A stretch of 64,000 bases of DNA from an uncultured Nitrososphaeraceae archaeon (GCA_963765895.1 CAVXZB010000064.1:64001-128000); one strand, 5' to 3'. Positions 1 through 64,000 are shown, counted from the first letter of the stretch. Notes: generated from the letters alone by a model not told the origin. Numbers and translations: made by a program.

Positions 1-757
1 CACCGTTGCCTCGATGGCAGCCCTAAATGCAAAAGTATTGTACGATGCTGATGTGTCGGTCGGAACAATGGGCCCACCAATTGCCGAACAAGCTCTTCAG
101 CAGTCCCAGCTACTTTGTGACGCTGATGAACTTCACCTTTATAGTGACAGAATATTTGCAGGAGCCGACACACTAGCAACTGCTGAAGTATTGCGAGCGG
201 GTATAGATAAGATGCACAATGGTGAAAAATCTGATATAGTCTTTTCAGGTCATCGAGCATCGGATGGTGAGACGGGCCAAACGGGTCCGCAAACAGCGTG
301 GAAATTAGGATATCCCTTTTTTGGAAACGTCATAGATTTTAGTGTGGATGTTGAAAATCGACTTGCCAGAGTAACACGATTGGTCCCTATTCAAGGACTT
401 TATGATGTAATTGAGGAAATCGAGGCGCCTTTACCTATCTTTATCACTATACATCCCTCGTACAAACCTACATTTACTACAGTCTCCCAAAGACTATCGT
501 TTTTTAAGTGTCAAAAAGAAGCCAGAGACCGCGCCTCTCTCTATAAGAACCACCTAAAGACATTTACGGCGCAGACGTTAGGTGTCGATCCCAAATTGGT
601 AGGATTGCCTGGTTCGCCGACAATTGTCTATAGAGTAGAAAAAATACCTAGAGCCAAGACCAGTCGGATGGCAGAAATCATAGAAGGGTCGAATCAAGAC
701 CAAATCCGAGCTGTAGCAAAGAAAATCACCGATATGATAAAGGTGAAGGAAATATGA
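1..757 (+). CDS. fixA: Electron transfer flavoprotein beta subunit (FixA/EtfB), 5' truncated by window edge
   Basis: Motifs TMGPP, DRIFAGADTLATA, DGETGQTGPQ and GLPGSPT; ATGA overlap with the ETF alpha gene. Confidence 0.9.
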   Translation, partial: TVASMAALNAKVLYDADVSVGTMGPPIAEQALQQSQLLCDADELHLYSDRIFAGADTLATAEVLRAGIDKMHNGEKSDIVFSGHRASDGETGQTGPQTAWKLGYPFFGNVIDFSVDVENRLARVTRLVPIQGLYDVIEEIEAPLPIFITIHPSYKPTFTTVSQRLSFFKCQKEARDRASLYKNHLKTFTAQTLGVDPKLVGLPGSPTIVYRVEKIPRAKTSRMAEIIEGSNQDQIRAVAKKITDMIKVKEI

Positions 758-1987
758 GTAACGTCAGCCAGCTGGCCTCGACCCCTGACCCAAAAACGTC
801 TAATGAAAAGTATAGGCATTTGTACGTTGTAATAGAACAGGAAGAGGGTAATCTGTTACCAGTGAATTTCGAAATGTTAGGTGAGGCAAGGAGATTGATG
901 GATGGATTTAATCTACGATATTCTGCCGAAGAGAAGGTTGTAGCCATTTTGCTTGGCAATGAAATGAGAAGTCAGTGTGACAAATTAATCAGCTATGGAG
1001 CTGATGCTGTGATATATGCAGAGAATCCGGAGCTCAAATACCATAGGAATCCGGTCTACACTAGAGTCATAAGCCAAATTGCAAATGATAGGGATTGTAG
1101 TAAGAAAATATCGGCCCGATACAGCGAAGAATTTAAGAGACCTCGATTCATGTTTTTTTCTGCAGATGATACTGGAAGGCATCTTTCGGCTACTGGTACT
1201 TGCTGAATTGGACTCTGGACTAGCCTCGGACATAAACAAACTTGTGATTGATGATATTGAATTAAAACACGAACACAAGACTAAGGGTCAAGTTGAAAAA
1301 TATTTTAAGACGTTGGAAATGTACAGACCTGACTTCTCAGGATTCCTGTGGACCACAATATTATGTCTTGATAACAGGCATCCTAATAACAGGAGGGAAT
1401 ACCATCCCCAGGCATGTAGTATTATTCCGGGGGTTTTTCAACCAGTCGAACCAGATAATAATAGAAAAGGTGTCATAGTGGATTACAAGGCAACACTGAA
1501 TACAAATGATTTGAGCGTCAAGATTTTAAATAGAAGGGTCGTAAAAAGCCCAATTGACTTTGACAGTCACAAGGCGATTGTGAGCTTTGGCCGTGGCATT
1601 AATGATTCTCCAGAAGAAAACATAGCATTGATTGACACTCTTAAACAGGAACTAGGGGCAGAAGTTGGCGTTTCGTTACCAATTTCGAAAAAAACTTACA
1701 ATATTTCAAACTCTAGATTGTCAGCCTATATAACAGCTGAACGGGTGATTGGCACAAGCGGCCGAAAGGTGGCCCCTACCTTGTACATTGCAGTAGGCAT
1801 TAGCGGAGCGATGCAACATATAGCTGGCATGAAAGAATCAGAATTTGTCATTGCGATTAACCCTGATACAGACTCGCCAATTAGAGATGAGTGCGACATA
1901 TTCATTAAAGGACAGATGGAAGATGTACTGCCCATGTTAATTGAAGAGCTTAGACAACAAAAAGCAATGGTGGAAGTGAGGAGCTAA
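754..1987 (+). CDS. fixB: Electron transfer flavoprotein alpha subunit (FixB/EtfA), one apparent +1 frameshift at about 1196
   Basis: ORF 754..1206 is the N-terminus (FEMLGEARRL, YGADAV). ORF 1079..1987 is the C-terminal FAD domain (IGTSGRKVAPTLYIAVGISGAMQHIAGM). Confidence 0.9.
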
Positions 1988-1991
1988 CAAA

Positions 1992-3864
1992 ATGGAAAAG
2001 TTCGATGTAGCGATTATTGGCGGAGGTTCTGCCGGCCTAGCCGCACTAAAACAGCTATCAAATCTTGGAAAGCAGGCCGTGTTATTAGAAAGTGGAAAAG
2101 CGATCGGTTCAAAGAGCATATCTGGAGGCATACTATATTCAAAAAAACCTAAACACGGTAGGGCTTACAATGTCGAAGATGTCTACGGACAAGAATTTGT
2201 CACAGAGGCCCCTCTAGAAAGATCGATTACGAAATACATCCTACATGCTACTTCGAATGATAAGGTATTTTCTATTGACCTCAGTTCTGCTCACAGCTAC
2301 CAGACCAACTTTGCTTACTCGGTACTTATGAATAAATTAAATTCTTGGTTTGCAAAGCAAGCAGGCGAAATCGCAGAAAAATACGGAGGGGGCATAATTC
2401 CAGGCGTTCATGTTCAGTCAATAGAGTGGAAGAATGGGACTACGATTGTTGAAACGAATGAATTAGAAACATTCCAAGTAAAAGCAATAATTGCTGCTGA
2501 TGGTGTCAATTCTGAGGTAGCAGAGCTCACAGGTGCTCGGCCGAAATTTATTCCGCAAGAGTTGTACCAAGGTGCCAAAGTCATAATTAAATTACCTGAA
2601 CAAATTATGGAACAAAGATTCAACATATCAGAAAATGACGGTGCTGCACATTTATTCTCTGGCGACATAGCTCAAAGACATATTGGGGGCGGATTTCTTT
2701 ATACTAATAGAGATACAATATCTCTTGGTGGTGTCTATCACTATGATTCGCTCTTAGATAGGGTTGTCGAACCTTACGAGCTCATTAATAAATTGATCCT
2801 AAACCCTATGGTAAGCGAATTCATAAAAGATGAAGTACCGCAGAAAGAAGAAATTGACAAAACTCTACCCAAAGAAGAGCAACTAAGAATCAGGTTTGCG
2901 GTAAGCAAATTGATTAGAACTTGGCAAGACTTGCGTCAGTCTTATTACTCGACATCGAGCACAGAAGACCTCATAAAAAGTGGGAAATATAAAACACGAG
3001 AGGAGATAGTAGCTAGGCTCGAAATGATTCGCAAAGAACTCGTTTCGAAGTATAGTACGAGATTTATCACCGACTACGTCGAATTGGAATACAGTGCCAA
3101 ACTTGTACCTGACGGAAAGAGATGTAGAATGAAGAAACCAAATCACAATAATGTGCTGTTCGTTGGAGACGCTGCAGGCAGGGGAATCTTTGTTGGTCCC
3201 CGCATTGAAGGAATCAATGTGGGCATAGACTGATGCGGTAAGAGCTGCCAACGCAATCTCAAGATCGCTCGACAGGAATAATTTTAACTACGAATATCTA
3301 GGAGGCTTCTATGCTCATTCTATTGATGAGAGTCCCTACACAAGGGATATGAAACAAATAGACAAAGACTATCTTAAGATCTTTCTAAATGCTACAAAAG
3401 ATATTCCCAAAGACATCATAGGCTCAAGATATAGCATGATATTTAAGCTGATGTCAAGTGAGACCTTCAGGGGGCTTGCCGTAGGGTTTGCTAATATCTT
3501 AGGATATGATCGACTTCTTCCAATATTAGAATCTGAAGAAACATATAATCAAGTCCCTATCGAACTCGCCGAAAAACTGGGTAAACGATTGAAATCTGAT
3601 TATCGACCATCTATACCATCGATCGCAGAGCGAGTTGCGAAATTAAAGTACGATGACGACACTGTATCTCACATTAAAGTTAATAATCCGACCAGCGAGT
3701 TTATGAAAAAAATGGTCTTGCTATGCCCTACAAAATGTTATACTATAGAAGAAAACCAGGTCGTACTCCAGCACGAGGGCTGCATCGAATGCGGTACGTG
3801 TGCTCCAGAAACTCAGTGGCGACATCCACGAGGAGAAAAAGGTATATCCTATCAATATGGCTAG
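1992..3864 (+). CDS. fixC: FixC-FixX fusion (ETF:quinone oxidoreductase-like flavoprotein with C-terminal ferredoxin), +1 frameshift at about 3231
   Basis: GGGSAG Rossmann motif, GGGFLYTN and VGDAAG. Removing one T at about 3231 joins GID-DAVRAAN... to the 3349 ORF, which carries CPTKCY, CIECGTC and WRHPRGEKGISYQYG. Confidence 0.85.
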
Positions 3865-3883
3865 GTATGTGATTCTTCACATA

Positions 3884-4432
3884 CTATTTCCATTTAATCG
3901 AGCATCCAATTGAAGGGTCAAAGCCATTCTTAATTTTACCACCTGCTAGTAATGTTTTTATATTATCTTCCATTATGTGAGTTTTAGCAATACTGTTAGG
4001 TTCAACAGCATCATTTATCCTACCGTGGTAGACCAGTCGTCTCTCACCATTAAACAGATAAGGATCAGGAGTACAAACTGCACCATATCTTATTGCCACA
4101 TCCTGAGCTTCGTCTATAAGATAGGGAAAATTCAATTGGTATTTTTCATAAAACTTTTTCATATTCTCAAATCCCTCCTCATCGTATGATGGATCGTTAC
4201 TATTAATACAAATGACCTGTAACTCGGACTTTTTGAATCTTGATTGTATTCTTACTATGTCAGTGATTCTAGCTTTGACATAGGGACAGTGATTGCAAAT
4301 AAATATAACTAATAAAGCTTCGCTTTTCCCAAACATTTCCAACGTATATAATTTATTATCTGTGCCTTTAAGTTCAAATTGAGGTGCTACTGCACCTTCC
4401 TTTAGTACCTGTGTGGACTCTGTTTTTACCAT
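3884..4432 (-). CDS. Thioredoxin-fold AhpC/TSA (PRX-like) protein
   Basis: FICNHCPYV, YGAVCTPD and C-terminal SIGCSIKWK. Confidence 0.88.
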   Translation of the reverse strand: MVKTESTQVLKEGAVAPQFELKGTDNKLYTLEMFGKSEALLVIFICNHCPYVKARITDIVRIQSRFKKSELQVICINSNDPSYDEEGFENMKKFYEKYQLNFPYLIDEAQDVAIRYGAVCTPDPYLFNGERRLVYHGRINDAVEPNSIAKTHIMEDNIKTLLAGGKIKNGFDPSIGCSIKWK

Positions 4433-4553
4433 TAACTGATCAGTGCATAATATACTAATAAAAATATTCTATTCTTCGCTAAATTCCTATGCATCTATGA
4501 ATAACCATTTGAAACAACTATCTTTGGTCTTTCGCGTGTCATAATACATAAAT

Positions 4554-4717
4554 GCCACTTGTGGCTTTTCATGTACAGAAATCTCATCTGGTTATACTAA
4601 CGTTAGTTGTTGGAATTAATTATTGACTAGCCAATATTTTAGACTTGATTTTCTTATGCCTGTACTGTCGCGACATGGAATTTCGAATTCAGAACATACT
4701 CGTATTTTCAGTATGTT
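4554..4717. promoter_or_regulatory. Cluster of dyad-symmetric sequences upstream of amt (candidate operators)
   Basis: GCCAC-TT-GTGGC at 4554-4565; ACTAACGTTAGT at 4596-4607; TGTCGCGACA at 4666-4675; AACATACT-N9-AGTATGTT at 4693-4717. Confidence 0.35.
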
Positions 4718-4800
4718 GGCATTTAGAGGAGCATGAATACGAAATTACCCCCGAATATCCAAGGGATAAATAGTATAAGGATTATTTCTACTCTGGTAAA

Positions 4801-6027
4801 ATGCCAATAGATACCGGTGACACTAGTTGGATGCTAATGTGTACCGGACTAGTTATGCTTATGACCCCTGCTCTAGGGTTCTTTGAGGCAGGCCTGATCC
4901 GAAGTAAGAATTCTCTTTCTGTAATCATGCAGACTTTCTCCGGTTTGGCAATACTATCAGTACTTTGGTTCATTATCGGCTTTACACTTGTTTATGCTCC
5001 ATCATTTGGTGGTATTATTGGTAAATTAGATTGGGCCTTTTTTAATGAGGTACCTTTTAAGACATCATTAGGATACGCCCCAACTATTCCTGGTGTTACT
5101 TTTGGAACCTATCAAATGATGTTTGCTGTAATAACACCGCTCCTAATCACCGGTGCATTTGCGGAGAGGCTAAAATGGAGTTCTTTCCTAATATTCATAG
5201 TAGCCTGGAGCTTGCTGGTCTACTATCCCTTAGCTCACTGGGTCTGGGGCAAGGGCTGGCTTGCGAAATTAGGAGTTTTTGACTTTGCTGGAGGAATAGT
5301 TATACATACTAGCGCCGGCATGGGCTCTCTTGCTGCTGCCCTTGTACCTGGACGTCGCCGCGATTTTGGTCCGGATATAATGGTTCCTCACAATATCCCT
5401 TTGGCAGTGTTAGGTGCGGCATTATTGTGGATAGGTTGGTTTGGTTTTAATGCAGGAAGCGCATTAGCATCAGGGAGTCTGGCTGCAAATACTCTATTGG
5501 TATCACATATTGCCTCTGCTACATCTGCTACAGTTTGGATCCTCTTGTCGTGGAAGAGATCAAAGAAGGCCTCGACCACAGCAGTAATAAATGGAGCGGT
5601 GGCAGGTCTTGCAGGTGTGACTCCAGCGGCAGGGTACATAACTGCACAAAGCTCATTCTTCTTGGGCCTAATTTTAGGACTAGTATCTTATTATGCGATC
5701 CTACTCCTTAAGGAACATTGGAAGATAGATGATGCATTGGATGTGAGTTCGGTTCATGGTATTACGGGGATAGTGGGTTCATTAGCAATTGGTCTTGTAG
5801 CTACTACAATAGTGAATCCCCATGGACCTACCGGTCTTATTTATGGAAATCCTATTCAACTTGCAATTCAAGCGCTAGGGATAGCCGTGGCTGCTGGCAT
5901 GGGATTTATAGGAACTCTCGTGATCATGAAAATTATAAGAAGGACTATCGGTTTGAGGGTAGAAGAGCACGAGGAAGATATAGGTTTAGACATCGCACAG
6001 CACGCGGAGAGGGCGTATGTTGAGTAA
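4801..6027 (+). CDS. amt: Ammonium transporter (Amt family)
   Basis: DTGDTSW, QMMFAVIT, HWVW, DFAGGIVIH, WFGFNAGS and DDALDVSSVHG; the twin His and Phe gate are present. Confidence 0.97.
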   Translation: MPIDTGDTSWMLMCTGLVMLMTPALGFFEAGLIRSKNSLSVIMQTFSGLAILSVLWFIIGFTLVYAPSFGGIIGKLDWAFFNEVPFKTSLGYAPTIPGVTFGTYQMMFAVITPLLITGAFAERLKWSSFLIFIVAWSLLVYYPLAHWVWGKGWLAKLGVFDFAGGIVIHTSAGMGSLAAALVPGRRRDFGPDIMVPHNIPLAVLGAALLWIGWFGFNAGSALASGSLAANTLLVSHIASATSATVWILLSWKRSKKASTTAVINGAVAGLAGVTPAAGYITAQSSFFLGLILGLVSYYAILLLKEHWKIDDALDVSSVHGITGIVGSLAIGLVATTIVNPHGPTGLIYGNPIQLAIQALGIAVAAGMGFIGTLVIMKIIRRTIGLRVEEHEEDIGLDIAQHAERAYVE

Positions 6028-6086
6028 CTTGAGATTTCATACCCCTAAACATCATATTTATGGGGAAAGGAGTAAATGAGCACCAA

Positions 6087-6438
6087 ATGAAGATGGTCCA
6101 AGCAATCATAAGGGCAGAGAGGATGCCTGATTTGAAGGAACATTTAAGATCAATTGGTGTCGGAGGCATGACAGTCTATACAGTATCAGGTTGGAGCAAG
6201 AAGAGAGAACTTCATCTTCAGTGGAGGGGTCAGCCCGTATCCTATGATCTTATACCAAGGACAAAATTTGAAATCGTTATTCCGGACGAGCAGACTAGAT
6301 ACTGTGATACGGACAATAACTGAACACGCTAGGTCGGGTAGCAGTGGTGATCATGGAGATGGCATAATATTTGTTTCTACCATAGAACATGCTATAAATA
6401 TTGCGACATTAGAAAAAGATGAGAAAGGTATCAAATGA
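6087..6438 (+). CDS. P-II family nitrogen regulator, +1 frameshift at about 6293
   Basis: MKMVQAIIR...GVGGMTV (first ORF) joins ARSG...GDGIIFVS (second ORF). Confidence 0.85.
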
Positions 6439-6567
6439 GTAAATTGCATCGGCAACCATATCGAAATCGAAAAACGAAAATGAATATGACTGAGCAGAGA
6501 ATGGTATCTAAAAATTCATATTGCCTAACTGCTCTTCTAAATTTTGTAGTGTGTTGTAGAAAAAATT

Positions 6568-6912
6568 ATGAAGCGTATAGATATAATTATACCACATGAA
6601 CGAATACGCGACGTTAACGAAATTCTTCATAATCACAAAGTTGGTGGGCTAAGTTTTTACGATATTAAAGGCAGAGGTCGGGCCAAACGTGAACCTATTG
6701 CGGTGGGTCGTGGTGTTATGCGATATGTACCAGAATTCGGATCCAGAACCAAAGTTGAGGTTCTAGTTTCAGACGACAAGGTAAAACCTATAATCCAGGA
6801 TATCATAGACGAGATGAGCACGGGCTCTTTTTCAGATGGCAAAATATTTCTATACGATGTTCTTGACGCCTACGATATAGGCACTAAGGAGACTCGAGAC
6901 AAGGCATTATAA
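6568..6912 (+). CDS. P-II family nitrogen regulator
   Basis: MKRIDIII, KGRGR, KVEVLV and DGKIF. Confidence 0.9.
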   Translation: MKRIDIIIPHERIRDVNEILHNHKVGGLSFYDIKGRGRAKREPIAVGRGVMRYVPEFGSRTKVEVLVSDDKVKPIIQDIIDEMSTGSFSDGKIFLYDVLDAYDIGTKETRDKAL

Positions 6913-7042
6913 TTCCGACCTTATTAGTATGTGTGATGCGTCATACAATATGAACTAGACAATTAGAAGGAAAACAATTCAAGATCTCAATACTTTGGTC
7001 GATCAAAAAAGGTTATTCAGTGATAGGCCTGATATATGACTA

Positions 7043-7426
7043 TTAGGATAATTTCGAGATCAGCTCCTTATACTTCATGATTAAATCAGGATCAACAACT
7101 CCTTGTACCACCATAATGTTACCATCTTGGAGTCTTATATCCATAGCCACAGCGCTGTAGGGGATTTCAAATTCCTCGATCTTTGATTCATCAGATGTGT
7201 CAAACATAATTTTGCATTCTCCATTATTACACGTATAACCAAAGATCCTTTCAACACGTCTTGAACCCGATCCACCGCCCCGCCCTCCGGCTGATCCCCT
7301 AGATTCCTGCACGATCAAAAAAAATATATCAATTTTGTTTCTCTTAGATAAATCTATTTCAGTACTGGAAACAAGAAGTTTTCTAGCGGGTAAAGCAAAT
7401 ACATCCTCTATTGAATTCATTGCCAC
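7043..7426 (-). CDS. Hypothetical protein with Gly/Arg-rich loop
   Basis: 127-aa ORF containing SRGSAGGRGGGSGSRR; protein-like composition. Confidence 0.65.
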   Translation of the reverse strand: MAMNSIEDVFALPARKLLVSSTEIDLSKRNKIDIFFLIVQESRGSAGGRGGGSGSRRVERIFGYTCNNGECKIMFDTSDESKIEEFEIPYSAVAMDIRLQDGNIMVVQGVVDPDLIMKYKELISKLS

Positions 7427-7566
7427 GAAAGCCTTATGACATAGGAATTTTGCATTGTTAATTATGCTCTCTGCGTTTTCAAATCAGACTATCGATCAGC
7501 ATAGTGCGATTATGATACACACAATGACACAAAGAAAATGTTTTTGCCTCTTGGAAGAAGTGCGGA

Positions 7567-9016
7567 TCAAGTTTCACCAATATTGTTGTCACCATATCCA
7601 TTTCTTGAGGATAATGCCTGGTTGGGCTGTAATACCATTTTTTTTTGCTGTCTATACCTTCTATAATCTTCATCTACCTCTATTGCTGACGCCAATATCT
7701 TACTTCTTATTGACTTGGAAGATTGTAAGAACATTTTAGTATCTTTTGGTAGACAATGACCACCTATTCCATCTCTTGGTTCAAGTATATTCACATTCCA
7801 TTTTGTATTTAGTGCATCTCGTAGTTCTGCAAAGTTTATGTTATTTGCTTGACAGTAAAGATACAGATCTTCTGCAAATGCTATTTGTAGATATCTGTTA
7901 GCATTTTCAGCAATCTTTGTAATTTCAGCAATTTCTATTTGAGGTACTGCATGCATACGAATATCCAAGCTCTTTTTGTGTGGATTTATTGTAGCCTGTT
8001 GTTGTTGTAGTTGTTCTTCATCTGTGACGATGTTATCATAATAATTATTATTTTCACTATTTTCTTTATCTTTATTATTATTATTATTATTATCTAGATT
8101 GCCTTTCTTTTCTGATTCTATTTCTATTCCGTATGCTTGACCCTTTATTTCTCCATTTATTCGTACTCTACCATCATAAAACTCCATAGCTACATCTAGA
8201 CAGCATTGACAGACTCCACCAAGTACTCGTAGTTGATTGACACCGTGTTCTTCTTGTTCTAATGCATACCAGCGATGAGGTGCATGAGCTACATGCAGTC
8301 TATGATTAAGCATTTCAAATACCTTCTTTGATGTACCTTTTGGAATAGTACTTTCTATTGAAACTAGTGCTCCATTCTTTGCTTCTTTTGATATCTTTTC
8401 AACTATAGATAATAGACCATCTATTTGTGGAGAAAACATGTCATCTGGTTTGTGTGTAGAAACACAGATGATAAAGACATCAAACGGACTAAAATCATAT
8501 GCAACGGAAGTATTACCATCATAATTATTATTATTATTATTATTATTATCTACTACTACTTACACTAACACTAGCACTATTACCATTATTTCTGGAGCTA
8601 TTATTGTTATTATTACTATCTCCAATCCTTTTTATTCCAGCTATTTTCTGTGCACGATCCATTGCTTTTGTACTTATGTCATAACCATATGTATCAAATC
8701 CACCTCTGTCCTTGATGTATTTTGCTACTGGTAAACCAAGTTGACCCAAGCCTATTACAAGAACTTTGCTAGACGAACTCTTATTTGCGGGGTAACTCGC
8801 TTGTGTGCCAAGATATTCTAAACCAATTTCTGAGGTTCGGTAAAGACCTTGAACCTTTTGATATCTAATCAAATCAGAAGCCATTAGACTGGTAAGATAA
8901 CTGTAGAATTGGTTATGAGTAAGAAACGCCCTGAACATGATTTCGGTTTTAGTCGCACCGGCACTTGCAGCAGTTAAAATTTGTGTCCTGATTTCCTTGT
9001 CTGTTCTCTTTCTCAT
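7567..9016 (-). CDS. Winged-helix domain fused to C-terminally truncated UDP-glucose/GDP-mannose dehydrogenase-family domain; frameshift at about 8550
   Basis: N-terminal wHTH (EIRTQIL...ATKTEIMFRAFL...YRTSEIGLEYL) is in frame with VLVIGLGQLG. After the shift: FDVFIICVSTH, IESTIPKGT, TKIAENANR and GIGGHCLPKD. Confidence 0.75.
8072..8092. repeat. (TTA)7 microsatellite encoding poly-Asn
   Basis: Read directly; lies in a low-complexity N/Q-rich insertion of the dehydrogenase domain. Confidence 0.9.
8525..8560. repeat. (TTA)8 followed by a short CTA repeat, encoding poly-Asn/Ser
   Basis: Read directly; the gene's frameshift falls at this junction. Confidence 0.9.
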
Positions 9017-9462
9017 TTATGATAATATTCTAAATGAGAGCATGGATAAAAGCAAAATCAAACTTTATTATAGTAAATACAGTAGTATAAGTTGACTACC
9101 AAAATAATCTGAACATTTTTAAGCTTGGCTAGCGGTAGTTATCCTGAATTTTCTGTAATAAGATTACTATATTTCAGCTAATCGTAGTAGGCCAAGACTG
9201 ACAGGTGGATTTTATTAACTGAGGATAAAGCGAGCTTTCAGCACGTTCATTAATAGTCAAGAAATCCTTCGATCCGACACGGTGGTCAATCTGAAATACA
9301 AAGATGACGGTAGGATTTGAGAATTACTCAACAGCTTACTGCCTAATGCCAGCGCTCGATATCTCTTATCTAGCAAGCAGAGAATGCGCGTCGATAATCT
9401 GTTATACATCAAAATTGTATCTAAAACAATCTTATTATAACAATAAAGCTTTAAGGATTTGA

Positions 9463-10867
9463 ATGACCGAGGTCAATCTTGAGGACGTATCATCCGTATT
9501 CCTAAGTGAATCCTCGACCGAAATTCGTAAAAGAATGAAGTCTGGTGAGCTTAAGATAGCTGTCTATGGATTAGGTCATGTGGGGTCGAGTATTGCCTCG
9601 GTGTGGCTTAGAGCCGGTGCCCATGTTATTGGTCTAGACAAATCGCAGAGCATAGTCAAGAATGCATCAAATGGGATAACACACATTCCTGAACCTGGTG
9701 TCAATGAAGCATTTAGCGAGGGTATTAGAGAAAAAAGGTTTAACGCATTTGAAAATGAGTCACAAATACAACAACATTGTGCCTTCAAAATAATTTGCGT
9801 ACCAGTCCTATCCAAAGACCAAAAGGCCGACTTAACTGCGGTAGAGGAAGTAGCCAAAGCATTAGCCTTACGTTTGCAGAAGGGTGATGTAATCGCATTA
9901 AATCCAAGCGTTCCACCTGGAACTACCGAAGAAGTCTTGGTACCGATCTTGGAGCAGAAAAACATACATTCATTAAGAGTCGAAAAAGACTTTTATGTGA
10001 TCTACAATCCGGAGAGGATCTATGTTGGACGGGCTATTGAAGATATAGAGCAGAATTACCCCGCTATCGTTGCTGGAGCCGGCAAGCTAAGTTTACAAAT
10101 AGGAATAAAGCTCTATTCTTTAGTCTTTAATAGAGGCGTCAGAGCCATGACAAACATTAGGACTGCTGAAGCCGAGAAGCTTTTTGAGGGTGTTTATCGA
10201 GATGCAAACATTGCTCTGGCCAATGAACTTGCCAAACTCTGCGACAGACTAGGGATTGATTTCTGGGAGGTTCAAACTGCTGCCTAATTCACAACCATTT
10301 TGCCACATCCACGACCCAGGAATAGGAGTGGGTGGTGCTTGCATACCGGTTTACCCGCAGTTTGTTTTGGAAGCTGCAAAGAAAGTTAATGCAGAAGGAG
10401 ATTTAATTAGGTTGGCGCGATCAATTAATGATGACATGCCTAGGTATGCTGTGGAACGTGCAATGGCGCTGTTAGGAAGGCACAGGAAACTCGGAAAGCA
10501 TCCCTTGGTTATAACACTTCTCGGTCTAGCATTTCGAGGAAATGTTTCTGATACACGACTCTCTCCAACATATTCCGTTATTAACGAACTGAAGAAGTAT
10601 GATGTTTCAGAAATAAGGATCCATGATCCACTTGTGCAGCGGGATCCTATAGTAGAAAAAGAAGAAAATGTTGTTCTCTATTCTGATATCAAGAAAGCAA
10701 TGGCAGGTGCCGATCTAGTAATAGTTGTTGCCAACCACAGCGAATATCAAAGTCTAAATCCCGATGTTATAAGAAACGCAGTAGTCTATGACGGAAGACG
10801 AGTATTATCTGATAACTTCAAACATAATAAAAAAGTTCTGTATGAATCATTAGGTATGGGTTTGTAA
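9463..10867 (+). CDS. Nucleotide-sugar dehydrogenase (UDP-N-acetyl-hexosamine dehydrogenase, WecC/WbpA-like), +1 frameshift at about 10283
   Basis: AVYGLGHVG, SVPPGTT, YNPER, AEAEKLFEGVYRD, PGIGVGGACIP, LGLAFRGNVSDTR and IHDP. Confidence 0.9.
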
Positions 10868-10996
10868 AGCGATTCTTGGACAATCCTTATTGAAAAGGTT
10901 GATATATAAAAATTTGATAAAATAATGAAAGCGGACAAGGTAGATTCTTAACAGTAATGAAATTTAATATATCTCTAAGAGAGAACAGATCCGCTA

Positions 10997-12067
10997 TTGA
11001 AATCAAAGAGTAACCAAGACTACGGTGGTCTAGTAACGATATCCTGGCAGGACAATTCGGTGATTATGATAGACCAGACAAGGCTTCCTAACAAACTTGT
11101 ATATCGTAAGCTTCGAAATTACACTGAAGTAGCCGATGCTATAAAAAAGTTGAGAATAAGAGGTGCTCCCGCGATAGGAGTAGCTGGTGCTATGGGACTT
11201 GCACTAGCATGCATAAAGAGCAGTTCGGCTAACAAAAACGGGCTAATTGTTGATTTACAACACGCCTACGACATTTTACTGTCTACCCGTCCTACAGCCA
11301 TTAATTTGTTTTGGGCCTTGGAGAGAATTATGAAAGTCGCAAGAAAAGGGAAAAGAGTCAAGGAAATTCAGGATATTGTCGTTAGGGAGGTTATTAAAAT
11401 GGCAGAGGAGGATATTTGGATAAACCGAAAAATGGGAAAAATAGGCTCAGGGTTATTTAAAAATGGTGAGACAGTCATGACACATTGTAACGCCGGATCA
11501 TTAGCAACTGTAGGGTTTGGTACGGCTTTAGGCGTCATTAGGGCTGTCAAAGAGTCCGGTAAGAGTATAAACGTGGTCGCCACAGAGACAAGACCAGTTT
11601 TACAGGGTTCTCGATTAACGGCTTTTGAACTTCAACATGATGGTATAGATGTGACCCTGGTACCTGATACCGGCGTCGGTATCTTGATGGCAAAAGGTAT
11701 AATAAAACGGATTATAGTAGGGGCTGATAGAATACTACGGACTGGCCATGTGTTCAATAAAGTAGGCACATATCAGATCGCTACCCTGGCTAGGGCGCAT
11801 AAAGTCCCTTTTTATGTGGCTGCTCCTCTTTCAACATTTGATCTCAAAAGTCGAGTTGAAGACGTAGTAATAGAGGAAAGAGATTCAAAAGAGGTAACTA
11901 CTATGGTGGGGAGAAGAATAGCTCCAAAAGGCATACGCATATTTAATCCCGCATTTGATGTGACTCCTCCACATTTGATTTCAACTATTGTAACTGAAAA
12001 AGGACTACTAAGGCAGCCCCTAAGTGAATCTATTCGTAATATATTCAAGTTACCGATGATCTCATGA
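10997..12067 (+). CDS. mtnA: S-methyl-5-thioribose-1-phosphate isomerase (eIF-2B alpha-like)
   Basis: IDQTRLP, RGAPAIG, RPTAINL, THCNAGSLAT, ETRPVLQGSRLT and NPAFDVTP. Confidence 0.9.
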   Translation: MKSKSNQDYGGLVTISWQDNSVIMIDQTRLPNKLVYRKLRNYTEVADAIKKLRIRGAPAIGVAGAMGLALACIKSSSANKNGLIVDLQHAYDILLSTRPTAINLFWALERIMKVARKGKRVKEIQDIVVREVIKMAEEDIWINRKMGKIGSGLFKNGETVMTHCNAGSLATVGFGTALGVIRAVKESGKSINVVATETRPVLQGSRLTAFELQHDGIDVTLVPDTGVGILMAKGIIKRIIVGADRILRTGHVFNKVGTYQIATLARAHKVPFYVAAPLSTFDLKSRVEDVVIEERDSKEVTTMVGRRIAPKGIRIFNPAFDVTPPHLISTIVTEKGLLRQPLSESIRNIFKLPMIS

Positions 12068-12644
12068 TAGACTAGGAATTGCATTTTATACTTTCACTAT
12101 CCAAAAACGATATGATATACAAGATTCAAGAGCCTTAGGTTGAGATTTTATATTCTTTATTACGAATTGGCATCAAAATTAGAATGAGATATATAATATG
12201 GATTATGCCGTATGATAACAAAGGGGATTTAGATTGGGCTACCCGCGCAGAGGACTACATAAATCTATATGTTCAATATCGCATAGTATTTACGAATAAG
12301 AAGATCTCCATCCCAGCCCGAAGTTAGGCTGTGCCAATAAGATAAATTTTGTAAGAATAACAAACAAAATCATTTATGTGCTCCATGGGCATAGAGATAC
12401 CTAAAAAGGACATGAATATCATGGCAATTAATCAGATTCCTCGACGTTCTCCTAGCTATTTACATAGATTTGTTTATTTGAGCCTTATTTGCATGCGGTT
12501 AGAGGATCATATTCATAATACATAATCGACTACATTAGTTCTATTATAATTCTCTGAAAGTACGATTTGTAAAGAGCAGCCATTGCTCAAATTTAAAGGA
12601 CTAACAATAAGTATTTATCGTATGTATGGTCAGGTACCCTAGGG

Positions 12645-13245
12645 ATGTCGTCTCAGATGGTTTCGGAGGGTCAAGTCTATGCAGCCCTAAGGAAATGTAT
12701 GGATCCGGAAATTCCGGTGAATGTGGTTGACCTTGGTCTAATTTATGATGTTAAGGTTAAGCCCGAGAATACCGTAGATATTAAAATGACGATGACCACT
12801 AGGGGTCTGCCCTTTACATGATACCTTAGTCGGTGATGTAAAGAGGTATGTTGGTAAAGTTAATGGAGTTCAAAACGTCGACGTAGAAATAGTGTGGGAT
12901 CCCCCATGGGATATAAACAAAATGGATCCGAACGTGCGAGAAAAGATGGGATTTGGCAAGCCAAAATTGCGATTTCAGGTTGATTATGAGACCTATATGC
13001 CTGTCAAAATAGGAAGTTCGACGTCAGAGAAGGATGGATCTCTGATCTTATTAAATGACAAAAATCAGGGGTTTATGGTAAATCAGGCTATTGTAGAATT
13101 CTGGAACTCGTGCGACGGAACGAAAACCGTCAATCAGCTCGCAGATCACTTCGCTTCGAAATTAGGCATGCCCAGACAGCAAGTTGAACAAGAAGTTGTA
13201 CAGCTAATACAACAGCTTTTGGAATCTGAATTACTTAAACCTTAA
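12645..13245 (+). CDS. DUF59/SufT-like Fe-S assembly domain fused to PqqD/RRE-like domain, +1 frameshift at about 12806
   Basis: Manual translation from ATG 12645 gives DPEIPVNVVDLGLIY...MTMTTRG[C]PLH...VWDPPW. The C-terminus FWNSCDGTKTVNQLA...QLLESELLKP is PqqD-like. Confidence 0.85.
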
Positions 13246-13282
13246 CTTCTAATTCACCAGCTGTTTATACTATAGCGAATTC

Positions 13283-13900
13283 ATGAAGCAGAATTTACGC
13301 AAGATTCAACTTGCTGAAAAAGTTATTGTGGAACTGGGTATGGGAGATGGGCAAGTTTTGCAAAGATTAGTTGAAGAATACTCCGGAGATCGAACTGTAG
13401 CTTATGTGGGTATCGAGAAAGATAAAATTTTAGCCCAACAGGCTCGGATGCGTGTGAAGTCACAAAACGTCTTGATAATAAACTCAATGTTTGAACAGAT
13501 CTTGATTCTATTTTGTGACCAATGCATAGATTTAGTGGTCATGGTGTTGCCGGATCCAGACTATATTGATCCTATTCATCATGAAAAATGGAGTCCATTT
13601 TATGGACAGATAATACGTTCAAAACTAAAGGACTCGGGAGTCCTTAAAGTAGTAACGGAAATTATTAGTGATTTACTAGAACCCGTGTCAGATGCTACCT
13701 ATTCAACACAGGTCAATTGGCTGATTGACGCGTTTTTCAACTTGGGCTTCAGTTTACTCACCAAGAAAGATGGCCCACCAGTTGGTTATGTCAGTTTCTA
13801 TTTGGATAAATTTGGAGCCGATCCACAGCGGATTCGCATAGTCACACTGGATTTCGTGAAACTTAAAAAAAGTTCCCTCCCAACTAATGTTGTCGAATAA
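13283..13900 (+). CDS. Class I SAM-dependent methyltransferase (TrmB-like)
   Basis: VELGMGDG, VGIE, LPDP and LKDSGVLKVVTE. Confidence 0.7.
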   Translation: MKQNLRKIQLAEKVIVELGMGDGQVLQRLVEEYSGDRTVAYVGIEKDKILAQQARMRVKSQNVLIINSMFEQILILFCDQCIDLVVMVLPDPDYIDPIHHEKWSPFYGQIIRSKLKDSGVLKVVTEIISDLLEPVSDATYSTQVNWLIDAFFNLGFSLLTKKDGPPVGYVSFYLDKFGADPQRIRIVTLDFVKLKKSSLPTNVVE

Positions 13901-13982
13901 CTATAAGCAGTTCTCCGATTATACATCTACCGTATTTCCATAGTTATGGATGATGACTTCATAGGATCAAATCCGTAGGAAA

Positions 13983-15134
13983 TCAGATTGTGGTCGCCAA
14001 TCCTTTACAGATTAGATACACGGCAGCGTAGGTCGGAAGCTTCTCTTTCCTATGACTTGCAGTAAATGTATGCCCTCCAAGCTTGAATTTGAGATTCGAA
14101 GGTTTCACATAAACCTGTACTTCAGTATCGCTTAATAAACAAGCATCATTTAATGGGTCGAATTTATTGAGATCCACACAACGAAGTTTGGATAAACCAC
14201 TCTTGCCATTCAAAGTTCCGCCATGTCTGAATATTCTATGTATATCGATAGTGACCTGTGGATCTATTTTTATTCCGATCTCCTTTGCGTACTCTCTAAT
14301 GTACTTGCGAAATTCTTCGTATCCGCCTAACTTATTAATGAGGTTTGTCAGCTTCGACAATGATGATCGATCTATTCGAAGTTTTCTCGCTAATCGCAAG
14401 CTCCAACCATACCTGAACCCTATTTTAGAAAATTTGATGCTGACTTTGTTGTTTGGCCCCTTTCGTACACCGATCACCTCTGGTCCAATTCCATTTCCAA
14501 GTATGTAACCTACTAGATCAGATCTGGCACGAGAGTCAAGATGATGAAAGCAAGCATCATAGATGTACAGATGAAATCCGCTATTTCCAGAAAAGTACAC
14601 AGAAATACTCTCGTTCTCTAATCCAATTTCGTCAGTCAGAATAGTAATCAGTTTTTTTACTTCATTCCTTAAGCTGATGAAACAATTGCTACAAGGAATC
14701 GATTCGACTCGAACAGTCGAGTTCTTGCAGAGAGGGCATGGTCCATCTGTGCTATCTTTCATTTCACCGCAATTAGCACACAAATGATAACGATGGGTAA
14801 CATCGCATGATAGTCCCAGGTCTTTTGCATCTATATCAAAAATAAGGTCGGCACCCTTCCATCCTTTGTCTTGCATTGAATTAGTAGGGAAATTGTAATA
14901 TGCATTTGAACAATAAAAATCGGATGGGGTGTTTCTAATTAATGTTGCATAAACTTCCCTGATATTACTGAATGATAGGTGTCTCGTCATACCTGTTTGA
15001 AACGTCATGAGTCCAAATTCTCTTTCATTAATTCTGGAAGGTGTTTCAACTAGATCATTATGTTTAAAATAATATTCTCTAAATGCATTTCGAACAAACA
15101 ATAAGTCGCTTGTTGAATTCCTTAAGTTACTCAT
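13983..15134 (-). CDS. priS: DNA primase small subunit
   Basis: REFG, SNAYY, DLIFDID, FSGNSGFH, IDPQVTIDIHRIFR and a Zn motif. Confidence 0.95.
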   Translation of the reverse strand: MSNLRNSTSDLLFVRNAFREYYFKHNDLVETPSRINEREFGLMTFQTGMTRHLSFSNIREVYATLIRNTPSDFYCSNAYYNFPTNSMQDKGWKGADLIFDIDAKDLGLSCDVTHRYHLCANCGEMKDSTDGPCPLCKNSTVRVESIPCSNCFISLRNEVKKLITILTDEIGLENESISVYFSGNSGFHLYIYDACFHHLDSRARSDLVGYILGNGIGPEVIGVRKGPNNKVSIKFSKIGFRYGWSLRLARKLRIDRSSLSKLTNLINKLGGYEEFRKYIREYAKEIGIKIDPQVTIDIHRIFRHGGTLNGKSGLSKLRCVDLNKFDPLNDACLLSDTEVQVYVKPSNLKFKLGGHTFTASHRKEKLPTYAAVYLICKGLATTI

Positions 15135-15150
15135 ATCGATTTCGTTACTA

Positions 15151-16164
15151 TTATTCTGGCCTACGCCTAAATTTCAATGGATTTATTATTTCCCCGCAAT
15201 CTGAAGTACGAAAGCATAGATCTTCACTATTTAACTTACTGCAAGACGGAACGTTATATCGAGTTTGGCCTCCCTTAAGCCCTGCCAAATGCTCAATTTG
15301 GTATCGAGTTATTTTCTCATTGAAATCAGGTGCAGGATGAAATAGAGTCACGATCGAATCAATACTCTTGCCTATCGATAGCATGTATGTGGCCACCATG
15401 AGTCTTGCGGTATGAGGCAGATTCTCGCCCTTAGACATTAGATCAAGAGCATGCTTTATACACGGTGGATAATCTGAAATTCTAGGTAGTTTGTATTCAA
15501 AAGTCGGTCTAAACTTGAGCGCCAGATCGTTTGCTTTCTGTACCATTGGTTGTGGAACATTTGATAATGACATTGCTCTAATTTTTTCATATATGAAATT
15601 GCTAAGTTCATTTCTTACTAGCCTCACTATTTCCTCCGCATCAAGGTAAACGTATCCGCCATGCACGGTCTTATTTACTACTTTCCATCCCTCTTCGTGA
15701 AAGTGAGAAGACCTTACCAGGTAATCCGTTACTTTCATTTTGAATACTTGAGCGTTTTCTGGATCAATGTCCACTTCGACTTTAAACAGTTCCTTAAAAA
15801 TTTCAAATAAGAGCAACTGCTTCTTTCTCTCGTCTCTCTCGGAACGCAAGTCCTGAATTAGAAAAGCCTCCGCTCTCATAGCTTCAAATAAGGAATGCTT
15901 TTTGAAGATTTGTTCTACCTTAGTTAACTTAACTAGTATAAGCGCGCTCAAAAACGTTAAAACTTCCACTTCGTGCCTTTCAAGATTTTTATAAATCTTC
16001 CCTTGCATTTCAACCTCCACCCTAACTGCAGCCCTATCAATGATGTACTCCATTTCCGGTCTGTTAAATTCATCAACATCGAGATGACTCTCAGCCAGAA
16101 ATTTTGAAGCTTCATTAAGAAATGGGTATTTCGCAAAATCGGCAGTTCCTAGTTTCAATGGCAA
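15151..16164 (-). CDS. priL: DNA primase large subunit
   Basis: AKYPFL, YPPCI, NLPHTAR, PDFNEKITRYQIEH and PSCSKL. Confidence 0.95.
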   Translation of the reverse strand: MPLKLGTADFAKYPFLNEASKFLAESHLDVDEFNRPEMEYIIDRAAVRVEVEMQGKIYKNLERHEVEVLTFLSALILVKLTKVEQIFKKHSLFEAMRAEAFLIQDLRSERDERKKQLLLFEIFKELFKVEVDIDPENAQVFKMKVTDYLVRSSHFHEEGWKVVNKTVHGGYVYLDAEEIVRLVRNELSNFIYEKIRAMSLSNVPQPMVQKANDLALKFRPTFEYKLPRISDYPPCIKHALDLMSKGENLPHTARLMVATYMLSIGKSIDSIVTLFHPAPDFNEKITRYQIEHLAGLKGGQTRYNVPSCSKLNSEDLCFRTSDCGEIINPLKFRRRPE

Positions 16165-16250
16165 TAGTATTTATAATATTATGTCTAACCGAAATAAAAA
16201 GGCCATCCTTACAATATATTAAATTGGATGCTGATTTAACATTGATTATT

Positions 16251-17132
16251 TTGGCAGGAGACCTCGGATTTCATGTATCCATTGCGGGAGGAATTGCAAA
16301 TTCCGTAGATAATGCAAAAAAGATAGGATGTACAGCTTTTCAAATATTTACTCGCAACCCTAGAGGTTGGAGCGGTAAAGAGCTAGATCCAGACGACGTG
16401 AGAAGCTTTCGCAAGAGGCTACATGAGAGCAAGATAAATCCAGATTCAGTAGCTGTTCACATGCCATATCTTCCGAACTTATCTGCTCCAGACGGGGCAG
16501 GATACGAAAAATCAGTAGAGACTCTTTGCTCAGAACTAGTTCGATGCGCCATATTACAGGTACCGTACTTGATTATCCATCTCGGAAGCCACCTCGGAAA
16601 GGGTTCTGCTAATGGGATCAGTCAGCTAGTTAGGGCTTGTAACAATAGCATCGAAAAATCAAAATCAACCATTAAGTCGAATAAGAACGTAAAAAATGTG
16701 AAAATTTTACTTGAGAACAGTGCTGGACAGTCAAATTCTGTAGGTGCAACTTTTAAAGAACTTGGCCACATAATAGAAATGCTTGATGGCAAACAAAGAT
16801 TCGGAGTTTGCTTTGACACTTGTCACTCTTTCGCGGCTGGTTATGATTTAAGGAATAAAGCCGAGGTAGACAAAACGATAGAAGATTTTGATGACAAAGT
16901 TGGCTTGAAATATCTAAACCTTATTCATCTTAATGACTCAGTTAATGATATTGGATCTGGACTAGATCGCCACGAGCACGTCGGCCTGGGTAAGATCGGA
17001 AAGGAGGGTTTTCGTGCTATACTTTTACATAGCGCAATAAGGAAACTCCCCATAATAATGGAAACGCCCATAGACGGAAGACGAGGAAATATCGAAAATT
17101 ATCACTATGTAAAGCATTTGCTCGAGATGTAA
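16251..17132 (+). CDS. nfo: Endonuclease IV (AP endonuclease family 2); start probably TTG 16251
   Basis: GFHVSIAGG, QIFTRNPR, HLGSH, LLENSAG, CFDTCH, HLNDS, DRHEH and METP. Confidence 0.95.
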   Translation: MAGDLGFHVSIAGGIANSVDNAKKIGCTAFQIFTRNPRGWSGKELDPDDVRSFRKRLHESKINPDSVAVHMPYLPNLSAPDGAGYEKSVETLCSELVRCAILQVPYLIIHLGSHLGKGSANGISQLVRACNNSIEKSKSTIKSNKNVKNVKILLENSAGQSNSVGATFKELGHIIEMLDGKQRFGVCFDTCHSFAAGYDLRNKAEVDKTIEDFDDKVGLKYLNLIHLNDSVNDIGSGLDRHEHVGLGKIGKEGFRAILLHSAIRKLPIIMETPIDGRRGNIENYHYVKHLLEM

Positions 17133-17369
17133 TATCTTAATTTGGTTCACGGATTACTTCTATCAATGGGGTAAAGAAGGTTGGAAGAAAGCATCGAGCT
17201 AAACTGAATTTCTACATGCATTAACGAGGTTATATACGATTCATCATTTAACGAGCTTGGTTTGTCTTGGTTTAATATATGCCGCCGTTGCAGGTATAAA
17301 TGGAGTTATATAAATTTGAAAAGCAAGAAGGAATAGACTTAAAACCCCTATTATGAGGTTGATGACATC

Positions 17370-18843
17370 ATGAGCGAATACGACCAGATTATGAAGCTCG
17401 CTTTGGAGCGGGGCTTTTACTTCCCAAGTTGTGAAATTTATTCAGATGCTCTTGCAGGCTTTTGGGACTACGGACCAATAGGTTTGAGAATGAAGAATAA
17501 ATTCATTGATCTCTGGCGAAGAGAACTCGTTAGGAGGGATGGGATGTGGGAGATAGATGGGTCACAGATCATGAGTAAAAAAGTCTTTATTGCCTCTGGA
17601 CACCTGGGAAACTTCACCGATCCAGTTGTAAAATGTACAAAATGCAATTCCACGTTTAGAGCCGATAGATTTGTTTCCGAAAAAACTGGTATCTATATTC
17701 CGGAAAGAGCTTCTAATGATGAAATTGATACTATCATTAGAAAGCATTCTATTAATTGTCCAAGGTGCAAGGGCGAATTAGGACCTACTAATAGATTTAA
17801 TATGATGTTCAAAGTTGAAGTTGGTCCGTCGGCTGACGAAGCCTATCTTAGGCCTGAAACCTGTCAATCAATATTTGTAGACTTCCCACGAATTTTCAAA
17901 GTCATGCGCGGGAGATTACCTATTGCTGTTGCCCAGATAGGCAAGAGTTTTAGGAATGAAATTGCCCCACGACAAAGTCTACTGAGACTACGAGAATTCT
18001 ATCAGGCCGAGATTGAAGTGTTCTGCAATCCCGAAAGACTAAACGAGGTACCACAGTATGACGAAGTCAAAGGTACTACTTTAAATATTTTCGACGGAGG
18101 ATCATCTCAAGAAGTAACAGTTCAGGAAGCAGTTGATAGAGGCGTTTTACCTAACACACTTATCGCATATTACCTTGCAATACTTAGTCAATTTTATTCC
18201 AAGACTGGAATAGACATGAGGAGAACTCGTTTCCGAAAGCTCTCTGATACTGAGAAGGCATTTTATGCCACTATCGCATTTGACTTTGAAGTAGAAACCA
18301 GTCTAGGCTGGCTAGAACTTGTTGCTTGCAATTATAGATCTGACTATGATCTCAGCGGTCATGGGGCAACAAGTAAAGAAAACCTCGAAGTCATTGATCC
18401 ATCAAGCCAGTCGAAGATATTACCCCATATTTTCGAACTCTCGATGGGAATTGATAGAAGTCTATATGCTATCTTAGAACATTCCTATCATGAAGACTAT
18501 GAGCATGATGATAGAGTGGTTTTAAGACTAAAACCATACTTGGCACCAATAACCGTAGGTGTGTTACCACTAATGACCAAGGATGGCATAGGAGATAAAG
18601 CTCGCAACATTTATGCCGCGATACGAAAGGAATTTGATGCCTTTATAGATGAATCAGGATCTATTGGCAGGAGATATAGACGATTAGAAGAAATTGGAGT
18701 AACCATTCGCGATAACAATAGATAAAACCTCTATGGTCGATGAGACTGTAACTATTAGAAATAGAGATACTATGAAGCAAGAAAGGATAAGAATTTCTGA
18801 AATAAACCCCGTTTTAGCAAAAGCAGTTTATCATTATGAATGA
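17370..18843 (+). CDS. glyS: Glycine--tRNA ligase (alpha2 type), +1 frameshift at about 18701
   Basis: WDYGPIG, YLRPETCQ, GKSFRNEI, RLREF, ELSMGIDR and GSIGRRYRR. The shifted frame continues PFAITID...VTIRNRDT to TGA 18843. Confidence 0.95.
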
Positions 18844-19200
18844 AACTTTCGAACATACGTAAGGTGGATCAATTCGTGAATCGGATCGTTAACAAAATAT
18901 CACTAGCCTAGATTGATAGTAAAATTGCGTTTGTATTACGGAGCTATACACTGTGGGCTATCATAATATTTCAAACCTTAGATCTTTATTAGTTCGAATT
19001 TTGAACGCACATTCCTATCGATACTTTTACGCATAACTTTGCCGTCTATCCAGTAATTTTTTTGTAAGGACCGGTAACTGATTTGAACCGAAATTTTGAT
19101 AGTTGACAGTCCAAAATTTAATGTTAAGATAATCCATATTAATGACGGAATCTCAAAACAACAATATTTATTTAGCATAACAAGCCTTGAAAAGACATAT

Positions 19201-20043
19201 ATGGTAGTTGACAATAGAGGAATAATTTCGTATATCCGGGTTCTTAAGGAAGACCTGACTATCTATAAAATTAATCCTTCTGATGGTCCTGTTCCAGATT
19301 TTAAGGCAGGCCAGTTTGTAACTATAGGTCTTCATATTCCAAAGGAAGGAAAAATAATCAGAAGGGCATATTCTATAGCGTCTCCTCCGGAACAGAAGAA
19401 GTATTTTGAATTGATAATTAGATGGGTTAGAAAGCCACTTCCGGGTCGCTTAACAACTGAGCTATTTAATATTACTGAAGGTGACGAGGTTTTATGGGTT
19501 AAACCCACTGGTATATTTACTATAAATCATAAGAAGCATGATGGAATGGATGATAACAGGAGGATGGTACTCATTGGGGGAGGAACTGGACTAGCACCTT
19601 TTATCTCCTATTCACTTCATCTCAAAGCAATACGAAGCAAACGGGAAATAATAGTCCTACATGGTGCTAGTTATGTCGACGAGTTAAGCTATCGTGAGCT
19701 TCTATCTGATTTGGAAAGTGAAAGCCTCGATCTAGGACCGAACGCCTGGAACTTCCGATATAGAGCAAGCATCAGTAGACCACAAGAGTGGTTTAATAGA
19801 ACCTGGAGCGGGCAGAAAGGTAGGGTTGAGTCGTTCCTTAGGCCCAAACCTGGTACTGATCGATCGCCGCTTGAAGAACTGGTCGGTGAAAAAATAACAC
19901 CGGAGAATACTTCTTTTTATGTGTGCGGCTGGCAAGGAACGGTCGATGGTGCATTGGACTATTTAATACCTAAAGGATTCGTAACTGAGCGCCAAAAAAG
20001 AAAGGACGGTAGTTATGAAGTGAAATTTGAATCGTACGGTTAA
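19201..20043 (+). CDS. fpr: Ferredoxin--NADP(+) reductase
   Basis: FKAGQF, RRAYSIAS, GGTGLAPF, YVCG and C-terminal ESYG. Confidence 0.9.
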   Translation: MVVDNRGIISYIRVLKEDLTIYKINPSDGPVPDFKAGQFVTIGLHIPKEGKIIRRAYSIASPPEQKKYFELIIRWVRKPLPGRLTTELFNITEGDEVLWVKPTGIFTINHKKHDGMDDNRRMVLIGGGTGLAPFISYSLHLKAIRSKREIIVLHGASYVDELSYRELLSDLESESLDLGPNAWNFRYRASISRPQEWFNRTWSGQKGRVESFLRPKPGTDRSPLEELVGEKITPENTSFYVCGWQGTVDGALDYLIPKGFVTERQKRKDGSYEVKFESYG

Positions 20044-20087
20044 CTTACCTTAAGCCTTATATCAGAGAAATAAGAGAAAGAACGTGT

Positions 20088-20423
20088 ATGAAATTTGAAT
20101 TTGAAGAATTCTCAACCATAGAGGATGTGTTCCTTTATCTTGTATCTGTTGCACCTTATATGAAGCAAATAATGCCGGTCAGTTCCTACAAGGGTTATGT
20201 ATTTTCGATTATTCCACTTAGCCCATTGACGGGCGATCTTTTGATGATGGTATATACGAAAGGATCTCTGGAGCCAGGTATGATCGAGTTCGATGTAGCA
20301 AGCAAAAAGTTTAAGTCCGTAAGTTCCCTGGAACGAGCGGACAAGAACTATTTCATCATTTTAAGACCTAAGGCTGCTACAGTTGCCGACCAAGCAATTG
20401 CATTCTTAGAATCAAAACAATAG
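20088..20423 (+). CDS. Hypothetical protein
   Basis: 111-aa ORF directly downstream of FNR with protein-like composition. Confidence 0.7.
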   Translation: MKFEFEEFSTIEDVFLYLVSVAPYMKQIMPVSSYKGYVFSIIPLSPLTGDLLMMVYTKGSLEPGMIEFDVASKKFKSVSSLERADKNYFIILRPKAATVADQAIAFLESKQ

Positions 20424-20440
20424 AAAAGCGCGACCTCATC

Positions 20441-22015
20441 CTATGGTTTGTGAGATACAGCAGCTGTAACTGATCTCTTTCTTGCGTATCTACTCACTAT
20501 ATCGTCAGGATATTGCCCATGAAAAAGACTTTTACACAATCCACGGAGATATCTCATTATTGCCCATGTTCCTGCTTTTATAAGTGCAGCCATAAATACC
20601 TTCATCATAGGACCATATGTTTTGTTCCTAATTATGATAGGGATTATATCGTTTATGACCCACAAGTTATGCTGCCAACATTTCCAGAAAAGAGTAAACT
20701 GGGCTTCGTTCAAATTTCCAAAGTGCATGGAATTTCTCTCTGAGAAGTCCTGATATAGAAGAGGAGCAAGCAGGCCACGCATGTTGGTCTCTCGAAAGTC
20801 TTCGATAAGATCTATAGTGTACTGAGTCTCATCCGGGGTTTCATCAGGCCAGCCAATTATCAGGGTTAGTGCGGGGAACCAATGGTTATCATTAAGAATT
20901 TTTGTTCCCTCCCTAACAACAGTACCCCACTCTTCAGGCTGATATGGTTTGGTTTTCACGCCTAGATGCCGCTTCACCATCCTTGGGGCCACTGTCTCAA
21001 CTCCCAAATTGGTAGCAAGCCATCTGCCGCTATGTTGCATGTCGTTAACTTCTGATAACTTTTTAATTAGATCAGGAGATGAAGCCACAGCGGATAGCGT
21101 CATGTGGGTAGTTCCCACAAAATTCGCTCCAACTGACTTAAGACCTTTCCATAAGTTCAAGATCGCGTCTGCATTCGGTATGAAGTCCCTATTGTCGCAT
21201 CCGTATAATAACATCTCATCCGACTGAAGCCAGATCGAATCAAAACCATAAGCAAGATTTAACTTGGCTTCTTGTTGCAGTCTCTCGAGAGGTATGTCTT
21301 TTTTTGATCTCTTATTTACATCACAAAAATCACAACCTCTACCGCATCCCCGCATTGCCTCGACTAGTGAATTTATAGTCGGACCAGTTATCATTGGGAT
21401 GTTTTCGATGTTTCTGACAAAGGTATGCAAAAGTTCAGGGGCATCCCCGCTTTCTAGATCATGGAAAAGATCCAAAGCCAGTTCGTCCGCCTCACCAATT
21501 ACCACAGTATCTATGCCATGAATCTTCATACGGTCAGGCCGCGCGAGCTCCCAAGCGCCGTTTCCGCCAACTACAACTTTAAAGTCATATTTCTTCTTCA
21601 GTTGGATAATTGAGGCACACATCTTCTTAAATTTCATCGCCACATAAGAAAGCTTTTCAGGGGACATAGTAGTGGTAACGGGGGCCATGCCCAGTGGATC
21701 CATCACGTTTATACCCAAGACTTTGGTATTTGGTCCCACCGATTTGGCCAGCATTTCCGGGTGAGCTATGAAGATCTCATCCCTTTGATATTCCTTCAAT
21801 AATGCACCCTCTACTCTTCTAAGCCCACATTGCGCTACCTTAACTTCTCCAGTATTTTTATCCGTCTCAACACTGGGACAAAATAACTTGTCAAAAACAA
21901 ATTCAGGTACTAATTCGTAGGGTCCACAAGCAATGAATCCGTAAAGGAAATTTCCCCTATAATTTGTCATCAGACTCCTATCCGCAGTCAAAACTATTCT
22001 TTTACCAGCTGCCAT
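20441..22015 (-). CDS. Radical SAM protein with B12-binding-like N-domain; probable GDGT ring synthase (Grs) family
   Basis: RGCGRGCDFC (CxxxCxxC). N-terminal IVLTADRSLM, GLRRVE and MDPLG resemble my recollection of the Grs family. Confidence 0.75.
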   Translation of the reverse strand: MAAGKRIVLTADRSLMTNYRGNFLYGFIACGPYELVPEFVFDKLFCPSVETDKNTGEVKVAQCGLRRVEGALLKEYQRDEIFIAHPEMLAKSVGPNTKVLGINVMDPLGMAPVTTTMSPEKLSYVAMKFKKMCASIIQLKKKYDFKVVVGGNGAWELARPDRMKIHGIDTVVIGEADELALDLFHDLESGDAPELLHTFVRNIENIPMITGPTINSLVEAMRGCGRGCDFCDVNKRSKKDIPLERLQQEAKLNLAYGFDSIWLQSDEMLLYGCDNRDFIPNADAILNLWKGLKSVGANFVGTTHMTLSAVASSPDLIKKLSEVNDMQHSGRWLATNLGVETVAPRMVKRHLGVKTKPYQPEEWGTVVREGTKILNDNHWFPALTLIIGWPDETPDETQYTIDLIEDFRETNMRGLLAPLLYQDFSERNSMHFGNLNEAQFTLFWKCWQHNLWVINDIIPIIIRNKTYGPMMKVFMAALIKAGTWAIMRYLRGLCKSLFHGQYPDDIVSRYARKRSVTAAVSHKP

Positions 22016-22054
22016 TTAATAATCGGTACCCCACGGATATTCGTTTATGGTTTG

Positions 22055-22540
22055 CTATAAATTTATTACGATAGTGTTACGAGTAGGGAAAGTGGGACGC
22101 TGAACGAGCATCTTCAGGTACAAACCCTTTCTATGTCCTTTCAATAATATTGACCTGAGCTGTCTGTGATCAAGCATCCAGAGTGCATCTGAATATGAGA
22201 CCCATCTGTAGCTTTCGTGCTCAATGGAAATTTTCACGAGCTGTGTAGAACTAGTCGCGAAATAAAATGTAACCTCTTTTTCTGATTTCATACCATCGGA
22301 CTTGAAGAAGGTGTATCTAATCTTACCAATGTAAGATTGAATGTCTAAAGATGTTATACTGGTTTCCTCAATGACTTCTCTTACCAGTGTTTGTATCTCG
22401 GTTTCACCCTTTTCCTTATGTCCTTGGGGGAAGCCCCAATATCCTCTTCTATTCTTGAGAAGAAGAAATTCTGGAGATTCTGTATCTTCTCGAGAAGGTC
22501 GATACGCAACAATTGCACCTATAGACTGCTCTGGAGACAC
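22055..22540 (-). CDS. NUDIX hydrolase (Ap4A hydrolase-like)
   Basis: WGFPQGHKEKGETEIQTLVREVIEET Nudix box; EHESYRW. Confidence 0.9.
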   Translation of the reverse strand: MSPEQSIGAIVAYRPSREDTESPEFLLLKNRRGYWGFPQGHKEKGETEIQTLVREVIEETSITSLDIQSYIGKIRYTFFKSDGMKSEKEVTFYFATSSTQLVKISIEHESYRWVSYSDALWMLDHRQLRSILLKGHRKGLYLKMLVQRPTFPTRNTIVINL

Positions 22541-22634
22541 CCTATACCAATGGCTTTCAAGTGTCGATATGATTATAATATTGTTACTTTGTAAAAGGTA
22601 TTAATATCCAAATTTGAGCATACGAATATGGCGG

Positions 22635-22708
22635 GGGCCGGTCGTCTAGTCTGGTAGGATACGGCATTGGCATTGCTGAGGCCGTGGGTTCAAATCCCAC
22701 CCGGTCCA
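22635..22708 (+). tRNA. tRNA-Ala(GGC)
   Basis: Acceptor GGGCCGG/CCGGTCC with G3:U70; anticodon arm CGGCA-TTGGCAT-TGCTG; T arm GTGGG-TTCAAAT-CCCAC. Confidence 0.95.
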
Positions 22709-22715
22709 CTCATTC

Positions 22716-23228
22716 CTAAACTGCTCTGCTCCTTAACTCCTCGTCGGCTATTAAAATAACTTCCTTAACCTCAATTGCTGCCTGTTTTTTATTATAAATA
22801 TCGTAGCACCTGAATAATCTTTGGTTACCACTATCATATCCAAGAGTAATTATTTCTTTGCGAAACTCCATTTGCGAATCCATCAATATTCTGCCCAAGC
22901 CAGATTCTTTATTCCGAATCCGAACAATTACACTCAACGGCAAACAGTCAATGTGGATTTGCGACAATGCATAGACAAGTCTTCTTTTTGATTTTGAGTC
23001 AATCACGTAGGCGCGGCGCAATATAAGTTGATTCGATTCTATCTGTTCAATAACCCGTATAGATGGAATCGAATTCAGGATGATATATAATTTGTCTTCA
23101 AGTACACCGGTATCAGCTAGCAAAATTTTTGATAGTAAGGACATTTTCTTGCCCATTTTCTCTTCTAGGACATGAATACTATCAACTAATCTTATACTCC
23201 CGTCTACTCTGATTCGTATAGGGAGCAT
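22716..23228 (-). CDS. Chorismate lyase/UTRA-fold protein (DUF98/UbiC-like)
   Basis: ILLADTGVLEDKL, RR...LVYALSQI, GLGRIL, RCYDI and IEVKE pattern. Confidence 0.65.
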   Translation of the reverse strand: MLPIRIRVDGSIRLVDSIHVLEEKMGKKMSLLSKILLADTGVLEDKLYIILNSIPSIRVIEQIESNQLILRRAYVIDSKSKRRLVYALSQIHIDCLPLSVIVRIRNKESGLGRILMDSQMEFRKEIITLGYDSGNQRLFRCYDIYNKKQAAIEVKEVILIADEELRSRAV

Positions 23229-23279
23229 GCAAGCAAACTCCTCAAAGAGATTAAAGAGAGTCGAATCAATTCAAAAACC

Positions 23280-24010
23280 TCACGTTGAAAGACTTATGTG
23301 TCCAGAACAGAAATAGGAGACTACAACAGATGCAATTGTGACAGCTATTGTTCCTAAACTGATCGCCTTGAGAGAAATTTCCAACCTGTTTTGCTTGGTG
23401 ATAAGCGCTTTGGTTCTTTTTAATGCCTTGTATTCACGTGAAAGTCTGATTTCTATATAACTGACACAACCTGTAAGAAACGAAAGCAGAATAGCCGAAA
23501 TTGCAATTGAATCGGTCTGCATGACGAATCCAGCAAGAAGTGGGATCACCCCCCATGAAATAGCAAACCAAAAATTATCATGGAAAAAGCCTCCGAATAA
23601 CTCGAAGTTATAAGCAAATAAGAAAAATCCCTCCGAAATGGCGATCAGAGCAAGAAACGGTACATAATTAACAATGTAGTATAGTCCTATCGAATAGGCA
23701 AGGACTAACCCTAATATCAACAACAGCTTTAGTTCGCGTTTAGTAATATAATTTGCCCACGGTCTGATTCGTTTGGATCCAAGCGCATCTGCTCGCATGT
23801 GCTCCTAATCCCAAAGCTAGGAAATAAATTACTGCTAACGCAAATAATCTGTCAAGATGAATAACCGGAGATAACAAACCTCCAGAGTACTGTGAAGCAT
23901 ATGCTCATTGATGTATAAGGTAAGAACAATAGCCCAATCAAGACACGGAATTTTATTGGACCAAATTTTGGCACAAACCATTCATTGATTCGTGAGTCGT
24001 CCTTGCTCAT
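23280..24010 (-). CDS. Multi-pass membrane protein, possibly UbiA-superfamily; two +1 frameshifts (about 23885 and 23793)
   Basis: Reconstructed MSKDDSRINEWFVPKFGP...LPYTSM...LGAHAADALGS...FAYNFELFGGFFH...ISWGVIP; ATGA overlap with the upstream methyltransferase. Confidence 0.6.
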
Positions 24011-24687
24011 TTCTTTTGAGCAACTACTATTCGGCAGTCCCGAGTGTATAATAGGTACATGTGACTAATCTCATACCTTTTGCATTGAGTATATTCATGC
24101 ATTCAATAAGCCACTTACTTTCTTCAATAAGATAATCCAATTCCATAAAAACGTCCTTCCATGATCGTATGATATTCGAAATGAGCTTTAAAAGGAGAAA
24201 ATAAGATTTCCAAATCACGCGCATTAACACGGCAGTTGGATAAGTAAAATCATGTAGGACTAGGATCCCGTTCTGCTTAAGGACGCGCAGACACTCGTTT
24301 AGCAGTTTATCAATATGAGTGTACTTTGGAACATACGAAGCAACAACTGAATCAAATGCTTCGTCTTTAAATGGCAGTGACTTCTGCATTGGAGTTGAGT
24401 AGGGGTAAATCAATTTTTTTGGCTAACGCAACCTGTAAATATTTGAAATTCAGATCCAAACCATACACAACTCCAAAATTGTTAACTTTCTGTATGGCGG
24501 TCGAAAGAATGCCTGTCCCGCATCCGAGGTCAAGAATAATTTTAGAATTCTTTAAGTTGTATGCAATTTGCTTTTTCCATACTTTGTCCTGGCCAAATGT
24601 GGCAGCATAGACTAACCGATCGTAACTACCAGCATTTTCAGCGGTGAAAAATTTTAGAGCACTTAGATTACCTTTGTGAAGAGGCAT
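24007..24687 (-). CDS. UbiE/MenG-like class I methyltransferase; frameshifts at about 24380 and 24033
   Basis: YDRLV...TFGQDKVWK, ILDLGCGTG, AE-LPFKDEAFD, RVLKQNG and HDF. Confidence 0.85.
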
Positions 24688-24758
24688 GATTACTGCTATC
24701 TGACTATTAATCTATTATCAATGTATATACCTAATAATTACTCATAAATAGTAAGAGC

Positions 24759-25448
24759 TTGCATTTTGTTAATTGGCAAAGGAATATTTCCGTTGAAACT
24801 ATCAATGGTAAGAAGGTCATTGTCAAAAGGAACAAAGCGAGTAAAGGTTTCCATGAGTATCTTTTGGTACTTGCCTATGGCTTAATTTCCATCCTTATGC
24901 TACATCCTTCTACGCCACCTTTGCTGGGCGAAATTTCTCGTAAAAACGAAGGGGTTGGGATGAGAACACTTCTCAAAGACTTAGGGGTGCCGACTCCGGA
25001 CTTGTTATCTATTTCAGATAATATCATCATCGAGAAGTACATCGCAGGAGGGAATCTATATCGAGTCTTCTCACATGGTAGGCATACCGATTTGAGTTAT
25101 CACGCGGGAGTCCTGACAGGCAGATTGCATAACGCCGGATATTCGTTTATCGACAACAAATGTCAAAATTATTTGATAGGTGACACTGAGCCTGTTATTA
25201 GGACTGATCTGGGATTTACCCAAAGGAACGCATCTGCTTTCCCAAGGGGTATGGACATTGCAACCTTCCTTGCCAGCGTAATAGACCTAGACCAGAATAC
25301 ATATTTGAGAATTGAAGAGTCATTTATTAAAGGATATATTGCCCAATCCAAGAAATCAATTCCATTTTTTTGGTTGGTATTACGTAACATATTAGCCCTG
25401 GGCTTCGCATCGGATCGAATTTTAATGGTAAGAAATATGCTCCGATGA
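24759..25448 (+). CDS. Atypical kinase-fold protein (Bud32/Kdo/RIO-like)
   Basis: VIVKR, GVPTP, EKYIAG, RLHNAGYSFIDNKCQNYL and TDLG. Confidence 0.65.
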   Translation: MHFVNWQRNISVETINGKKVIVKRNKASKGFHEYLLVLAYGLISILMLHPSTPPLLGEISRKNEGVGMRTLLKDLGVPTPDLLSISDNIIIEKYIAGGNLYRVFSHGRHTDLSYHAGVLTGRLHNAGYSFIDNKCQNYLIGDTEPVIRTDLGFTQRNASAFPRGMDIATFLASVIDLDQNTYLRIEESFIKGYIAQSKKSIPFFWLVLRNILALGFASDRILMVRNMLR

Positions 25449-25474
25449 TTTATCTGGTGGAAATATTGCGTAAT

Positions 25475-25867
25475 CTAGATTGGTGGAAGCTCTGTCTTTC
25501 TGTCAAAACCGCCTGAACCAAATCTGCAATAAAAGCACTGATCTGACATCATATAGGAAATCTGTTGAATGACGACTGCTCCTAGTTTTATTGCGACTTT
25601 AGTCATCAGTTTGTACTTTAACGGCATGGAAGGAATTACTTCCTTAAAGTAAACGTTGTAGTGATCCGGACATAGCTTTAATGTAATCTGTGCCTTAATA
25701 GATTGTTTTGAATCCTGAATACTATTATTGTTTAAGTTTTTTGAGATATTCACTTGTTCCCGAATGAACTCGTGCTTGGGGCATGGACAATCTTTCCCCT
25801 TGGGATGTTTATAAGCAGGTATATTCTTCCAATCAAAATCAGGAAAATCCTTTTCAAAATCCTCCAT
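25475..25867 (-). CDS. Hypothetical protein, Cys/His-rich (possible Zn binding)
   Basis: CPCPKH, LCPDH and CFYC motifs. Confidence 0.65.
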   Translation of the reverse strand: MEDFEKDFPDFDWKNIPAYKHPKGKDCPCPKHEFIREQVNISKNLNNNSIQDSKQSIKAQITLKLCPDHYNVYFKEVIPSMPLKYKLMTKVAIKLGAVVIQQISYMMSDQCFYCRFGSGGFDRKTELPPI

Positions 25868-25992
25868 CAGTTATCTTTGGTACTTACGGTATCATATGAT
25901 ATAAATATGTAGTATTAGCCTAGGGCATGTGTTGCTAAGCAGAAAAAATATATTTTTGGTTATCCAACAACAGACGAGCGACGTGGGTCGAG

Positions 25993-27000
25993 ATGTATAG
26001 TAATGGAATAGGCAGCGCAGCAAAGGTAGAATCATCCTCTGCTTCTGCAGAAAAAAATCGAAACGACAATTCATCAATACAGAATCAGGATTCTAATCTC
26101 AAGACTTTGTTGGAATTCAAAAAAACACTCTTGGAGGAACAGAAAAATGGGGAAAAAACCATTGAAGGACTAAACAAAAAGATTGAGGACACAAAAAGGC
26201 AGATTGATGAAGGAAGGATTCTGCTGGAGGACTTGCGCGTAAAGCTGAAAGAGATTAACGAACAAAAGGATTTACATCTCTCAAAATTTACTGAACTTAA
26301 GAATACCCTTGTAGATGCTAGGAACCAAATGAAATCACTTGATGAAAAAACAGCCTCTGCTGGTGCCAATCTTCGTAAAGAAAGGCTCAATACTACTCAT
26401 CTAACACGAGCACTTGATCAAATAGAACGGGATATACAAACTAGAAAGCTTTCAAAGGATGAGGAACGGAAGTTGGTTTTGAAATCTAAGCAGATTGCGA
26501 CCAAATTGCATGCCATGAAAATCATGTATAAAAAAGAAGACAAATATCGACAGATTTCATCTGAATATGAGATTCTAAAATCAACTATGAACAAAATATT
26601 CGACGGCAAAGCTGAACTGGGTGAAAAAATAGGTAGGTTGAAAACCGATCTGGACACCTTGCTTAACTTACGTGAGAGTCTTTATGAAGATCGAAGGAAG
26701 AACATACGAGGAGTTCGTGAATCTGAGGCTAAACTAGAAATGGTAGACACTCAATTGAACGCAATTGAATTTAAGAAATCTCGTGTACATGCCGCAGAGT
26801 ATCGTCATAGGAGACAAAGGAGTCACGGTAGACATGATGACAGATATGAAGCGGTTCAAGAAAGACATAAAAGAAATAAGGAAAATCAAGAGAGATGGAA
26901 CCTATTGAAGGAAGCTGCGGTTAAGAAAATGTCTAGCGGAGAAAAACTGAGTTTTGAGGAAATGAAGTTGATATTTAGTGATGACAATTCTCAAGACTAG
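25993..27000 (+). CDS. Archaeal coiled-coil protein (COG1340-like)
   Basis: Long heptad-rich sequence; QTRKLSKDEERKLV and C-terminal GEKLSFEEMKL. Confidence 0.75.
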   Translation: MYSNGIGSAAKVESSSASAEKNRNDNSSIQNQDSNLKTLLEFKKTLLEEQKNGEKTIEGLNKKIEDTKRQIDEGRILLEDLRVKLKEINEQKDLHLSKFTELKNTLVDARNQMKSLDEKTASAGANLRKERLNTTHLTRALDQIERDIQTRKLSKDEERKLVLKSKQIATKLHAMKIMYKKEDKYRQISSEYEILKSTMNKIFDGKAELGEKIGRLKTDLDTLLNLRESLYEDRRKNIRGVRESEAKLEMVDTQLNAIEFKKSRVHAAEYRHRRQRSHGRHDDRYEAVQERHKRNKENQERWNLLKEAAVKKMSSGEKLSFEEMKLIFSDDNSQD

Positions 27001-27095
27001 TATAAATTTCGCCAACAATTAATGACAATACGTAAACGAGACAATGCGAGCAACTCCTAAACACGATTTCGGTCAATCATAGTTCACGTTGTTAT

Positions 27096-27713
27096 ATGGT
27101 TGCCTCGATTTTATCCGATTATGAGGGTAAGGAATTAGTCAAGTTCGCTCGACTAACGGTTGAGAGCTACGTTTCAAATAAGGAGCTTGACTATGGTGGA
27201 AATTGGATACAAATCAAGGCAGGCGCTTTTGTAAGTCTATTTCGTTACAACGATCTTGGACACCTAGAGCTACGGGGATGTGTTGGTTATCCTTATGCTG
27301 ATAACGATTTGAATTATACCATTAAGCAGGCATCCATAGGAGCGGCTACGCGCGATCCTAGATTCAAGTCAATAACCCCCAGCGAATTGTCCGGAATAAT
27401 TTTTGAAGTTAGCATACTGACTAACCCATCTAGAATTACCATCAATAATCCGGATGATTATTTGGGTAATATAAGAATAGGAATAGATGGGTTGATTCTA
27501 TATTGGGAGTATGGATCAGGATTGTTGCTACCTCAAGTACCAGTAGAGTATAATTGGAGTGTGAAAGAATACTTGGCTAATCTTTGCAATAAGGCTAGCG
27601 CTCCATCAAATATATGGCAATTATCCACGACAAAAGTATACAAATTTCAAGCACTTGTTTTTAGAGAGATCAAACCTAATGGGGACATCATTAAAGTTAG
27701 TCTTGATGTATAG
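27096..27713 (+). CDS. AMMECR1-domain protein
   Basis: GAFVSL, LRGCVG, DPRF, EVSILT and GLLLPQVP. Confidence 0.92.
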   Translation: MVASILSDYEGKELVKFARLTVESYVSNKELDYGGNWIQIKAGAFVSLFRYNDLGHLELRGCVGYPYADNDLNYTIKQASIGAATRDPRFKSITPSELSGIIFEVSILTNPSRITINNPDDYLGNIRIGIDGLILYWEYGSGLLLPQVPVEYNWSVKEYLANLCNKASAPSNIWQLSTTKVYKFQALVFREIKPNGDIIKVSLDV

Positions 27714-27788
27714 TCATGGAAAGGAAGTCAATATTGCTCTGCTTGTCTTGTAAAATATATGAATGGAATTCCACCCCTGTTACTTAAA

Positions 27789-28964
27789 TTGGCGAGAATA
27801 TACTTTACTCCATACGGTGTAGGACTTGGCCACGCCAGTCGACTTTTATCAGTAGCAGAACACTTACGAACATCTGGGACAGGATACGGTTTTCTTCTTT
27901 TGGAGAGGCAGTAAACTATCTTGCGGTACATGGTTATGACTGCATGCAGGTTCCTCCGATGGAACTAGTGTGGAGCCCACAGGGTAGCTTTTCTATAAAG
28001 GGCAGTATTGCTAGTATACCCCAATTGTTTACTAATTTTATTCGTCAGCTAAACACAGAAATGAAATATATCCTGTCTTACTCTCCTGATATTATAGTCT
28101 CAGATACGAGACTGTCTCCACTTTTTATAGCGGAGATTCTCAAAATACCCTCAATATTAATTCTTAACCAAGTCAAGCTGCTGCTTTCACCAAGGCTTCG
28201 GGAATTCCGGTTGGCTCGACTATACGAAAAAATGAATGGTGAATTCCTTGGCCTACTGTGGCGATTAGCGGATAGGATCCTAATTCCAGACTTGCCTCCA
28301 CCATATACTATAGCTGAACGGAATGTATGGGATACCAGTACAGTTGCGAGTAGGCTTTCCTATGTCGGCTTTACCTCTCCGAGGCTCACTGTCGCAAACG
28401 AACGACTCGAAAAAGTATGTCATTATTTAGGTCTTGATCGAGCTCGGCCAATAGTATTTTTCCACTTGAGTGGGCCGAAGCGTACAAGATTAAGAATTTT
28501 GCAAAATGTGCTATTGGCTTGCAAGTCCCTTAGACCACAAATCCAATATATAATTTCTGGTGGAACTCCAGATGGTGATCCTGATTTTAAGAAGATAGGC
28601 AGCAAATGGCTGGTATTTTCAATGGTGCCCGGTAAGGGATGAAATATTTGCTCTTAGCAATCTCTTGGTTATAAGAGGTGGTCATACTGTTATTTCTCAG
28701 GCCATTCAATTTGGTAAACCTATGTTAACTATTCCCATAGAAAACCATGGCGAGCAAATAGGAAACTCTGAAAAAGTTGCCAAAATTGGTCTTGGCATGA
28801 TGATACCGTCGGCTCACATTAATCCAAAAAAAATTGTAGAAGCAGTACATCATCTATTAGACGATCATTCTTTCCACGATAGAGCTACTGATGTAATGAA
28901 GCTTAGTAGCGATTTAGATGGAATCGATAATATCGTGAATATAATTAGGCCCTATCTCAAATGA
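27789..28964 (+). CDS. GT-B glycosyltransferase (GT28/MJ1255-like); frameshifts at about 27884 and 28600
   Basis: YGVGLGHASRL, PDIIVSD, RGGHTVISQAIQFGKP and EQIGNS. Confidence 0.85.
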
Positions 28965-30054
28965 GATACTCTTGAGGTTATCAAATACTAATTGAGACAG
29001 TCTGTCTGCCCTGTCATAGCATTTTCGATATTCTTGTCGATTAACGGCTGCAGAAGGACTAAAATTGTCGATTTTAATTGTCTCTTCTATAAGTCCTAGA
29101 TTGCTCATATCAATGGGCTCTAGAAATAGAAGAGGGGCTAAGATGAGTTTGTCCTCTGGTCTTATCCTCTGTATAGTCTGTTCTACGAATGACAGTGAAT
29201 GAATATGCACGTTAAGTGGTATTACAATACTCCGACCTGGTAATAGGGTAAGTAAAGAGATAGCTACTGCCTCATTGAGCAAGAAATTCTGTCCGGATTT
29301 ATCTCTAGTGACGTCCTCGATACGACCGACCTTTATATTCAGTCTTCTTAGGTTAGTCCGATTGGCAATAGGCCCAAGAAATTTGGCGTTGTCTTTTAAT
29401 TCTGTGGAATCGTGGTACAAGAGACAAATATCTGGAACTAGTCCACATTTTAGCGATGCCAGACAGGAAGCTGCCGATAGTGGATTATGAATAGTTGATA
29501 ATGCGAGCACGACGCTGAAAATTGAAAGGTAGCCCTCCCAGTCCGATTTCTGAATGCATAAATACATAGCTCATACTCCTACCCACATAGCATATGATCA
29601 AGTGATCAGCTCTATTCGCGTCCCTAGCTATTTTTATATGCGATTCATTGTCTACTGTTTCTGTAAGTAGGCTACTGGAGGCAATGAACTGAACATCTTT
29701 ACTTACAAAATCAATTTTGGCATCCTCATCGACGAAAATCTTAATAAAGAATGAACAATTGGGAACAACAATTTGCTTTCCGATCTTAACTATACAATCT
29801 ATTAGATCCTGGAACTGACTTTTCACCTTCCTTGCTATTGCTACCCTGTCGATGCCATAGATTTCTGATAGGGAAGACATGGCGTCAACTAAATTGTTAA
29901 CTTCAACGACGACGCATTTTTTTTCATATATAATCTTCTGTATTAATATGTCTTTTAATGCAAGCCGTTTTCTGACTACCGACACTATTTTAGCGCTTCT
30001 TGCATCGTTACAACATGACGGAAATATCACGAGAACGTATTCATTGCTTGTCAT
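28914..30054 (-). CDS. THUMP-domain protein, degenerate ThiI-like; frameshift at about 29505
   Basis: YGIDRVAIA, THUMP-like core and GLGGLP; no recognisable SGGxDS PP-loop. Confidence 0.65.
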
Positions 30055-30134
30055 GTTCTAAAAACCCTAGTCGTAATTTCCATTTATCGAATTGCCTTTA
30101 GATTAGAAAAGCTGATTAACTAGTCGATGTTGTT

Positions 30135-31094
30135 CTACCTTTCTCTAATCGCTTCCTCGATCGATTTCCTGTCGTGAGCGTTCGGTAACTGAGCAAGGTA
30201 TTCAATAAGGTCTTGTTTGGCCTCCGTATGCTTTCCAATTTCGGTCCTTGCCACAGCACGATTTTTATATATAGAAGCATATCGCTTAGCGTTGATCCCT
30301 ATTGCTTTTGTATATTGATCTTCCGCCTTTATGAATTCCTTATTTTTTAGATAATAGTTTCCTAGCCCCCTGTAGGCCAAGTACAATTTTGGATTAAGCG
30401 AAACAGCCTTTTCATAACAGCCTATGCATTCAGGAAGATTAATTTCGTTATATAACGATCCTAGTATATACCAGACTTGAGCGTTGTCTTCCTCTTTGCG
30501 CAGAGCCAATTTTAATCTCTGTATCACTTCATTTGTAGGAATCTGACGCTTCATTTTCTCTACTTCAAAACCTAACCTATTTGAATTTAGGAACTTCAAG
30601 TTCTCTTTCTCCAGAATCGCCCCGATGTCTTTAGGAACAATCACTATCGTGGTCATGTCTTCTTGTTCCCAATCATTTTCGAACATGACTTCTGGTATTG
30701 CGCCTATTGTGTTAGGTTCTGGCACATAAGTGAAGATCCTTCGCTCATCGTTACTATAACCACAAACGATAGAAGCATGTTGAATTGTCTCTTGGATACC
30801 AGGCATTACCACGATTGATGGAATACCCTGATCTACTCTCTTCTTCACATCACTTATAGAGCCTTTGTATATGTACGAAACTAAGCCATGTTTTTCAGCC
30901 AATTCTATACCTTCTATCATTATGGTGCTTTTTACACCTCTATATATCTCCGCTGATCCTTCAGCTTCATTTACATCAATTTCTTCACCCCAGTATTTTG
31001 AAACCACATTGACAACCAATGGTAAGTATACATGTTCGAACTCCTTTGTTACGATAGGCAAGTGAATCATTTGATCTTCACTTTGAGAATGCAT
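30135..31094 (-). CDS. C39 peptidase-like domain plus TPR repeats
   Basis: VSKYWG, VDQGIPSIV, HASIVCGY and FENDW, followed by TPRs (AQVWYILG, AYRGLGNYY, YKNRA). Confidence 0.8.
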   Translation of the reverse strand: MHSQSEDQMIHLPIVTKEFEHVYLPLVVNVVSKYWGEEIDVNEAEGSAEIYRGVKSTIMIEGIELAEKHGLVSYIYKGSISDVKKRVDQGIPSIVVMPGIQETIQHASIVCGYSNDERRIFTYVPEPNTIGAIPEVMFENDWEQEDMTTIVIVPKDIGAILEKENLKFLNSNRLGFEVEKMKRQIPTNEVIQRLKLALRKEEDNAQVWYILGSLYNEINLPECIGCYEKAVSLNPKLYLAYRGLGNYYLKNKEFIKAEDQYTKAIGINAKRYASIYKNRAVARTEIGKHTEAKQDLIEYLAQLPNAHDRKSIEEAIRER

Positions 31095-31140
31095 ACTCTC
31101 ACATTGCAAGTTAAGCAAATAAATATCTGCTGGAGATAGT

Positions 31141-31720
31141 TCACAAACCAACGAAGTTTCTTATTAACTGCAAGCCGTCGGCACCACTTCGTTCCGGATG
31201 GAATTGCACTCCAAAGATCAATTTCGATTTATGCGATATAATCTCATTTTGACACAAGATCGATGATCCGATTCGTACAGAATCATCAGGCAGCCTGGCG
31301 ATACTATATCCGTGACTCTCAAAGACGCTTATGGAACTTGATTTGGTTACGAGAGGGTTAGGTTCGAGGATTTCTACAGTTGACATTTGACGAATTGGGT
31401 GCTTCATCCTCGTTATAGTGCCTCCAAATGTCAGGGCAATTATTTCACATCCAAAGCAAATTCCTAACACTGGAACCTCATCCTCAGCACATCTTCTCAG
31501 AAGTAACGAATTAATCCAGTTGCTCTCTTTGCTACTCATTTGCCTGCCTGACAAAATCACCTTATCATAGGCCTTATCCACCCAATGGTTTGATCTTGAT
31601 AATTCGTAAAACCTCTTATACTCATATTTGACTTTGACCAAATTGAGACAAGTTATGATGTCCTTGGCGAAGGGGGAAAGGTTGTCAACTACAAGTACCT
31701 CTAGATGATAACTTGCTCAT
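31141..31720 (-). CDS. Class I glutamine amidotransferase (GMP synthase subunit A-like); frameshift at about 31699
   Basis: VLVVDN, ILSG, PVLGICFG, SHG and GVQFHPE. Confidence 0.88.
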
Positions 31721-32347
31721 CGCGATAGGGTGAAAGATTGATCACATCATACTTAAACTGTAGTCAAGAATTATCGATTAATTCGTACTCCCACGTAGGT
31801 ATCACTCTTATTCCTAAATAAACTCTCTTAGTCCAGGACCGCTGGGATATCCGTCACTTGTACACAAGATTAATGACAATCTGATTTCAGAGGTTTTTAT
31901 GATCTGTCCTCCCAAACAGCAGATTTGCCAGTCTCAAAATCTACCACAAGCTGAATTTTTATCCTAGTTGGATCCGGGATTTTGGAAAGATTGAGAGAGC
32001 TGGAGTTACTCTGAGTCACTCTTTTCTAGCCAGCCCGCATCCTGTCTACCAAGCTCTGCCTAGAATTGAATAATAGATACTGAATATAGCTGATTTTAGA
32101 CATCAGACATATCATATACCAACAAAATTTACCCCGCGATATCTTGACTTCTACAAGAATCCTGCTCATATAATTGACAAAATATATCCGAACCTTAGGG
32201 CAATACGACCATGTGAACATCGCGCATATATCACTCAATATAGCGACCAAATATTAAGACAAAAGGTAGAGACGGGAATTAGTCGAGAATTATTTCTCAA
32301 TTTACGGCTATTGGAATACTTGTACCAGCACTTCTGATCGATTCTAA

Positions 32348-33217
32348 TTACGCAAAAACAACACGATTTCTTATCATGCCAAGCTTCTCAATAACGATTT
32401 CTACGATATCGCCATCCCTTAAGTATCTCGGTTCTTTCATAGACATCGCGACGCCTGCGGGGGTGCCAGTTGAAATTATGTCGCCGGCTTCAATCGTCAT
32501 AACTGAGCTAAGACTCGATATGATCCTCTTTATTGGAAGTACCATGTTACCGCTGGAAGAGTTCTGCCTTGTTTCTCCATTTACCTTAGTTAAGATTTTC
32601 AGATTCTGAGGATCATTTACTTCGTCCCTGGTCGTGATCCATGGACCACAAGGAGCAAAAGTATCAATACTTTTTCCTCTTGTGAATTGTTTATCCTTGA
32701 ATTGAATGTCCCGAGCCGACACATCGTGTAATATCATATATCCAAAGACAGAGTCCAGAGAGCTCTCTTCAGATACCTTCTTGATATCTTTTCCTATTAC
32801 GGCAGCAATTTCCGCTTCATAATCGAGTCGCTTCACAAACCGTGGGCAAATTATATCGTTGAATGGTGAATTTAAGGCAGTTCGAGGTTTTATGAAGATT
32901 ACCGGTTCGTCAGATGGGGTAAGCCCGGCATCCCTTGCATGATCATAGTAGTTAAATGCTAAGCATATGATTTTCGGAGGATTTGGTAACGGCGCTAGCA
33001 ATTCAATATCTTTAACGTATTGATTATATTCAAGTTCATTCTTGTATTCATTAATCTCTTCTATCCAACCTTTGAACATGAATTCTTTTACACTAGGTGG
33101 AATAGGTATTCCAGTTTGCTCTTGAATTTCAGCTCTTGTCGCGATCTTCTTTTCATCGCTAGAGATTAAGCCATAACTATCCCCATATCTTTTATCATGC
33201 AGCCTTGCAATTTTCAT
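32348..33217 (-). CDS. Fumarylacetoacetate hydrolase family protein
   Basis: KIICLAFNY, DYEAE, HDVSARD, GKSIDTF and GDIISTGTPAG. Confidence 0.93.
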   Translation of the reverse strand: MKIARLHDKRYGDSYGLISSDEKKIATRAEIQEQTGIPIPPSVKEFMFKGWIEEINEYKNELEYNQYVKDIELLAPLPNPPKIICLAFNYYDHARDAGLTPSDEPVIFIKPRTALNSPFNDIICPRFVKRLDYEAEIAAVIGKDIKKVSEESSLDSVFGYMILHDVSARDIQFKDKQFTRGKSIDTFAPCGPWITTRDEVNDPQNLKILTKVNGETRQNSSSGNMVLPIKRIISSLSSVMTIEAGDIISTGTPAGVAMSMKEPRYLRDGDIVEIVIEKLGMIRNRVVFA

Positions 33218-33225
33218 TAGTTCTT

Positions 33226-34955
33226 CTACCTATGCGTAAAAATAGCCTGCTGGTCACCATCTAACCTGCAAAATCCGAATCTCACAAATTGAATGTTTGA
33301 GTGTACCGCAAGGGTGGAAACAAATGATTCCGCATATCCAGATGCTATCTCAAGACTGTTACGATCAAATTCTTCATTAGAAAATAGCTTCTTTGGAATA
33401 ATAATTCTATAGGGCATCTTATCATTAAATGCAACCCACTGGATCTTCTGTATATCGTGACTCAGTCCTGTGCCAATTACATCTGCATAGACTCGGCTCT
33501 TATCATTGGCTAAATCAAGCCTCGTTATTTTTATGTTATATAACTCCATCAATCGAATTATGCTACCTTCAGATAATTTGCCAGCATCAGCGCGGGCAAT
33601 GTACACGGTATCGTTCACCTGTACGGATCTTGATCCTAGGTTTGAAGACGGGTGGTTTTTTAGACTGACGTTCACAGGATTTGCGTTTATCAATTTCAGT
33701 TGGACTGGTTCACGCACAAAAAATAGTCTCATGGAAAAGTCGTCTATAATTTTTCTGTTGAATGCCTCCAGACTCTCGAATGGCGGTTTCGATTCAGATA
33801 ACGTCCAGCCAAGAGACAAAACGTACTTTCTAATGGCTTCTGGAAGGAAACCTCTCCTCTTCAGAGCTACCAAAGTAGGTAGTCGCGGATCATCCCAACC
33901 ATTAAGAGATTTATTCTCTATCAAAGGCTTTATCTTGCGTTTTGAGACCGGCAGACCCTCAAATTCTAGTCTAGAAAATTCCGAGACCACCGGCCTTCGA
34001 AGATGTAGCCTCTCAAGAATTGCATTATACAATTCATTTCGCAATTCATACTCTTTAGTCCTCATTGCGTGAGTTACGCCGTCGAGGCTATCCTCCACTG
34101 GTGCGGCAAAATCGTAAGTGGGATAAACTCGTACACTGGTTCCTAAAATTGGATGACTTCCATCTATAATTCGAAATAACGTCGGGTCTCTCATCGCAGT
34201 ATTAGGACTGTTCATCTCACCCCTAAATCTGATCGTTGCCTCGTTTGGCTCAAAGGCTCCAGCAAACATTTCGGTTAATGCCTCATCATAGCTGCCTATT
34301 ATCAAGCCTACATGCGCACTCGAGACCCTGTGATCTGTACTCTTGGATCGTTTTTTGATTGCAACGACAGACATAGGCACCACGACTCATGACCAGTTTC
34401 CTTCCGTAGTCTTGCAGGAGAAAAATGTCGTCGGAGGCATTTTTTACCAAGTCAGGTTTAATGCCCAACCAGTAGACACCTTCCTTTATAGCTTCGTAAT
34501 ATTCAGTTTTTTCGGTTAATGGATTTGTGTCGTCAAAACGCAAGATTAATTTACCATTGTACATCCGGGCATATTCGTCATCGATTATCGCTGCCTTTTG
34601 CGTGGCCGATATGTGGATAACCATTTGGTTCGGGAGGAAATCGTGTTACTACTTTTCCTATTTCCGCTCCGTCCAATGGAGGCAGACCTGAAATTTTTTC
34701 AGCGTGTTTTTGAATGTCTGCTGTAGGCGACATTTCCTGAAGAAGGGCTCTTTGTTCATTAATTGCAAGGGAGTTAATCTGGTTCAACAATCGCCTGACT
34801 TCTGGGATTATAGTCTTTATATTGTCACGTAGTTCCGGCAGGGAAGCCATAGTTTTAGAAATGACAGCTTCAAGCTTTGCCTTTCCATCGTATTCTATTG
34901 CGTTTCTAAGAGTTACCAATTTAATTGCTCGTTCAATTGAGCTATCTAGAGACAT
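33226..34955 (-). CDS. gltX: Glutamate--tRNA ligase (archaeal); frameshifts at about 34594 and 34293
   Basis: [41 protein letters not shown] and QFVRFGF across three ORFs. Confidence 0.95.
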
Positions 34956-34962
34956 TGATCTA

Positions 34963-35970
34963 TTAGAGACTCCTTTCCACTACGAAATTTGCTGATAGTT
35001 GTAGTGCTCGTTTCGATACCGAATTTGGATAGCTGTCAATCGAGCTTAGTGCTGACTCAATATGTGATCTAGCTATATTTCTGATATGGAAGTCAATCCC
35101 AGACGAGCAGATCGATTCTATTGCCTCATTTATCTCACTACTTGTTGTCTTTTTGGATCCAGAGTACTCGCTGTATCTTTCGTTTTTCTTCCCCGTCAGT
35201 ACTATTTAGGGCCAATTGAATGGGGAATGTCTTCTTACCTTCTCGTAGATCATTACCTACGGACTTACCGGTGATCTTTGGGTCCCCGGTCACTCCTAAC
35301 AGATCATCTACCAGTTGGAATGCAATTCCAACATTCCTTCCAAAAGCAGATAGATTTAGGATATCTACATCATCGGATAAAGGTGCAGATAGAACTCCTA
35401 GCGTGCAGGAGAGATCAAAAAGTGCTCCGTTTTCTTGGTTATCATGTTCAAGTAGATCGGCTCCGGAAAAAACTGTTGGTTGGAAGCAAGGCCTATATCA
35501 ATTGCCTGACCCTCACAAACGTATATACAAGAAGTAGCTAGTCTTGCGATCATTGCAGATATTGCTTTGTCATCGATCCCAGCCTTTTTTCCATCGACGG
35601 CGATAAGCTGGAACGCTTTTGAGAAGAGAATATCTCCGGCCAATATCGCTAGTGCAGTTCCATAAGATTTATGGACAGTCGGGACTCCATGCCGCATATC
35701 ATCGTTATCCATTATATCATCGTGCACCAGGGAAAAATTATGGATTAGTTCAACAGCCACTGCTGCAGGTAATGCATTTTTAGGTGTCCCTCCAAACATT
35801 TCACAAGACTTCGTTACGAGAAAAGGACGCAAGCGTTTTCCGCCGCTAACAAGATAATGAGCAGATGCCTTATATAGCTCCTTAGGTTCACCTTTTAAGG
35901 AAGTTAGGATAAATTGGCTCACGGTGGATGCGTTAGCTTCAAGCTCGTCTTGAATATTAGCCAGATTCAT
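34963..35970 (-). CDS. idsA: Geranylgeranyl diphosphate synthase; frameshifts at about 35425 and 35162
   Basis: GGKRLRP, HDDIMD, AILAGD and GQAID; the shifted frame has AFQLVDDLLG and DLREGKKT. Confidence 0.9.
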
Positions 35971-37062
35971 CTATCCTTGACTCCTGTTGCTAATGCTCCT
36001 GTCAATATATATTTTGAGCTTTTAATTGCTTGAATATTAGGAGCACCTATTAGAAACATTGTGCCCTTAAGCTCGGCCAATAACGTATCGGCAAATTCGA
36101 AAAGCTTCTCCACCGATTCGGCCGCATGTCTTAAAAATGGATACGCCATTGCACACATGGAAGCATCCAGCGCCAAACATTTTGAGAAGTCTAATCCATT
36201 ACGCAATCCACCCGAAGCTATAATGGGCATGTACTTCAGAGCTCTTCTAACTTCGATTATACTAACTGCAGTTGGTATACCCCAATCCCAGAACAATTCT
36301 CCCAAATGAATCTTAATATTATCCATTACTGATTCAGCTCGCATCTTCTCTACTGCTGCCCAGCTAGTGCCTCCTGACCCAGCTACATTTATGGCAGATA
36401 CGCCTACATTTTCAAGTCTAATTGCTACGTCACTAGATATTCCTGCTCCAACCTCCTTTACTACAACAGGAATTGAAATGGCGTTTACAACATCGGAGAT
36501 CTTTTCTAAAACTCCCTTGTATCTGGGTTCTCCCTCCGGCTGGATAAGCTCCTGCAGCGGATTAAGATGGATTGCTAAAGCGTTGGCCCTGATCATATTT
36601 ATGATCTTTTGAATTTCGTCCACGCCCAATCCCTTCGCCAATTGAGCTCCACCAATATTGGCAATTAAAAAGGCATTTGGCGCATTTTTTCTGGCTACCA
36701 TATAGGTCTCAGCCATCTCCGCATTTAGCGAGCCCTGCGCGTTGACTCCCTACACCCATCGCAAATCCGTACTTTTCAGCAAGACTTCCTAATCTGGCAT
36801 TAATTTTGGAAGCTTCATTTGTTCCACCGGTCATAGAATCTATCATAACAGGGGCACCGAAAGAAGTGTTCAAAAACGTAGTTGAAGTACTGATTTCATC
36901 ATAATCTATCTCAGGCAGTGCGTTGTGAATGAATCTAACGAATTCCAGGTATGTCGAAGCTGTTCTAGCTTGGACATTTCTTTGTAGAGGTATCTCTATA
37001 CCCTCTTTCTTTCTTTGAGATATGATCTTTAAATCGGAAGCTAAGTCAGATGTATCAGACAT
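35967..37062 (-). CDS. fni: Type 2 isopentenyl-diphosphate isomerase; frameshift at about 36730
   Basis: SMTGG, GVGSQR, HLNPLQE, VKEVG, GGTSW and SGGLR. Confidence 0.95.
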
Positions 37063-37836
37063 AGTTACTACCGCTTGACGCCTTAATTAATGTCCCTTGA
37101 AAACTGCTCCAGTTATTGCATCAATTATTCTACGTGGTTTTAACCCATTAACCATCATTACATTTATTCCAAGAGAGGCCATCTTGAGGCCCTCAGACAA
37201 CTTCCTTTTCATGCCTCCTGTGATATCTGACTTTACCTTGGAAAGTTCGAGCGATTTGAATCTAATCTCATCTACTTCACTTATGATTTTGCCGTTCTTC
37301 AAATCCTGGTACACACCATCAACGTTTACAGCGAAGATGACTTTCATAGGCCTTAGCGCCCTGGCAAGCATAGTCATCAGTACATCTCCTGACAGAATTG
37401 AAAATTTTCCGCTCCTAACATGAATAACGTCACCGAATGTAACTGGGATAATGTTTCGATTGGCAATCGTTCTAAGGTCTAAAATCCTTTCATTACACGG
37501 TTTCGATTTAAAGGCTAGTGCATTTGGCATAACGGTGTATGGTAGCAACTTATACTTTTTCATTATCGAGACAATTATCTCATTCAGCGTTACCATTGAT
37601 TGGTGTACCGTCGAAATACCTCTAGGATCATATTGCTTTGGTCTAGTATGCATATCATATCTGACTGACCAATAATGACCAAATGAGCCCCCTCCGTGTA
37701 CTATAATGATAGGTCGATCAATTTTCTCAAGTATTTTACAGATGTTATTAATTGCTTTATGATTAGGAGTAAGCCGTCTCTGTTTGAAGGTTACCACTGA
37801 TCCTCCTAATTTCACTAAAACTAGGCCAGTGCTCAT
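37055..37836 (-). CDS. Isopentenyl phosphate kinase; probable -1 error near the C-terminus (about 37094)
   Basis: KLGGSVVT, VHGGGSFGH, SGD and DITGGM; lies in the mevalonate operon. Restoring GTAC gives a GTLI ending that overlaps fni. Confidence 0.9.
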
Positions 37837-37873
37837 TAATCTAGAAGACGATAATTTCATATGAATTTAAAGT

Positions 37874-38857
37874 TTAGTGTATCTCCAAACCACGACTATC
37901 AACCAGTACTGGCAGGACCTCGTAATTGCGCTTCGTAGCTTCAGTTGTCACATTATAGGAGTCTTTTTCCTTTACTAGTGCTATCACACATCCTCCACCA
38001 CCTGCACCGGTAAGTTTGGATCCTAAGGCGCCATTGCTATTGCAAATCTCTACGAGTTCATCCACTTTTTCGTGAGAAACACCTATAGTTTGAAGCAACT
38101 TGTGATTTTCGTTCATTAATCTGCCAATTTCTTTCAGATGGCCTGATCGAATAGCTGCCCTTCCCTCGTCGCAAATCTTGCAAGCCCTTTTGCATAAATC
38201 TCTAAACTTTGATTCGTTTTGCGTCTTAAAGACTTCTACTTTTGATACCATTGACCGTGTAGAATGTTCTAAACCGCTGCTTAATAATAAAAAGTGAGGT
38301 TCTTTAATCAAATTGATTCTCTCAAATCCATAATTTTTTACATAATATATTACTCCACCGAAAGTAGACGCGAAGCAGTCTGCACCGGAAGATCCTTTGT
38401 GTACAAGGGCTTCAGATCTCATCGCCTTTGAGCAAACGGCCCATCTATCAGGAACTTTGAACAAGTTTTCGACAGCGGCTACAGTCGCTACGCAACTTGC
38501 CCCAGACGAGCCAAGGCCAACACCAACTGGGATATCCGATCTAATCCTGATCTCGATGCCAGACTTACAAATCCTACTGGGAACCGTTCTTAGTACTGCG
38601 TCGCAAATGGGATAGAGTAAACTATTCTTAATCTGTTCTAATTCTTCTGATTTGCCTTCGAGCGATGTAAAGTGCAATGGCTCTTGCAGATCGGACAGAA
38701 TATGAATCCCCTTCTCCGATATCAGGCGGGCGTGAACTTGGATCCGCCTACTGATTGATAGTAGTATTGCTGGGTTATTATAAATAACAAAATGTTCCCC
38801 GAACAGGATAACCTTTGCAGGGGCGGATGCAATCGAAGTAGTCTTGAGTTTACTCAT
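37874..38857 (-). CDS. mvk: Mevalonate kinase
   Basis: PAKVILFGEH, PVGVGLGSS, SGAD and KLTGAGGGG. Confidence 0.95.
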   Translation of the reverse strand: MSKLKTTSIASAPAKVILFGEHFVIYNNPAILLSISRRIQVHARLISEKGIHILSDLQEPLHFTSLEGKSEELEQIKNSLLYPICDAVLRTVPSRICKSGIEIRIRSDIPVGVGLGSSGASCVATVAAVENLFKVPDRWAVCSKAMRSEALVHKGSSGADCFASTFGGVIYYVKNYGFERINLIKEPHFLLLSSGLEHSTRSMVSKVEVFKTQNESKFRDLCKRACKICDEGRAAIRSGHLKEIGRLMNENHKLLQTIGVSHEKVDELVEICNSNGALGSKLTGAGGGGCVIALVKEKDSYNVTTEATKRNYEVLPVLVDSRGLEIH

Positions 38858-39705
38858 ACAAAAGCTATGGAAGAGTAACCTACAACTGCCTCACGATCGC
38901 CAGTGACATCCCCACTTGTTGCATATCTCAATAACTTTCCGTGTGTTGCTCCACATAATTTAACAGCAGTCATGACCGAAGCAATGGCACCGTAACCACA
39001 GGCTGATACTCGCTCTCGTTCCAGAATCGTGTAAAAACTTACAACATCTAGTGCCAATATAGAATCTATTAGCTTGATATCCTTTCTATGTGCCTCTTCG
39101 TTAGATTCATAATGTGTGAAATCGGACGAAGCCACTAGAATGGTCTCTGAGCCAGAAATTGCCCCAGCAATTGACCTTCCTACATCTATTGAGGTTTGCA
39201 TATCTTGCATTATCATAACTATAGGAACGATTCTAAACTCGTTATTCCACATAAACATAAAAAATGGAATCTGAACCTCCAAACAATGATCTCTACTATG
39301 GGCAAATTCATCATCTTTGATGACTTTCGAATTTTTTTCAATCAAATGTGCCAGCTCGGAATTTATCTCTACTGTTCCAAGTGGGGTTCTCCAGGCTCCA
39401 TTATTCATAATGGCTACCATTGATCCAATCCCATAATGATTAGGACCAATCAATACTATGTCTTTATAATTTGTTCGAGAGACCTCATAAAATCCGTTTG
39501 CGGCTACCGCACCAGAATAGGATATCCCGGCATGAGGAGAAACTATTCCATAGATGCGTTCATCGGATCTGACAGTTGGTGGAAGTTTGCCAGGACCAAC
39601 CCGGGAATCTAAAAAAGAACGTTGAATCGATTCTAACAGACTCGCCTGATCGGATGGATAAAATAGGCCTGCTACTGCCGGTTCTCTTGTCGGCTCGGAT
39701 TTCAA
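38854..39705 (-). CDS. MEMO1 family protein
   Basis: PAVAGLFYP, PHAG, GPNH, WRTPLG, SSDFTHY and SACG. Confidence 0.93.
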   Translation of the reverse strand: MKSEPTREPAVAGLFYPSDQASLLESIQRSFLDSRVGPGKLPPTVRSDERIYGIVSPHAGISYSGAVAANGFYEVSRTNYKDIVLIGPNHYGIGSMVAIMNNGAWRTPLGTVEINSELAHLIEKNSKVIKDDEFAHSRDHCLEVQIPFFMFMWNNEFRIVPIVMIMQDMQTSIDVGRSIAGAISGSETILVASSDFTHYESNEEAHRKDIKLIDSILALDVVSFYTILERERVSACGYGAIASVMTAVKLCGATHGKLLRYATSGDVTGDREAVVGYSSIAFV

Positions 39706-40488
39706 GAAATCTCCTCGACTAGTTTCGTTTCGAAATCATCAATCGGTGTTTTCATCTCCGCATCAGATTTTATGGTGCCCTGTTTTTTCATTACTTCCCG
39801 TGCAAGTAGCCAGTATACTGTGGCGAGAGCCTTCCTTCCCCTGTTATTTGCCGGGATGACAAGATCAACTTTTGATGTTACATTATCACTATTAGCAATG
39901 GCTATTACAGGAACGCCTGCTCGGGTTGCTTCAAGGACGCCCTGTTGATCTGCTTGCGGATCAGTTACGATAACAATTTCTGGTTCCATATATCTTGGCA
40001 GTGACGGATTTGTGAATGTGCCAGGCATAAATCTGCCCAATATCGGGATCGCTCCAGTTAGCTCGCAGAATTTCTCCACAGGAGTCTTACCATACTCCCT
40101 GGCTGATGCTACTGCTACCCTGGAAATATCTGAGCGTCCGATAAACTTTCACTATATCTATTCTTGCTAAAGTTTTGCCTATGTCGAGGATATAAAGACC
40201 TTCGGGATTAGCTCTAACAATAAAAGGTGCCATGTATTTTGTCTTTACAGGTGTACCCACACGAATCCCTGTGGAAAGAATCATCTTTTCTAAGTTATCT
40301 TCTGCAGAATAAGTCGAATCGGTTCCCTGCGGTTCCTCAGTTGTTTCTGATAACACATTATCCTCAGGATCTAAATTACCTGAATCCTGAGTTTCTTCAT
40401 CCTTTACAGGTGTATCGTCTTGAACACTTTCAGTATCTGTGTCACCTAAAGCCTCATTAAGACTTTCGTTATTATCATCATTACTCAT
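39702..40488 (-). CDS. rps2: 30S ribosomal protein S2 (uS2) with acidic N-terminal extension; frameshift at about 40150
   Basis: TGIRVGT...GLYILDI; GRFMPGTFTNP and DLVIPANNRG. Confidence 0.95.
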
Positions 40489-40490
40489 TT

Positions 40491-41745
40491 TTAGCCAAAA
40501 GGAATCTCGGCCATGCCTTCTATTAAACCATACTCCGAAATACGTAAGAGCTCATTCAATTTGGAAACTCTCTCTCCACCCAATACACCTGTTTTAAGTA
40601 ATACTGAGTTAGTAGCAATAGCAATATGTGAAATATGAGGATCGGTAGATTCGCCAGATCGATGTGAGGTGATGATCTTTATATTATTTCTACAACACTC
40701 GTTTGCAAATAACAATGATTCGTAGAGACTCCCGGCTTGATTTACTTTTAAAATTGCACCACTGCAAGCCCCTTTATTAGCCGCCTTATTCACCAAAGAC
40801 GCATTTGTTACGAGCATATCATCCCCTGTTACCAAACAGGTCTTGTTGCGCTTAGTAATTAACGCCATACTGTCAAAGTCGTCTTCGTTGACTGGGTCTT
40901 CTACATAAAATAGCTTGTATTTACTAATTAGGTCGTTTACAAAATCGACCTGTTCTTGTCTAGTGCGACTTATCCCCTGGCGTGTGTATTCATATCGTTT
41001 GGTCTTGTCATTCCAAAGGGAAGAACTAGCAAAGTCAATCCCCATACACATTTCCTTTCCCAACACAAATCCACAATTAATTATCGCCTTCTCGACGATA
41101 TCGATAGCTTTATCATTGTCGATATTAGGTGCCCATGCGCCCTCGTCACCCTTTCCGTATGCAAATCGTGGATCGATGGCTTCGATCTCTTTTCCAACCC
41201 GTTGATGGACTTTAAAATTCATAGCGATAGCCTCATCTATCTTGTTGGCACCGATCGCACTAACCAAGATTTCCTGAATATCTGGAGAGCCAGGTCCAGC
41301 GTGGGCGCCACCTCCTAAAACATTCCCCAATGGAAAAGGAAACCTGTAAGATTTTGATTTTGGTTTTGTTAATATTCTAAACATTGGTTCAGCCGACGCC
41401 TTCGAACAAGATTCAAGTGCAGCAATACTCACAGCAAATGCTGCTGCCACCGCCTAAAACACCATAATCCGGAGAAGCATCGATTTTCCTCAAAACATTG
41501 TATATTTCTTGTTGATTGGATGAATCGATTCCAATAAACCTATGAGCATTCTCCTGTAGAACATTCAGGGCTTGAACAGGACTATTGGATGGAAAACTCT
41601 GTACCTCATGTTTTCCAACACTAGCTCCAGACGGAGCACACACCCTTCCAACAAATTTATTATCCGATGTTACCTCGACTTCGATAGTTTTATTTCCTCT
41701 GCTATTAAATACTAGCCGACCATGTACCGACGTTATTGCAGGCAT
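40491..41745 (-). CDS. eno: Enolase; frameshift at about 41447
   Basis: NSRGNKTIEV, APSGASVG, GDEG, EDP, KVNQ, SHRSGE and ERVSKLNEL. Confidence 0.95.
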
Positions 41746-41758
41746 TTTTGTAGATGCG

Positions 41759-41992
41759 TTATTCTATCTCGGACTGGATTTCTGACTTCCTTCTTCTCAA
41801 AGCCTCATAGTAGGGAATAACTTGATAAATTGTTTCAAGACTTGAGACAAACATTCTTCGACAGCAATATCGCGTGATGCCTAAAGAATCCATTACCTTT
41901 CGCGGATCCTCTGTTTTAATCCTGTTGACATATTCGGGATATTTGTCACCGACCATCTTGCCGCATGTGAAACAGCGAACTGGAACCAGCAC
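41759..41992 (-). CDS. rpo10: DNA-directed RNA polymerase subunit N (Rpo10)
   Basis: PVRCFTCGK and RYCCRRM. Confidence 0.97.
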   Translation of the reverse strand: MLVPVRCFTCGKMVGDKYPEYVNRIKTEDPRKVMDSLGITRYCCRRMFVSSLETIYQVIPYYEALRRRKSEIQSEIE

Positions 41993-42147
41993 GTCCTAAA
42001 TTTGTCCTGGACGCTAATAAAAATCATTACGAAGCTTCGATTCAGTATACTTTCTTGAATCGTCATACTAGCGAGCTTCGATTTTGACTTTCTGATCATA
42101 TTGAGTGGTAATATTCAAATTAGTCCTCTGAACGAATTTTAACATAT

Positions 42148-42232
42148 GCGGGAGTCGCCCAGCTTGGCCAAAGGCGTAAGACTGAGGCTCTTATCCCTCA
42201 GGGGTTCGTGGGTTCAAATCCCATCTCCCGCA
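42148..42232 (+). tRNA. tRNA-Leu(GAG)
   Basis: Acceptor GCGGGAG/CTCCCGC; anticodon arm TAAGA-CTGAGGC-TCTTA; long variable arm; TTCAAAT loop. Confidence 0.95.
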
Positions 42233-42246
42233 CCTAATGTTACACT

Positions 42247-42747
42247 TCAGTCATTTGAGGCGGTATGAGTGGCAAGTAATTCTCTAACCTCTTTACTATG
42301 TCCGGAAGGCTTTACGCTGTAAAATGTCTTGGTTATCTTGCCATTCTTGTTAATTACAAATGTAGATCGGCTTATTCCCAAGTACTCTTTTCCCATAAAT
42401 TTCTTGGTACCATACACCCCATACCGTTTAGAAATGAGATTTCCGGGATCAGATACCAGAATGTAAGGAATATGGAACTTTTGTCGGAACCTGATATGTG
42501 AGTCAGTATCATCTGAACTTATACCCAATATCTCCACATCATTTCTTCTGAATTCGTCATAATCTTCTGTAAATTCCGTAGCTTCGGTTGAACAGCCAGG
42601 TGTAAAATCCTTAGGATAAAAATACACAATCACGTTCTTTGTTTCTCTATAATCAGATAATTTGACGTTTTTTCCGTTATTGTCTTCGAACGTAAAATCT
42701 GGTGCTGTGTCTCCCTCCTTTAGGGGAGTAGAACTAATCTCTTCCAT
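42247..42747 (-). CDS. bcp: Peroxiredoxin BCP/PrxQ
   Basis: YFYPKDFTPGCSTE, GISSD and RSTFVI. Confidence 0.93.
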   Translation of the reverse strand: MEEISSTPLKEGDTAPDFTFEDNNGKNVKLSDYRETKNVIVYFYPKDFTPGCSTEATEFTEDYDEFRRNDVEILGISSDDTDSHIRFRQKFHIPYILVSDPGNLISKRYGVYGTKKFMGKEYLGISRSTFVINKNGKITKTFYSVKPSGHSKEVRELLATHTASND

Positions 42748-43145
42748 ACATCTTACTATGCATCATTAAATAATAAAATCTTCACCGATTGGCTGCTTCA
42801 CCAAACACACAGCAAATTTCATCATAGTAGCAGGTACATTTTGCCCAACTTGATTTTTGAGGATATAAGAACTCTCGGGGTTTAAAGGTAGGACATACGA
42901 CAGGCTCGGAACCTTCTAGACGTTCTTTAATGTTTATTTACAATGCAAGAGCAAGCACTTGTCCATTCCATGATGCCAATTCTAGACAATTCGTGTCGTC
43001 GCGAGATGGAATACTCCATAGAATATTAATCGTTATTAGCATGTGTAAAATAGATGAGCAATTTATTTTCACAATCGACTGTGTCTATTTACTTTAGCTT
43101 TTTAGTTGCATGAGGCATCTCTGAGAACGTGAGCAGAGGTAACAA

Positions 43146-44144
43146 TCACCCAAAGACAAAGGTATAAAAAACCAAGTTAGCTGAAGATGCAACGATTTCT
43201 ATTTCATGCGTCTCTATTGCTTGAGTGTTTACTAGATTGTAGACTAGCGGATGCTTGACAGTACATATTGATGATCCATCTTGAAGATTAACGTTCTTAC
43301 CAAGTTGATTCGAATCCAGAGGCTTGCCATCTAAATAAATCCTTGTATTAGTAGCCTGTTTATTAGAGGTACCCATTATCCCATGAACTCTGGATGCCGC
43401 ATTATACTTGATGACAATAGATGCCGCATCGTCTCCTTTGGTACCTGCTCTTATACCCTCTTTTTCCCAAAACCAAGGACCGCGGAGATAAACAACATTA
43501 TCTATATGATCTCCCTTATCAACTGCAATATTAAGCTCATTAGGTTTCATTTTTTGCCTATTTCCAAACTTCCGAAGTCTGGAATAACCAACGCAAATTT
43601 CTGGGGCTACTCCGTCAAAATGCATACCATAAATTTCATATATTTCGTCTGGCGGATCAGATTTTTCCAAAGGCTCAGAGATGTTATTACCAGCCTCTTC
43701 CAGAAGCTCCCGCACCTGTTCTTCAAAGTCATTGATTCGACCATATCCGGCATGTTCATATCGAACAAATCCGTTACTATCGATAAGTACATGTTTCGGC
43801 CAGTAGCTATTTCCATACGCTTCCCATGTTTTGTTTTGGCTATCCAGAGCGACAGGAATTTTATCCAAACTAAAATAAGATAGAGCATTTGCAACGTTTT
43901 CACTCGATCTGGCGAACTCATATTCTGCAGAATGAGCTTGAATCACTTTCAGTCCGTATCTGGAATATTTTCTATTCAGGAGTTTCATCAGGGGAAGAGT
44001 GCGGAGACAAAAAATACAGGTATAAGTCCAAAAATCAAGTAGTATAACACTGCCCCTTAGCTCGCCGACTGAAAGAGGATCTGAGTTTTTCCACGATGAG
44101 ATTTGTTTAAAATCTGGCGCAGGTATTGCTGGAATTAAGTCCAA
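43146..44144 (-). CDS. DipZ-like redoxin (thioredoxin-fold plus C-terminal domain)
   Basis: DFWTYTCIFCLRTLP, YGNSYWP and C-terminal YTFVFG. Confidence 0.85.
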   Translation of the reverse strand: MDLIPAIPAPDFKQISSWKNSDPLSVGELRGSVILLDFWTYTCIFCLRTLPLMKLLNRKYSRYGLKVIQAHSAEYEFARSSENVANALSYFSLDKIPVALDSQNKTWEAYGNSYWPKHVLIDSNGFVRYEHAGYGRINDFEEQVRELLEEAGNNISEPLEKSDPPDEIYEIYGMHFDGVAPEICVGYSRLRKFGNRQKMKPNELNIAVDKGDHIDNVVYLRGPWFWEKEGIRAGTKGDDAASIVIKYNAASRVHGIMGTSNKQATNTRIYLDGKPLDSNQLGKNVNLQDGSSICTVKHPLVYNLVNTQAIETHEIEIVASSANLVFYTFVFG

Positions 44145-44520
44145 TATTAAATCAACTCCTCAGTAAGAAAACTATCAAAGATACTGACTTAGTTAGCACA
44201 ATGAGACGAAATGTCGTAGCCATAATTCTTGATGAATCCACTATCAATAGCACCGGTATGTGTGTCTAGTATAATATCTAATTATCGGTCACTTACGTTA
44301 TCCATGATTCTAATTCAAGCATTTCAATAAGTAGTACACGCAGTTCATATTCTATGCCATATTCAGACGACGATTCGTAAGCATTCAGTATGAAGACACA
44401 GGCCGATCGCGATCAGTAAACATGTAAAGGATCAAGTTTTTCCAACGCACTAGCTGTTAATCAATCAAGCTTCCTCTAGTTAGATATAATTAGAGTGAAT
44501 CGGTTCCGAATAATACTTGC

Positions 44521-45933
44521 ATGAACTATGAATTATCGATTGAAATTTTAAATAGGTTATTAACAAAGTACGACAAGACTTACTATCTTGAAGCTCGTTA
44601 TCAGACAAGAAGCTTAAATGAAGTCAGCTTTAGCAATGGAGAATTAGAAAAAATTAGCACAATTGAAAACTCAGGACTTGGTATTCGCTCTCTTGTCGAG
44701 GGCTGTTGGGGATTCAGTAGCATTTATTGCACGTCAAATGACATGCTGGAGAAATGTGTGTCAACTGCGATTGCTGCTGCGAAAGCGCTGTCGACTACCA
44801 AGAAGGTGAAAGTAAAGGGTTTGAAACCTTTACAATGTGCCACTAAGGGTATTTTTAAACCAAACGTCAACGGTCAACTTCAAGACATAGACATAGAGAA
44901 GAAAATTAATGTAACGAGGGAAGCCGAGGCTGAGGCAAGGAAATTTTCCGAGCGTATAAAGTCGGCATATTCCAGCTACCTGGAAATAATAGATCATAAA
45001 ATCATCGTAAATAATGAGGGGGCAGAGTTTGAAACCTTTGATTCTAAACCTGAATTTAGTATTACCTGTATTGCTAATTCCGGTGGCGATCGCGTCACAG
45101 CCTCAGAAGGAAGAGGGGTTACCGGCGGATGGAATGATTTGTTTGAAATCAGTGACCATTTACAGTATGCCAGATTGGCTTCTGAAAGAGCCCTAAAATT
45201 ACTTGAAGCAAAGCGAGTTTCAGGCGAAAACAGCACCGTTATACTTGACCCCGGGATGGTTGGACTTGTCTCCCACGAGGCAATTGGGCATATGGTTGAA
45301 GCTGACTTCGTGTTATCTGGCTCAATTGTAAAGGATAAATTAGGCTCCATGATTGCAAGCGAGAAAGTAACCCTAATCGACAGCGGCCGTTCTCCTTACT
45401 CTGGAGGAGCTGCTGGGACTATGGCGGTGGATGATGAGGGAGTTTTGGCTGGTGATGTAGTTTTGATAGAAAATGGAAAATTAAAGTCGTTTTTGCATAA
45501 TAGGGAAACAGCATTTCTTTTTGATACTGAGCCTACGGGAAATGCCCGAGCCTTTGAATATACCGATGAACCCATCATAAGAATGAGAAATACCTTTATC
45601 AAGCCAGGAAATGATAAGCTCGAAGACATCATTAAGGAAACTAAATATGGCTATTTGGTTAAAGGACCCAGAAACGGACAGGCCGATGCAAACGGAGAGT
45701 TCATGTTCGGTGCTCAAGAAATGCATCTTATTCAAGGTGGAGAAATCACGGGCCTAAAGCGAGGAGCGACTATTTCGGGAAATGCATTTGACGTCCTAAG
45801 GTCCGTAGATATGGTAGGTAATGATTTCTCTTATGGAATTGGAACGGGATATTGTGGGAAATTTCAGATAGCAAAAGTAGATGGAGGTGGGCCACATTTA
45901 CGATGCATCGCTACAGTTGGGAGTCTTGAATGA
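44521..45933 (+). CDS. tldD: TldD metalloprotease
   Basis: HEAIGH, DDEG, TGNAR, RMRNT and GYCGK. Confidence 0.93.
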   Translation: MNYELSIEILNRLLTKYDKTYYLEARYQTRSLNEVSFSNGELEKISTIENSGLGIRSLVEGCWGFSSIYCTSNDMLEKCVSTAIAAAKALSTTKKVKVKGLKPLQCATKGIFKPNVNGQLQDIDIEKKINVTREAEAEARKFSERIKSAYSSYLEIIDHKIIVNNEGAEFETFDSKPEFSITCIANSGGDRVTASEGRGVTGGWNDLFEISDHLQYARLASERALKLLEAKRVSGENSTVILDPGMVGLVSHEAIGHMVEADFVLSGSIVKDKLGSMIASEKVTLIDSGRSPYSGGAAGTMAVDDEGVLAGDVVLIENGKLKSFLHNRETAFLFDTEPTGNARAFEYTDEPIIRMRNTFIKPGNDKLEDIIKETKYGYLVKGPRNGQADANGEFMFGAQEMHLIQGGEITGLKRGATISGNAFDVLRSVDMVGNDFSYGIGTGYCGKFQIAKVDGGGPHLRCIATVGSLE

Positions 45934-47278
45934 ATGACAACAATGCTTGATACAATTTGTGAATTTGCAGTAAAGGAAGCCGAGAGAAATGGGGCAACAG
46001 AGGCAGAGGCGTATGCGATGACAAATCGTGAATCAGAGGTGGTGATTGAGAATAACGATGTCAAACAAGCCAAATCACACACCACGGGAGGCATTGGCAT
46101 AAGAATTTTTGTAAACCATCGTTTAGGTTTCTCGTATGCCAATACGCTTACGAAAGAGAGCATCCAACGTGGCGTCATTCGCGCGCTAAAGGTTGCCTCC
46201 GCAAGTCCAGAAGATAAATTCAACGTATTGCCCTTGACTCCTCATAAGAAAATACGTGGACCCAAACTCTTTGACGAAAACGCCGTATCATTTACTGTAA
46301 TGGACTGTACTGTAGCGGCCTCTGAGATGCTCAGAGCAGCCAAATCAATCGACGGCAGGGTAAGCGTGGATAGTGGAAACTTTACAAATTCCTTTATGAA
46401 TCATTCAATATACAATTCTAATGGCGTGTGCCATAATGAAATGATCACCTCATTTTTCTGGTCTATATTGGGCATGGCTGTAGATGGAAATGAAGTTTCT
46501 AGTTTTGATATTCAGTCCGATGGCTGTCATATGCTATCTGACGTCAAAGTATCTGCTTCTGGCGAGGCACTTGCTCAAAATACGCTAAAATCCCTAGGAG
46601 CAAAGAAGGTCGAAAGCTTCAGGGGAGAAATGATACTAAGTCCTAGTGCAGTATCAGAATTACTTCATGATACTATTACTCATTCCATTAATTCGGATTC
46701 AGTGCAAAAGAAGACGAGCGCGTTTCAAGGAAAAATTGGACAGAGTGTATCTACGCATCTCTTAACAATTGAAGATGATCCTACCGATGCAAAGAGTCTA
46801 GCAGCTGCTAGCTTTGATAGAGAAGGAGTTCCTCACGGTTTAACAAATATTATTGATCAGGGCATTTTGAAAACTTTCTTGTATAATACTTATACTGCAG
46901 GGAAGGACAAGGTAGATAGTACCTGGAAATGCTGCCGGAGGACCAAATACACCACCTGTAGTATCGTCAACAAATCTTGTAGTTAGCCCTGGTTCAAGTG
47001 ATTTGGACACTCTCATTTCCGAAGTCGACCGAGGTATTGTACTAAATAGATTTTCAGGAAATGTAAATCCGATTAACGGAGAATTTTCTGGTGTTGTAAA
47101 GGGTGGACACTATATAGTGAACGGTGAGATTAACTTTCCAGTGAGGGAGGTCATGATTGCCGGAAATGTGTTCGATGCATTAGCTAATCTTACAGGTGTA
47201 TCACGTGAACGCAAGTCATTTTCAGATTCGGTTCTGCCCCATATTCGAATAGAGAACATAGCATTCATCGGACAATAG
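45934..47278 (+). CDS. pmbA: PmbA/TldE protein; frameshift at about 46923
   Basis: FDREG, STGNA (after the shift) and NPINGEFS; adjacent to tldD. Confidence 0.9.
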
Positions 47279-47460
47279 TGAATGTAGTTGTATAGAAAAC
47301 CCTTACAATTTACAACCTGAATGTTGCCAATTCTAATTGTCAAATATAGCAAAGCCCGTAAGAGAAAGCATGAGTGTTCGAAAAGATTTGTTTAAACTAT
47401 GCTGACTTTAAATCAAGTAATTCAAAACGAAATATACGACTGTTTCGATATTGAGAATTG

Positions 47461-48660
47461 ATGGAGAAATATGACATCGCAGTAGTAGGAGGAGGACCTG
47501 CCGGTCTCTCGGCTGCATATTCAGCAGCTACCGGTGGCGCTCGAGTAGTTTTGTTTGAAAAAGATGCTTCTATTGCCCACAATATCAGAACAAGCGGTGT
47601 GACTTGGATAAGTAATATCGAAAGGCTAGGTATAACTAGTGACTACTATAATCCAATTAACAATTATTCGTTCACCTCTCCTTCCAATGAGGCTATAATA
47701 AAAAGCAGTCGCCCGGAATCATGTGTATTAGACGTTCGTAAAGTCTACCAACACCTTGCTTTCGAAGCGGCCAGAGCTGGCGCCAAGATCATGGTTCGGA
47801 GCCAGGTTTTTGACATTATTAAAGACAGAGACGATAAGATATCCGGCCTCAAAATAAGGACACCGGAAGGAATTCTTAGTGTAGAAGCCAGCCTGATTAT
47901 TGATGCAAGCGGTTTTAGTAGCGTGGTGGCTAAGCGTCTGGGAGTCGTGAACAGCTGGAATACCTATGGCGTAGGTGCGGAGTATGAGTGCTATTGTGAC
48001 AAAGTTGACGTAGAAACCTGGCACTTGATGGTTGGAAGCACATACTCCAATGCAGGTTATGCTTGGGTTTTTCCAGTTTCGAAAAATCGAATTAGAATAG
48101 GCGTAGGAATCGGCAAGCCATATTCTAATGAAGATCCGACGGCAAAATTACACTCGATTATGGAAAAAAGACCTAAACCATTAGATAGGATGGGACGTAT
48201 CCAGCCAGTAGAATATCATTTTGGATTTATACCCAATGAAGGTATCAGACGACCAACTGTTTATGATCACCTACTCCTCGTCGGAGACTCTGCTGGCCAG
48301 TCAAATCCTTTAGTCCTCGAAGGAATCAGATATGCCATAGAATTCGGTCGGTTAGCAGGTGTTGTGGGTGCTAGGGCCATACCCAACGGAGCCAACAAGG
48401 AATCCTTGAGAGATTACGAGATCGATTGGCGGAACAGAGTTGGATCGAAAATCAATTCAGCATTGAAAGTTCAATCCCGCTGGATGGGTTTATCAGACGA
48501 TGAATGGGATAAAGAAATCGAGATTTTAAGCGATTTATCAGCTGAGGAATTTTTGGATTTTATAAGGGCAGATTTCACTACGAAAACAGTGTTTAGATTG
48601 GCAATAAGCCATCCAAAGTTGGCCGCAAGAAATCTTTTCAATATGGTACTAAAACGCTAA
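47461..48660 (+). CDS. Geranylgeranyl reductase family flavoprotein
   Basis: VVGGGPAG, IDASG, GYAWVFP and VGDSAGQSNPLVLEGI. Confidence 0.85.
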   Translation: MEKYDIAVVGGGPAGLSAAYSAATGGARVVLFEKDASIAHNIRTSGVTWISNIERLGITSDYYNPINNYSFTSPSNEAIIKSSRPESCVLDVRKVYQHLAFEAARAGAKIMVRSQVFDIIKDRDDKISGLKIRTPEGILSVEASLIIDASGFSSVVAKRLGVVNSWNTYGVGAEYECYCDKVDVETWHLMVGSTYSNAGYAWVFPVSKNRIRIGVGIGKPYSNEDPTAKLHSIMEKRPKPLDRMGRIQPVEYHFGFIPNEGIRRPTVYDHLLLVGDSAGQSNPLVLEGIRYAIEFGRLAGVVGARAIPNGANKESLRDYEIDWRNRVGSKINSALKVQSRWMGLSDDEWDKEIEILSDLSAEEFLDFIRADFTTKTVFRLAISHPKLAARNLFNMVLKR

Positions 48661-48669
48661 AGCAAGATT

Positions 48670-48676
48670 TTTATAT
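48670..48676 (+). promoter_or_regulatory. TATA box of the nuo operon
   Basis: TTTATAT about 25 bp upstream of the nuoA TTG start. Confidence 0.55.
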
Positions 48677-48700
48677 CAATCTAAATCAGCATCTGATAAC

Positions 48701-49075
48701 TTGGTTGGGGAATCGAGTACCGACTTTGCGCCTATACTATATATGTTGGGTTTTGGTTTGGTAGCCTCAGTCCCTGCTCTAATTATTTCAAAATTAATTT
48801 CTCCCAGGCGAAGATACAACCCGGTCAAATTCCTTCCGATGGAGTGTGGTCAGGTCCCAAGCGGAGAAGGCCGCACACATTTCATGATGCAGTACTATGC
48901 ATACATTTTGATGTTTGTAGTATTCGATGTTATGGCGATCTTCTTGTATATCTGGGGGGTTTCATTATTTTCCATACCCAGAGCGGCAACGCTGCCAATG
49001 ATGGCCTTTCTGGGTATAATGTTTTCAGCAATGGGCTATGCATTATATCTATCGGGGAAGAAGGGAATTTGGTAG
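48701..49075 (+). CDS. nuoA: Complex I subunit A
   Basis: PMECG and YYAYILMFVVFDV. Confidence 0.95.
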   Translation: MVGESSTDFAPILYMLGFGLVASVPALIISKLISPRRRYNPVKFLPMECGQVPSGEGRTHFMMQYYAYILMFVVFDVMAIFLYIWGVSLFSIPRAATLPMMAFLGIMFSAMGYALYLSGKKGIW

Positions 49076-49127
49076 ATTATAAATGCCTGATAAACATTAA
49101 ATATCTTGATAGTAGACGATTAGGTGA

Positions 49128-49649
49128 GTGGCCATGTTAAAGGACTTGATTAATCCTACTAACTTTAATGTATTAGTAGGTAAGCTGGGTGACGTATTGG
49201 TAAAAGCACTTGATCAGCCACTTGGCTACGCCATTAATTGGGGTAGAATTTGGTCTCTGTGGCCTGTTCATCTAGAAACCGCCTGTTGTAGTGTAGAATT
49301 TGGCGCTGCTTCTGGACCAAGATACGATGTCGAAAGGTTTGGCATTATAGAAGCTTTTGGCTCTTTACGACAATGTGATTTGGTTGTCGTTCAGGGAACT
49401 GTTACTAGAAAAATGGCACCAAGACTTAGAATGGTTTATGATCAGATGCCTGACCCCAAATACGTGATCGCTATGGGCGCCTGTGCAATTACTGGGGGTT
49501 TGTATATTGATTCATACAATGTTCTTCCTGGAGTTGATGGAATCATCCCAGTAGATGTATATGTTCCTGGCTGTCCTCCTAGACCCGAAACATTGATTCA
49601 AGGCACGATGCTGCTACAGGAAAAAATAAAAAGGTCGAAGATAGGATAA
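49128..49649 (+). CDS. nuoB: Complex I subunit B
   Basis: ACCSVE, MGACA and PGCPPRPE. Confidence 0.97.
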   Translation: MAMLKDLINPTNFNVLVGKLGDVLVKALDQPLGYAINWGRIWSLWPVHLETACCSVEFGAASGPRYDVERFGIIEAFGSLRQCDLVVVQGTVTRKMAPRLRMVYDQMPDPKYVIAMGACAITGGLYIDSYNVLPGVDGIIPVDVYVPGCPPRPETLIQGTMLLQEKIKRSKIG

Positions 49650-49650
49650 C

Positions 49651-50220
49651 ATGAGCAATAAAGGGAATCATAGCGTAAATGATCCTAAAGCAAATTCTTC
49701 CACAAAAATTGAACCTTCTAGTGCTCAGACTGGAATAAAACAGGAGGAAGCTCTGGTCCTTGAAAAGTCAATCGTAAACAAGTTAGTATCAAAGTTTGGG
49801 GACAAGATAAAAATCGCCTACACCAAGCCGCTCAGGATAAAAGTTGAGGTTGATAGGTCCGATGTAATTGAAGTTGCTTCATTTATCAAAGAAACTTTGC
49901 TTTTCGACCATGCCGAGTCTGTAGCGGGTACGGATTATCCTAAAGGCAATTACATAGAGGTTGTGTATCATTTAGGCTCATATACCAGAGACGAATTGGC
50001 CGCGCACGTGCTAGCTCTGGCAACTCGTACAAGCAGGGAAGATTCATCTCTTCCCTCATTGATAAATATTTACAAAAGTGTTGAATACCACGAGCGCGAA
50101 ACATTCGAAATGCTTGGAGTCTATTTTGAAGGGCATCCTAGAAATGATCGCTTCCTCCTGCCGGAGGACTGGGCAGACATTCCCCCTATGAGAAAGGAGT
50201 TCAGGATAAAAGGAAGGTGA
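49651..50220 (+). CDS. nuoC: Complex I subunit C
   Basis: ERETFEMLGVYFEGHP and PMRKEF. Confidence 0.95.
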   Translation: MSNKGNHSVNDPKANSSTKIEPSSAQTGIKQEEALVLEKSIVNKLVSKFGDKIKIAYTKPLRIKVEVDRSDVIEVASFIKETLLFDHAESVAGTDYPKGNYIEVVYHLGSYTRDELAAHVLALATRTSREDSSLPSLINIYKSVEYHERETFEMLGVYFEGHPRNDRFLLPEDWADIPPMRKEFRIKGR

Positions 50221-50221
50221 A

Positions 50222-51394
50222 GTGATGTCTACTGAATTTAGTAACGAAACATTGGAAAAGGATTCGAGTAATACTGGTCTTCAGATAATAAAAGAATCTG
50301 AAGAAGACCGTCTAATGACATTAAGCGTAGGCCCACAACATCCAGGTTCAGGACACTTTAGATTTACGGTTAAGGTTGATGGTGATTACATAGTTCATTG
50401 CGATCCAGACCCTGGATATGTACATCGAGGAGAAGAAAAGATGTGTGAATACCGCAACTTTATTCAGAATATTCCTCACCTCGAACGACCGGTTATACAC
50501 GATTCTAACAACATAACTTATTCATATAGTCTGGCTGTTGAGGAGTTAACAAAGATCCAGGTTCCTAGAAGGGGCCAATTTATCAGAGCTATAGCTTCAG
50601 AACTGAATCGCCAAGTATATACATTGTATTGGCTGGCAATATACGGTATTTTCTTGGGTCATTCGACAATGTTCATGTGGCCCACCGGTGATCGAGAGCT
50701 CTTTATTGATCTATTGGAGATGTTAACTGGTGCCCGAGTTACTCATGCGTTTAACATCCCTGGCGGAGTAAGAAATGACATGCCAGTTGGTTTTCCAGAA
50801 AAATGTCTCAGAAATATCTCTTACTTTGAAAAAAGATTGGTAGAGTACGAGAATATCTTTTATAATAACCCTTTGATGAGACAGAGAACCGAAAGTGTAG
50901 GATTACTCACAAAGGAAGACGCGATAAAATTGGGTGTTACTGGTTCTGTGCTAAGAGCGTCGAACACTCCTTATGATATTCGGAAGGCAGAACCATATGA
51001 TGTTTATAATGAAATTGACTTTAAAGTCCAATATATGAAAAGCTCTGATTGCTTTGCCAGAGCATACGTCCCGCTCTTGGATATGAGGGAGTCGTGTTAT
51101 ATCATGAGACAATTATTGGATAAGATCCCACAATCCGGCGAAGTTCGGGCAAAGCTGCAACCTAATCCAAAGGGTCCTGCTGGTGAAGCTTATAGGAGGG
51201 TAGAGTCTGGTAGAGGTGCATTGGGATATTACATTATCAGCGATGGTACTCCAAAACCGTACCGGGTGAAGATTTCGGTAGGCTCGTTTCGTAATATGCT
51301 GGCACTGCCGCATTTGCTTGTGGGAGCAAAATTAGCCGATATGCCTTCTATCTATTGGGCACTAAATTACTGGCCTGTGGAGGCTGACAGATAG
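50222..51394 (+). CDS. nuoD: Complex I subunit D
   Basis: GPQHP, GYVHRGEEK, ESGRG and C-terminal EADR. Confidence 0.97.
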   Translation: MMSTEFSNETLEKDSSNTGLQIIKESEEDRLMTLSVGPQHPGSGHFRFTVKVDGDYIVHCDPDPGYVHRGEEKMCEYRNFIQNIPHLERPVIHDSNNITYSYSLAVEELTKIQVPRRGQFIRAIASELNRQVYTLYWLAIYGIFLGHSTMFMWPTGDRELFIDLLEMLTGARVTHAFNIPGGVRNDMPVGFPEKCLRNISYFEKRLVEYENIFYNNPLMRQRTESVGLLTKEDAIKLGVTGSVLRASNTPYDIRKAEPYDVYNEIDFKVQYMKSSDCFARAYVPLLDMRESCYIMRQLLDKIPQSGEVRAKLQPNPKGPAGEAYRRVESGRGALGYYIISDGTPKPYRVKISVGSFRNMLALPHLLVGAKLADMPSIYWALNYWPVEADR

Positions 51395-51399
51395 TAGCC

Positions 51400-52704
51400 A
51401 TGGCATCAAGAGGGTCAAGAATTGTTGAATTTCGGTTTGGAAATTTTGTCGCTAGTCTAATTTGGTTAATACTAATTGTCCTCGTTATAGTAGCACTTGC
51501 CGCACTTCCGCTTATTTTTATCGTATTATTTTATGCTCCTCTTCCACCAATCAATGGCCAAGTCCTAACCCCATATCTCTTCTTGTCCATGATGGTGGAT
51601 CCGACAAGAACTCTGCCGGTTCTAAAGTTCATAATGCATACAGAGTTATTTAGAGTAGCAGTATTTCCAGGGTTCAGCTTTGCAGCAATATTTGCAGCTG
51701 TTACCATATTTGTAGAACGAAAGTTTCTGGCCAAGATGCAGCTGCGAGTAGGGCCCTTATACGCAGGCAAGATAGAGGGAATCCTACAATTAATTGCGGA
51801 TGGTTTAAAGTTGATTTCCAAGGAAATAATAATTCCCTCCGGCGCCGACAAGCCGATCTTTTGGGCCGCACCCATTGCCTTTGTTGCCGCTTCTGCGGCT
51901 GTAACCTCATTAATACCTGTAGCGCCAGGCTGGGTCGTTTCGAACACAGACGTGGGCCTTTTGGCCGCATTTGCCATTCTAGGTTTCTTCCCATTGATTG
52001 CTCTGCTCTTCTCTTGGGCTAGTAACAGCAAGTACCCATTCATCGGCGGCTTGCGTGCGCTTCATCAGATGATAGCTTTTGAAATACCTTTCATACTGTC
52101 TGCATTGTCTGTTGTTATCCTCGCGGGTTCTCTGAATTTAACGAATATTGCAGCTGCTCAGACGCCATATTGGTATATCTTCTTTTTGCCAATAAGCGCT
52201 TTTGTATTCTACATCTCTTCTCTTGCGGAGTTGGAAAGAATTCCTTTCGACCTGCCTGAAGCAGAAAGTGAAATAGTAGCAGGCTGGCTGACTGAAACAT
52301 CAGGGATGATATATGGTCTACTTCAACTGGGAACTTATATCAAATTGTATGCCTTGGCTGCCCTTTTTGTCACTCTATTTCTTGGAGGTTGGGCTGGTCC
52401 ACAGATCTTTCCTCAAGTGCTTGGTCCTCCAGGTCCACAAAGCCCATTGATCCAATTACTTACACTTAGACCTATATACAATCCCGTCATTGTTAATGAT
52501 GTCTTTTGGTTCTCGATCAAGACATTTGGAATTATAATGCTCATGTTGTTACCAAGAGGAATAAATCCGAGAATCAGGATTGACATACTGTTACATACAG
52601 GCTGGTACAAGCTGATTGTGTTGTCATTCATAAATATGTTTATAGCCCTCGCTTTAGTTTATGGAGGAGTGTTTGGTCCAGGGGGAGTGTTGACACCACA
52701 TTGA
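51400..52704 (+). CDS. nuoH: Complex I subunit H
   Basis: ERKFLAKMQLRVGP, DGLKLISKE, PFDLPEAESE and PRIRID. Confidence 0.97.
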   Translation: MASRGSRIVEFRFGNFVASLIWLILIVLVIVALAALPLIFIVLFYAPLPPINGQVLTPYLFLSMMVDPTRTLPVLKFIMHTELFRVAVFPGFSFAAIFAAVTIFVERKFLAKMQLRVGPLYAGKIEGILQLIADGLKLISKEIIIPSGADKPIFWAAPIAFVAASAAVTSLIPVAPGWVVSNTDVGLLAAFAILGFFPLIALLFSWASNSKYPFIGGLRALHQMIAFEIPFILSALSVVILAGSLNLTNIAAAQTPYWYIFFLPISAFVFYISSLAELERIPFDLPEAESEIVAGWLTETSGMIYGLLQLGTYIKLYALAALFVTLFLGGWAGPQIFPQVLGPPGPQSPLIQLLTLRPIYNPVIVNDVFWFSIKTFGIIMLMLLPRGINPRIRIDILLHTGWYKLIVLSFINMFIALALVYGGVFGPGGVLTPH

Positions 52705-53198
52705 CAGCCGCTGGTGCTTTTATTAAGGCAATAGAATCTGGCTCAAAACATCTTATAATAAAGAGATTTACATTGCGCTATCCTGAAAAGAAGCTCAAAT
52801 TCGTAGGTGATGGCTATCAGTTTGATCCCAAACGTGGCGTTGGTATAGCCGGATACCGCGGGAGACATATTCTGTTCCACGACAAGTGTACTGGTTGTCA
52901 ATTATGTGCAATAGCGTGCGAGGGCATAGCGGAAGCGATAGGGATGGTTAAAGTAGATGAAAAATGGAAACACAACAAGAAATCTATCATGCCTCAAATA
53001 GACTTTGGCAAGTGTGTCTTCTGCGGTCTATGCGTTGACGCTTGTCCGTTCTACGCACTGTACATGACTGATGATTATGAATTATCAGCCTTTACAAAAG
53101 AACACCTAATTTATACTCCTGCGCAACTTGCGGTTAAACCAAAGTATGATGGTAGCGTCGAGCTAAAGATCGATGATAGAGGGGCGACGCATGGCTGA
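52701..53198 (+). CDS. nuoI: Complex I subunit I
   Basis: Two CxxCxxCxxxC ferredoxin motifs. Confidence 0.97.
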   Translation: MTAAGAFIKAIESGSKHLIIKRFTLRYPEKKLKFVGDGYQFDPKRGVGIAGYRGRHILFHDKCTGCQLCAIACEGIAEAIGMVKVDEKWKHNKKSIMPQIDFGKCVFCGLCVDACPFYALYMTDDYELSAFTKEHLIYTPAQLAVKPKYDGSVELKIDDRGATHG

Positions 53199-53715
53199 TC
53201 CGATATTTATTGCAACTGCCGTCCTAACAATCGGTGCAGCAATTGTTGCCTTGGAATCAAGAGAATTAATCTATGGAGGTATAGCTTTAGCCATCTCGAT
53301 GCTGGGTGTAGCAGGATTCTTTTTGCTCTTGGATTCTCCTTTTGTAGCAATGTTTCAGATCACAGTTTATGTCGGGGCAGTCGCTGTACTTGTAATTTTC
53401 ACTGTAATGCTCGTACGAACTCAAGAATTGTTCTCTAAAAGAGAAGACAGAGGCCGAAAAGGTGCTGGAATAGTTCTCTTGATAATATTGATGGCTAGCT
53501 TGGGAGCAATATTCATCTTTTCTGGAATCAATAACCCTAACGTGATGAAAATTCAGGGGTCGGGAATTAACTTCACCGCTATAGGGAAACAGATGCTCAC
53601 ATATTATTCTCCTGCACTCATAGTACTGGGATTGGTACTAGCAGCTGCAATAATAGGAGCATTGACATTGGCTCGCAGGGAGGACCTAGAACAACGACAT
53701 GAACGAACTGATTGA
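53191..53715 (+). CDS. nuoJ: Complex I subunit J
   Basis: QITVYVGAVAVL; operon position. Confidence 0.95.
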   Translation: MADPIFIATAVLTIGAAIVALESRELIYGGIALAISMLGVAGFFLLLDSPFVAMFQITVYVGAVAVLVIFTVMLVRTQELFSKREDRGRKGAGIVLLIILMASLGAIFIFSGINNPNVMKIQGSGINFTAIGKQMLTYYSPALIVLGLVLAAAIIGALTLARREDLEQRHERTD

Positions 53716-54001
53716 TTACATTATCGCAAGTACTATCCTGGTTGCTATCGGGATATATGGATTAGTGGTAAAGAGAAATGCAATACGTATGATATTTGCC
53801 ATCGAAATAATTGCAAACGCGGCAAATATAAACCTGGTCGCTTTTTCAAGAAGCGTTAATAATGCGCAGGGACAACTTTTTGCGTTATTCTCAATCGCAA
53901 TTGCGGCAGCTGAAGTGGCAGTTGGCCTTGGTATTATTATTATTGCCTACAGGCTGTACAAGGAGATCGACGTTGAGGAATTTAGGAGTATGAAGGGCTA
54001 G
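53699..54001 (+). CDS. nuoK: Complex I subunit K
   Basis: IEIIAN and AAAEVAVGL. Confidence 0.95.
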   Translation: MNELIDYIIASTILVAIGIYGLVVKRNAIRMIFAIEIIANAANINLVAFSRSVNNAQGQLFALFSIAIAAAEVAVGLGIIIIAYRLYKEIDVEEFRSMKG

Positions 54002-55810
54002 TTGGCACAACTATTTTTCTTGATGGTTGCCACTTTTTTACCTTTGATTCTGTCACCGGTATCATACTACTTTGGTAGAAAGTATGGAATGAATATAACA
54101 GCGTGGTTTTCATTCGCCGTGATAGCAATATCAACGATCATGTTATCTATTCCAGCCATGATGCTAAACGGAGGTAAGTCTGTATACGCTGAAAGTTATA
54201 CATGGAGCCAGTTTGGAAATTTTGGCTTGAGATTGGATGGACTCAGTCTGCCATTTGCTATAACCATATACATTTTATGCACAGTTCTTGCTCTTTACTC
54301 TAAACCATACATGGCACATCGAATCGAGGAGGAAGCTAATGAACGATTCAACACACCTGGTAAATTTGGCAATTCCCACTCCGAAACTAGAGAAAAAACA
54401 AGTCAAACGGGAAGTGGTCAATCGGGGCGACTGAATATTGAAACAGTCGAACAGAGAACAATTCTAGCTCAAAGAGAACACTATGTAAATTCCCAGACTG
54501 GTCTATATTTTGCACTCTATCTGATGTTTTCAATGGGGATGTTGGGAACAATTTTAGCCACTAATCTGATAGAATTTTATGTCTTCTTCGAACTTATGCT
54601 TGTCCCATCGTTTTTTCTGGTCGCGTTTTATGGCTACGGAGCAAGACGTAGAATTGCTCTCATGTTCTTTTTCTGGACTCATACTGGAGCAGTCGTTTTG
54701 TTGCTAGGCTTGCTAGCTATGGGATTTTTTGCAGGAGGCTTTGATTATTCTATTGTAAAGGCAAATGCATCACGCATCCCAGTTCAGTGGATAACAATAA
54801 TCATATTTGCGATCGTAATAGGCCTGGGTGTTAAGTTGGCTGCATTCGGGCTTCATATATGGCTGCCATACGCACATGCAGAAGCGCCAACTCCAATCTC
54901 GGCTCTGTTGTCTCCTGCGATGATTGGGATTGGTGCCTACGGCTTACTTCGTCTTTGGATGGACCTTTTGACTGGAAATTATGCTCAGTATAGCATCTAC
55001 ATCAACATTTGGGGACTAGCTACAATGATTTATGGGGGCGCCATGGCTCTTATGCAGGATGATATCAAAAAGGTACTTGCTTATTCTAGCATTAGCCAGA
55101 TGGGTTATATCCTATTTGGACTAGGATCAGAAAGTATCTTGGGTATTACGGGAGCTACCCTGATGTATGTCACACATGGTTTGGGAAAAGGAATCTTGTT
55201 TATGATGGCTGGATCGATTATCCTCCAGACAGGAACAAGAAGTATGTCCAAGTTAGGAGGACTGGCTGGAAAGATGCCTTACACCGCAGTAATAGCGATG
55301 ATCGGTGGACTGACGATCATTGGCATTCCACCGACGAGCGGCTTTATGTCAGAGTGGATTCTATTTAATGGGGTTCTTCAGACAGGTGTGCATGATATGA
55401 ACTCGTTCAGAGTAGTCCTTTTTGGATTTGGTATATTGACAACAGTACTTTCTACTGCTTATATTCTGTGGATGTACAAGCGTATATTTTTTGGAAAACT
55501 TCCAGAATACTTGCAACAAGTGAAGGAATCAAACAGGTATGTTACCGTTACAATGGCAGTTTTGGCTGCAATAACTCTTATTATCGGTGTATATCCTAAC
55601 CCATTTGTCACACCAATCTCAAGCTATATTCAGGCCATGTTTGCAAATACGCCCCAAGTCCTGCCGCTACCAGGTCATAGTCATCAATTACCAATACCAA
55701 TTAATAGGAATGTTAATCCCATATCCGACAGTCACTTGCCTCACAACGTCTATACTGAACATGCTGCAGACTTGCTTTTCAGTATACATAGATCTGGAGT
55801 CCAGAACTAA
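54002..55810 (+). CDS. nuoM: Complex I subunit M
   Basis: LDGLS, FYVFFELMLVP, HIWLPYAHAEAPT and AYSSISQMG. Confidence 0.93.
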   Translation: MAQLFFLMVATFLPLILSPVSYYFGRKYGMNITAWFSFAVIAISTIMLSIPAMMLNGGKSVYAESYTWSQFGNFGLRLDGLSLPFAITIYILCTVLALYSKPYMAHRIEEEANERFNTPGKFGNSHSETREKTSQTGSGQSGRLNIETVEQRTILAQREHYVNSQTGLYFALYLMFSMGMLGTILATNLIEFYVFFELMLVPSFFLVAFYGYGARRRIALMFFFWTHTGAVVLLLGLLAMGFFAGGFDYSIVKANASRIPVQWITIIIFAIVIGLGVKLAAFGLHIWLPYAHAEAPTPISALLSPAMIGIGAYGLLRLWMDLLTGNYAQYSIYINIWGLATMIYGGAMALMQDDIKKVLAYSSISQMGYILFGLGSESILGITGATLMYVTHGLGKGILFMMAGSIILQTGTRSMSKLGGLAGKMPYTAVIAMIGGLTIIGIPPTSGFMSEWILFNGVLQTGVHDMNSFRVVLFGFGILTTVLSTAYILWMYKRIFFGKLPEYLQQVKESNRYVTVTMAVLAAITLIIGVYPNPFVTPISSYIQAMFANTPQVLPLPGHSHQLPIPINRNVNPISDSHLPHNVYTEHAADLLFSIHRSGVQN

Positions 55811-55845
55811 AATATGACAGGTTTGGGAGATCGGTTAGAGTAGCA

Positions 55846-57903
55846 ATGAACGAAGTGATTGGATTTCAGGGATTGGGTGTTAACACATGGCTAGTTTGGA
55901 TCCTGCCATTTGTAGGGGCTGCTGTTATACCGGCTATATCGCATAGACCTGAACGAATTAAAAATTACACAGCCATAGGCTTTGCATTGGCAAGTGCAAT
56001 TACAGCATCGACACTGTTACCGCTGATAGCTAGTAATAGCGTAGTGGATAGCCAGGTCAGTTGGATAAGCGCATTGGGCCTCAAAGCAGGAGTTCTTGCT
56101 ACTCCACTATCTGTAATAATGACTAACCTCGTAGCATGGATATCTTTTCTCATTATGGTCTACTCGATGGGCTATATGCATGGAGATAAGGACATGACAC
56201 GTTTTTGGTTTTTTATGCTCTTTTTCATTGGATCTATGCAGCTGATCGTTCTATCCGACAACCTTCTGATGATGTTCTTTGGATGGGAAGGTGTTGGCCT
56301 GGCGTCCTACGCTCTGATTGGATTTTGGCATGCCGACAGAAAGAAAGACTATGTCGGCAGGGAAGGGCATTTTGCAGGAGGCATTGCAATGTGGGCATCT
56401 CCTACACACGCTGGAATGAAGGCTTTTCTCATGACAAGGGCCGGGGATACCATGATGCTCGCAGGAATGTTTTTGATATTTATTTATTCTGGCACGTTTG
56501 GATTTAAAGAACTAGCCCAGAATCAAGGATGGTCTATTCAAATGGCTCATCAAAACCTGTTGGTGCCAGCAGCTGTCCTGCTCTTTGGAGGAGCAATTGG
56601 AAAATCAGCTCAATTTCCATTAAATGAATGGCTCTTGGAGGCTATGACCGGCCCCACTCCAGTATCTGCACTTATTCATGCAGCAACTATGGTAAAGGCA
56701 GGTGTTTTCTTGGTAGCACAGGTTGGGCCCCTTTTCTTTGCATTAGCTGCGTTTGGAGTTACCCAATTTTTTGAGGTCGTAGCTTGGGTTGGGGCAATTA
56801 CAGCATTTTTACTAGCCACCCAGGCCCTGGTAAATCCAGAAATCAAAAAGGTCCTTGCCTATTCTACCGGCTCTCAAATAGGATATATGATGATGGCCCT
56901 AGGAATCGCTGGTCTTTCAACCAATTTCGTTGAGGGTTACACGGCAGGGTTCTTTCAGCTTATAAGTCACGCCCTGTTTAAGGCCTCTCTTTTCATGGGC
57001 GCAGGGGCTCTCTTGCATACTGTGGGATCCAGATACATGACAGATATGGGTGGAATGCGCAAATATATGAAGAAGACATACATTTTCATGCTCTTAGCAG
57101 CACTATCGCTTGCAGCTGCGCCACTGGTGACCTCTGGCTTTTGGAGTAAAGACGCGATATTTGCCGCTGTCCTTGAGTCTGGATACGTCTATGCAACACC
57201 TCTTTTCGCAATAGCTGTCATAGTAGCTATAATGACTGCCTTTTACACATTTAGGATGGTAGGAATGGCCTTTTTTGGCGAGGAGAGCAAACATGTAAAG
57301 AACTTGAAGGAGACTGGGCACCATATCCACGAGGTGGGTAAGGTTATGTGGCTTCCATTTGCCATCTTGGCAGTTGCAACCATCGCTGTGGGACTAATTG
57401 GTCCTCTCTTTGAAGCTCAATTGCATCACACATTTGCAGAATATCTTTCAGGCTCATTTGGAATAAAAGAAACTGCAAATACTGAAAATACGAGTAAAGC
57501 AGCGGAAACGTTTATGGGCATCAACCCTACGGCTGGAGCGGCATCGGTTGGAGCTTTTGCAATAGGTGGCGGCTTGGGATACGTTTTCTATATTGGAAGA
57601 CACGTAAATCCGAAAATCATATCGGCATCTGTAATTACAAGGGGCATCTGGAGGTTCTTGTACAACAGATGGTATCTTAATACTGCACTGTACTGGGGTG
57701 GAGTAATTGGCCCGATATTTATCTATCGGGTAGTGTGGAGATATTTTGAAAGCATAGTAATTGAAGGAATTAATCCAGCATTTCAGTATTCCATGACATC
57801 ATTTTCTAAAATTGTAAAGACAGCTCAAACTGGGATTACACAGACTTATTTGTTCGTATTTGGAGTGGGTATCATGATTATAGTCATGTTACTCTTCATT
57901 TGA
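55846..57903 (+). CDS. nuoL: Complex I subunit L
   Basis: GWEGVG, GKSAQFP, AMTGPTPVSALIHAATMV and GFWSKD. Confidence 0.95.
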   Translation: MNEVIGFQGLGVNTWLVWILPFVGAAVIPAISHRPERIKNYTAIGFALASAITASTLLPLIASNSVVDSQVSWISALGLKAGVLATPLSVIMTNLVAWISFLIMVYSMGYMHGDKDMTRFWFFMLFFIGSMQLIVLSDNLLMMFFGWEGVGLASYALIGFWHADRKKDYVGREGHFAGGIAMWASPTHAGMKAFLMTRAGDTMMLAGMFLIFIYSGTFGFKELAQNQGWSIQMAHQNLLVPAAVLLFGGAIGKSAQFPLNEWLLEAMTGPTPVSALIHAATMVKAGVFLVAQVGPLFFALAAFGVTQFFEVVAWVGAITAFLLATQALVNPEIKKVLAYSTGSQIGYMMMALGIAGLSTNFVEGYTAGFFQLISHALFKASLFMGAGALLHTVGSRYMTDMGGMRKYMKKTYIFMLLAALSLAAAPLVTSGFWSKDAIFAAVLESGYVYATPLFAIAVIVAIMTAFYTFRMVGMAFFGEESKHVKNLKETGHHIHEVGKVMWLPFAILAVATIAVGLIGPLFEAQLHHTFAEYLSGSFGIKETANTENTSKAAETFMGINPTAGAASVGAFAIGGGLGYVFYIGRHVNPKIISASVITRGIWRFLYNRWYLNTALYWGGVIGPIFIYRVVWRYFESIVIEGINPAFQYSMTSFSKIVKTAQTGITQTYLFVFGVGIMIIVMLLFI

Positions 57904-57917
57904 GGTGATATTGAAAG

Positions 57918-59494
57918 ATGGCTGAAGGTCTAGTAATATCAACCCCGCTCATTCTTACAGTAGTATTGGGAGTTGTGGGACTTGCTATACCGGTAATAGA
58001 TGGGCTACGGAAAGAAAGAGGTACTAGTAACAAGCTATACAGTGCAATTTCTGTTGGTACTCTTATTTTTGCAATAGGATTTGTGATCGCTAGGGTATTA
58101 TCAGGGGAAGTGATGCCAGCGATGGCCTTTGGCCCTGGTGTACTTTCTAATGATGTATTTGGGTCGTTTTTTGCTGTCGCATTCTTAATTGTCTCTATAA
58201 TGGTAACAGCTTCCTCATGGAACTACATGAAGGGAAGAACAAATCCTGCTGCCTACTATTCACTAATTCTTTTGTCTACTATAGGCATGGTGCTCATTGC
58301 ATACTCTACTGACCTAGTCATGTTACTTGTATCTTGGGAATTGATGTCACTACCAACTTATGCACTCGCGGCGTTCTCAAAAAGAGACCCAATTTCGAAC
58401 GAAGCTCGCTATCAAGTACTTTATGTTCGGTGCGCTGTCATCAGCCATACTTGTAATCGCTATAGGTCTCGTGTATGGAATCACAGGAACTACAAATATT
58501 GCTCAATCGATCCAGGCGATGGCTCATCTCCAAAAAGACTTGATACCGGTTGGTTTATTGGCAGTAGCGCTCTTCATAGCCGGTTTTGGTTTCAAGATGG
58601 GACTGGTCCCGTTTCATATGTGGCTCCCAGATGCTTACGAAGGTTCCCCTACGACTATAGGTGCGCTATTGGCAGCTGGAACCAAGAAAGCAGGCTTTGC
58701 TGCCGCAATCCGAGTCATTGTGCTGGGAATGTTTGTACTAAATCCAGATTGGACTCTTGTTTTAGCTGTAGTAGCCGTATTTACCATGACACTTGGTAAC
58801 CTAGGTGCACTGGTCCAGAGAAGCGTTCCTAGAATTCTGGCTTATTCGAGCATTGCCCAGGCCGGCTATATCTTGATTGGGCTTGCAATTACACCATATT
58901 CCGATCAGGCATTGCCTGGTTCACTATTTCAGATATTAAATCATGCAGTGATGAAGTCAGCCGGCTTTATAGCAGCTGCTCGCAGTCGCCACTGCGTTGG
59001 CCAGTTACAGTCTGGAAAAATACAGAGGACTTGGTCGTCGCATGCCTATAACGGCCATAGCATTCTCCATCTCATTGTTGGCACTTGCTGGAATACCCCC
59101 GTTAAACGGCTTCTGGGGAAAACTGGTGATCTTTGGCGCGGCTATTAATAGCGGTTCGGAGGTTCCATGGGGTCCGTACTTGGCAATAGCCGGTGTCCTT
59201 AATAGTGCTCTGTCTTTGGGTTACTATGCTTGGATTATGAGAAAAATGTACATGGAAGAAGGACCTGATATGACTAGGGTCAAAGAACCCAGAGCTACGA
59301 CTGCTGTATTAATTTTCGCCATTGTGTTTATGGTTGGTTTTGGAGTCTGGCACGCACCGATACTTGAGTTTGCCTCAAAGGCTGTACCTACGTTTAGCAA
59401 CACATTCAACATCGGCGTGTCAAAGCCGATACCAGTAATTACCACTCATGGTATCGATAATAATCCCAATCAATCGATTACTCCTTTGAACTAG
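57918..59494 (+). CDS. nuoN: Complex I subunit N; frameshifts at about 58407 and 58981
   Basis: WELMSLP, KYF, FKMGLVPFHMWLPDAYEG and LAGIPPLNGFWGK across three ORFs. Confidence 0.93.
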
Positions 59495-59570
59495 AACTAT
59501 AGTAGTATAATAGAAGCAGAATCTGAGGATTTATGTCTACCCAATAAACTGAGCTAAGCGAGTTATGAAA

Positions 59571-60443
59571 TTATATCTGAATTGCAGCCAAATCAGTTAG
59601 ATGTTCCAGATGATTTTTGGTAATACTATTTTTAATTCTTCGAAGCTCATGTTTTGCTTTCATGGAATAGGCCAAGTAAATATTTTCCATACTTTTAACG
59701 AATTCCATAGAGCGTTCATTTTTCTTCACTAATAGATTAAAAAGCTTGTCTTCGTTGTTCCAATCTATCAAATCGTCATGTATTTGATACGCTATTCCCA
59801 GCAGATTTCCAAATGATGCAAGTGCATGAATCTCATCCTCACATCCATTACCCATGATGGCTCCAATTTTTGCTGATGCCTCGAACAAAGAAGCAGTTTT
59901 GTATTCGAGGACTTTAATGTAATCATCGACGTCAATTTCAGATTGTTTGCTGAGTTTTATTTCGATCATTTCACCTTCGCTCATTTTGATAGCCGCATTG
60001 GAAAGTTCACTGGAAACCCGGGAATTATTAATCTTGGATCCTAAATTAAGGATTATACCCAAAACGAAATCAGCAGTAAGTATGCTACTATTGTATCCGT
60101 ATTTAACATGAAAAGAAGGCTTACCTCGTCTATTATTCTGTTCATCTATAATATCGTCGTGTATCACAGATTCCGTGTGCAAAAGTTCGATGGCTGATGC
60201 TGCCAAAAATGTAGGCTCGCCAATTTTCATAGCAGAATCCATCTCGCTGTTTCTAACTGATTCAGAAGAGAGAATCAAAATCAGTGGTCTTATCCTCTTT
60301 CCACCATCGCATGCATATTGTAAAGGTGCATAAAATTCCGACCAAGTATAAAGATCGATCTCCCTTTCCAATGCACCATCAATCTTAGACAAATAGTCAC
60401 TAAAGAGCTCAATCAATGGATTTGTACTTGGATTTCCTTTCAA
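59571..60443 (-). CDS. Polyprenyl diphosphate synthase
   Basis: GGKRIRP, HDDIID, KTASLF and AYQIHDD. Confidence 0.92.
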   Translation of the reverse strand: MKGNPSTNPLIELFSDYLSKIDGALEREIDLYTWSEFYAPLQYACDGGKRIRPLILILSSESVRNSEMDSAMKIGEPTFLAASAIELLHTESVIHDDIIDEQNNRRGKPSFHVKYGYNSSILTADFVLGIILNLGSKINNSRVSSELSNAAIKMSEGEMIEIKLSKQSEIDVDDYIKVLEYKTASLFEASAKIGAIMGNGCEDEIHALASFGNLLGIAYQIHDDLIDWNNEDKLFNLLVKKNERSMEFVKSMENIYLAYSMKAKHELRRIKNSITKNHLEHLTDLAAIQI

Positions 60444-60545
60444 AGACCTGTTCTTTCCTGCCTTATGCTATGTTGAAATGTTGAGGTTATTAATGGTTTA
60501 CGATAGATTTACAGGAAATAGCTTTAGATGTAGATGTATGGGAAT

Positions 60546-60668
60546 TGCTCCGGCCGGGATTTGAACCCGGGATCTGCGACTCGAAAGGCCACAATGCTTG
60601 ACCGAATTGTGCAACTAGTAGTCGTCAATTAATTCATGAAGACACACTTTCTTCTACACCACCGGAGC
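60546..60668 (-). tRNA. tRNA-Glu(TTC) with a 47-nt non-canonical intron in the D-loop (about position 15/16; 60607-60653)
   Basis: Reverse complement reads GCTCCGG TG GTGT AG [intron] TTCGGTCAA GCAT T GTGGC CTTTCGA GTCGC AGATC CCGGG TTCAAAT CCCGG CCGGAGC A. Confidence 0.9.
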
Positions 60669-60780
60669 TCCTTCCACAAGTAAAATAAATTCACATAAAT
60701 TCGTTTCTTAAGTTGTATCTCCAAGATAACATTTATTCATGCGAAAACATTTTTTTATGGGTAGCACCTGAATTGGTTCT

Positions 60781-61473
60781 ATGCAAGACAATTCCATGCT
60801 AAGAATAGATCAGGAGATAGAAAGGCAAAGCTTGCTAAGGCACCCGTTTTATCAACTTTGGTCTAAAGGAGATCTTAGCATTAATCATCTTCAGGGCTAC
60901 TCAAAGGAATATTTTCAATTAGTAAAATCGATTCCTCTATTTGTGAGAAATATCATTTCAAATTCATCTGTCTCAGCTCTGCCATACTTTGCCGACATGT
61001 CATTTACCAAAGTGCTAAATAAAAGCATGCAAGAAGAATCCGACCATATTGCACCCTGGGTAGATTTTGCCACCTCCATAGGTGTACAAAAAAAAGAGTT
61101 GTTAGACTACCAAGGTGGTGAAAAGACTAACAAAGCTATCGAGGATATGAGAAGCTTGACTGAAAAGTCAGTCATACGAGGTGCAGCAGCGATGTACGCT
61201 TATGAAAAGGAGCTACCAAAGATTAGTAATACCAAGATCGAAGGTCTTCAAAACTTCTATAGCTTAACAGATAAAAGATGCCTAAATTACTTTGAAATTC
61301 ATCAGGAAATAGATATTAAACATGCTGCTATATGGCGCGATGCATTAGAGTCTATTGATTCGAATGGAGAGAAAGAGGAGGCTTTTGCTGCGTCCAACTC
61401 GTCGTTGAAATGTTTGAATACTATACTAGATGATGTACATGAAAAGTACGTTGGTAAGATTCCAAATTGTTAA
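60781..61473 (+). CDS. CADD/PqqC/TenA-like heme-oxygenase-fold metalloenzyme
   Basis: HPFYQLWSKGDL, EESDH, YAYE...KIEGL and FEIHQEIDIKH. Confidence 0.85.
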   Translation: MQDNSMLRIDQEIERQSLLRHPFYQLWSKGDLSINHLQGYSKEYFQLVKSIPLFVRNIISNSSVSALPYFADMSFTKVLNKSMQEESDHIAPWVDFATSIGVQKKELLDYQGGEKTNKAIEDMRSLTEKSVIRGAAAMYAYEKELPKISNTKIEGLQNFYSLTDKRCLNYFEIHQEIDIKHAAIWRDALESIDSNGEKEEAFAASNSSLKCLNTILDDVHEKYVGKIPNC

Positions 61474-61495
61474 CTTACGACCCATTGTTAACCCT

Positions 61496-61502
61496 TTTAT
61501 AT
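61496..61502 (+). promoter_or_regulatory. TATA box of the tRNA(CAT) gene
   Basis: TTTATAT about 28 bp upstream of the tRNA 5' end. Confidence 0.6.
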
Positions 61503-61529
61503 GCTCATAATCATGAAATTTGTGTCGGA

Positions 61530-61606
61530 GGGCCCATAGCTCAGCCTGGAAGAGCGACCGGCTCATAACCGGTCGGCCAGGGGTTCAAACCCCCTTGGGC
61601 CCACCA
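61530..61606 (+). tRNA. tRNA with CAT anticodon, probably tRNA-Ile2; CCA encoded
   Basis: Acceptor GGGCCCA/TGGGCCC; anticodon arm ACCGG-CTCATAA-CCGGT; no initiator hallmarks (no A1:U72, no 3 G-C anticodon stem). Confidence 0.88.
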
Positions 61607-61699
61607 TAAAGTTGTTTCAAAGTTCTAAATTAGAAAAAGCTATAGCTAAGTTCGTTACTACAACTATGCTAATGCATACATCATTTAGAGGAATCATAA

Positions 61700-62902
61700 A
61701 TGTTTAGAAGTAAGGTATTTGAGCCAATGCTAACAGGTTTTTCTTATCGTATATTTATAGAAGGTCTAAAATCTGCTGTAACCAAAGCCGCATATACTTT
61801 TGCGCTTCAAAAGTACATGAAATATCTAAAAGTAGATAATCCTGATGATTTGTTAAAATATCAAGATAATCCCAAATTCATCCAAAATCAGATAATTGAG
61901 TATTTGATATACTTGAAAAATCCGCCCAGCTCATTAAGATATGCAACAAGAAGTCAATATTTGGCAGCAATTATGACATTTTATGAACTGAACGAAGTCA
62001 TATTAAACAAGAAAAGGATTTACAGATACCTTGGTGAAGAGGAAAAACCAATTGCGAATAGAGCCTATACAATCGAAGAAATAGCAAGAATGTTGGAAGT
62101 ATGCGATGAAAGGGTCAAAGCGCTAATTTTATTTTTGGCATCAACAGGAGTTAGAATAAGAGCAATTGTTGATCTAAAACTAGAAGATTTGACAAGCATC
62201 CCTAATTTTGACCTATATCAAGTAAAAGTATATTCTGACTCAAAGCAAAGTTACTTTACTTTTACTACTCCAGAAGCGTCTAAAGCCGTGAACACATATC
62301 TAAGCTACAGGGAAAGATGTGGTGAAAAATTAATACCTAAATCACCACTTTTTAGAGATCAATTTGATAGAAACGATCCTGATTCTATTCATAATGTTAA
62401 GCCACTAAAGTTAAGAGCAGTGGAAAGGTTGATCTCAAGAACAATAGAGAAATCAGGACTTAGAACAGTAGAACGACAGACTGAATTACATAATGAGCAT
62501 GGGAAAGTCAGAAAGAATGTCAGACTCACCACCGGATTTAGAAAATTTTTTGATACCCAACTGATATTTGCAGATTTAAGGCCGGCAATTAAAGAAATGT
62601 TTATGGGTCATAGTATAGGCTTAGACAATAATTACTTTAAGCCGACTGAAAATGATGTATTAGAGGAATATCTTACAGCTGTTAACTACCTGACAATAAA
62701 TGAAGAAGGTAGGTTAAAGAAGAAGGTCAAAGAACTGACAAGGAAACAAGATGAAATTGAAATCATGAAACAGAGACATGAAGAAGAGATTAAGGATATA
62801 CGTGAACAGATGAATAAACAGTTTGGTCATATTATGTCAATGATACAACACAATCCCAAATTGGCGCATGTTAAGCCAGAGGCATTAGTAAAGAATATTT
62901 GA
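61700..62902 (+). CDS. Tyrosine recombinase/integrase with C-terminal coiled coil
   Basis: LASTGVRIRAIVDLK (Arg), TTGFRKFF (HxxR box with Thr), MGHS and NNYF (Tyr). Confidence 0.9.
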   Translation: MFRSKVFEPMLTGFSYRIFIEGLKSAVTKAAYTFALQKYMKYLKVDNPDDLLKYQDNPKFIQNQIIEYLIYLKNPPSSLRYATRSQYLAAIMTFYELNEVILNKKRIYRYLGEEEKPIANRAYTIEEIARMLEVCDERVKALILFLASTGVRIRAIVDLKLEDLTSIPNFDLYQVKVYSDSKQSYFTFTTPEASKAVNTYLSYRERCGEKLIPKSPLFRDQFDRNDPDSIHNVKPLKLRAVERLISRTIEKSGLRTVERQTELHNEHGKVRKNVRLTTGFRKFFDTQLIFADLRPAIKEMFMGHSIGLDNNYFKPTENDVLEEYLTAVNYLTINEEGRLKKKVKELTRKQDEIEIMKQRHEEEIKDIREQMNKQFGHIMSMIQHNPKLAHVKPEALVKNI

Positions 62903-63004
62903 TCTAGTTTGAGTGCATGTAATCTATATAACAGTAAAATCCGGTATTTTCATTATTTTCTTCCTGCCTCTAGGAGATGAGGATTTATCCCTAGAGTGAT
63001 TTTT

Positions 63005-64000
63005 TTACGAGTAGCAGTTGCATGGTTCCCTTTTCTTAACTGGAGATTTTTTTTGTTCTTCCACATTCGATTCTGAAGCGTTGTTTGCCTCAAATACTTT
63101 GGGACAAATCTCTATTAAAATAGGGTGAAAAAAGGCATATTTTTCGAGTGTATCTTTATAGTCAATTTTCAATTCCTCTATCCCTCCATACCCATAGTGA
63201 CCTGGTAAGTATTTCAGGTGTTTGTATAATCCTTCTTTCCTAAAATTGACGAACTTGTGTAAATCATCTTTTTTACACTTATCAGTTACTAGTTTTTTGT
63301 TTCCTCTTACCTCTTCTTTATAATTATCTAGTTCTAATTCAATAGCCAGAACCTCCCAAAAATGGGAGCATTCCTTTTTTTATATATTCAGTATACTCTT
63401 CTGTAGTTCTGAATTTTCTTAGGTCCAGATTATGTTGAGATCTTGCAAGATCTAATTGTCTGAAAAACCTGGTGGCTTCCTGTTCGCCCAGAAAATATAT
63501 TATTCTATTTTTATCTTCAGATGTTGGTGCAAAGTATTTCCATTTTTTGACTTGAAATGAGAACTCTGCTTCATGAATAATCCACAAATTTATCAGAAAT
63601 TTATGTAATATTCTATCAGAAATTATGAACCTCGTTTTACCTCGAAATTCCATACTTGATTCAATTAATTTCAGAGCTCGCAGTGCATTAAATGCAAATT
63701 TCACATCAGCATCATTGAACCTCTTACTTGCGAGTATCTCCTCTATTGAGAAACCAGGTAACTCGCATAAGTATTCTTGATGATATTTTGTATTTTTTGA
63801 ATATCTGTTAAATTGCCAATATTCAATTCTCTTAAGAACTACACCTAAATTGCCTTTAGGATAACAGATGAATTCAATGTCTTCCAACACCGGCGATTCA
63901 TCCTCTCTTTCCACCCAGTATTCTTTAGTGACTGTTCGACTATCTCTTAGACTTCGAGTTTGGTATATGAGATCCTCACTGTCAACAGTATCAGCAGCTG
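63005..64000 (-). CDS. Hypothetical protein, 5' truncated; probable frameshift in an A-run near 63378
   Basis: ORF 63339..63914. An alternate frame continues ECSHFWEVLAIELELDNYKEE... to TAA at 63005. Confidence 0.55.

Follow-up and report, generated by a model that had tools for sequence, protein, structure and literature searches.

The window, by which we mean the whole stretch of 64,000 nucleotides analysed here, contains about 20 genes broken by small insertions or deletions (indels), and the essential genes named in the original prediction are among them: glyS, gltX, the gene for ribosomal protein uS2 and eno, to which nuoN can be added. The genome carrying the window (G000) is 88% complete. 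Its organism is an ammonia-oxidising archaeon of the Nitrososphaeraceae, and its place in the Nitrososphaerales is backed by the closest relatives of one of its methyltransferases (M3, see below), which, at 73–99% identity, bear the titles Nitrososphaeraceae, Nitrososphaera or Nitrososphaerales. The source would be a long-read, probably nanopore-only, soil metagenome assembly of a Nitrososphaeraceae archaeon; we infer the platform because contigs reach 576 kb in a soil MAG and because of the error profile.

Single-base indels along the window

The window was aligned by blastn to a genome of the same genus (G004, 95–96% identity), which covers positions 5–7775, 8617–49260 and 49528–60530. The alignment contains 69 indel events, 50 of which are of 1 bp, and 28 of these 50 are private to the window in that G003 (89% identity to the window) and/or G005 (77–82%) agree with G004. 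Frameshifts had been predicted to cluster at two motifs, GCNGC and GTAC, and 26 of the 28 private indels indeed fall within such a motif or at most 2 columns from one (17 at GCWGC/GCSGC and 9 at GTAC), against a motif background of 5.1% of the alignment columns (binomial p = 7e-32). The remaining 22 1-bp indels are non-coding or unpolarised and provide an internal control, with a single one at a motif, at 9232.

In the first third of the window, the genes are judged by comparison with the relatives. A FixB-like electron-transfer flavoprotein alpha gene is broken at 1196 by an extra G (GGTAC vs GTAC) that is missing from G003, G004 and G005. An extra C at 3230 (TAGACTGAT vs TAGATGAT) breaks a FixC-like FAD oxidoreductase gene and lies at neither motif, as had been predicted for 3231. 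The gene for a P-II nitrogen regulator is broken at 6294 (GCAGAC vs GCAGC, extra A), a nucleotide-sugar dehydrogenase gene at 10284 (GCTGCC vs GCTGC, extra C), a SUF-associated Fe-S assembly gene at 12806 (GTCTGC vs GCTGC, extra T) and the glycine--tRNA ligase gene (glyS) at 18701 (GTAAC vs GTAC, extra A). Two differences in this part are of another kind. At 8548..8550, inside a repeated element of ~1.1 kb outside the G004 coverage, a run of ATT/ACT triplets differs in length by 2 or 5 nt from paralogous copies on contigs C24, C23 and C88, at neither motif. The non-coding indel at 9232 (GCGAGC vs GCAGC, extra G) is unpolarised because G004 alone covers the position.

Positions 22000–41999 were also compared with short-read (Logan) contigs of four runs from four studies (X1, X2, X4 and X15). 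At 22118, in a Nudix hydrolase gene, the window has GGTAC for GTAC (extra G); G003 shares the state of G004, an X2 piece aligns with 1 gap and an X15 piece has a loose end at 22118. A gene encoding 273 aa, which belongs to no known family, differs from its relatives three times, by an extra C at 23794 (GCTCGC vs GCTGC), an extra G one base before GTAC at 23885 (CCAGAGTAC vs CCAAGTAC) and a missing G at 24032 (CGGC vs GCGGC), the sole clean GCSGC case within the window; the X1 piece 22679–24105 has 3 gaps in this region. The gene for a UbiE/MenG-family methyltransferase is broken at 24379 (GTGAC vs GTAC, extra G) as judged by the relatives and by pieces of X1 and X4 that show 1 gap. A glycosyltransferase gene is broken twice, at 27885, where G is missing (TAC vs GTAC in the relatives) and X1 and X15 insert it behind 27884, and at 28598 (GGCAGC vs GCAGC), where the extra G is absent from the relatives and from all four runs. 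In a gene encoding 380 aa, again outside the known families, the extra G at 29505 (GCGAGC vs GCAGC) is contradicted by the relatives and by the X4 piece 28999–29613, which, like other X4 pieces, is identical to the window except for gaps (0 mismatches, 1 gap). A gene for a glutamine amidotransferase resembling GMP synthase subunit A is broken at 31698 (GTACC vs GTAC, extra C; relatives and X15). The extra base at 32236 (CACTCAATA vs CACTAATA; G003 as G004), located either in a frame of 62 codons or outside coding sequence, lies at neither motif and is spanned by none of the short-read pieces listed.

Further downstream, the glutamate--tRNA ligase gene (gltX) is broken by an extra C at both 34295 (relatives; X1, X2 and X15) and 34594 (relatives; short-read contigs), each time as GCTGCC for GCTGC. 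A geranylgeranyl diphosphate synthase gene has an extra G one base before GTAC at 35162 (CCAGAGTAC again; relatives; X1, X4 and X15) and lacks a G at 35427 (GCTC vs GCTGC; relatives), and the X15 piece 34945–36374 has 2 gaps in the region of both. The type 2 IPP isomerase gene is broken at 36730 (GCGAGC vs GCAGC, extra G; relatives and all four runs), and the isopentenyl phosphate kinase gene at 37108/37109, where the window has GCTC against GCTGC in the relatives and the runs insert the missing G behind 37108. In the uS2 gene, both G of a GCAGC are missing at 40150..40152 (CAC in the window, compared with relatives), and X2, X4 and X15 insert G behind 40149 and 40151; the event at 40152 is thus the loss of a second G from the same GCAGC as at 40150. 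The enolase gene (eno) is broken at 41448 by the extra C of GCTGCC, and an X1 piece with a loose end at 41447 runs on without this C.

Beyond this region, comparison with relatives reveals a TldD/PmbA metalloprotease gene broken at 46922 (GTACC vs GTAC, extra C) and a NuoN gene broken at 58407 (GCTCGC vs GCTGC, extra C) and again at 58980, where an extra base gives GCTCGC and the relatives have GC-AGC. On the minus strand, a frame junction at 63357..63379 lies by A5 and T7 runs, at neither motif, and is seen against a 76% paralogue on C24 only.

All 15 positions that the original prediction assigned to GCNGC were recovered within 3 nt, and so were eight of the nine assigned to GTAC; at the ninth, 37094, there is no GTAC, and the true indel is GCTGC>GCTC at 37109. 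Of the three positions said to fit neither motif, 3231 is borne out by the extra C at 3230, 8550 corresponds to the triplet-run length difference and 63378 to the minus-strand frame junction. The five sites said to read GCTCGC do so at 23794, 58407 and 58980, and in reverse complement (GCGAGC) at 29505 and 36730. Four indels are new to the list (22118, 40152, 9232 and 32236).

Among the short-read rows listed, at least 10 of the 19 indels in 22000–41999 are contradicted by position, and 8 of the other 9 agree with the number of gaps in the listed pieces or with the points where these end loosely. The uninterrupted state is common to G003, G004 and G005. The indels of the window are errors of its own assembly, not biology, and the prediction that the frameshifts are consensus errors agrees with their absence from both the short-read contigs of four studies and the three relatives.

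Two palindromes as error sites

An unbiased k-mer enrichment was run on 334 clean 1-bp indels, drawn from the window and from 27 further contigs of G000 (222 kb). The top 5-mer was GCAGC (25 observed vs 2.4 expected, p = 1e-17) and the top 4-mer GTAC (25 vs 6.35, p = 1e-8). Indels occur at 28/348 GCWGC sites (8.0%) and 27/599 GTAC sites, compared with 174/18,969 sites (0.9%) for 22 control motifs, and both motifs stand out on the other contigs alone with the window excluded (GCWGC, p = 6e-7; GTAC, p = 1e-6). The rate for GCSGC is 5/164 (3.0%), with some of the matches overlapping a GCWGC. The predicted GCNGC therefore holds in its GCWGC half, whereas GCSGC is affected significantly less (Fisher p = 0.034), and the first motif is better written GCWGC. 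Compared with the controls, GCSGC has p = 0.02 over all contigs together and p = 0.14 once the window is left out. The forms of the indels are stereotyped: the same ones, with their reverse complements, are found in the window and on the 27 further contigs, and they recur in a congeneric assembly, among the indels private to G005. No consistent excess of substitutions was found at GCWGC (22 vs 6 in the window, 50 vs 41 elsewhere).

We consider it likely that the indels are consensus errors at GCWGC and GTAC sites modified by the organism, with orphan m4C methyltransferases as the likeliest cause. At some of the modified sites, basecaller and polisher would go wrong in the same way in most reads, and extra depth could not correct errors shared in this way. 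Such errors would amount to roughly one 1-bp indel every 2 kb, the palindrome GCWGC turning up in the consensus as GCTGCC, GCTCGC, GCTC or GTCTGC, and the palindrome GTAC as GGTAC/GTACC, GTGAC or TAC. That the organism chemically marks both motifs is the most likely explanation of the errors.

Two observations that run against this explanation are also in line with a generic sequence-context bias, by which these 5–6-mers would be miscalled regardless of modification and the motifs would be uninformative on the methylome. One is that a minority of the sites is affected (5–13% of GCWGC, 4–6% of GTAC). The other concerns GATC and AGCT, both reported as methylated throughout the Nitrososphaerales in the part of a survey drawn on here (PMC10609329): no indel excess was found at either in G000 (0/238 and 7/720 sites for GATC, 4/219 and 10/636 for AGCT), and the footprint is consequently at best a partial read-out. 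Stereotyped error forms would also be expected of a model bias. We nevertheless regard such a bias as unlikely. GCWGC and GTAC are full palindromes, and the whole palindrome appears to be needed, because near-identical words that are not palindromic are hardly affected and stay at background: CAGC/GCTG outside GCWGC has indels at 0/253 and 8/715 sites, and GCWGG/CCWGC at 0/164 and 2/372. In this order, moreover, GTAC is on record as a site of m4C, as far as the cited part of PMC10609329 goes.

Error motifs also differ among error-prone long-read assemblies of the family, which argues against a generic bias. In G123, indels are enriched at AGCT (13 observed vs 3.3 expected) and CCGG (6 vs 1.1) in addition to GCWGC and GTAC. 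In G216, none of 18 junctions lies at GCWGC or GTAC, and GAWTC, a motif picked post hoc after the data had been seen, has 5 observed vs 0.79 expected. AGCT, CCGG and GANTC sites of G000 are at the background indel level. The differences among the three assemblies could stem from software versions.

Methyltransferase genes outside the window

The original prediction saw no DNA methyltransferase gene in the window, and a Pfam profile search of the window's contig for PF00145, PF01555, PF02384, PF02086 and PF07669 gave no match. The search that it suggested, of the rest of the genome for m5C, m4C and m6A methyltransferases, yielded four PF01555 genes with TSPPY (M1, M3, M4 and M5, none in the window), two with DPPF/DPPY and one Dam homologue, also outside the window, but no m5C enzyme: the C5-cytosine methyltransferase profile PF00145 had no match in the 88% complete G000, while 9 of 14 control genomes were matched, and a six-frame scan of G000 found no PCQ+ENV signature. 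Two of the TSPPY genes are interrupted, M4 by one frameshift and M5 by a split into three pieces.

Beta-class N4-cytosine methyltransferases carry motif IV as S-P-P-Y/F, not D/N-P-P-Y/F, and in front of the FxGxG motif. M1 (167.7 bits), M3 (118.9 bits) and M4 (58 + 84 bits for its pieces) exceed the curated cut-off of N6_N4_Mtase (PF01555) and have DPF.G.G near the C-terminus; the last piece of M5 ends just past DPFCGTG, and motif IV is DPPF in M2 and DPPY in M6 and M7. Judged by domain and motifs, M1, M3 and M4 are of the beta-class N4-cytosine type and are candidate writers of the putative marks. For M3, which has 234 relatives, the nearest solved ones include a 'DNA cytosine-N4 methyltransferase', and its gene sits within a shikimate operon with no endonuclease neighbour. 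M2 and M3, both amid housekeeping genes, look like orphans. The M1 family is present in 10 of 12 family genomes, and M4 in 92 of 201, where it tracks genus lines.

These genes bear on the enzymology of the original prediction, in which the errors stem from methylation by restriction-modification systems of Fnu4HI type (GCNGC, m5C) and RsaI type (GTAC). The words of Fnu4HI/Bsp6I (GCNGC) and RsaI (GTAC) do overlap the error motifs and are classical Type II targets, GCSGC is slightly above the controls (5/164 vs 0.9%, p = 0.02), and the incompleteness of G000 means that genes may be missing. In a REBASE-based review table (PMC11033074), the GCWGC methyltransferase rows among the matches listed are all m5C. 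On the other hand, neither an endonuclease nor a C5-methyltransferase was detected in G000, although the failure of RE_Bsp6I (PF09504) to match carries little weight, as it had zero matches in the control genomes also. The words are not avoided either, with an observed/expected ratio in G000 of 0.91 for GTAC, inside the range of other 4-mer palindromes (0.87–1.10), and 1.14 for GCWGC. The housekeeping neighbourhoods of M2 and M3 and the higher rate at GCWGC than at GCSGC point the same way. We thus find restriction-modification of this kind quite improbable; the lack of an m5C enzyme and of word avoidance, together with TSPPY and Dam genes outside the window, suggests orphan methylation, and the original interpretation is partly supported, its methylation being read from the errors.

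The likeliest modification under orphan methylation would be N4-methylcytosine, made by beta-class enzymes encoded outside the window. M.ApeKI/TseI-type methylation of the same word, GCWGC, is reportedly m5C, and GCWGC is said to be a known methylation target in archaea. These enzymes are C5-cytosine methyltransferases, of which none was found in G000, so GCWGC, if modified, would be handled by another enzyme class.

Relation to known footprints

For GTAC, a close parallel exists. In the part of the REBASE survey cited here, a persistent orphan m4C GTAC methyltransferase (HG10) is reported from 8/8 Nitrososphaerales genomes (PMC10609329). GTAC methylation in G000 would fit this survey: order and word are the same, and G000 has the beta-class N4-type genes M1, M3 and M4, with the difference that its GTAC methylation is inferred from errors, not measured. 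GCWGC is not listed among Nitrososphaerales methylation in the same part of PMC10609329.

Nanopore errors caused by modification have likewise been described at methyltransferase motifs, where they persist at high depth and can reveal motifs without raw signal ('Hammerhead', PMC11610603; PMC12392509). As far as the cited parts of these papers go, the errors are mainly C>T and G>A substitutions at 5mC/6mA motifs, whereas G000 has 1-bp indels, the modification would probably be 4mC and about one-third of the genes in the window are broken. That the errors are indels, with no consistent excess of substitutions, counts against modification as their cause.

It is vanishingly improbable that the frameshifts are genuine, whether they are read as pseudogenes, as programmed frameshifting or as a mutator hotspot on GCWGC/GTAC, for although the deposited sequence carries the indels and a few frames remain long on both sides of them, short-read contigs from four studies, some identical to the window but for gaps, and three relatives lack them, and the cost would be about 20 genes per 64 kb, with enolase, uS2 and tRNA ligases among those lost.

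Single-base indels at GCWGC and GTAC

The genome from which the window derives (G000; GCA_963765895.1; 4.9 Mb in 88 contigs, 88% complete, contig G+C 33-40%) is that of a soil ammonia-oxidising archaeon of the family Nitrososphaeraceae. In the ORF list of the window, frames on the same strand often abut one another, a pattern that frameshifts would produce. A same-genus relative (G004; 95-96% identity by blastn) covers positions 5-7775, 8617-49260 and 49528-60530 and differs from the window by 69 indel events, 50 of them of 1 bp. Indels were polarised with two further relatives, G003 (89%) and G005 (77-82%), and were called private when the window alone departed from G004 and at least one of these two. 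Twenty-eight of the 1-bp indels are private, and 26 of them lie in or at most two columns from GCWGC or GCSGC (17) or GTAC (9), positions that make up 5.1% of alignment columns (binomial p = 7e-32). Of the remaining 22 1-bp indels, most of them unpolarised and in non-coding DNA, one is at a motif, which is chance level. The clustering of frameshifts at the motifs is real, highly significant and reproducible.

The original prediction had placed 15 frameshifts at GCNGC and nine at GTAC. All 15 of the former and eight of the latter agree within 3 nt with the alignment to G004, G003 and G005; the ninth, at 37094, is not near any GTAC, and the true event behind it is a G absent from GCTGC at 37108/37109. 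Four events had gone unlisted: 22118 (GGTAC), a second lost G at 40152, 9232 in non-coding DNA, and 32236, which has no motif. Three sites assigned to neither motif (3231, 8550 and 63378) were correctly set apart. The first has no motif at the indel (3230), the second is a run of ATT/ACT triplets that differs in length, and the third is a frame junction next to A5 and T7 runs, for which the sole reference is a 76% paralogue because none of the 13 genomes searched provides a close relative of positions 60531-64000. The triplet run near 8550 belongs to a repeated element of about 1.1 kb (7643-8767), which has a minus-strand frame of 290 codons (7567-8439). Other copies, 92-97% identical, lie on contigs C24, C23, C88, C57 and C22 of the same genome, and most relatives have many partial copies, with several in the single-contig genome G007. 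Compared with G004, the window has 45 nt inserted at 12303-12347, within a poorly conserved intergenic stretch rich in small indels (12087-12600).

The pattern extends beyond the window. Forty more G004 contigs (308 kb) gave 222 kb of alignment to 27 other G000 contigs, with the window's contig (C64) excluded, at a mean identity of 94.3%. An unbiased k-mer enrichment in which no motif was named, run on 334 clean, isolated 1-bp indels (37 in the window, 297 elsewhere), returned GCAGC/GCTGC as the top 5-mer (25 observed vs 2.4 expected, p = 1e-17) and GTAC as the top 4-mer (25 vs 6.35, p = 1e-8), followed by A/T homopolymers. Indels are present at 14/110 GCWGC sites in the window and 14/238 on the other contigs, at 8/146 and 19/453 GTAC sites, and at 2/43 and 3/121 GCSGC sites, compared with 18/4,252 and 156/14,717 for 22 control motifs pooled. 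When the window is set aside, GCWGC (p = 6e-7) and GTAC (p = 1e-6) still stand above the controls, and GCSGC does not do so significantly (p = 0.14). The same error forms recur: GCTGC appears as GCTGCC (4 in the window, 4 on other contigs), GCTCGC (4 and 3), GCTC (2 and 3) or GTCTGC (2 and 1), and GTAC as GGTAC (4 and 9) or GTCAC (1 and 3). G005, an assembly with large contigs from another species of the genus, has private indels of these kinds too (GCTCGC, GGCAGC, GCTGCC, GTACC).

Within the predicted GCNGC, the GCWGC part holds (8.0% of sites, pooled) and the GCSGC part is weaker (3.0%; Fisher p = 0.034); several GCSGC indel sites overlap a GCWGC, and 24032 is the window's only clean GCSGC case. 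The motif should be given as GCWGC in place of GCNGC. Substitution errors were also considered by comparing reciprocal motif losses between G004 and G000. These show no consistent excess (GCWGC, 22 vs 6 in the window and 50 vs 41 on other contigs; GTAC, 35 vs 32 and 108 vs 98), and the signal is therefore confined to indels.

Assembly errors and broken genes

A single run search found 20 runs from eight soil-metagenome studies that contain one-third to one-half of the 31-mers of window 22000-31999. Contigs of four runs, each from a different study (X1, X2, X4 and X15), aligned on 22000-41999, are without the indels. Among the indel rows listed, at least 10 of the 19 indels in that stretch are undone by position (27884, 28598, 31699, 34295, 34594, 35162, 36730, 37108, 40149 and 40151). 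Eight of the remaining nine are consistent with gap counts or loose ends among the pieces listed; an X1 piece at 22679-24105 has three gaps, and an X4 piece at 28999-29613 has no mismatches and one gap. The last, 32236, is spanned by none of the pieces listed. An apparent Nextera transposase adapter on loose ends in X4 and X15 points to short-read libraries.

About 20 genes are broken in the 64 kb, as judged from intact G004 frames across the sites and NCBIfam names, and many are essential, as had been claimed. They include glycine--tRNA ligase, ribosomal protein uS2, enolase, type 2 IPP isomerase, isopentenyl phosphate kinase, P-II, EtfA/FixC-like proteins and others, with glutamate--tRNA ligase, NuoN and GGPP synthase each broken twice. 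Genuine gene loss is not credible, since some 20 such genes would have to go within 64 kb. The clustered frameshifts belong to a known class of assembly artefact, useful to the specialist and not surprising. An EPSP synthase (L075:1817-2885), a PLP-dependent enzyme (L076:2005-3241) and an amidase (L079:9987-10808) at other G000 loci, each in two abutting frames, are probably further cases of the same problem.

Artificial frameshifts affect roughly one-third of the genes of the window. Extrapolation from the genome-wide site counts (7,010 GCWGC, 11,918 GTAC) and the 4-13% of such sites affected gives of the order of 1,000 sites in the genome. This affects gene calling, counts of pseudogenes, estimates of completeness (88%) and any protein database that draws on this assembly or its sisters. 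Greater depth is no cure; correction requires short reads or a model that takes modification into account.

Modification as a probable cause of the indels

On indirect arguments, DNA modification is the probable cause of the motif-linked indels. The alternative, that a context bias of basecalling or polishing makes them independently of modification, is unlikely, and three observations favour modification. First, the full palindrome is needed: the near-miss, non-palindromic words CAGC/GCTG outside GCWGC (0/253 in the window, 8/715 on other contigs) and GCWGG/CCWGC (0/164 and 2/372) are at background, which speaks against a context bias. Second, GTAC agrees with what is known of DNA methylation in the order. 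Across 519 archaeal genomes, a REBASE survey describes, in its available text, persistent orphan methyltransferases, with m4C at GTAC (8/8) and AGCT (8/8) in Nitrososphaerales, m6A at GATC (27/29) in Nitrososphaerota, and in Nitrososphaera m4C at CGCG and one enzyme of unknown site (PMC10609329). A context bias gains some support here, as AGCT and GATC are reportedly methylated across the whole order yet show no footprint in G000, where indels at AGCT, CCGG and GANTC do not rise above background. That just 4-13% of motif sites are affected may also be counted in its favour. In the available text of two studies of systematic nanopore assembly errors tied to methylated motifs, the majority of methylated sites are called correctly (PMC11610603; PMC12392509). 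Errors there are mainly substitutions, whereas those in G000 are indels, an unusual trait.

Third, other motifs come up in further error-prone, long-read-looking assemblies of the family. G123 (C1:1-400000; L182-L201) has 44 frameshift junctions over 179 kb with homologue coverage, with enrichment at AGCT (13 observed, 3.3 expected, P <0.0005), CCGG (6 and 1.1, P 0.001), GCWGC with its error forms (7 and 1.8, P 0.0025) and GTAC (6 and 2.2, P 0.02). G216 (contigs C1-C20, L220-L239, and L153; 28% G+C, 6.3 Mb) has 18 junctions in 32 kb covered, five of them at GAWTC (0.79 expected, P = 0.0002, for a motif picked after seeing the data), which hints at a CcrM/HinfI-like mark. None of the 18 is at GCWGC or GTAC, where 0.24 and 0.81 are expected by chance. 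Differing motif sets argue against a context bias, although differences in platform or software version between the G000, G123 and G216 records could also produce them.

Candidate methyltransferases

The original prediction saw no DNA methyltransferase gene in the window, and the candidates indeed all lie off its contig. Whole-genome HMM searches of G000 gave no match to the C5 methyltransferase family PF00145 (matched in 9/14 control genomes) or to PF02384; RE_Bsp6I is without a match in G000 and in every control genome, and hence uninformative. A six-frame scan of G000 found no PCQ+ENV signature. The genome has eight PF01555 matches in six genes (M1-M6), one PF02086 Dam homologue and one marginal Eco57I-like match. 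The motif SPPY marks N4-cytosine enzymes, and DPPY or NPPY N6-adenine enzymes. TSPPY occurs in M1 (C88), M3 (C19:354860-355735, minus strand; L075:5863-6735), M4 (C43:~16800-17831, with one frameshift in G000) and M5 (C69, an M1 paralogue in three pieces); M2 has DPPF, and the Dam homologue has DPPY. As neither GTAC (observed/expected 0.91) nor GCWGC (1.14) is avoided in the genome, orphan enzymes fit better than restriction. With no PF00145 match or PCQ+ENV signature found in the 88%-complete genome as well, the restriction-modification framing first put forward should give way to orphan methylation.

M3 lies inside a shikimate operon, flanked by 3-dehydroquinate synthase II and 3-dehydroquinase, and among its closest relatives of known structure are chains annotated as DNA cytosine-N4 methyltransferase. 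With 234 related Nitrososphaeraceae loci at 73-99% identity, it looks like a housekeeping orphan methyltransferase. Around M3, 80 related loci hold four frameshift events, in 3/8 long-read-looking loci vs 0/72 others, too few for motif statistics. The M1 family is found in 10/12 family genomes.

M4 is one open frame of 357-373 aa in G001, G002, G004, G005, G006 and G008, and of 325 aa in G003. Its frameshift in G000 (C43:17235-17290) has two AGCT sites in the frame overlap, and none of the frameshifts splitting M4 and M5 is at GCWGC or GTAC. The gene occurs in 92/201 family genomes (a tally that includes the unpublished G051, G089 and G173, all positive), along genus lines: 6/6 in genus g1 and 32/37 in g22, and not found in g2 (0/34) or g20 (0/25). 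One may reasonably guess that GTAC and AGCT are the work of two of the broadly conserved enzymes, and GCWGC that of M4. All three assemblies with GCWGC-type errors (G000, G005 and G123) carry M4, which is compatible with this guess and does not discriminate. The other long-read-looking genomes tested besides G216 carry it too (7/7). No M4 turned up in G216, but the low G+C and short covered length of that assembly leave the comparison without power. Two M4-negative genomes with few contigs, G030 (three junctions in 95 kb homologue-covered DNA) and G050 (four in 145 kb, three at homopolymer runs), say nothing on the matter because both are clean assemblies.

The biological reading is thus in part known and in part new. 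GTAC is a re-discovery by an indirect route, m4C at this site having been reported for the order (PMC10609329, in the part available). We found no published account of such an indel footprint in the Nitrososphaer- clade in the literature searched. The putative lead is GCWGC, modified without a C5 enzyme and possibly by M4; the site is absent from the available listing of the same survey, and archaeal GCWGC enzymes are all typed m5C in the accessible passages of a review's REBASE-based table (PMC11033074). We tentatively propose, as a possibility with the odds still against it, that a beta-class N4-cytosine methyltransferase, for which M4 is the best candidate, modifies GCWGC in the genus, and that indels of unpolished public long-read MAGs may be a partial, lineage-specific methylome read-out (GCWGC and GTAC in G000, AGCT/CCGG in G123, GAWTC in G216). 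This offers a concrete and cheap hypothesis on the epigenome of uncultured soil ammonia oxidisers.

The remaining gene, M6 (C57:13622-14947, minus strand; L078:5625-6947), encodes 441 aa with DPPY. It adjoins an 881-aa primase-polymerase/MCM helicase, a SIR2-like protein and IS4/5 transposase fragments, and the locus is probably an integrated mobile element.
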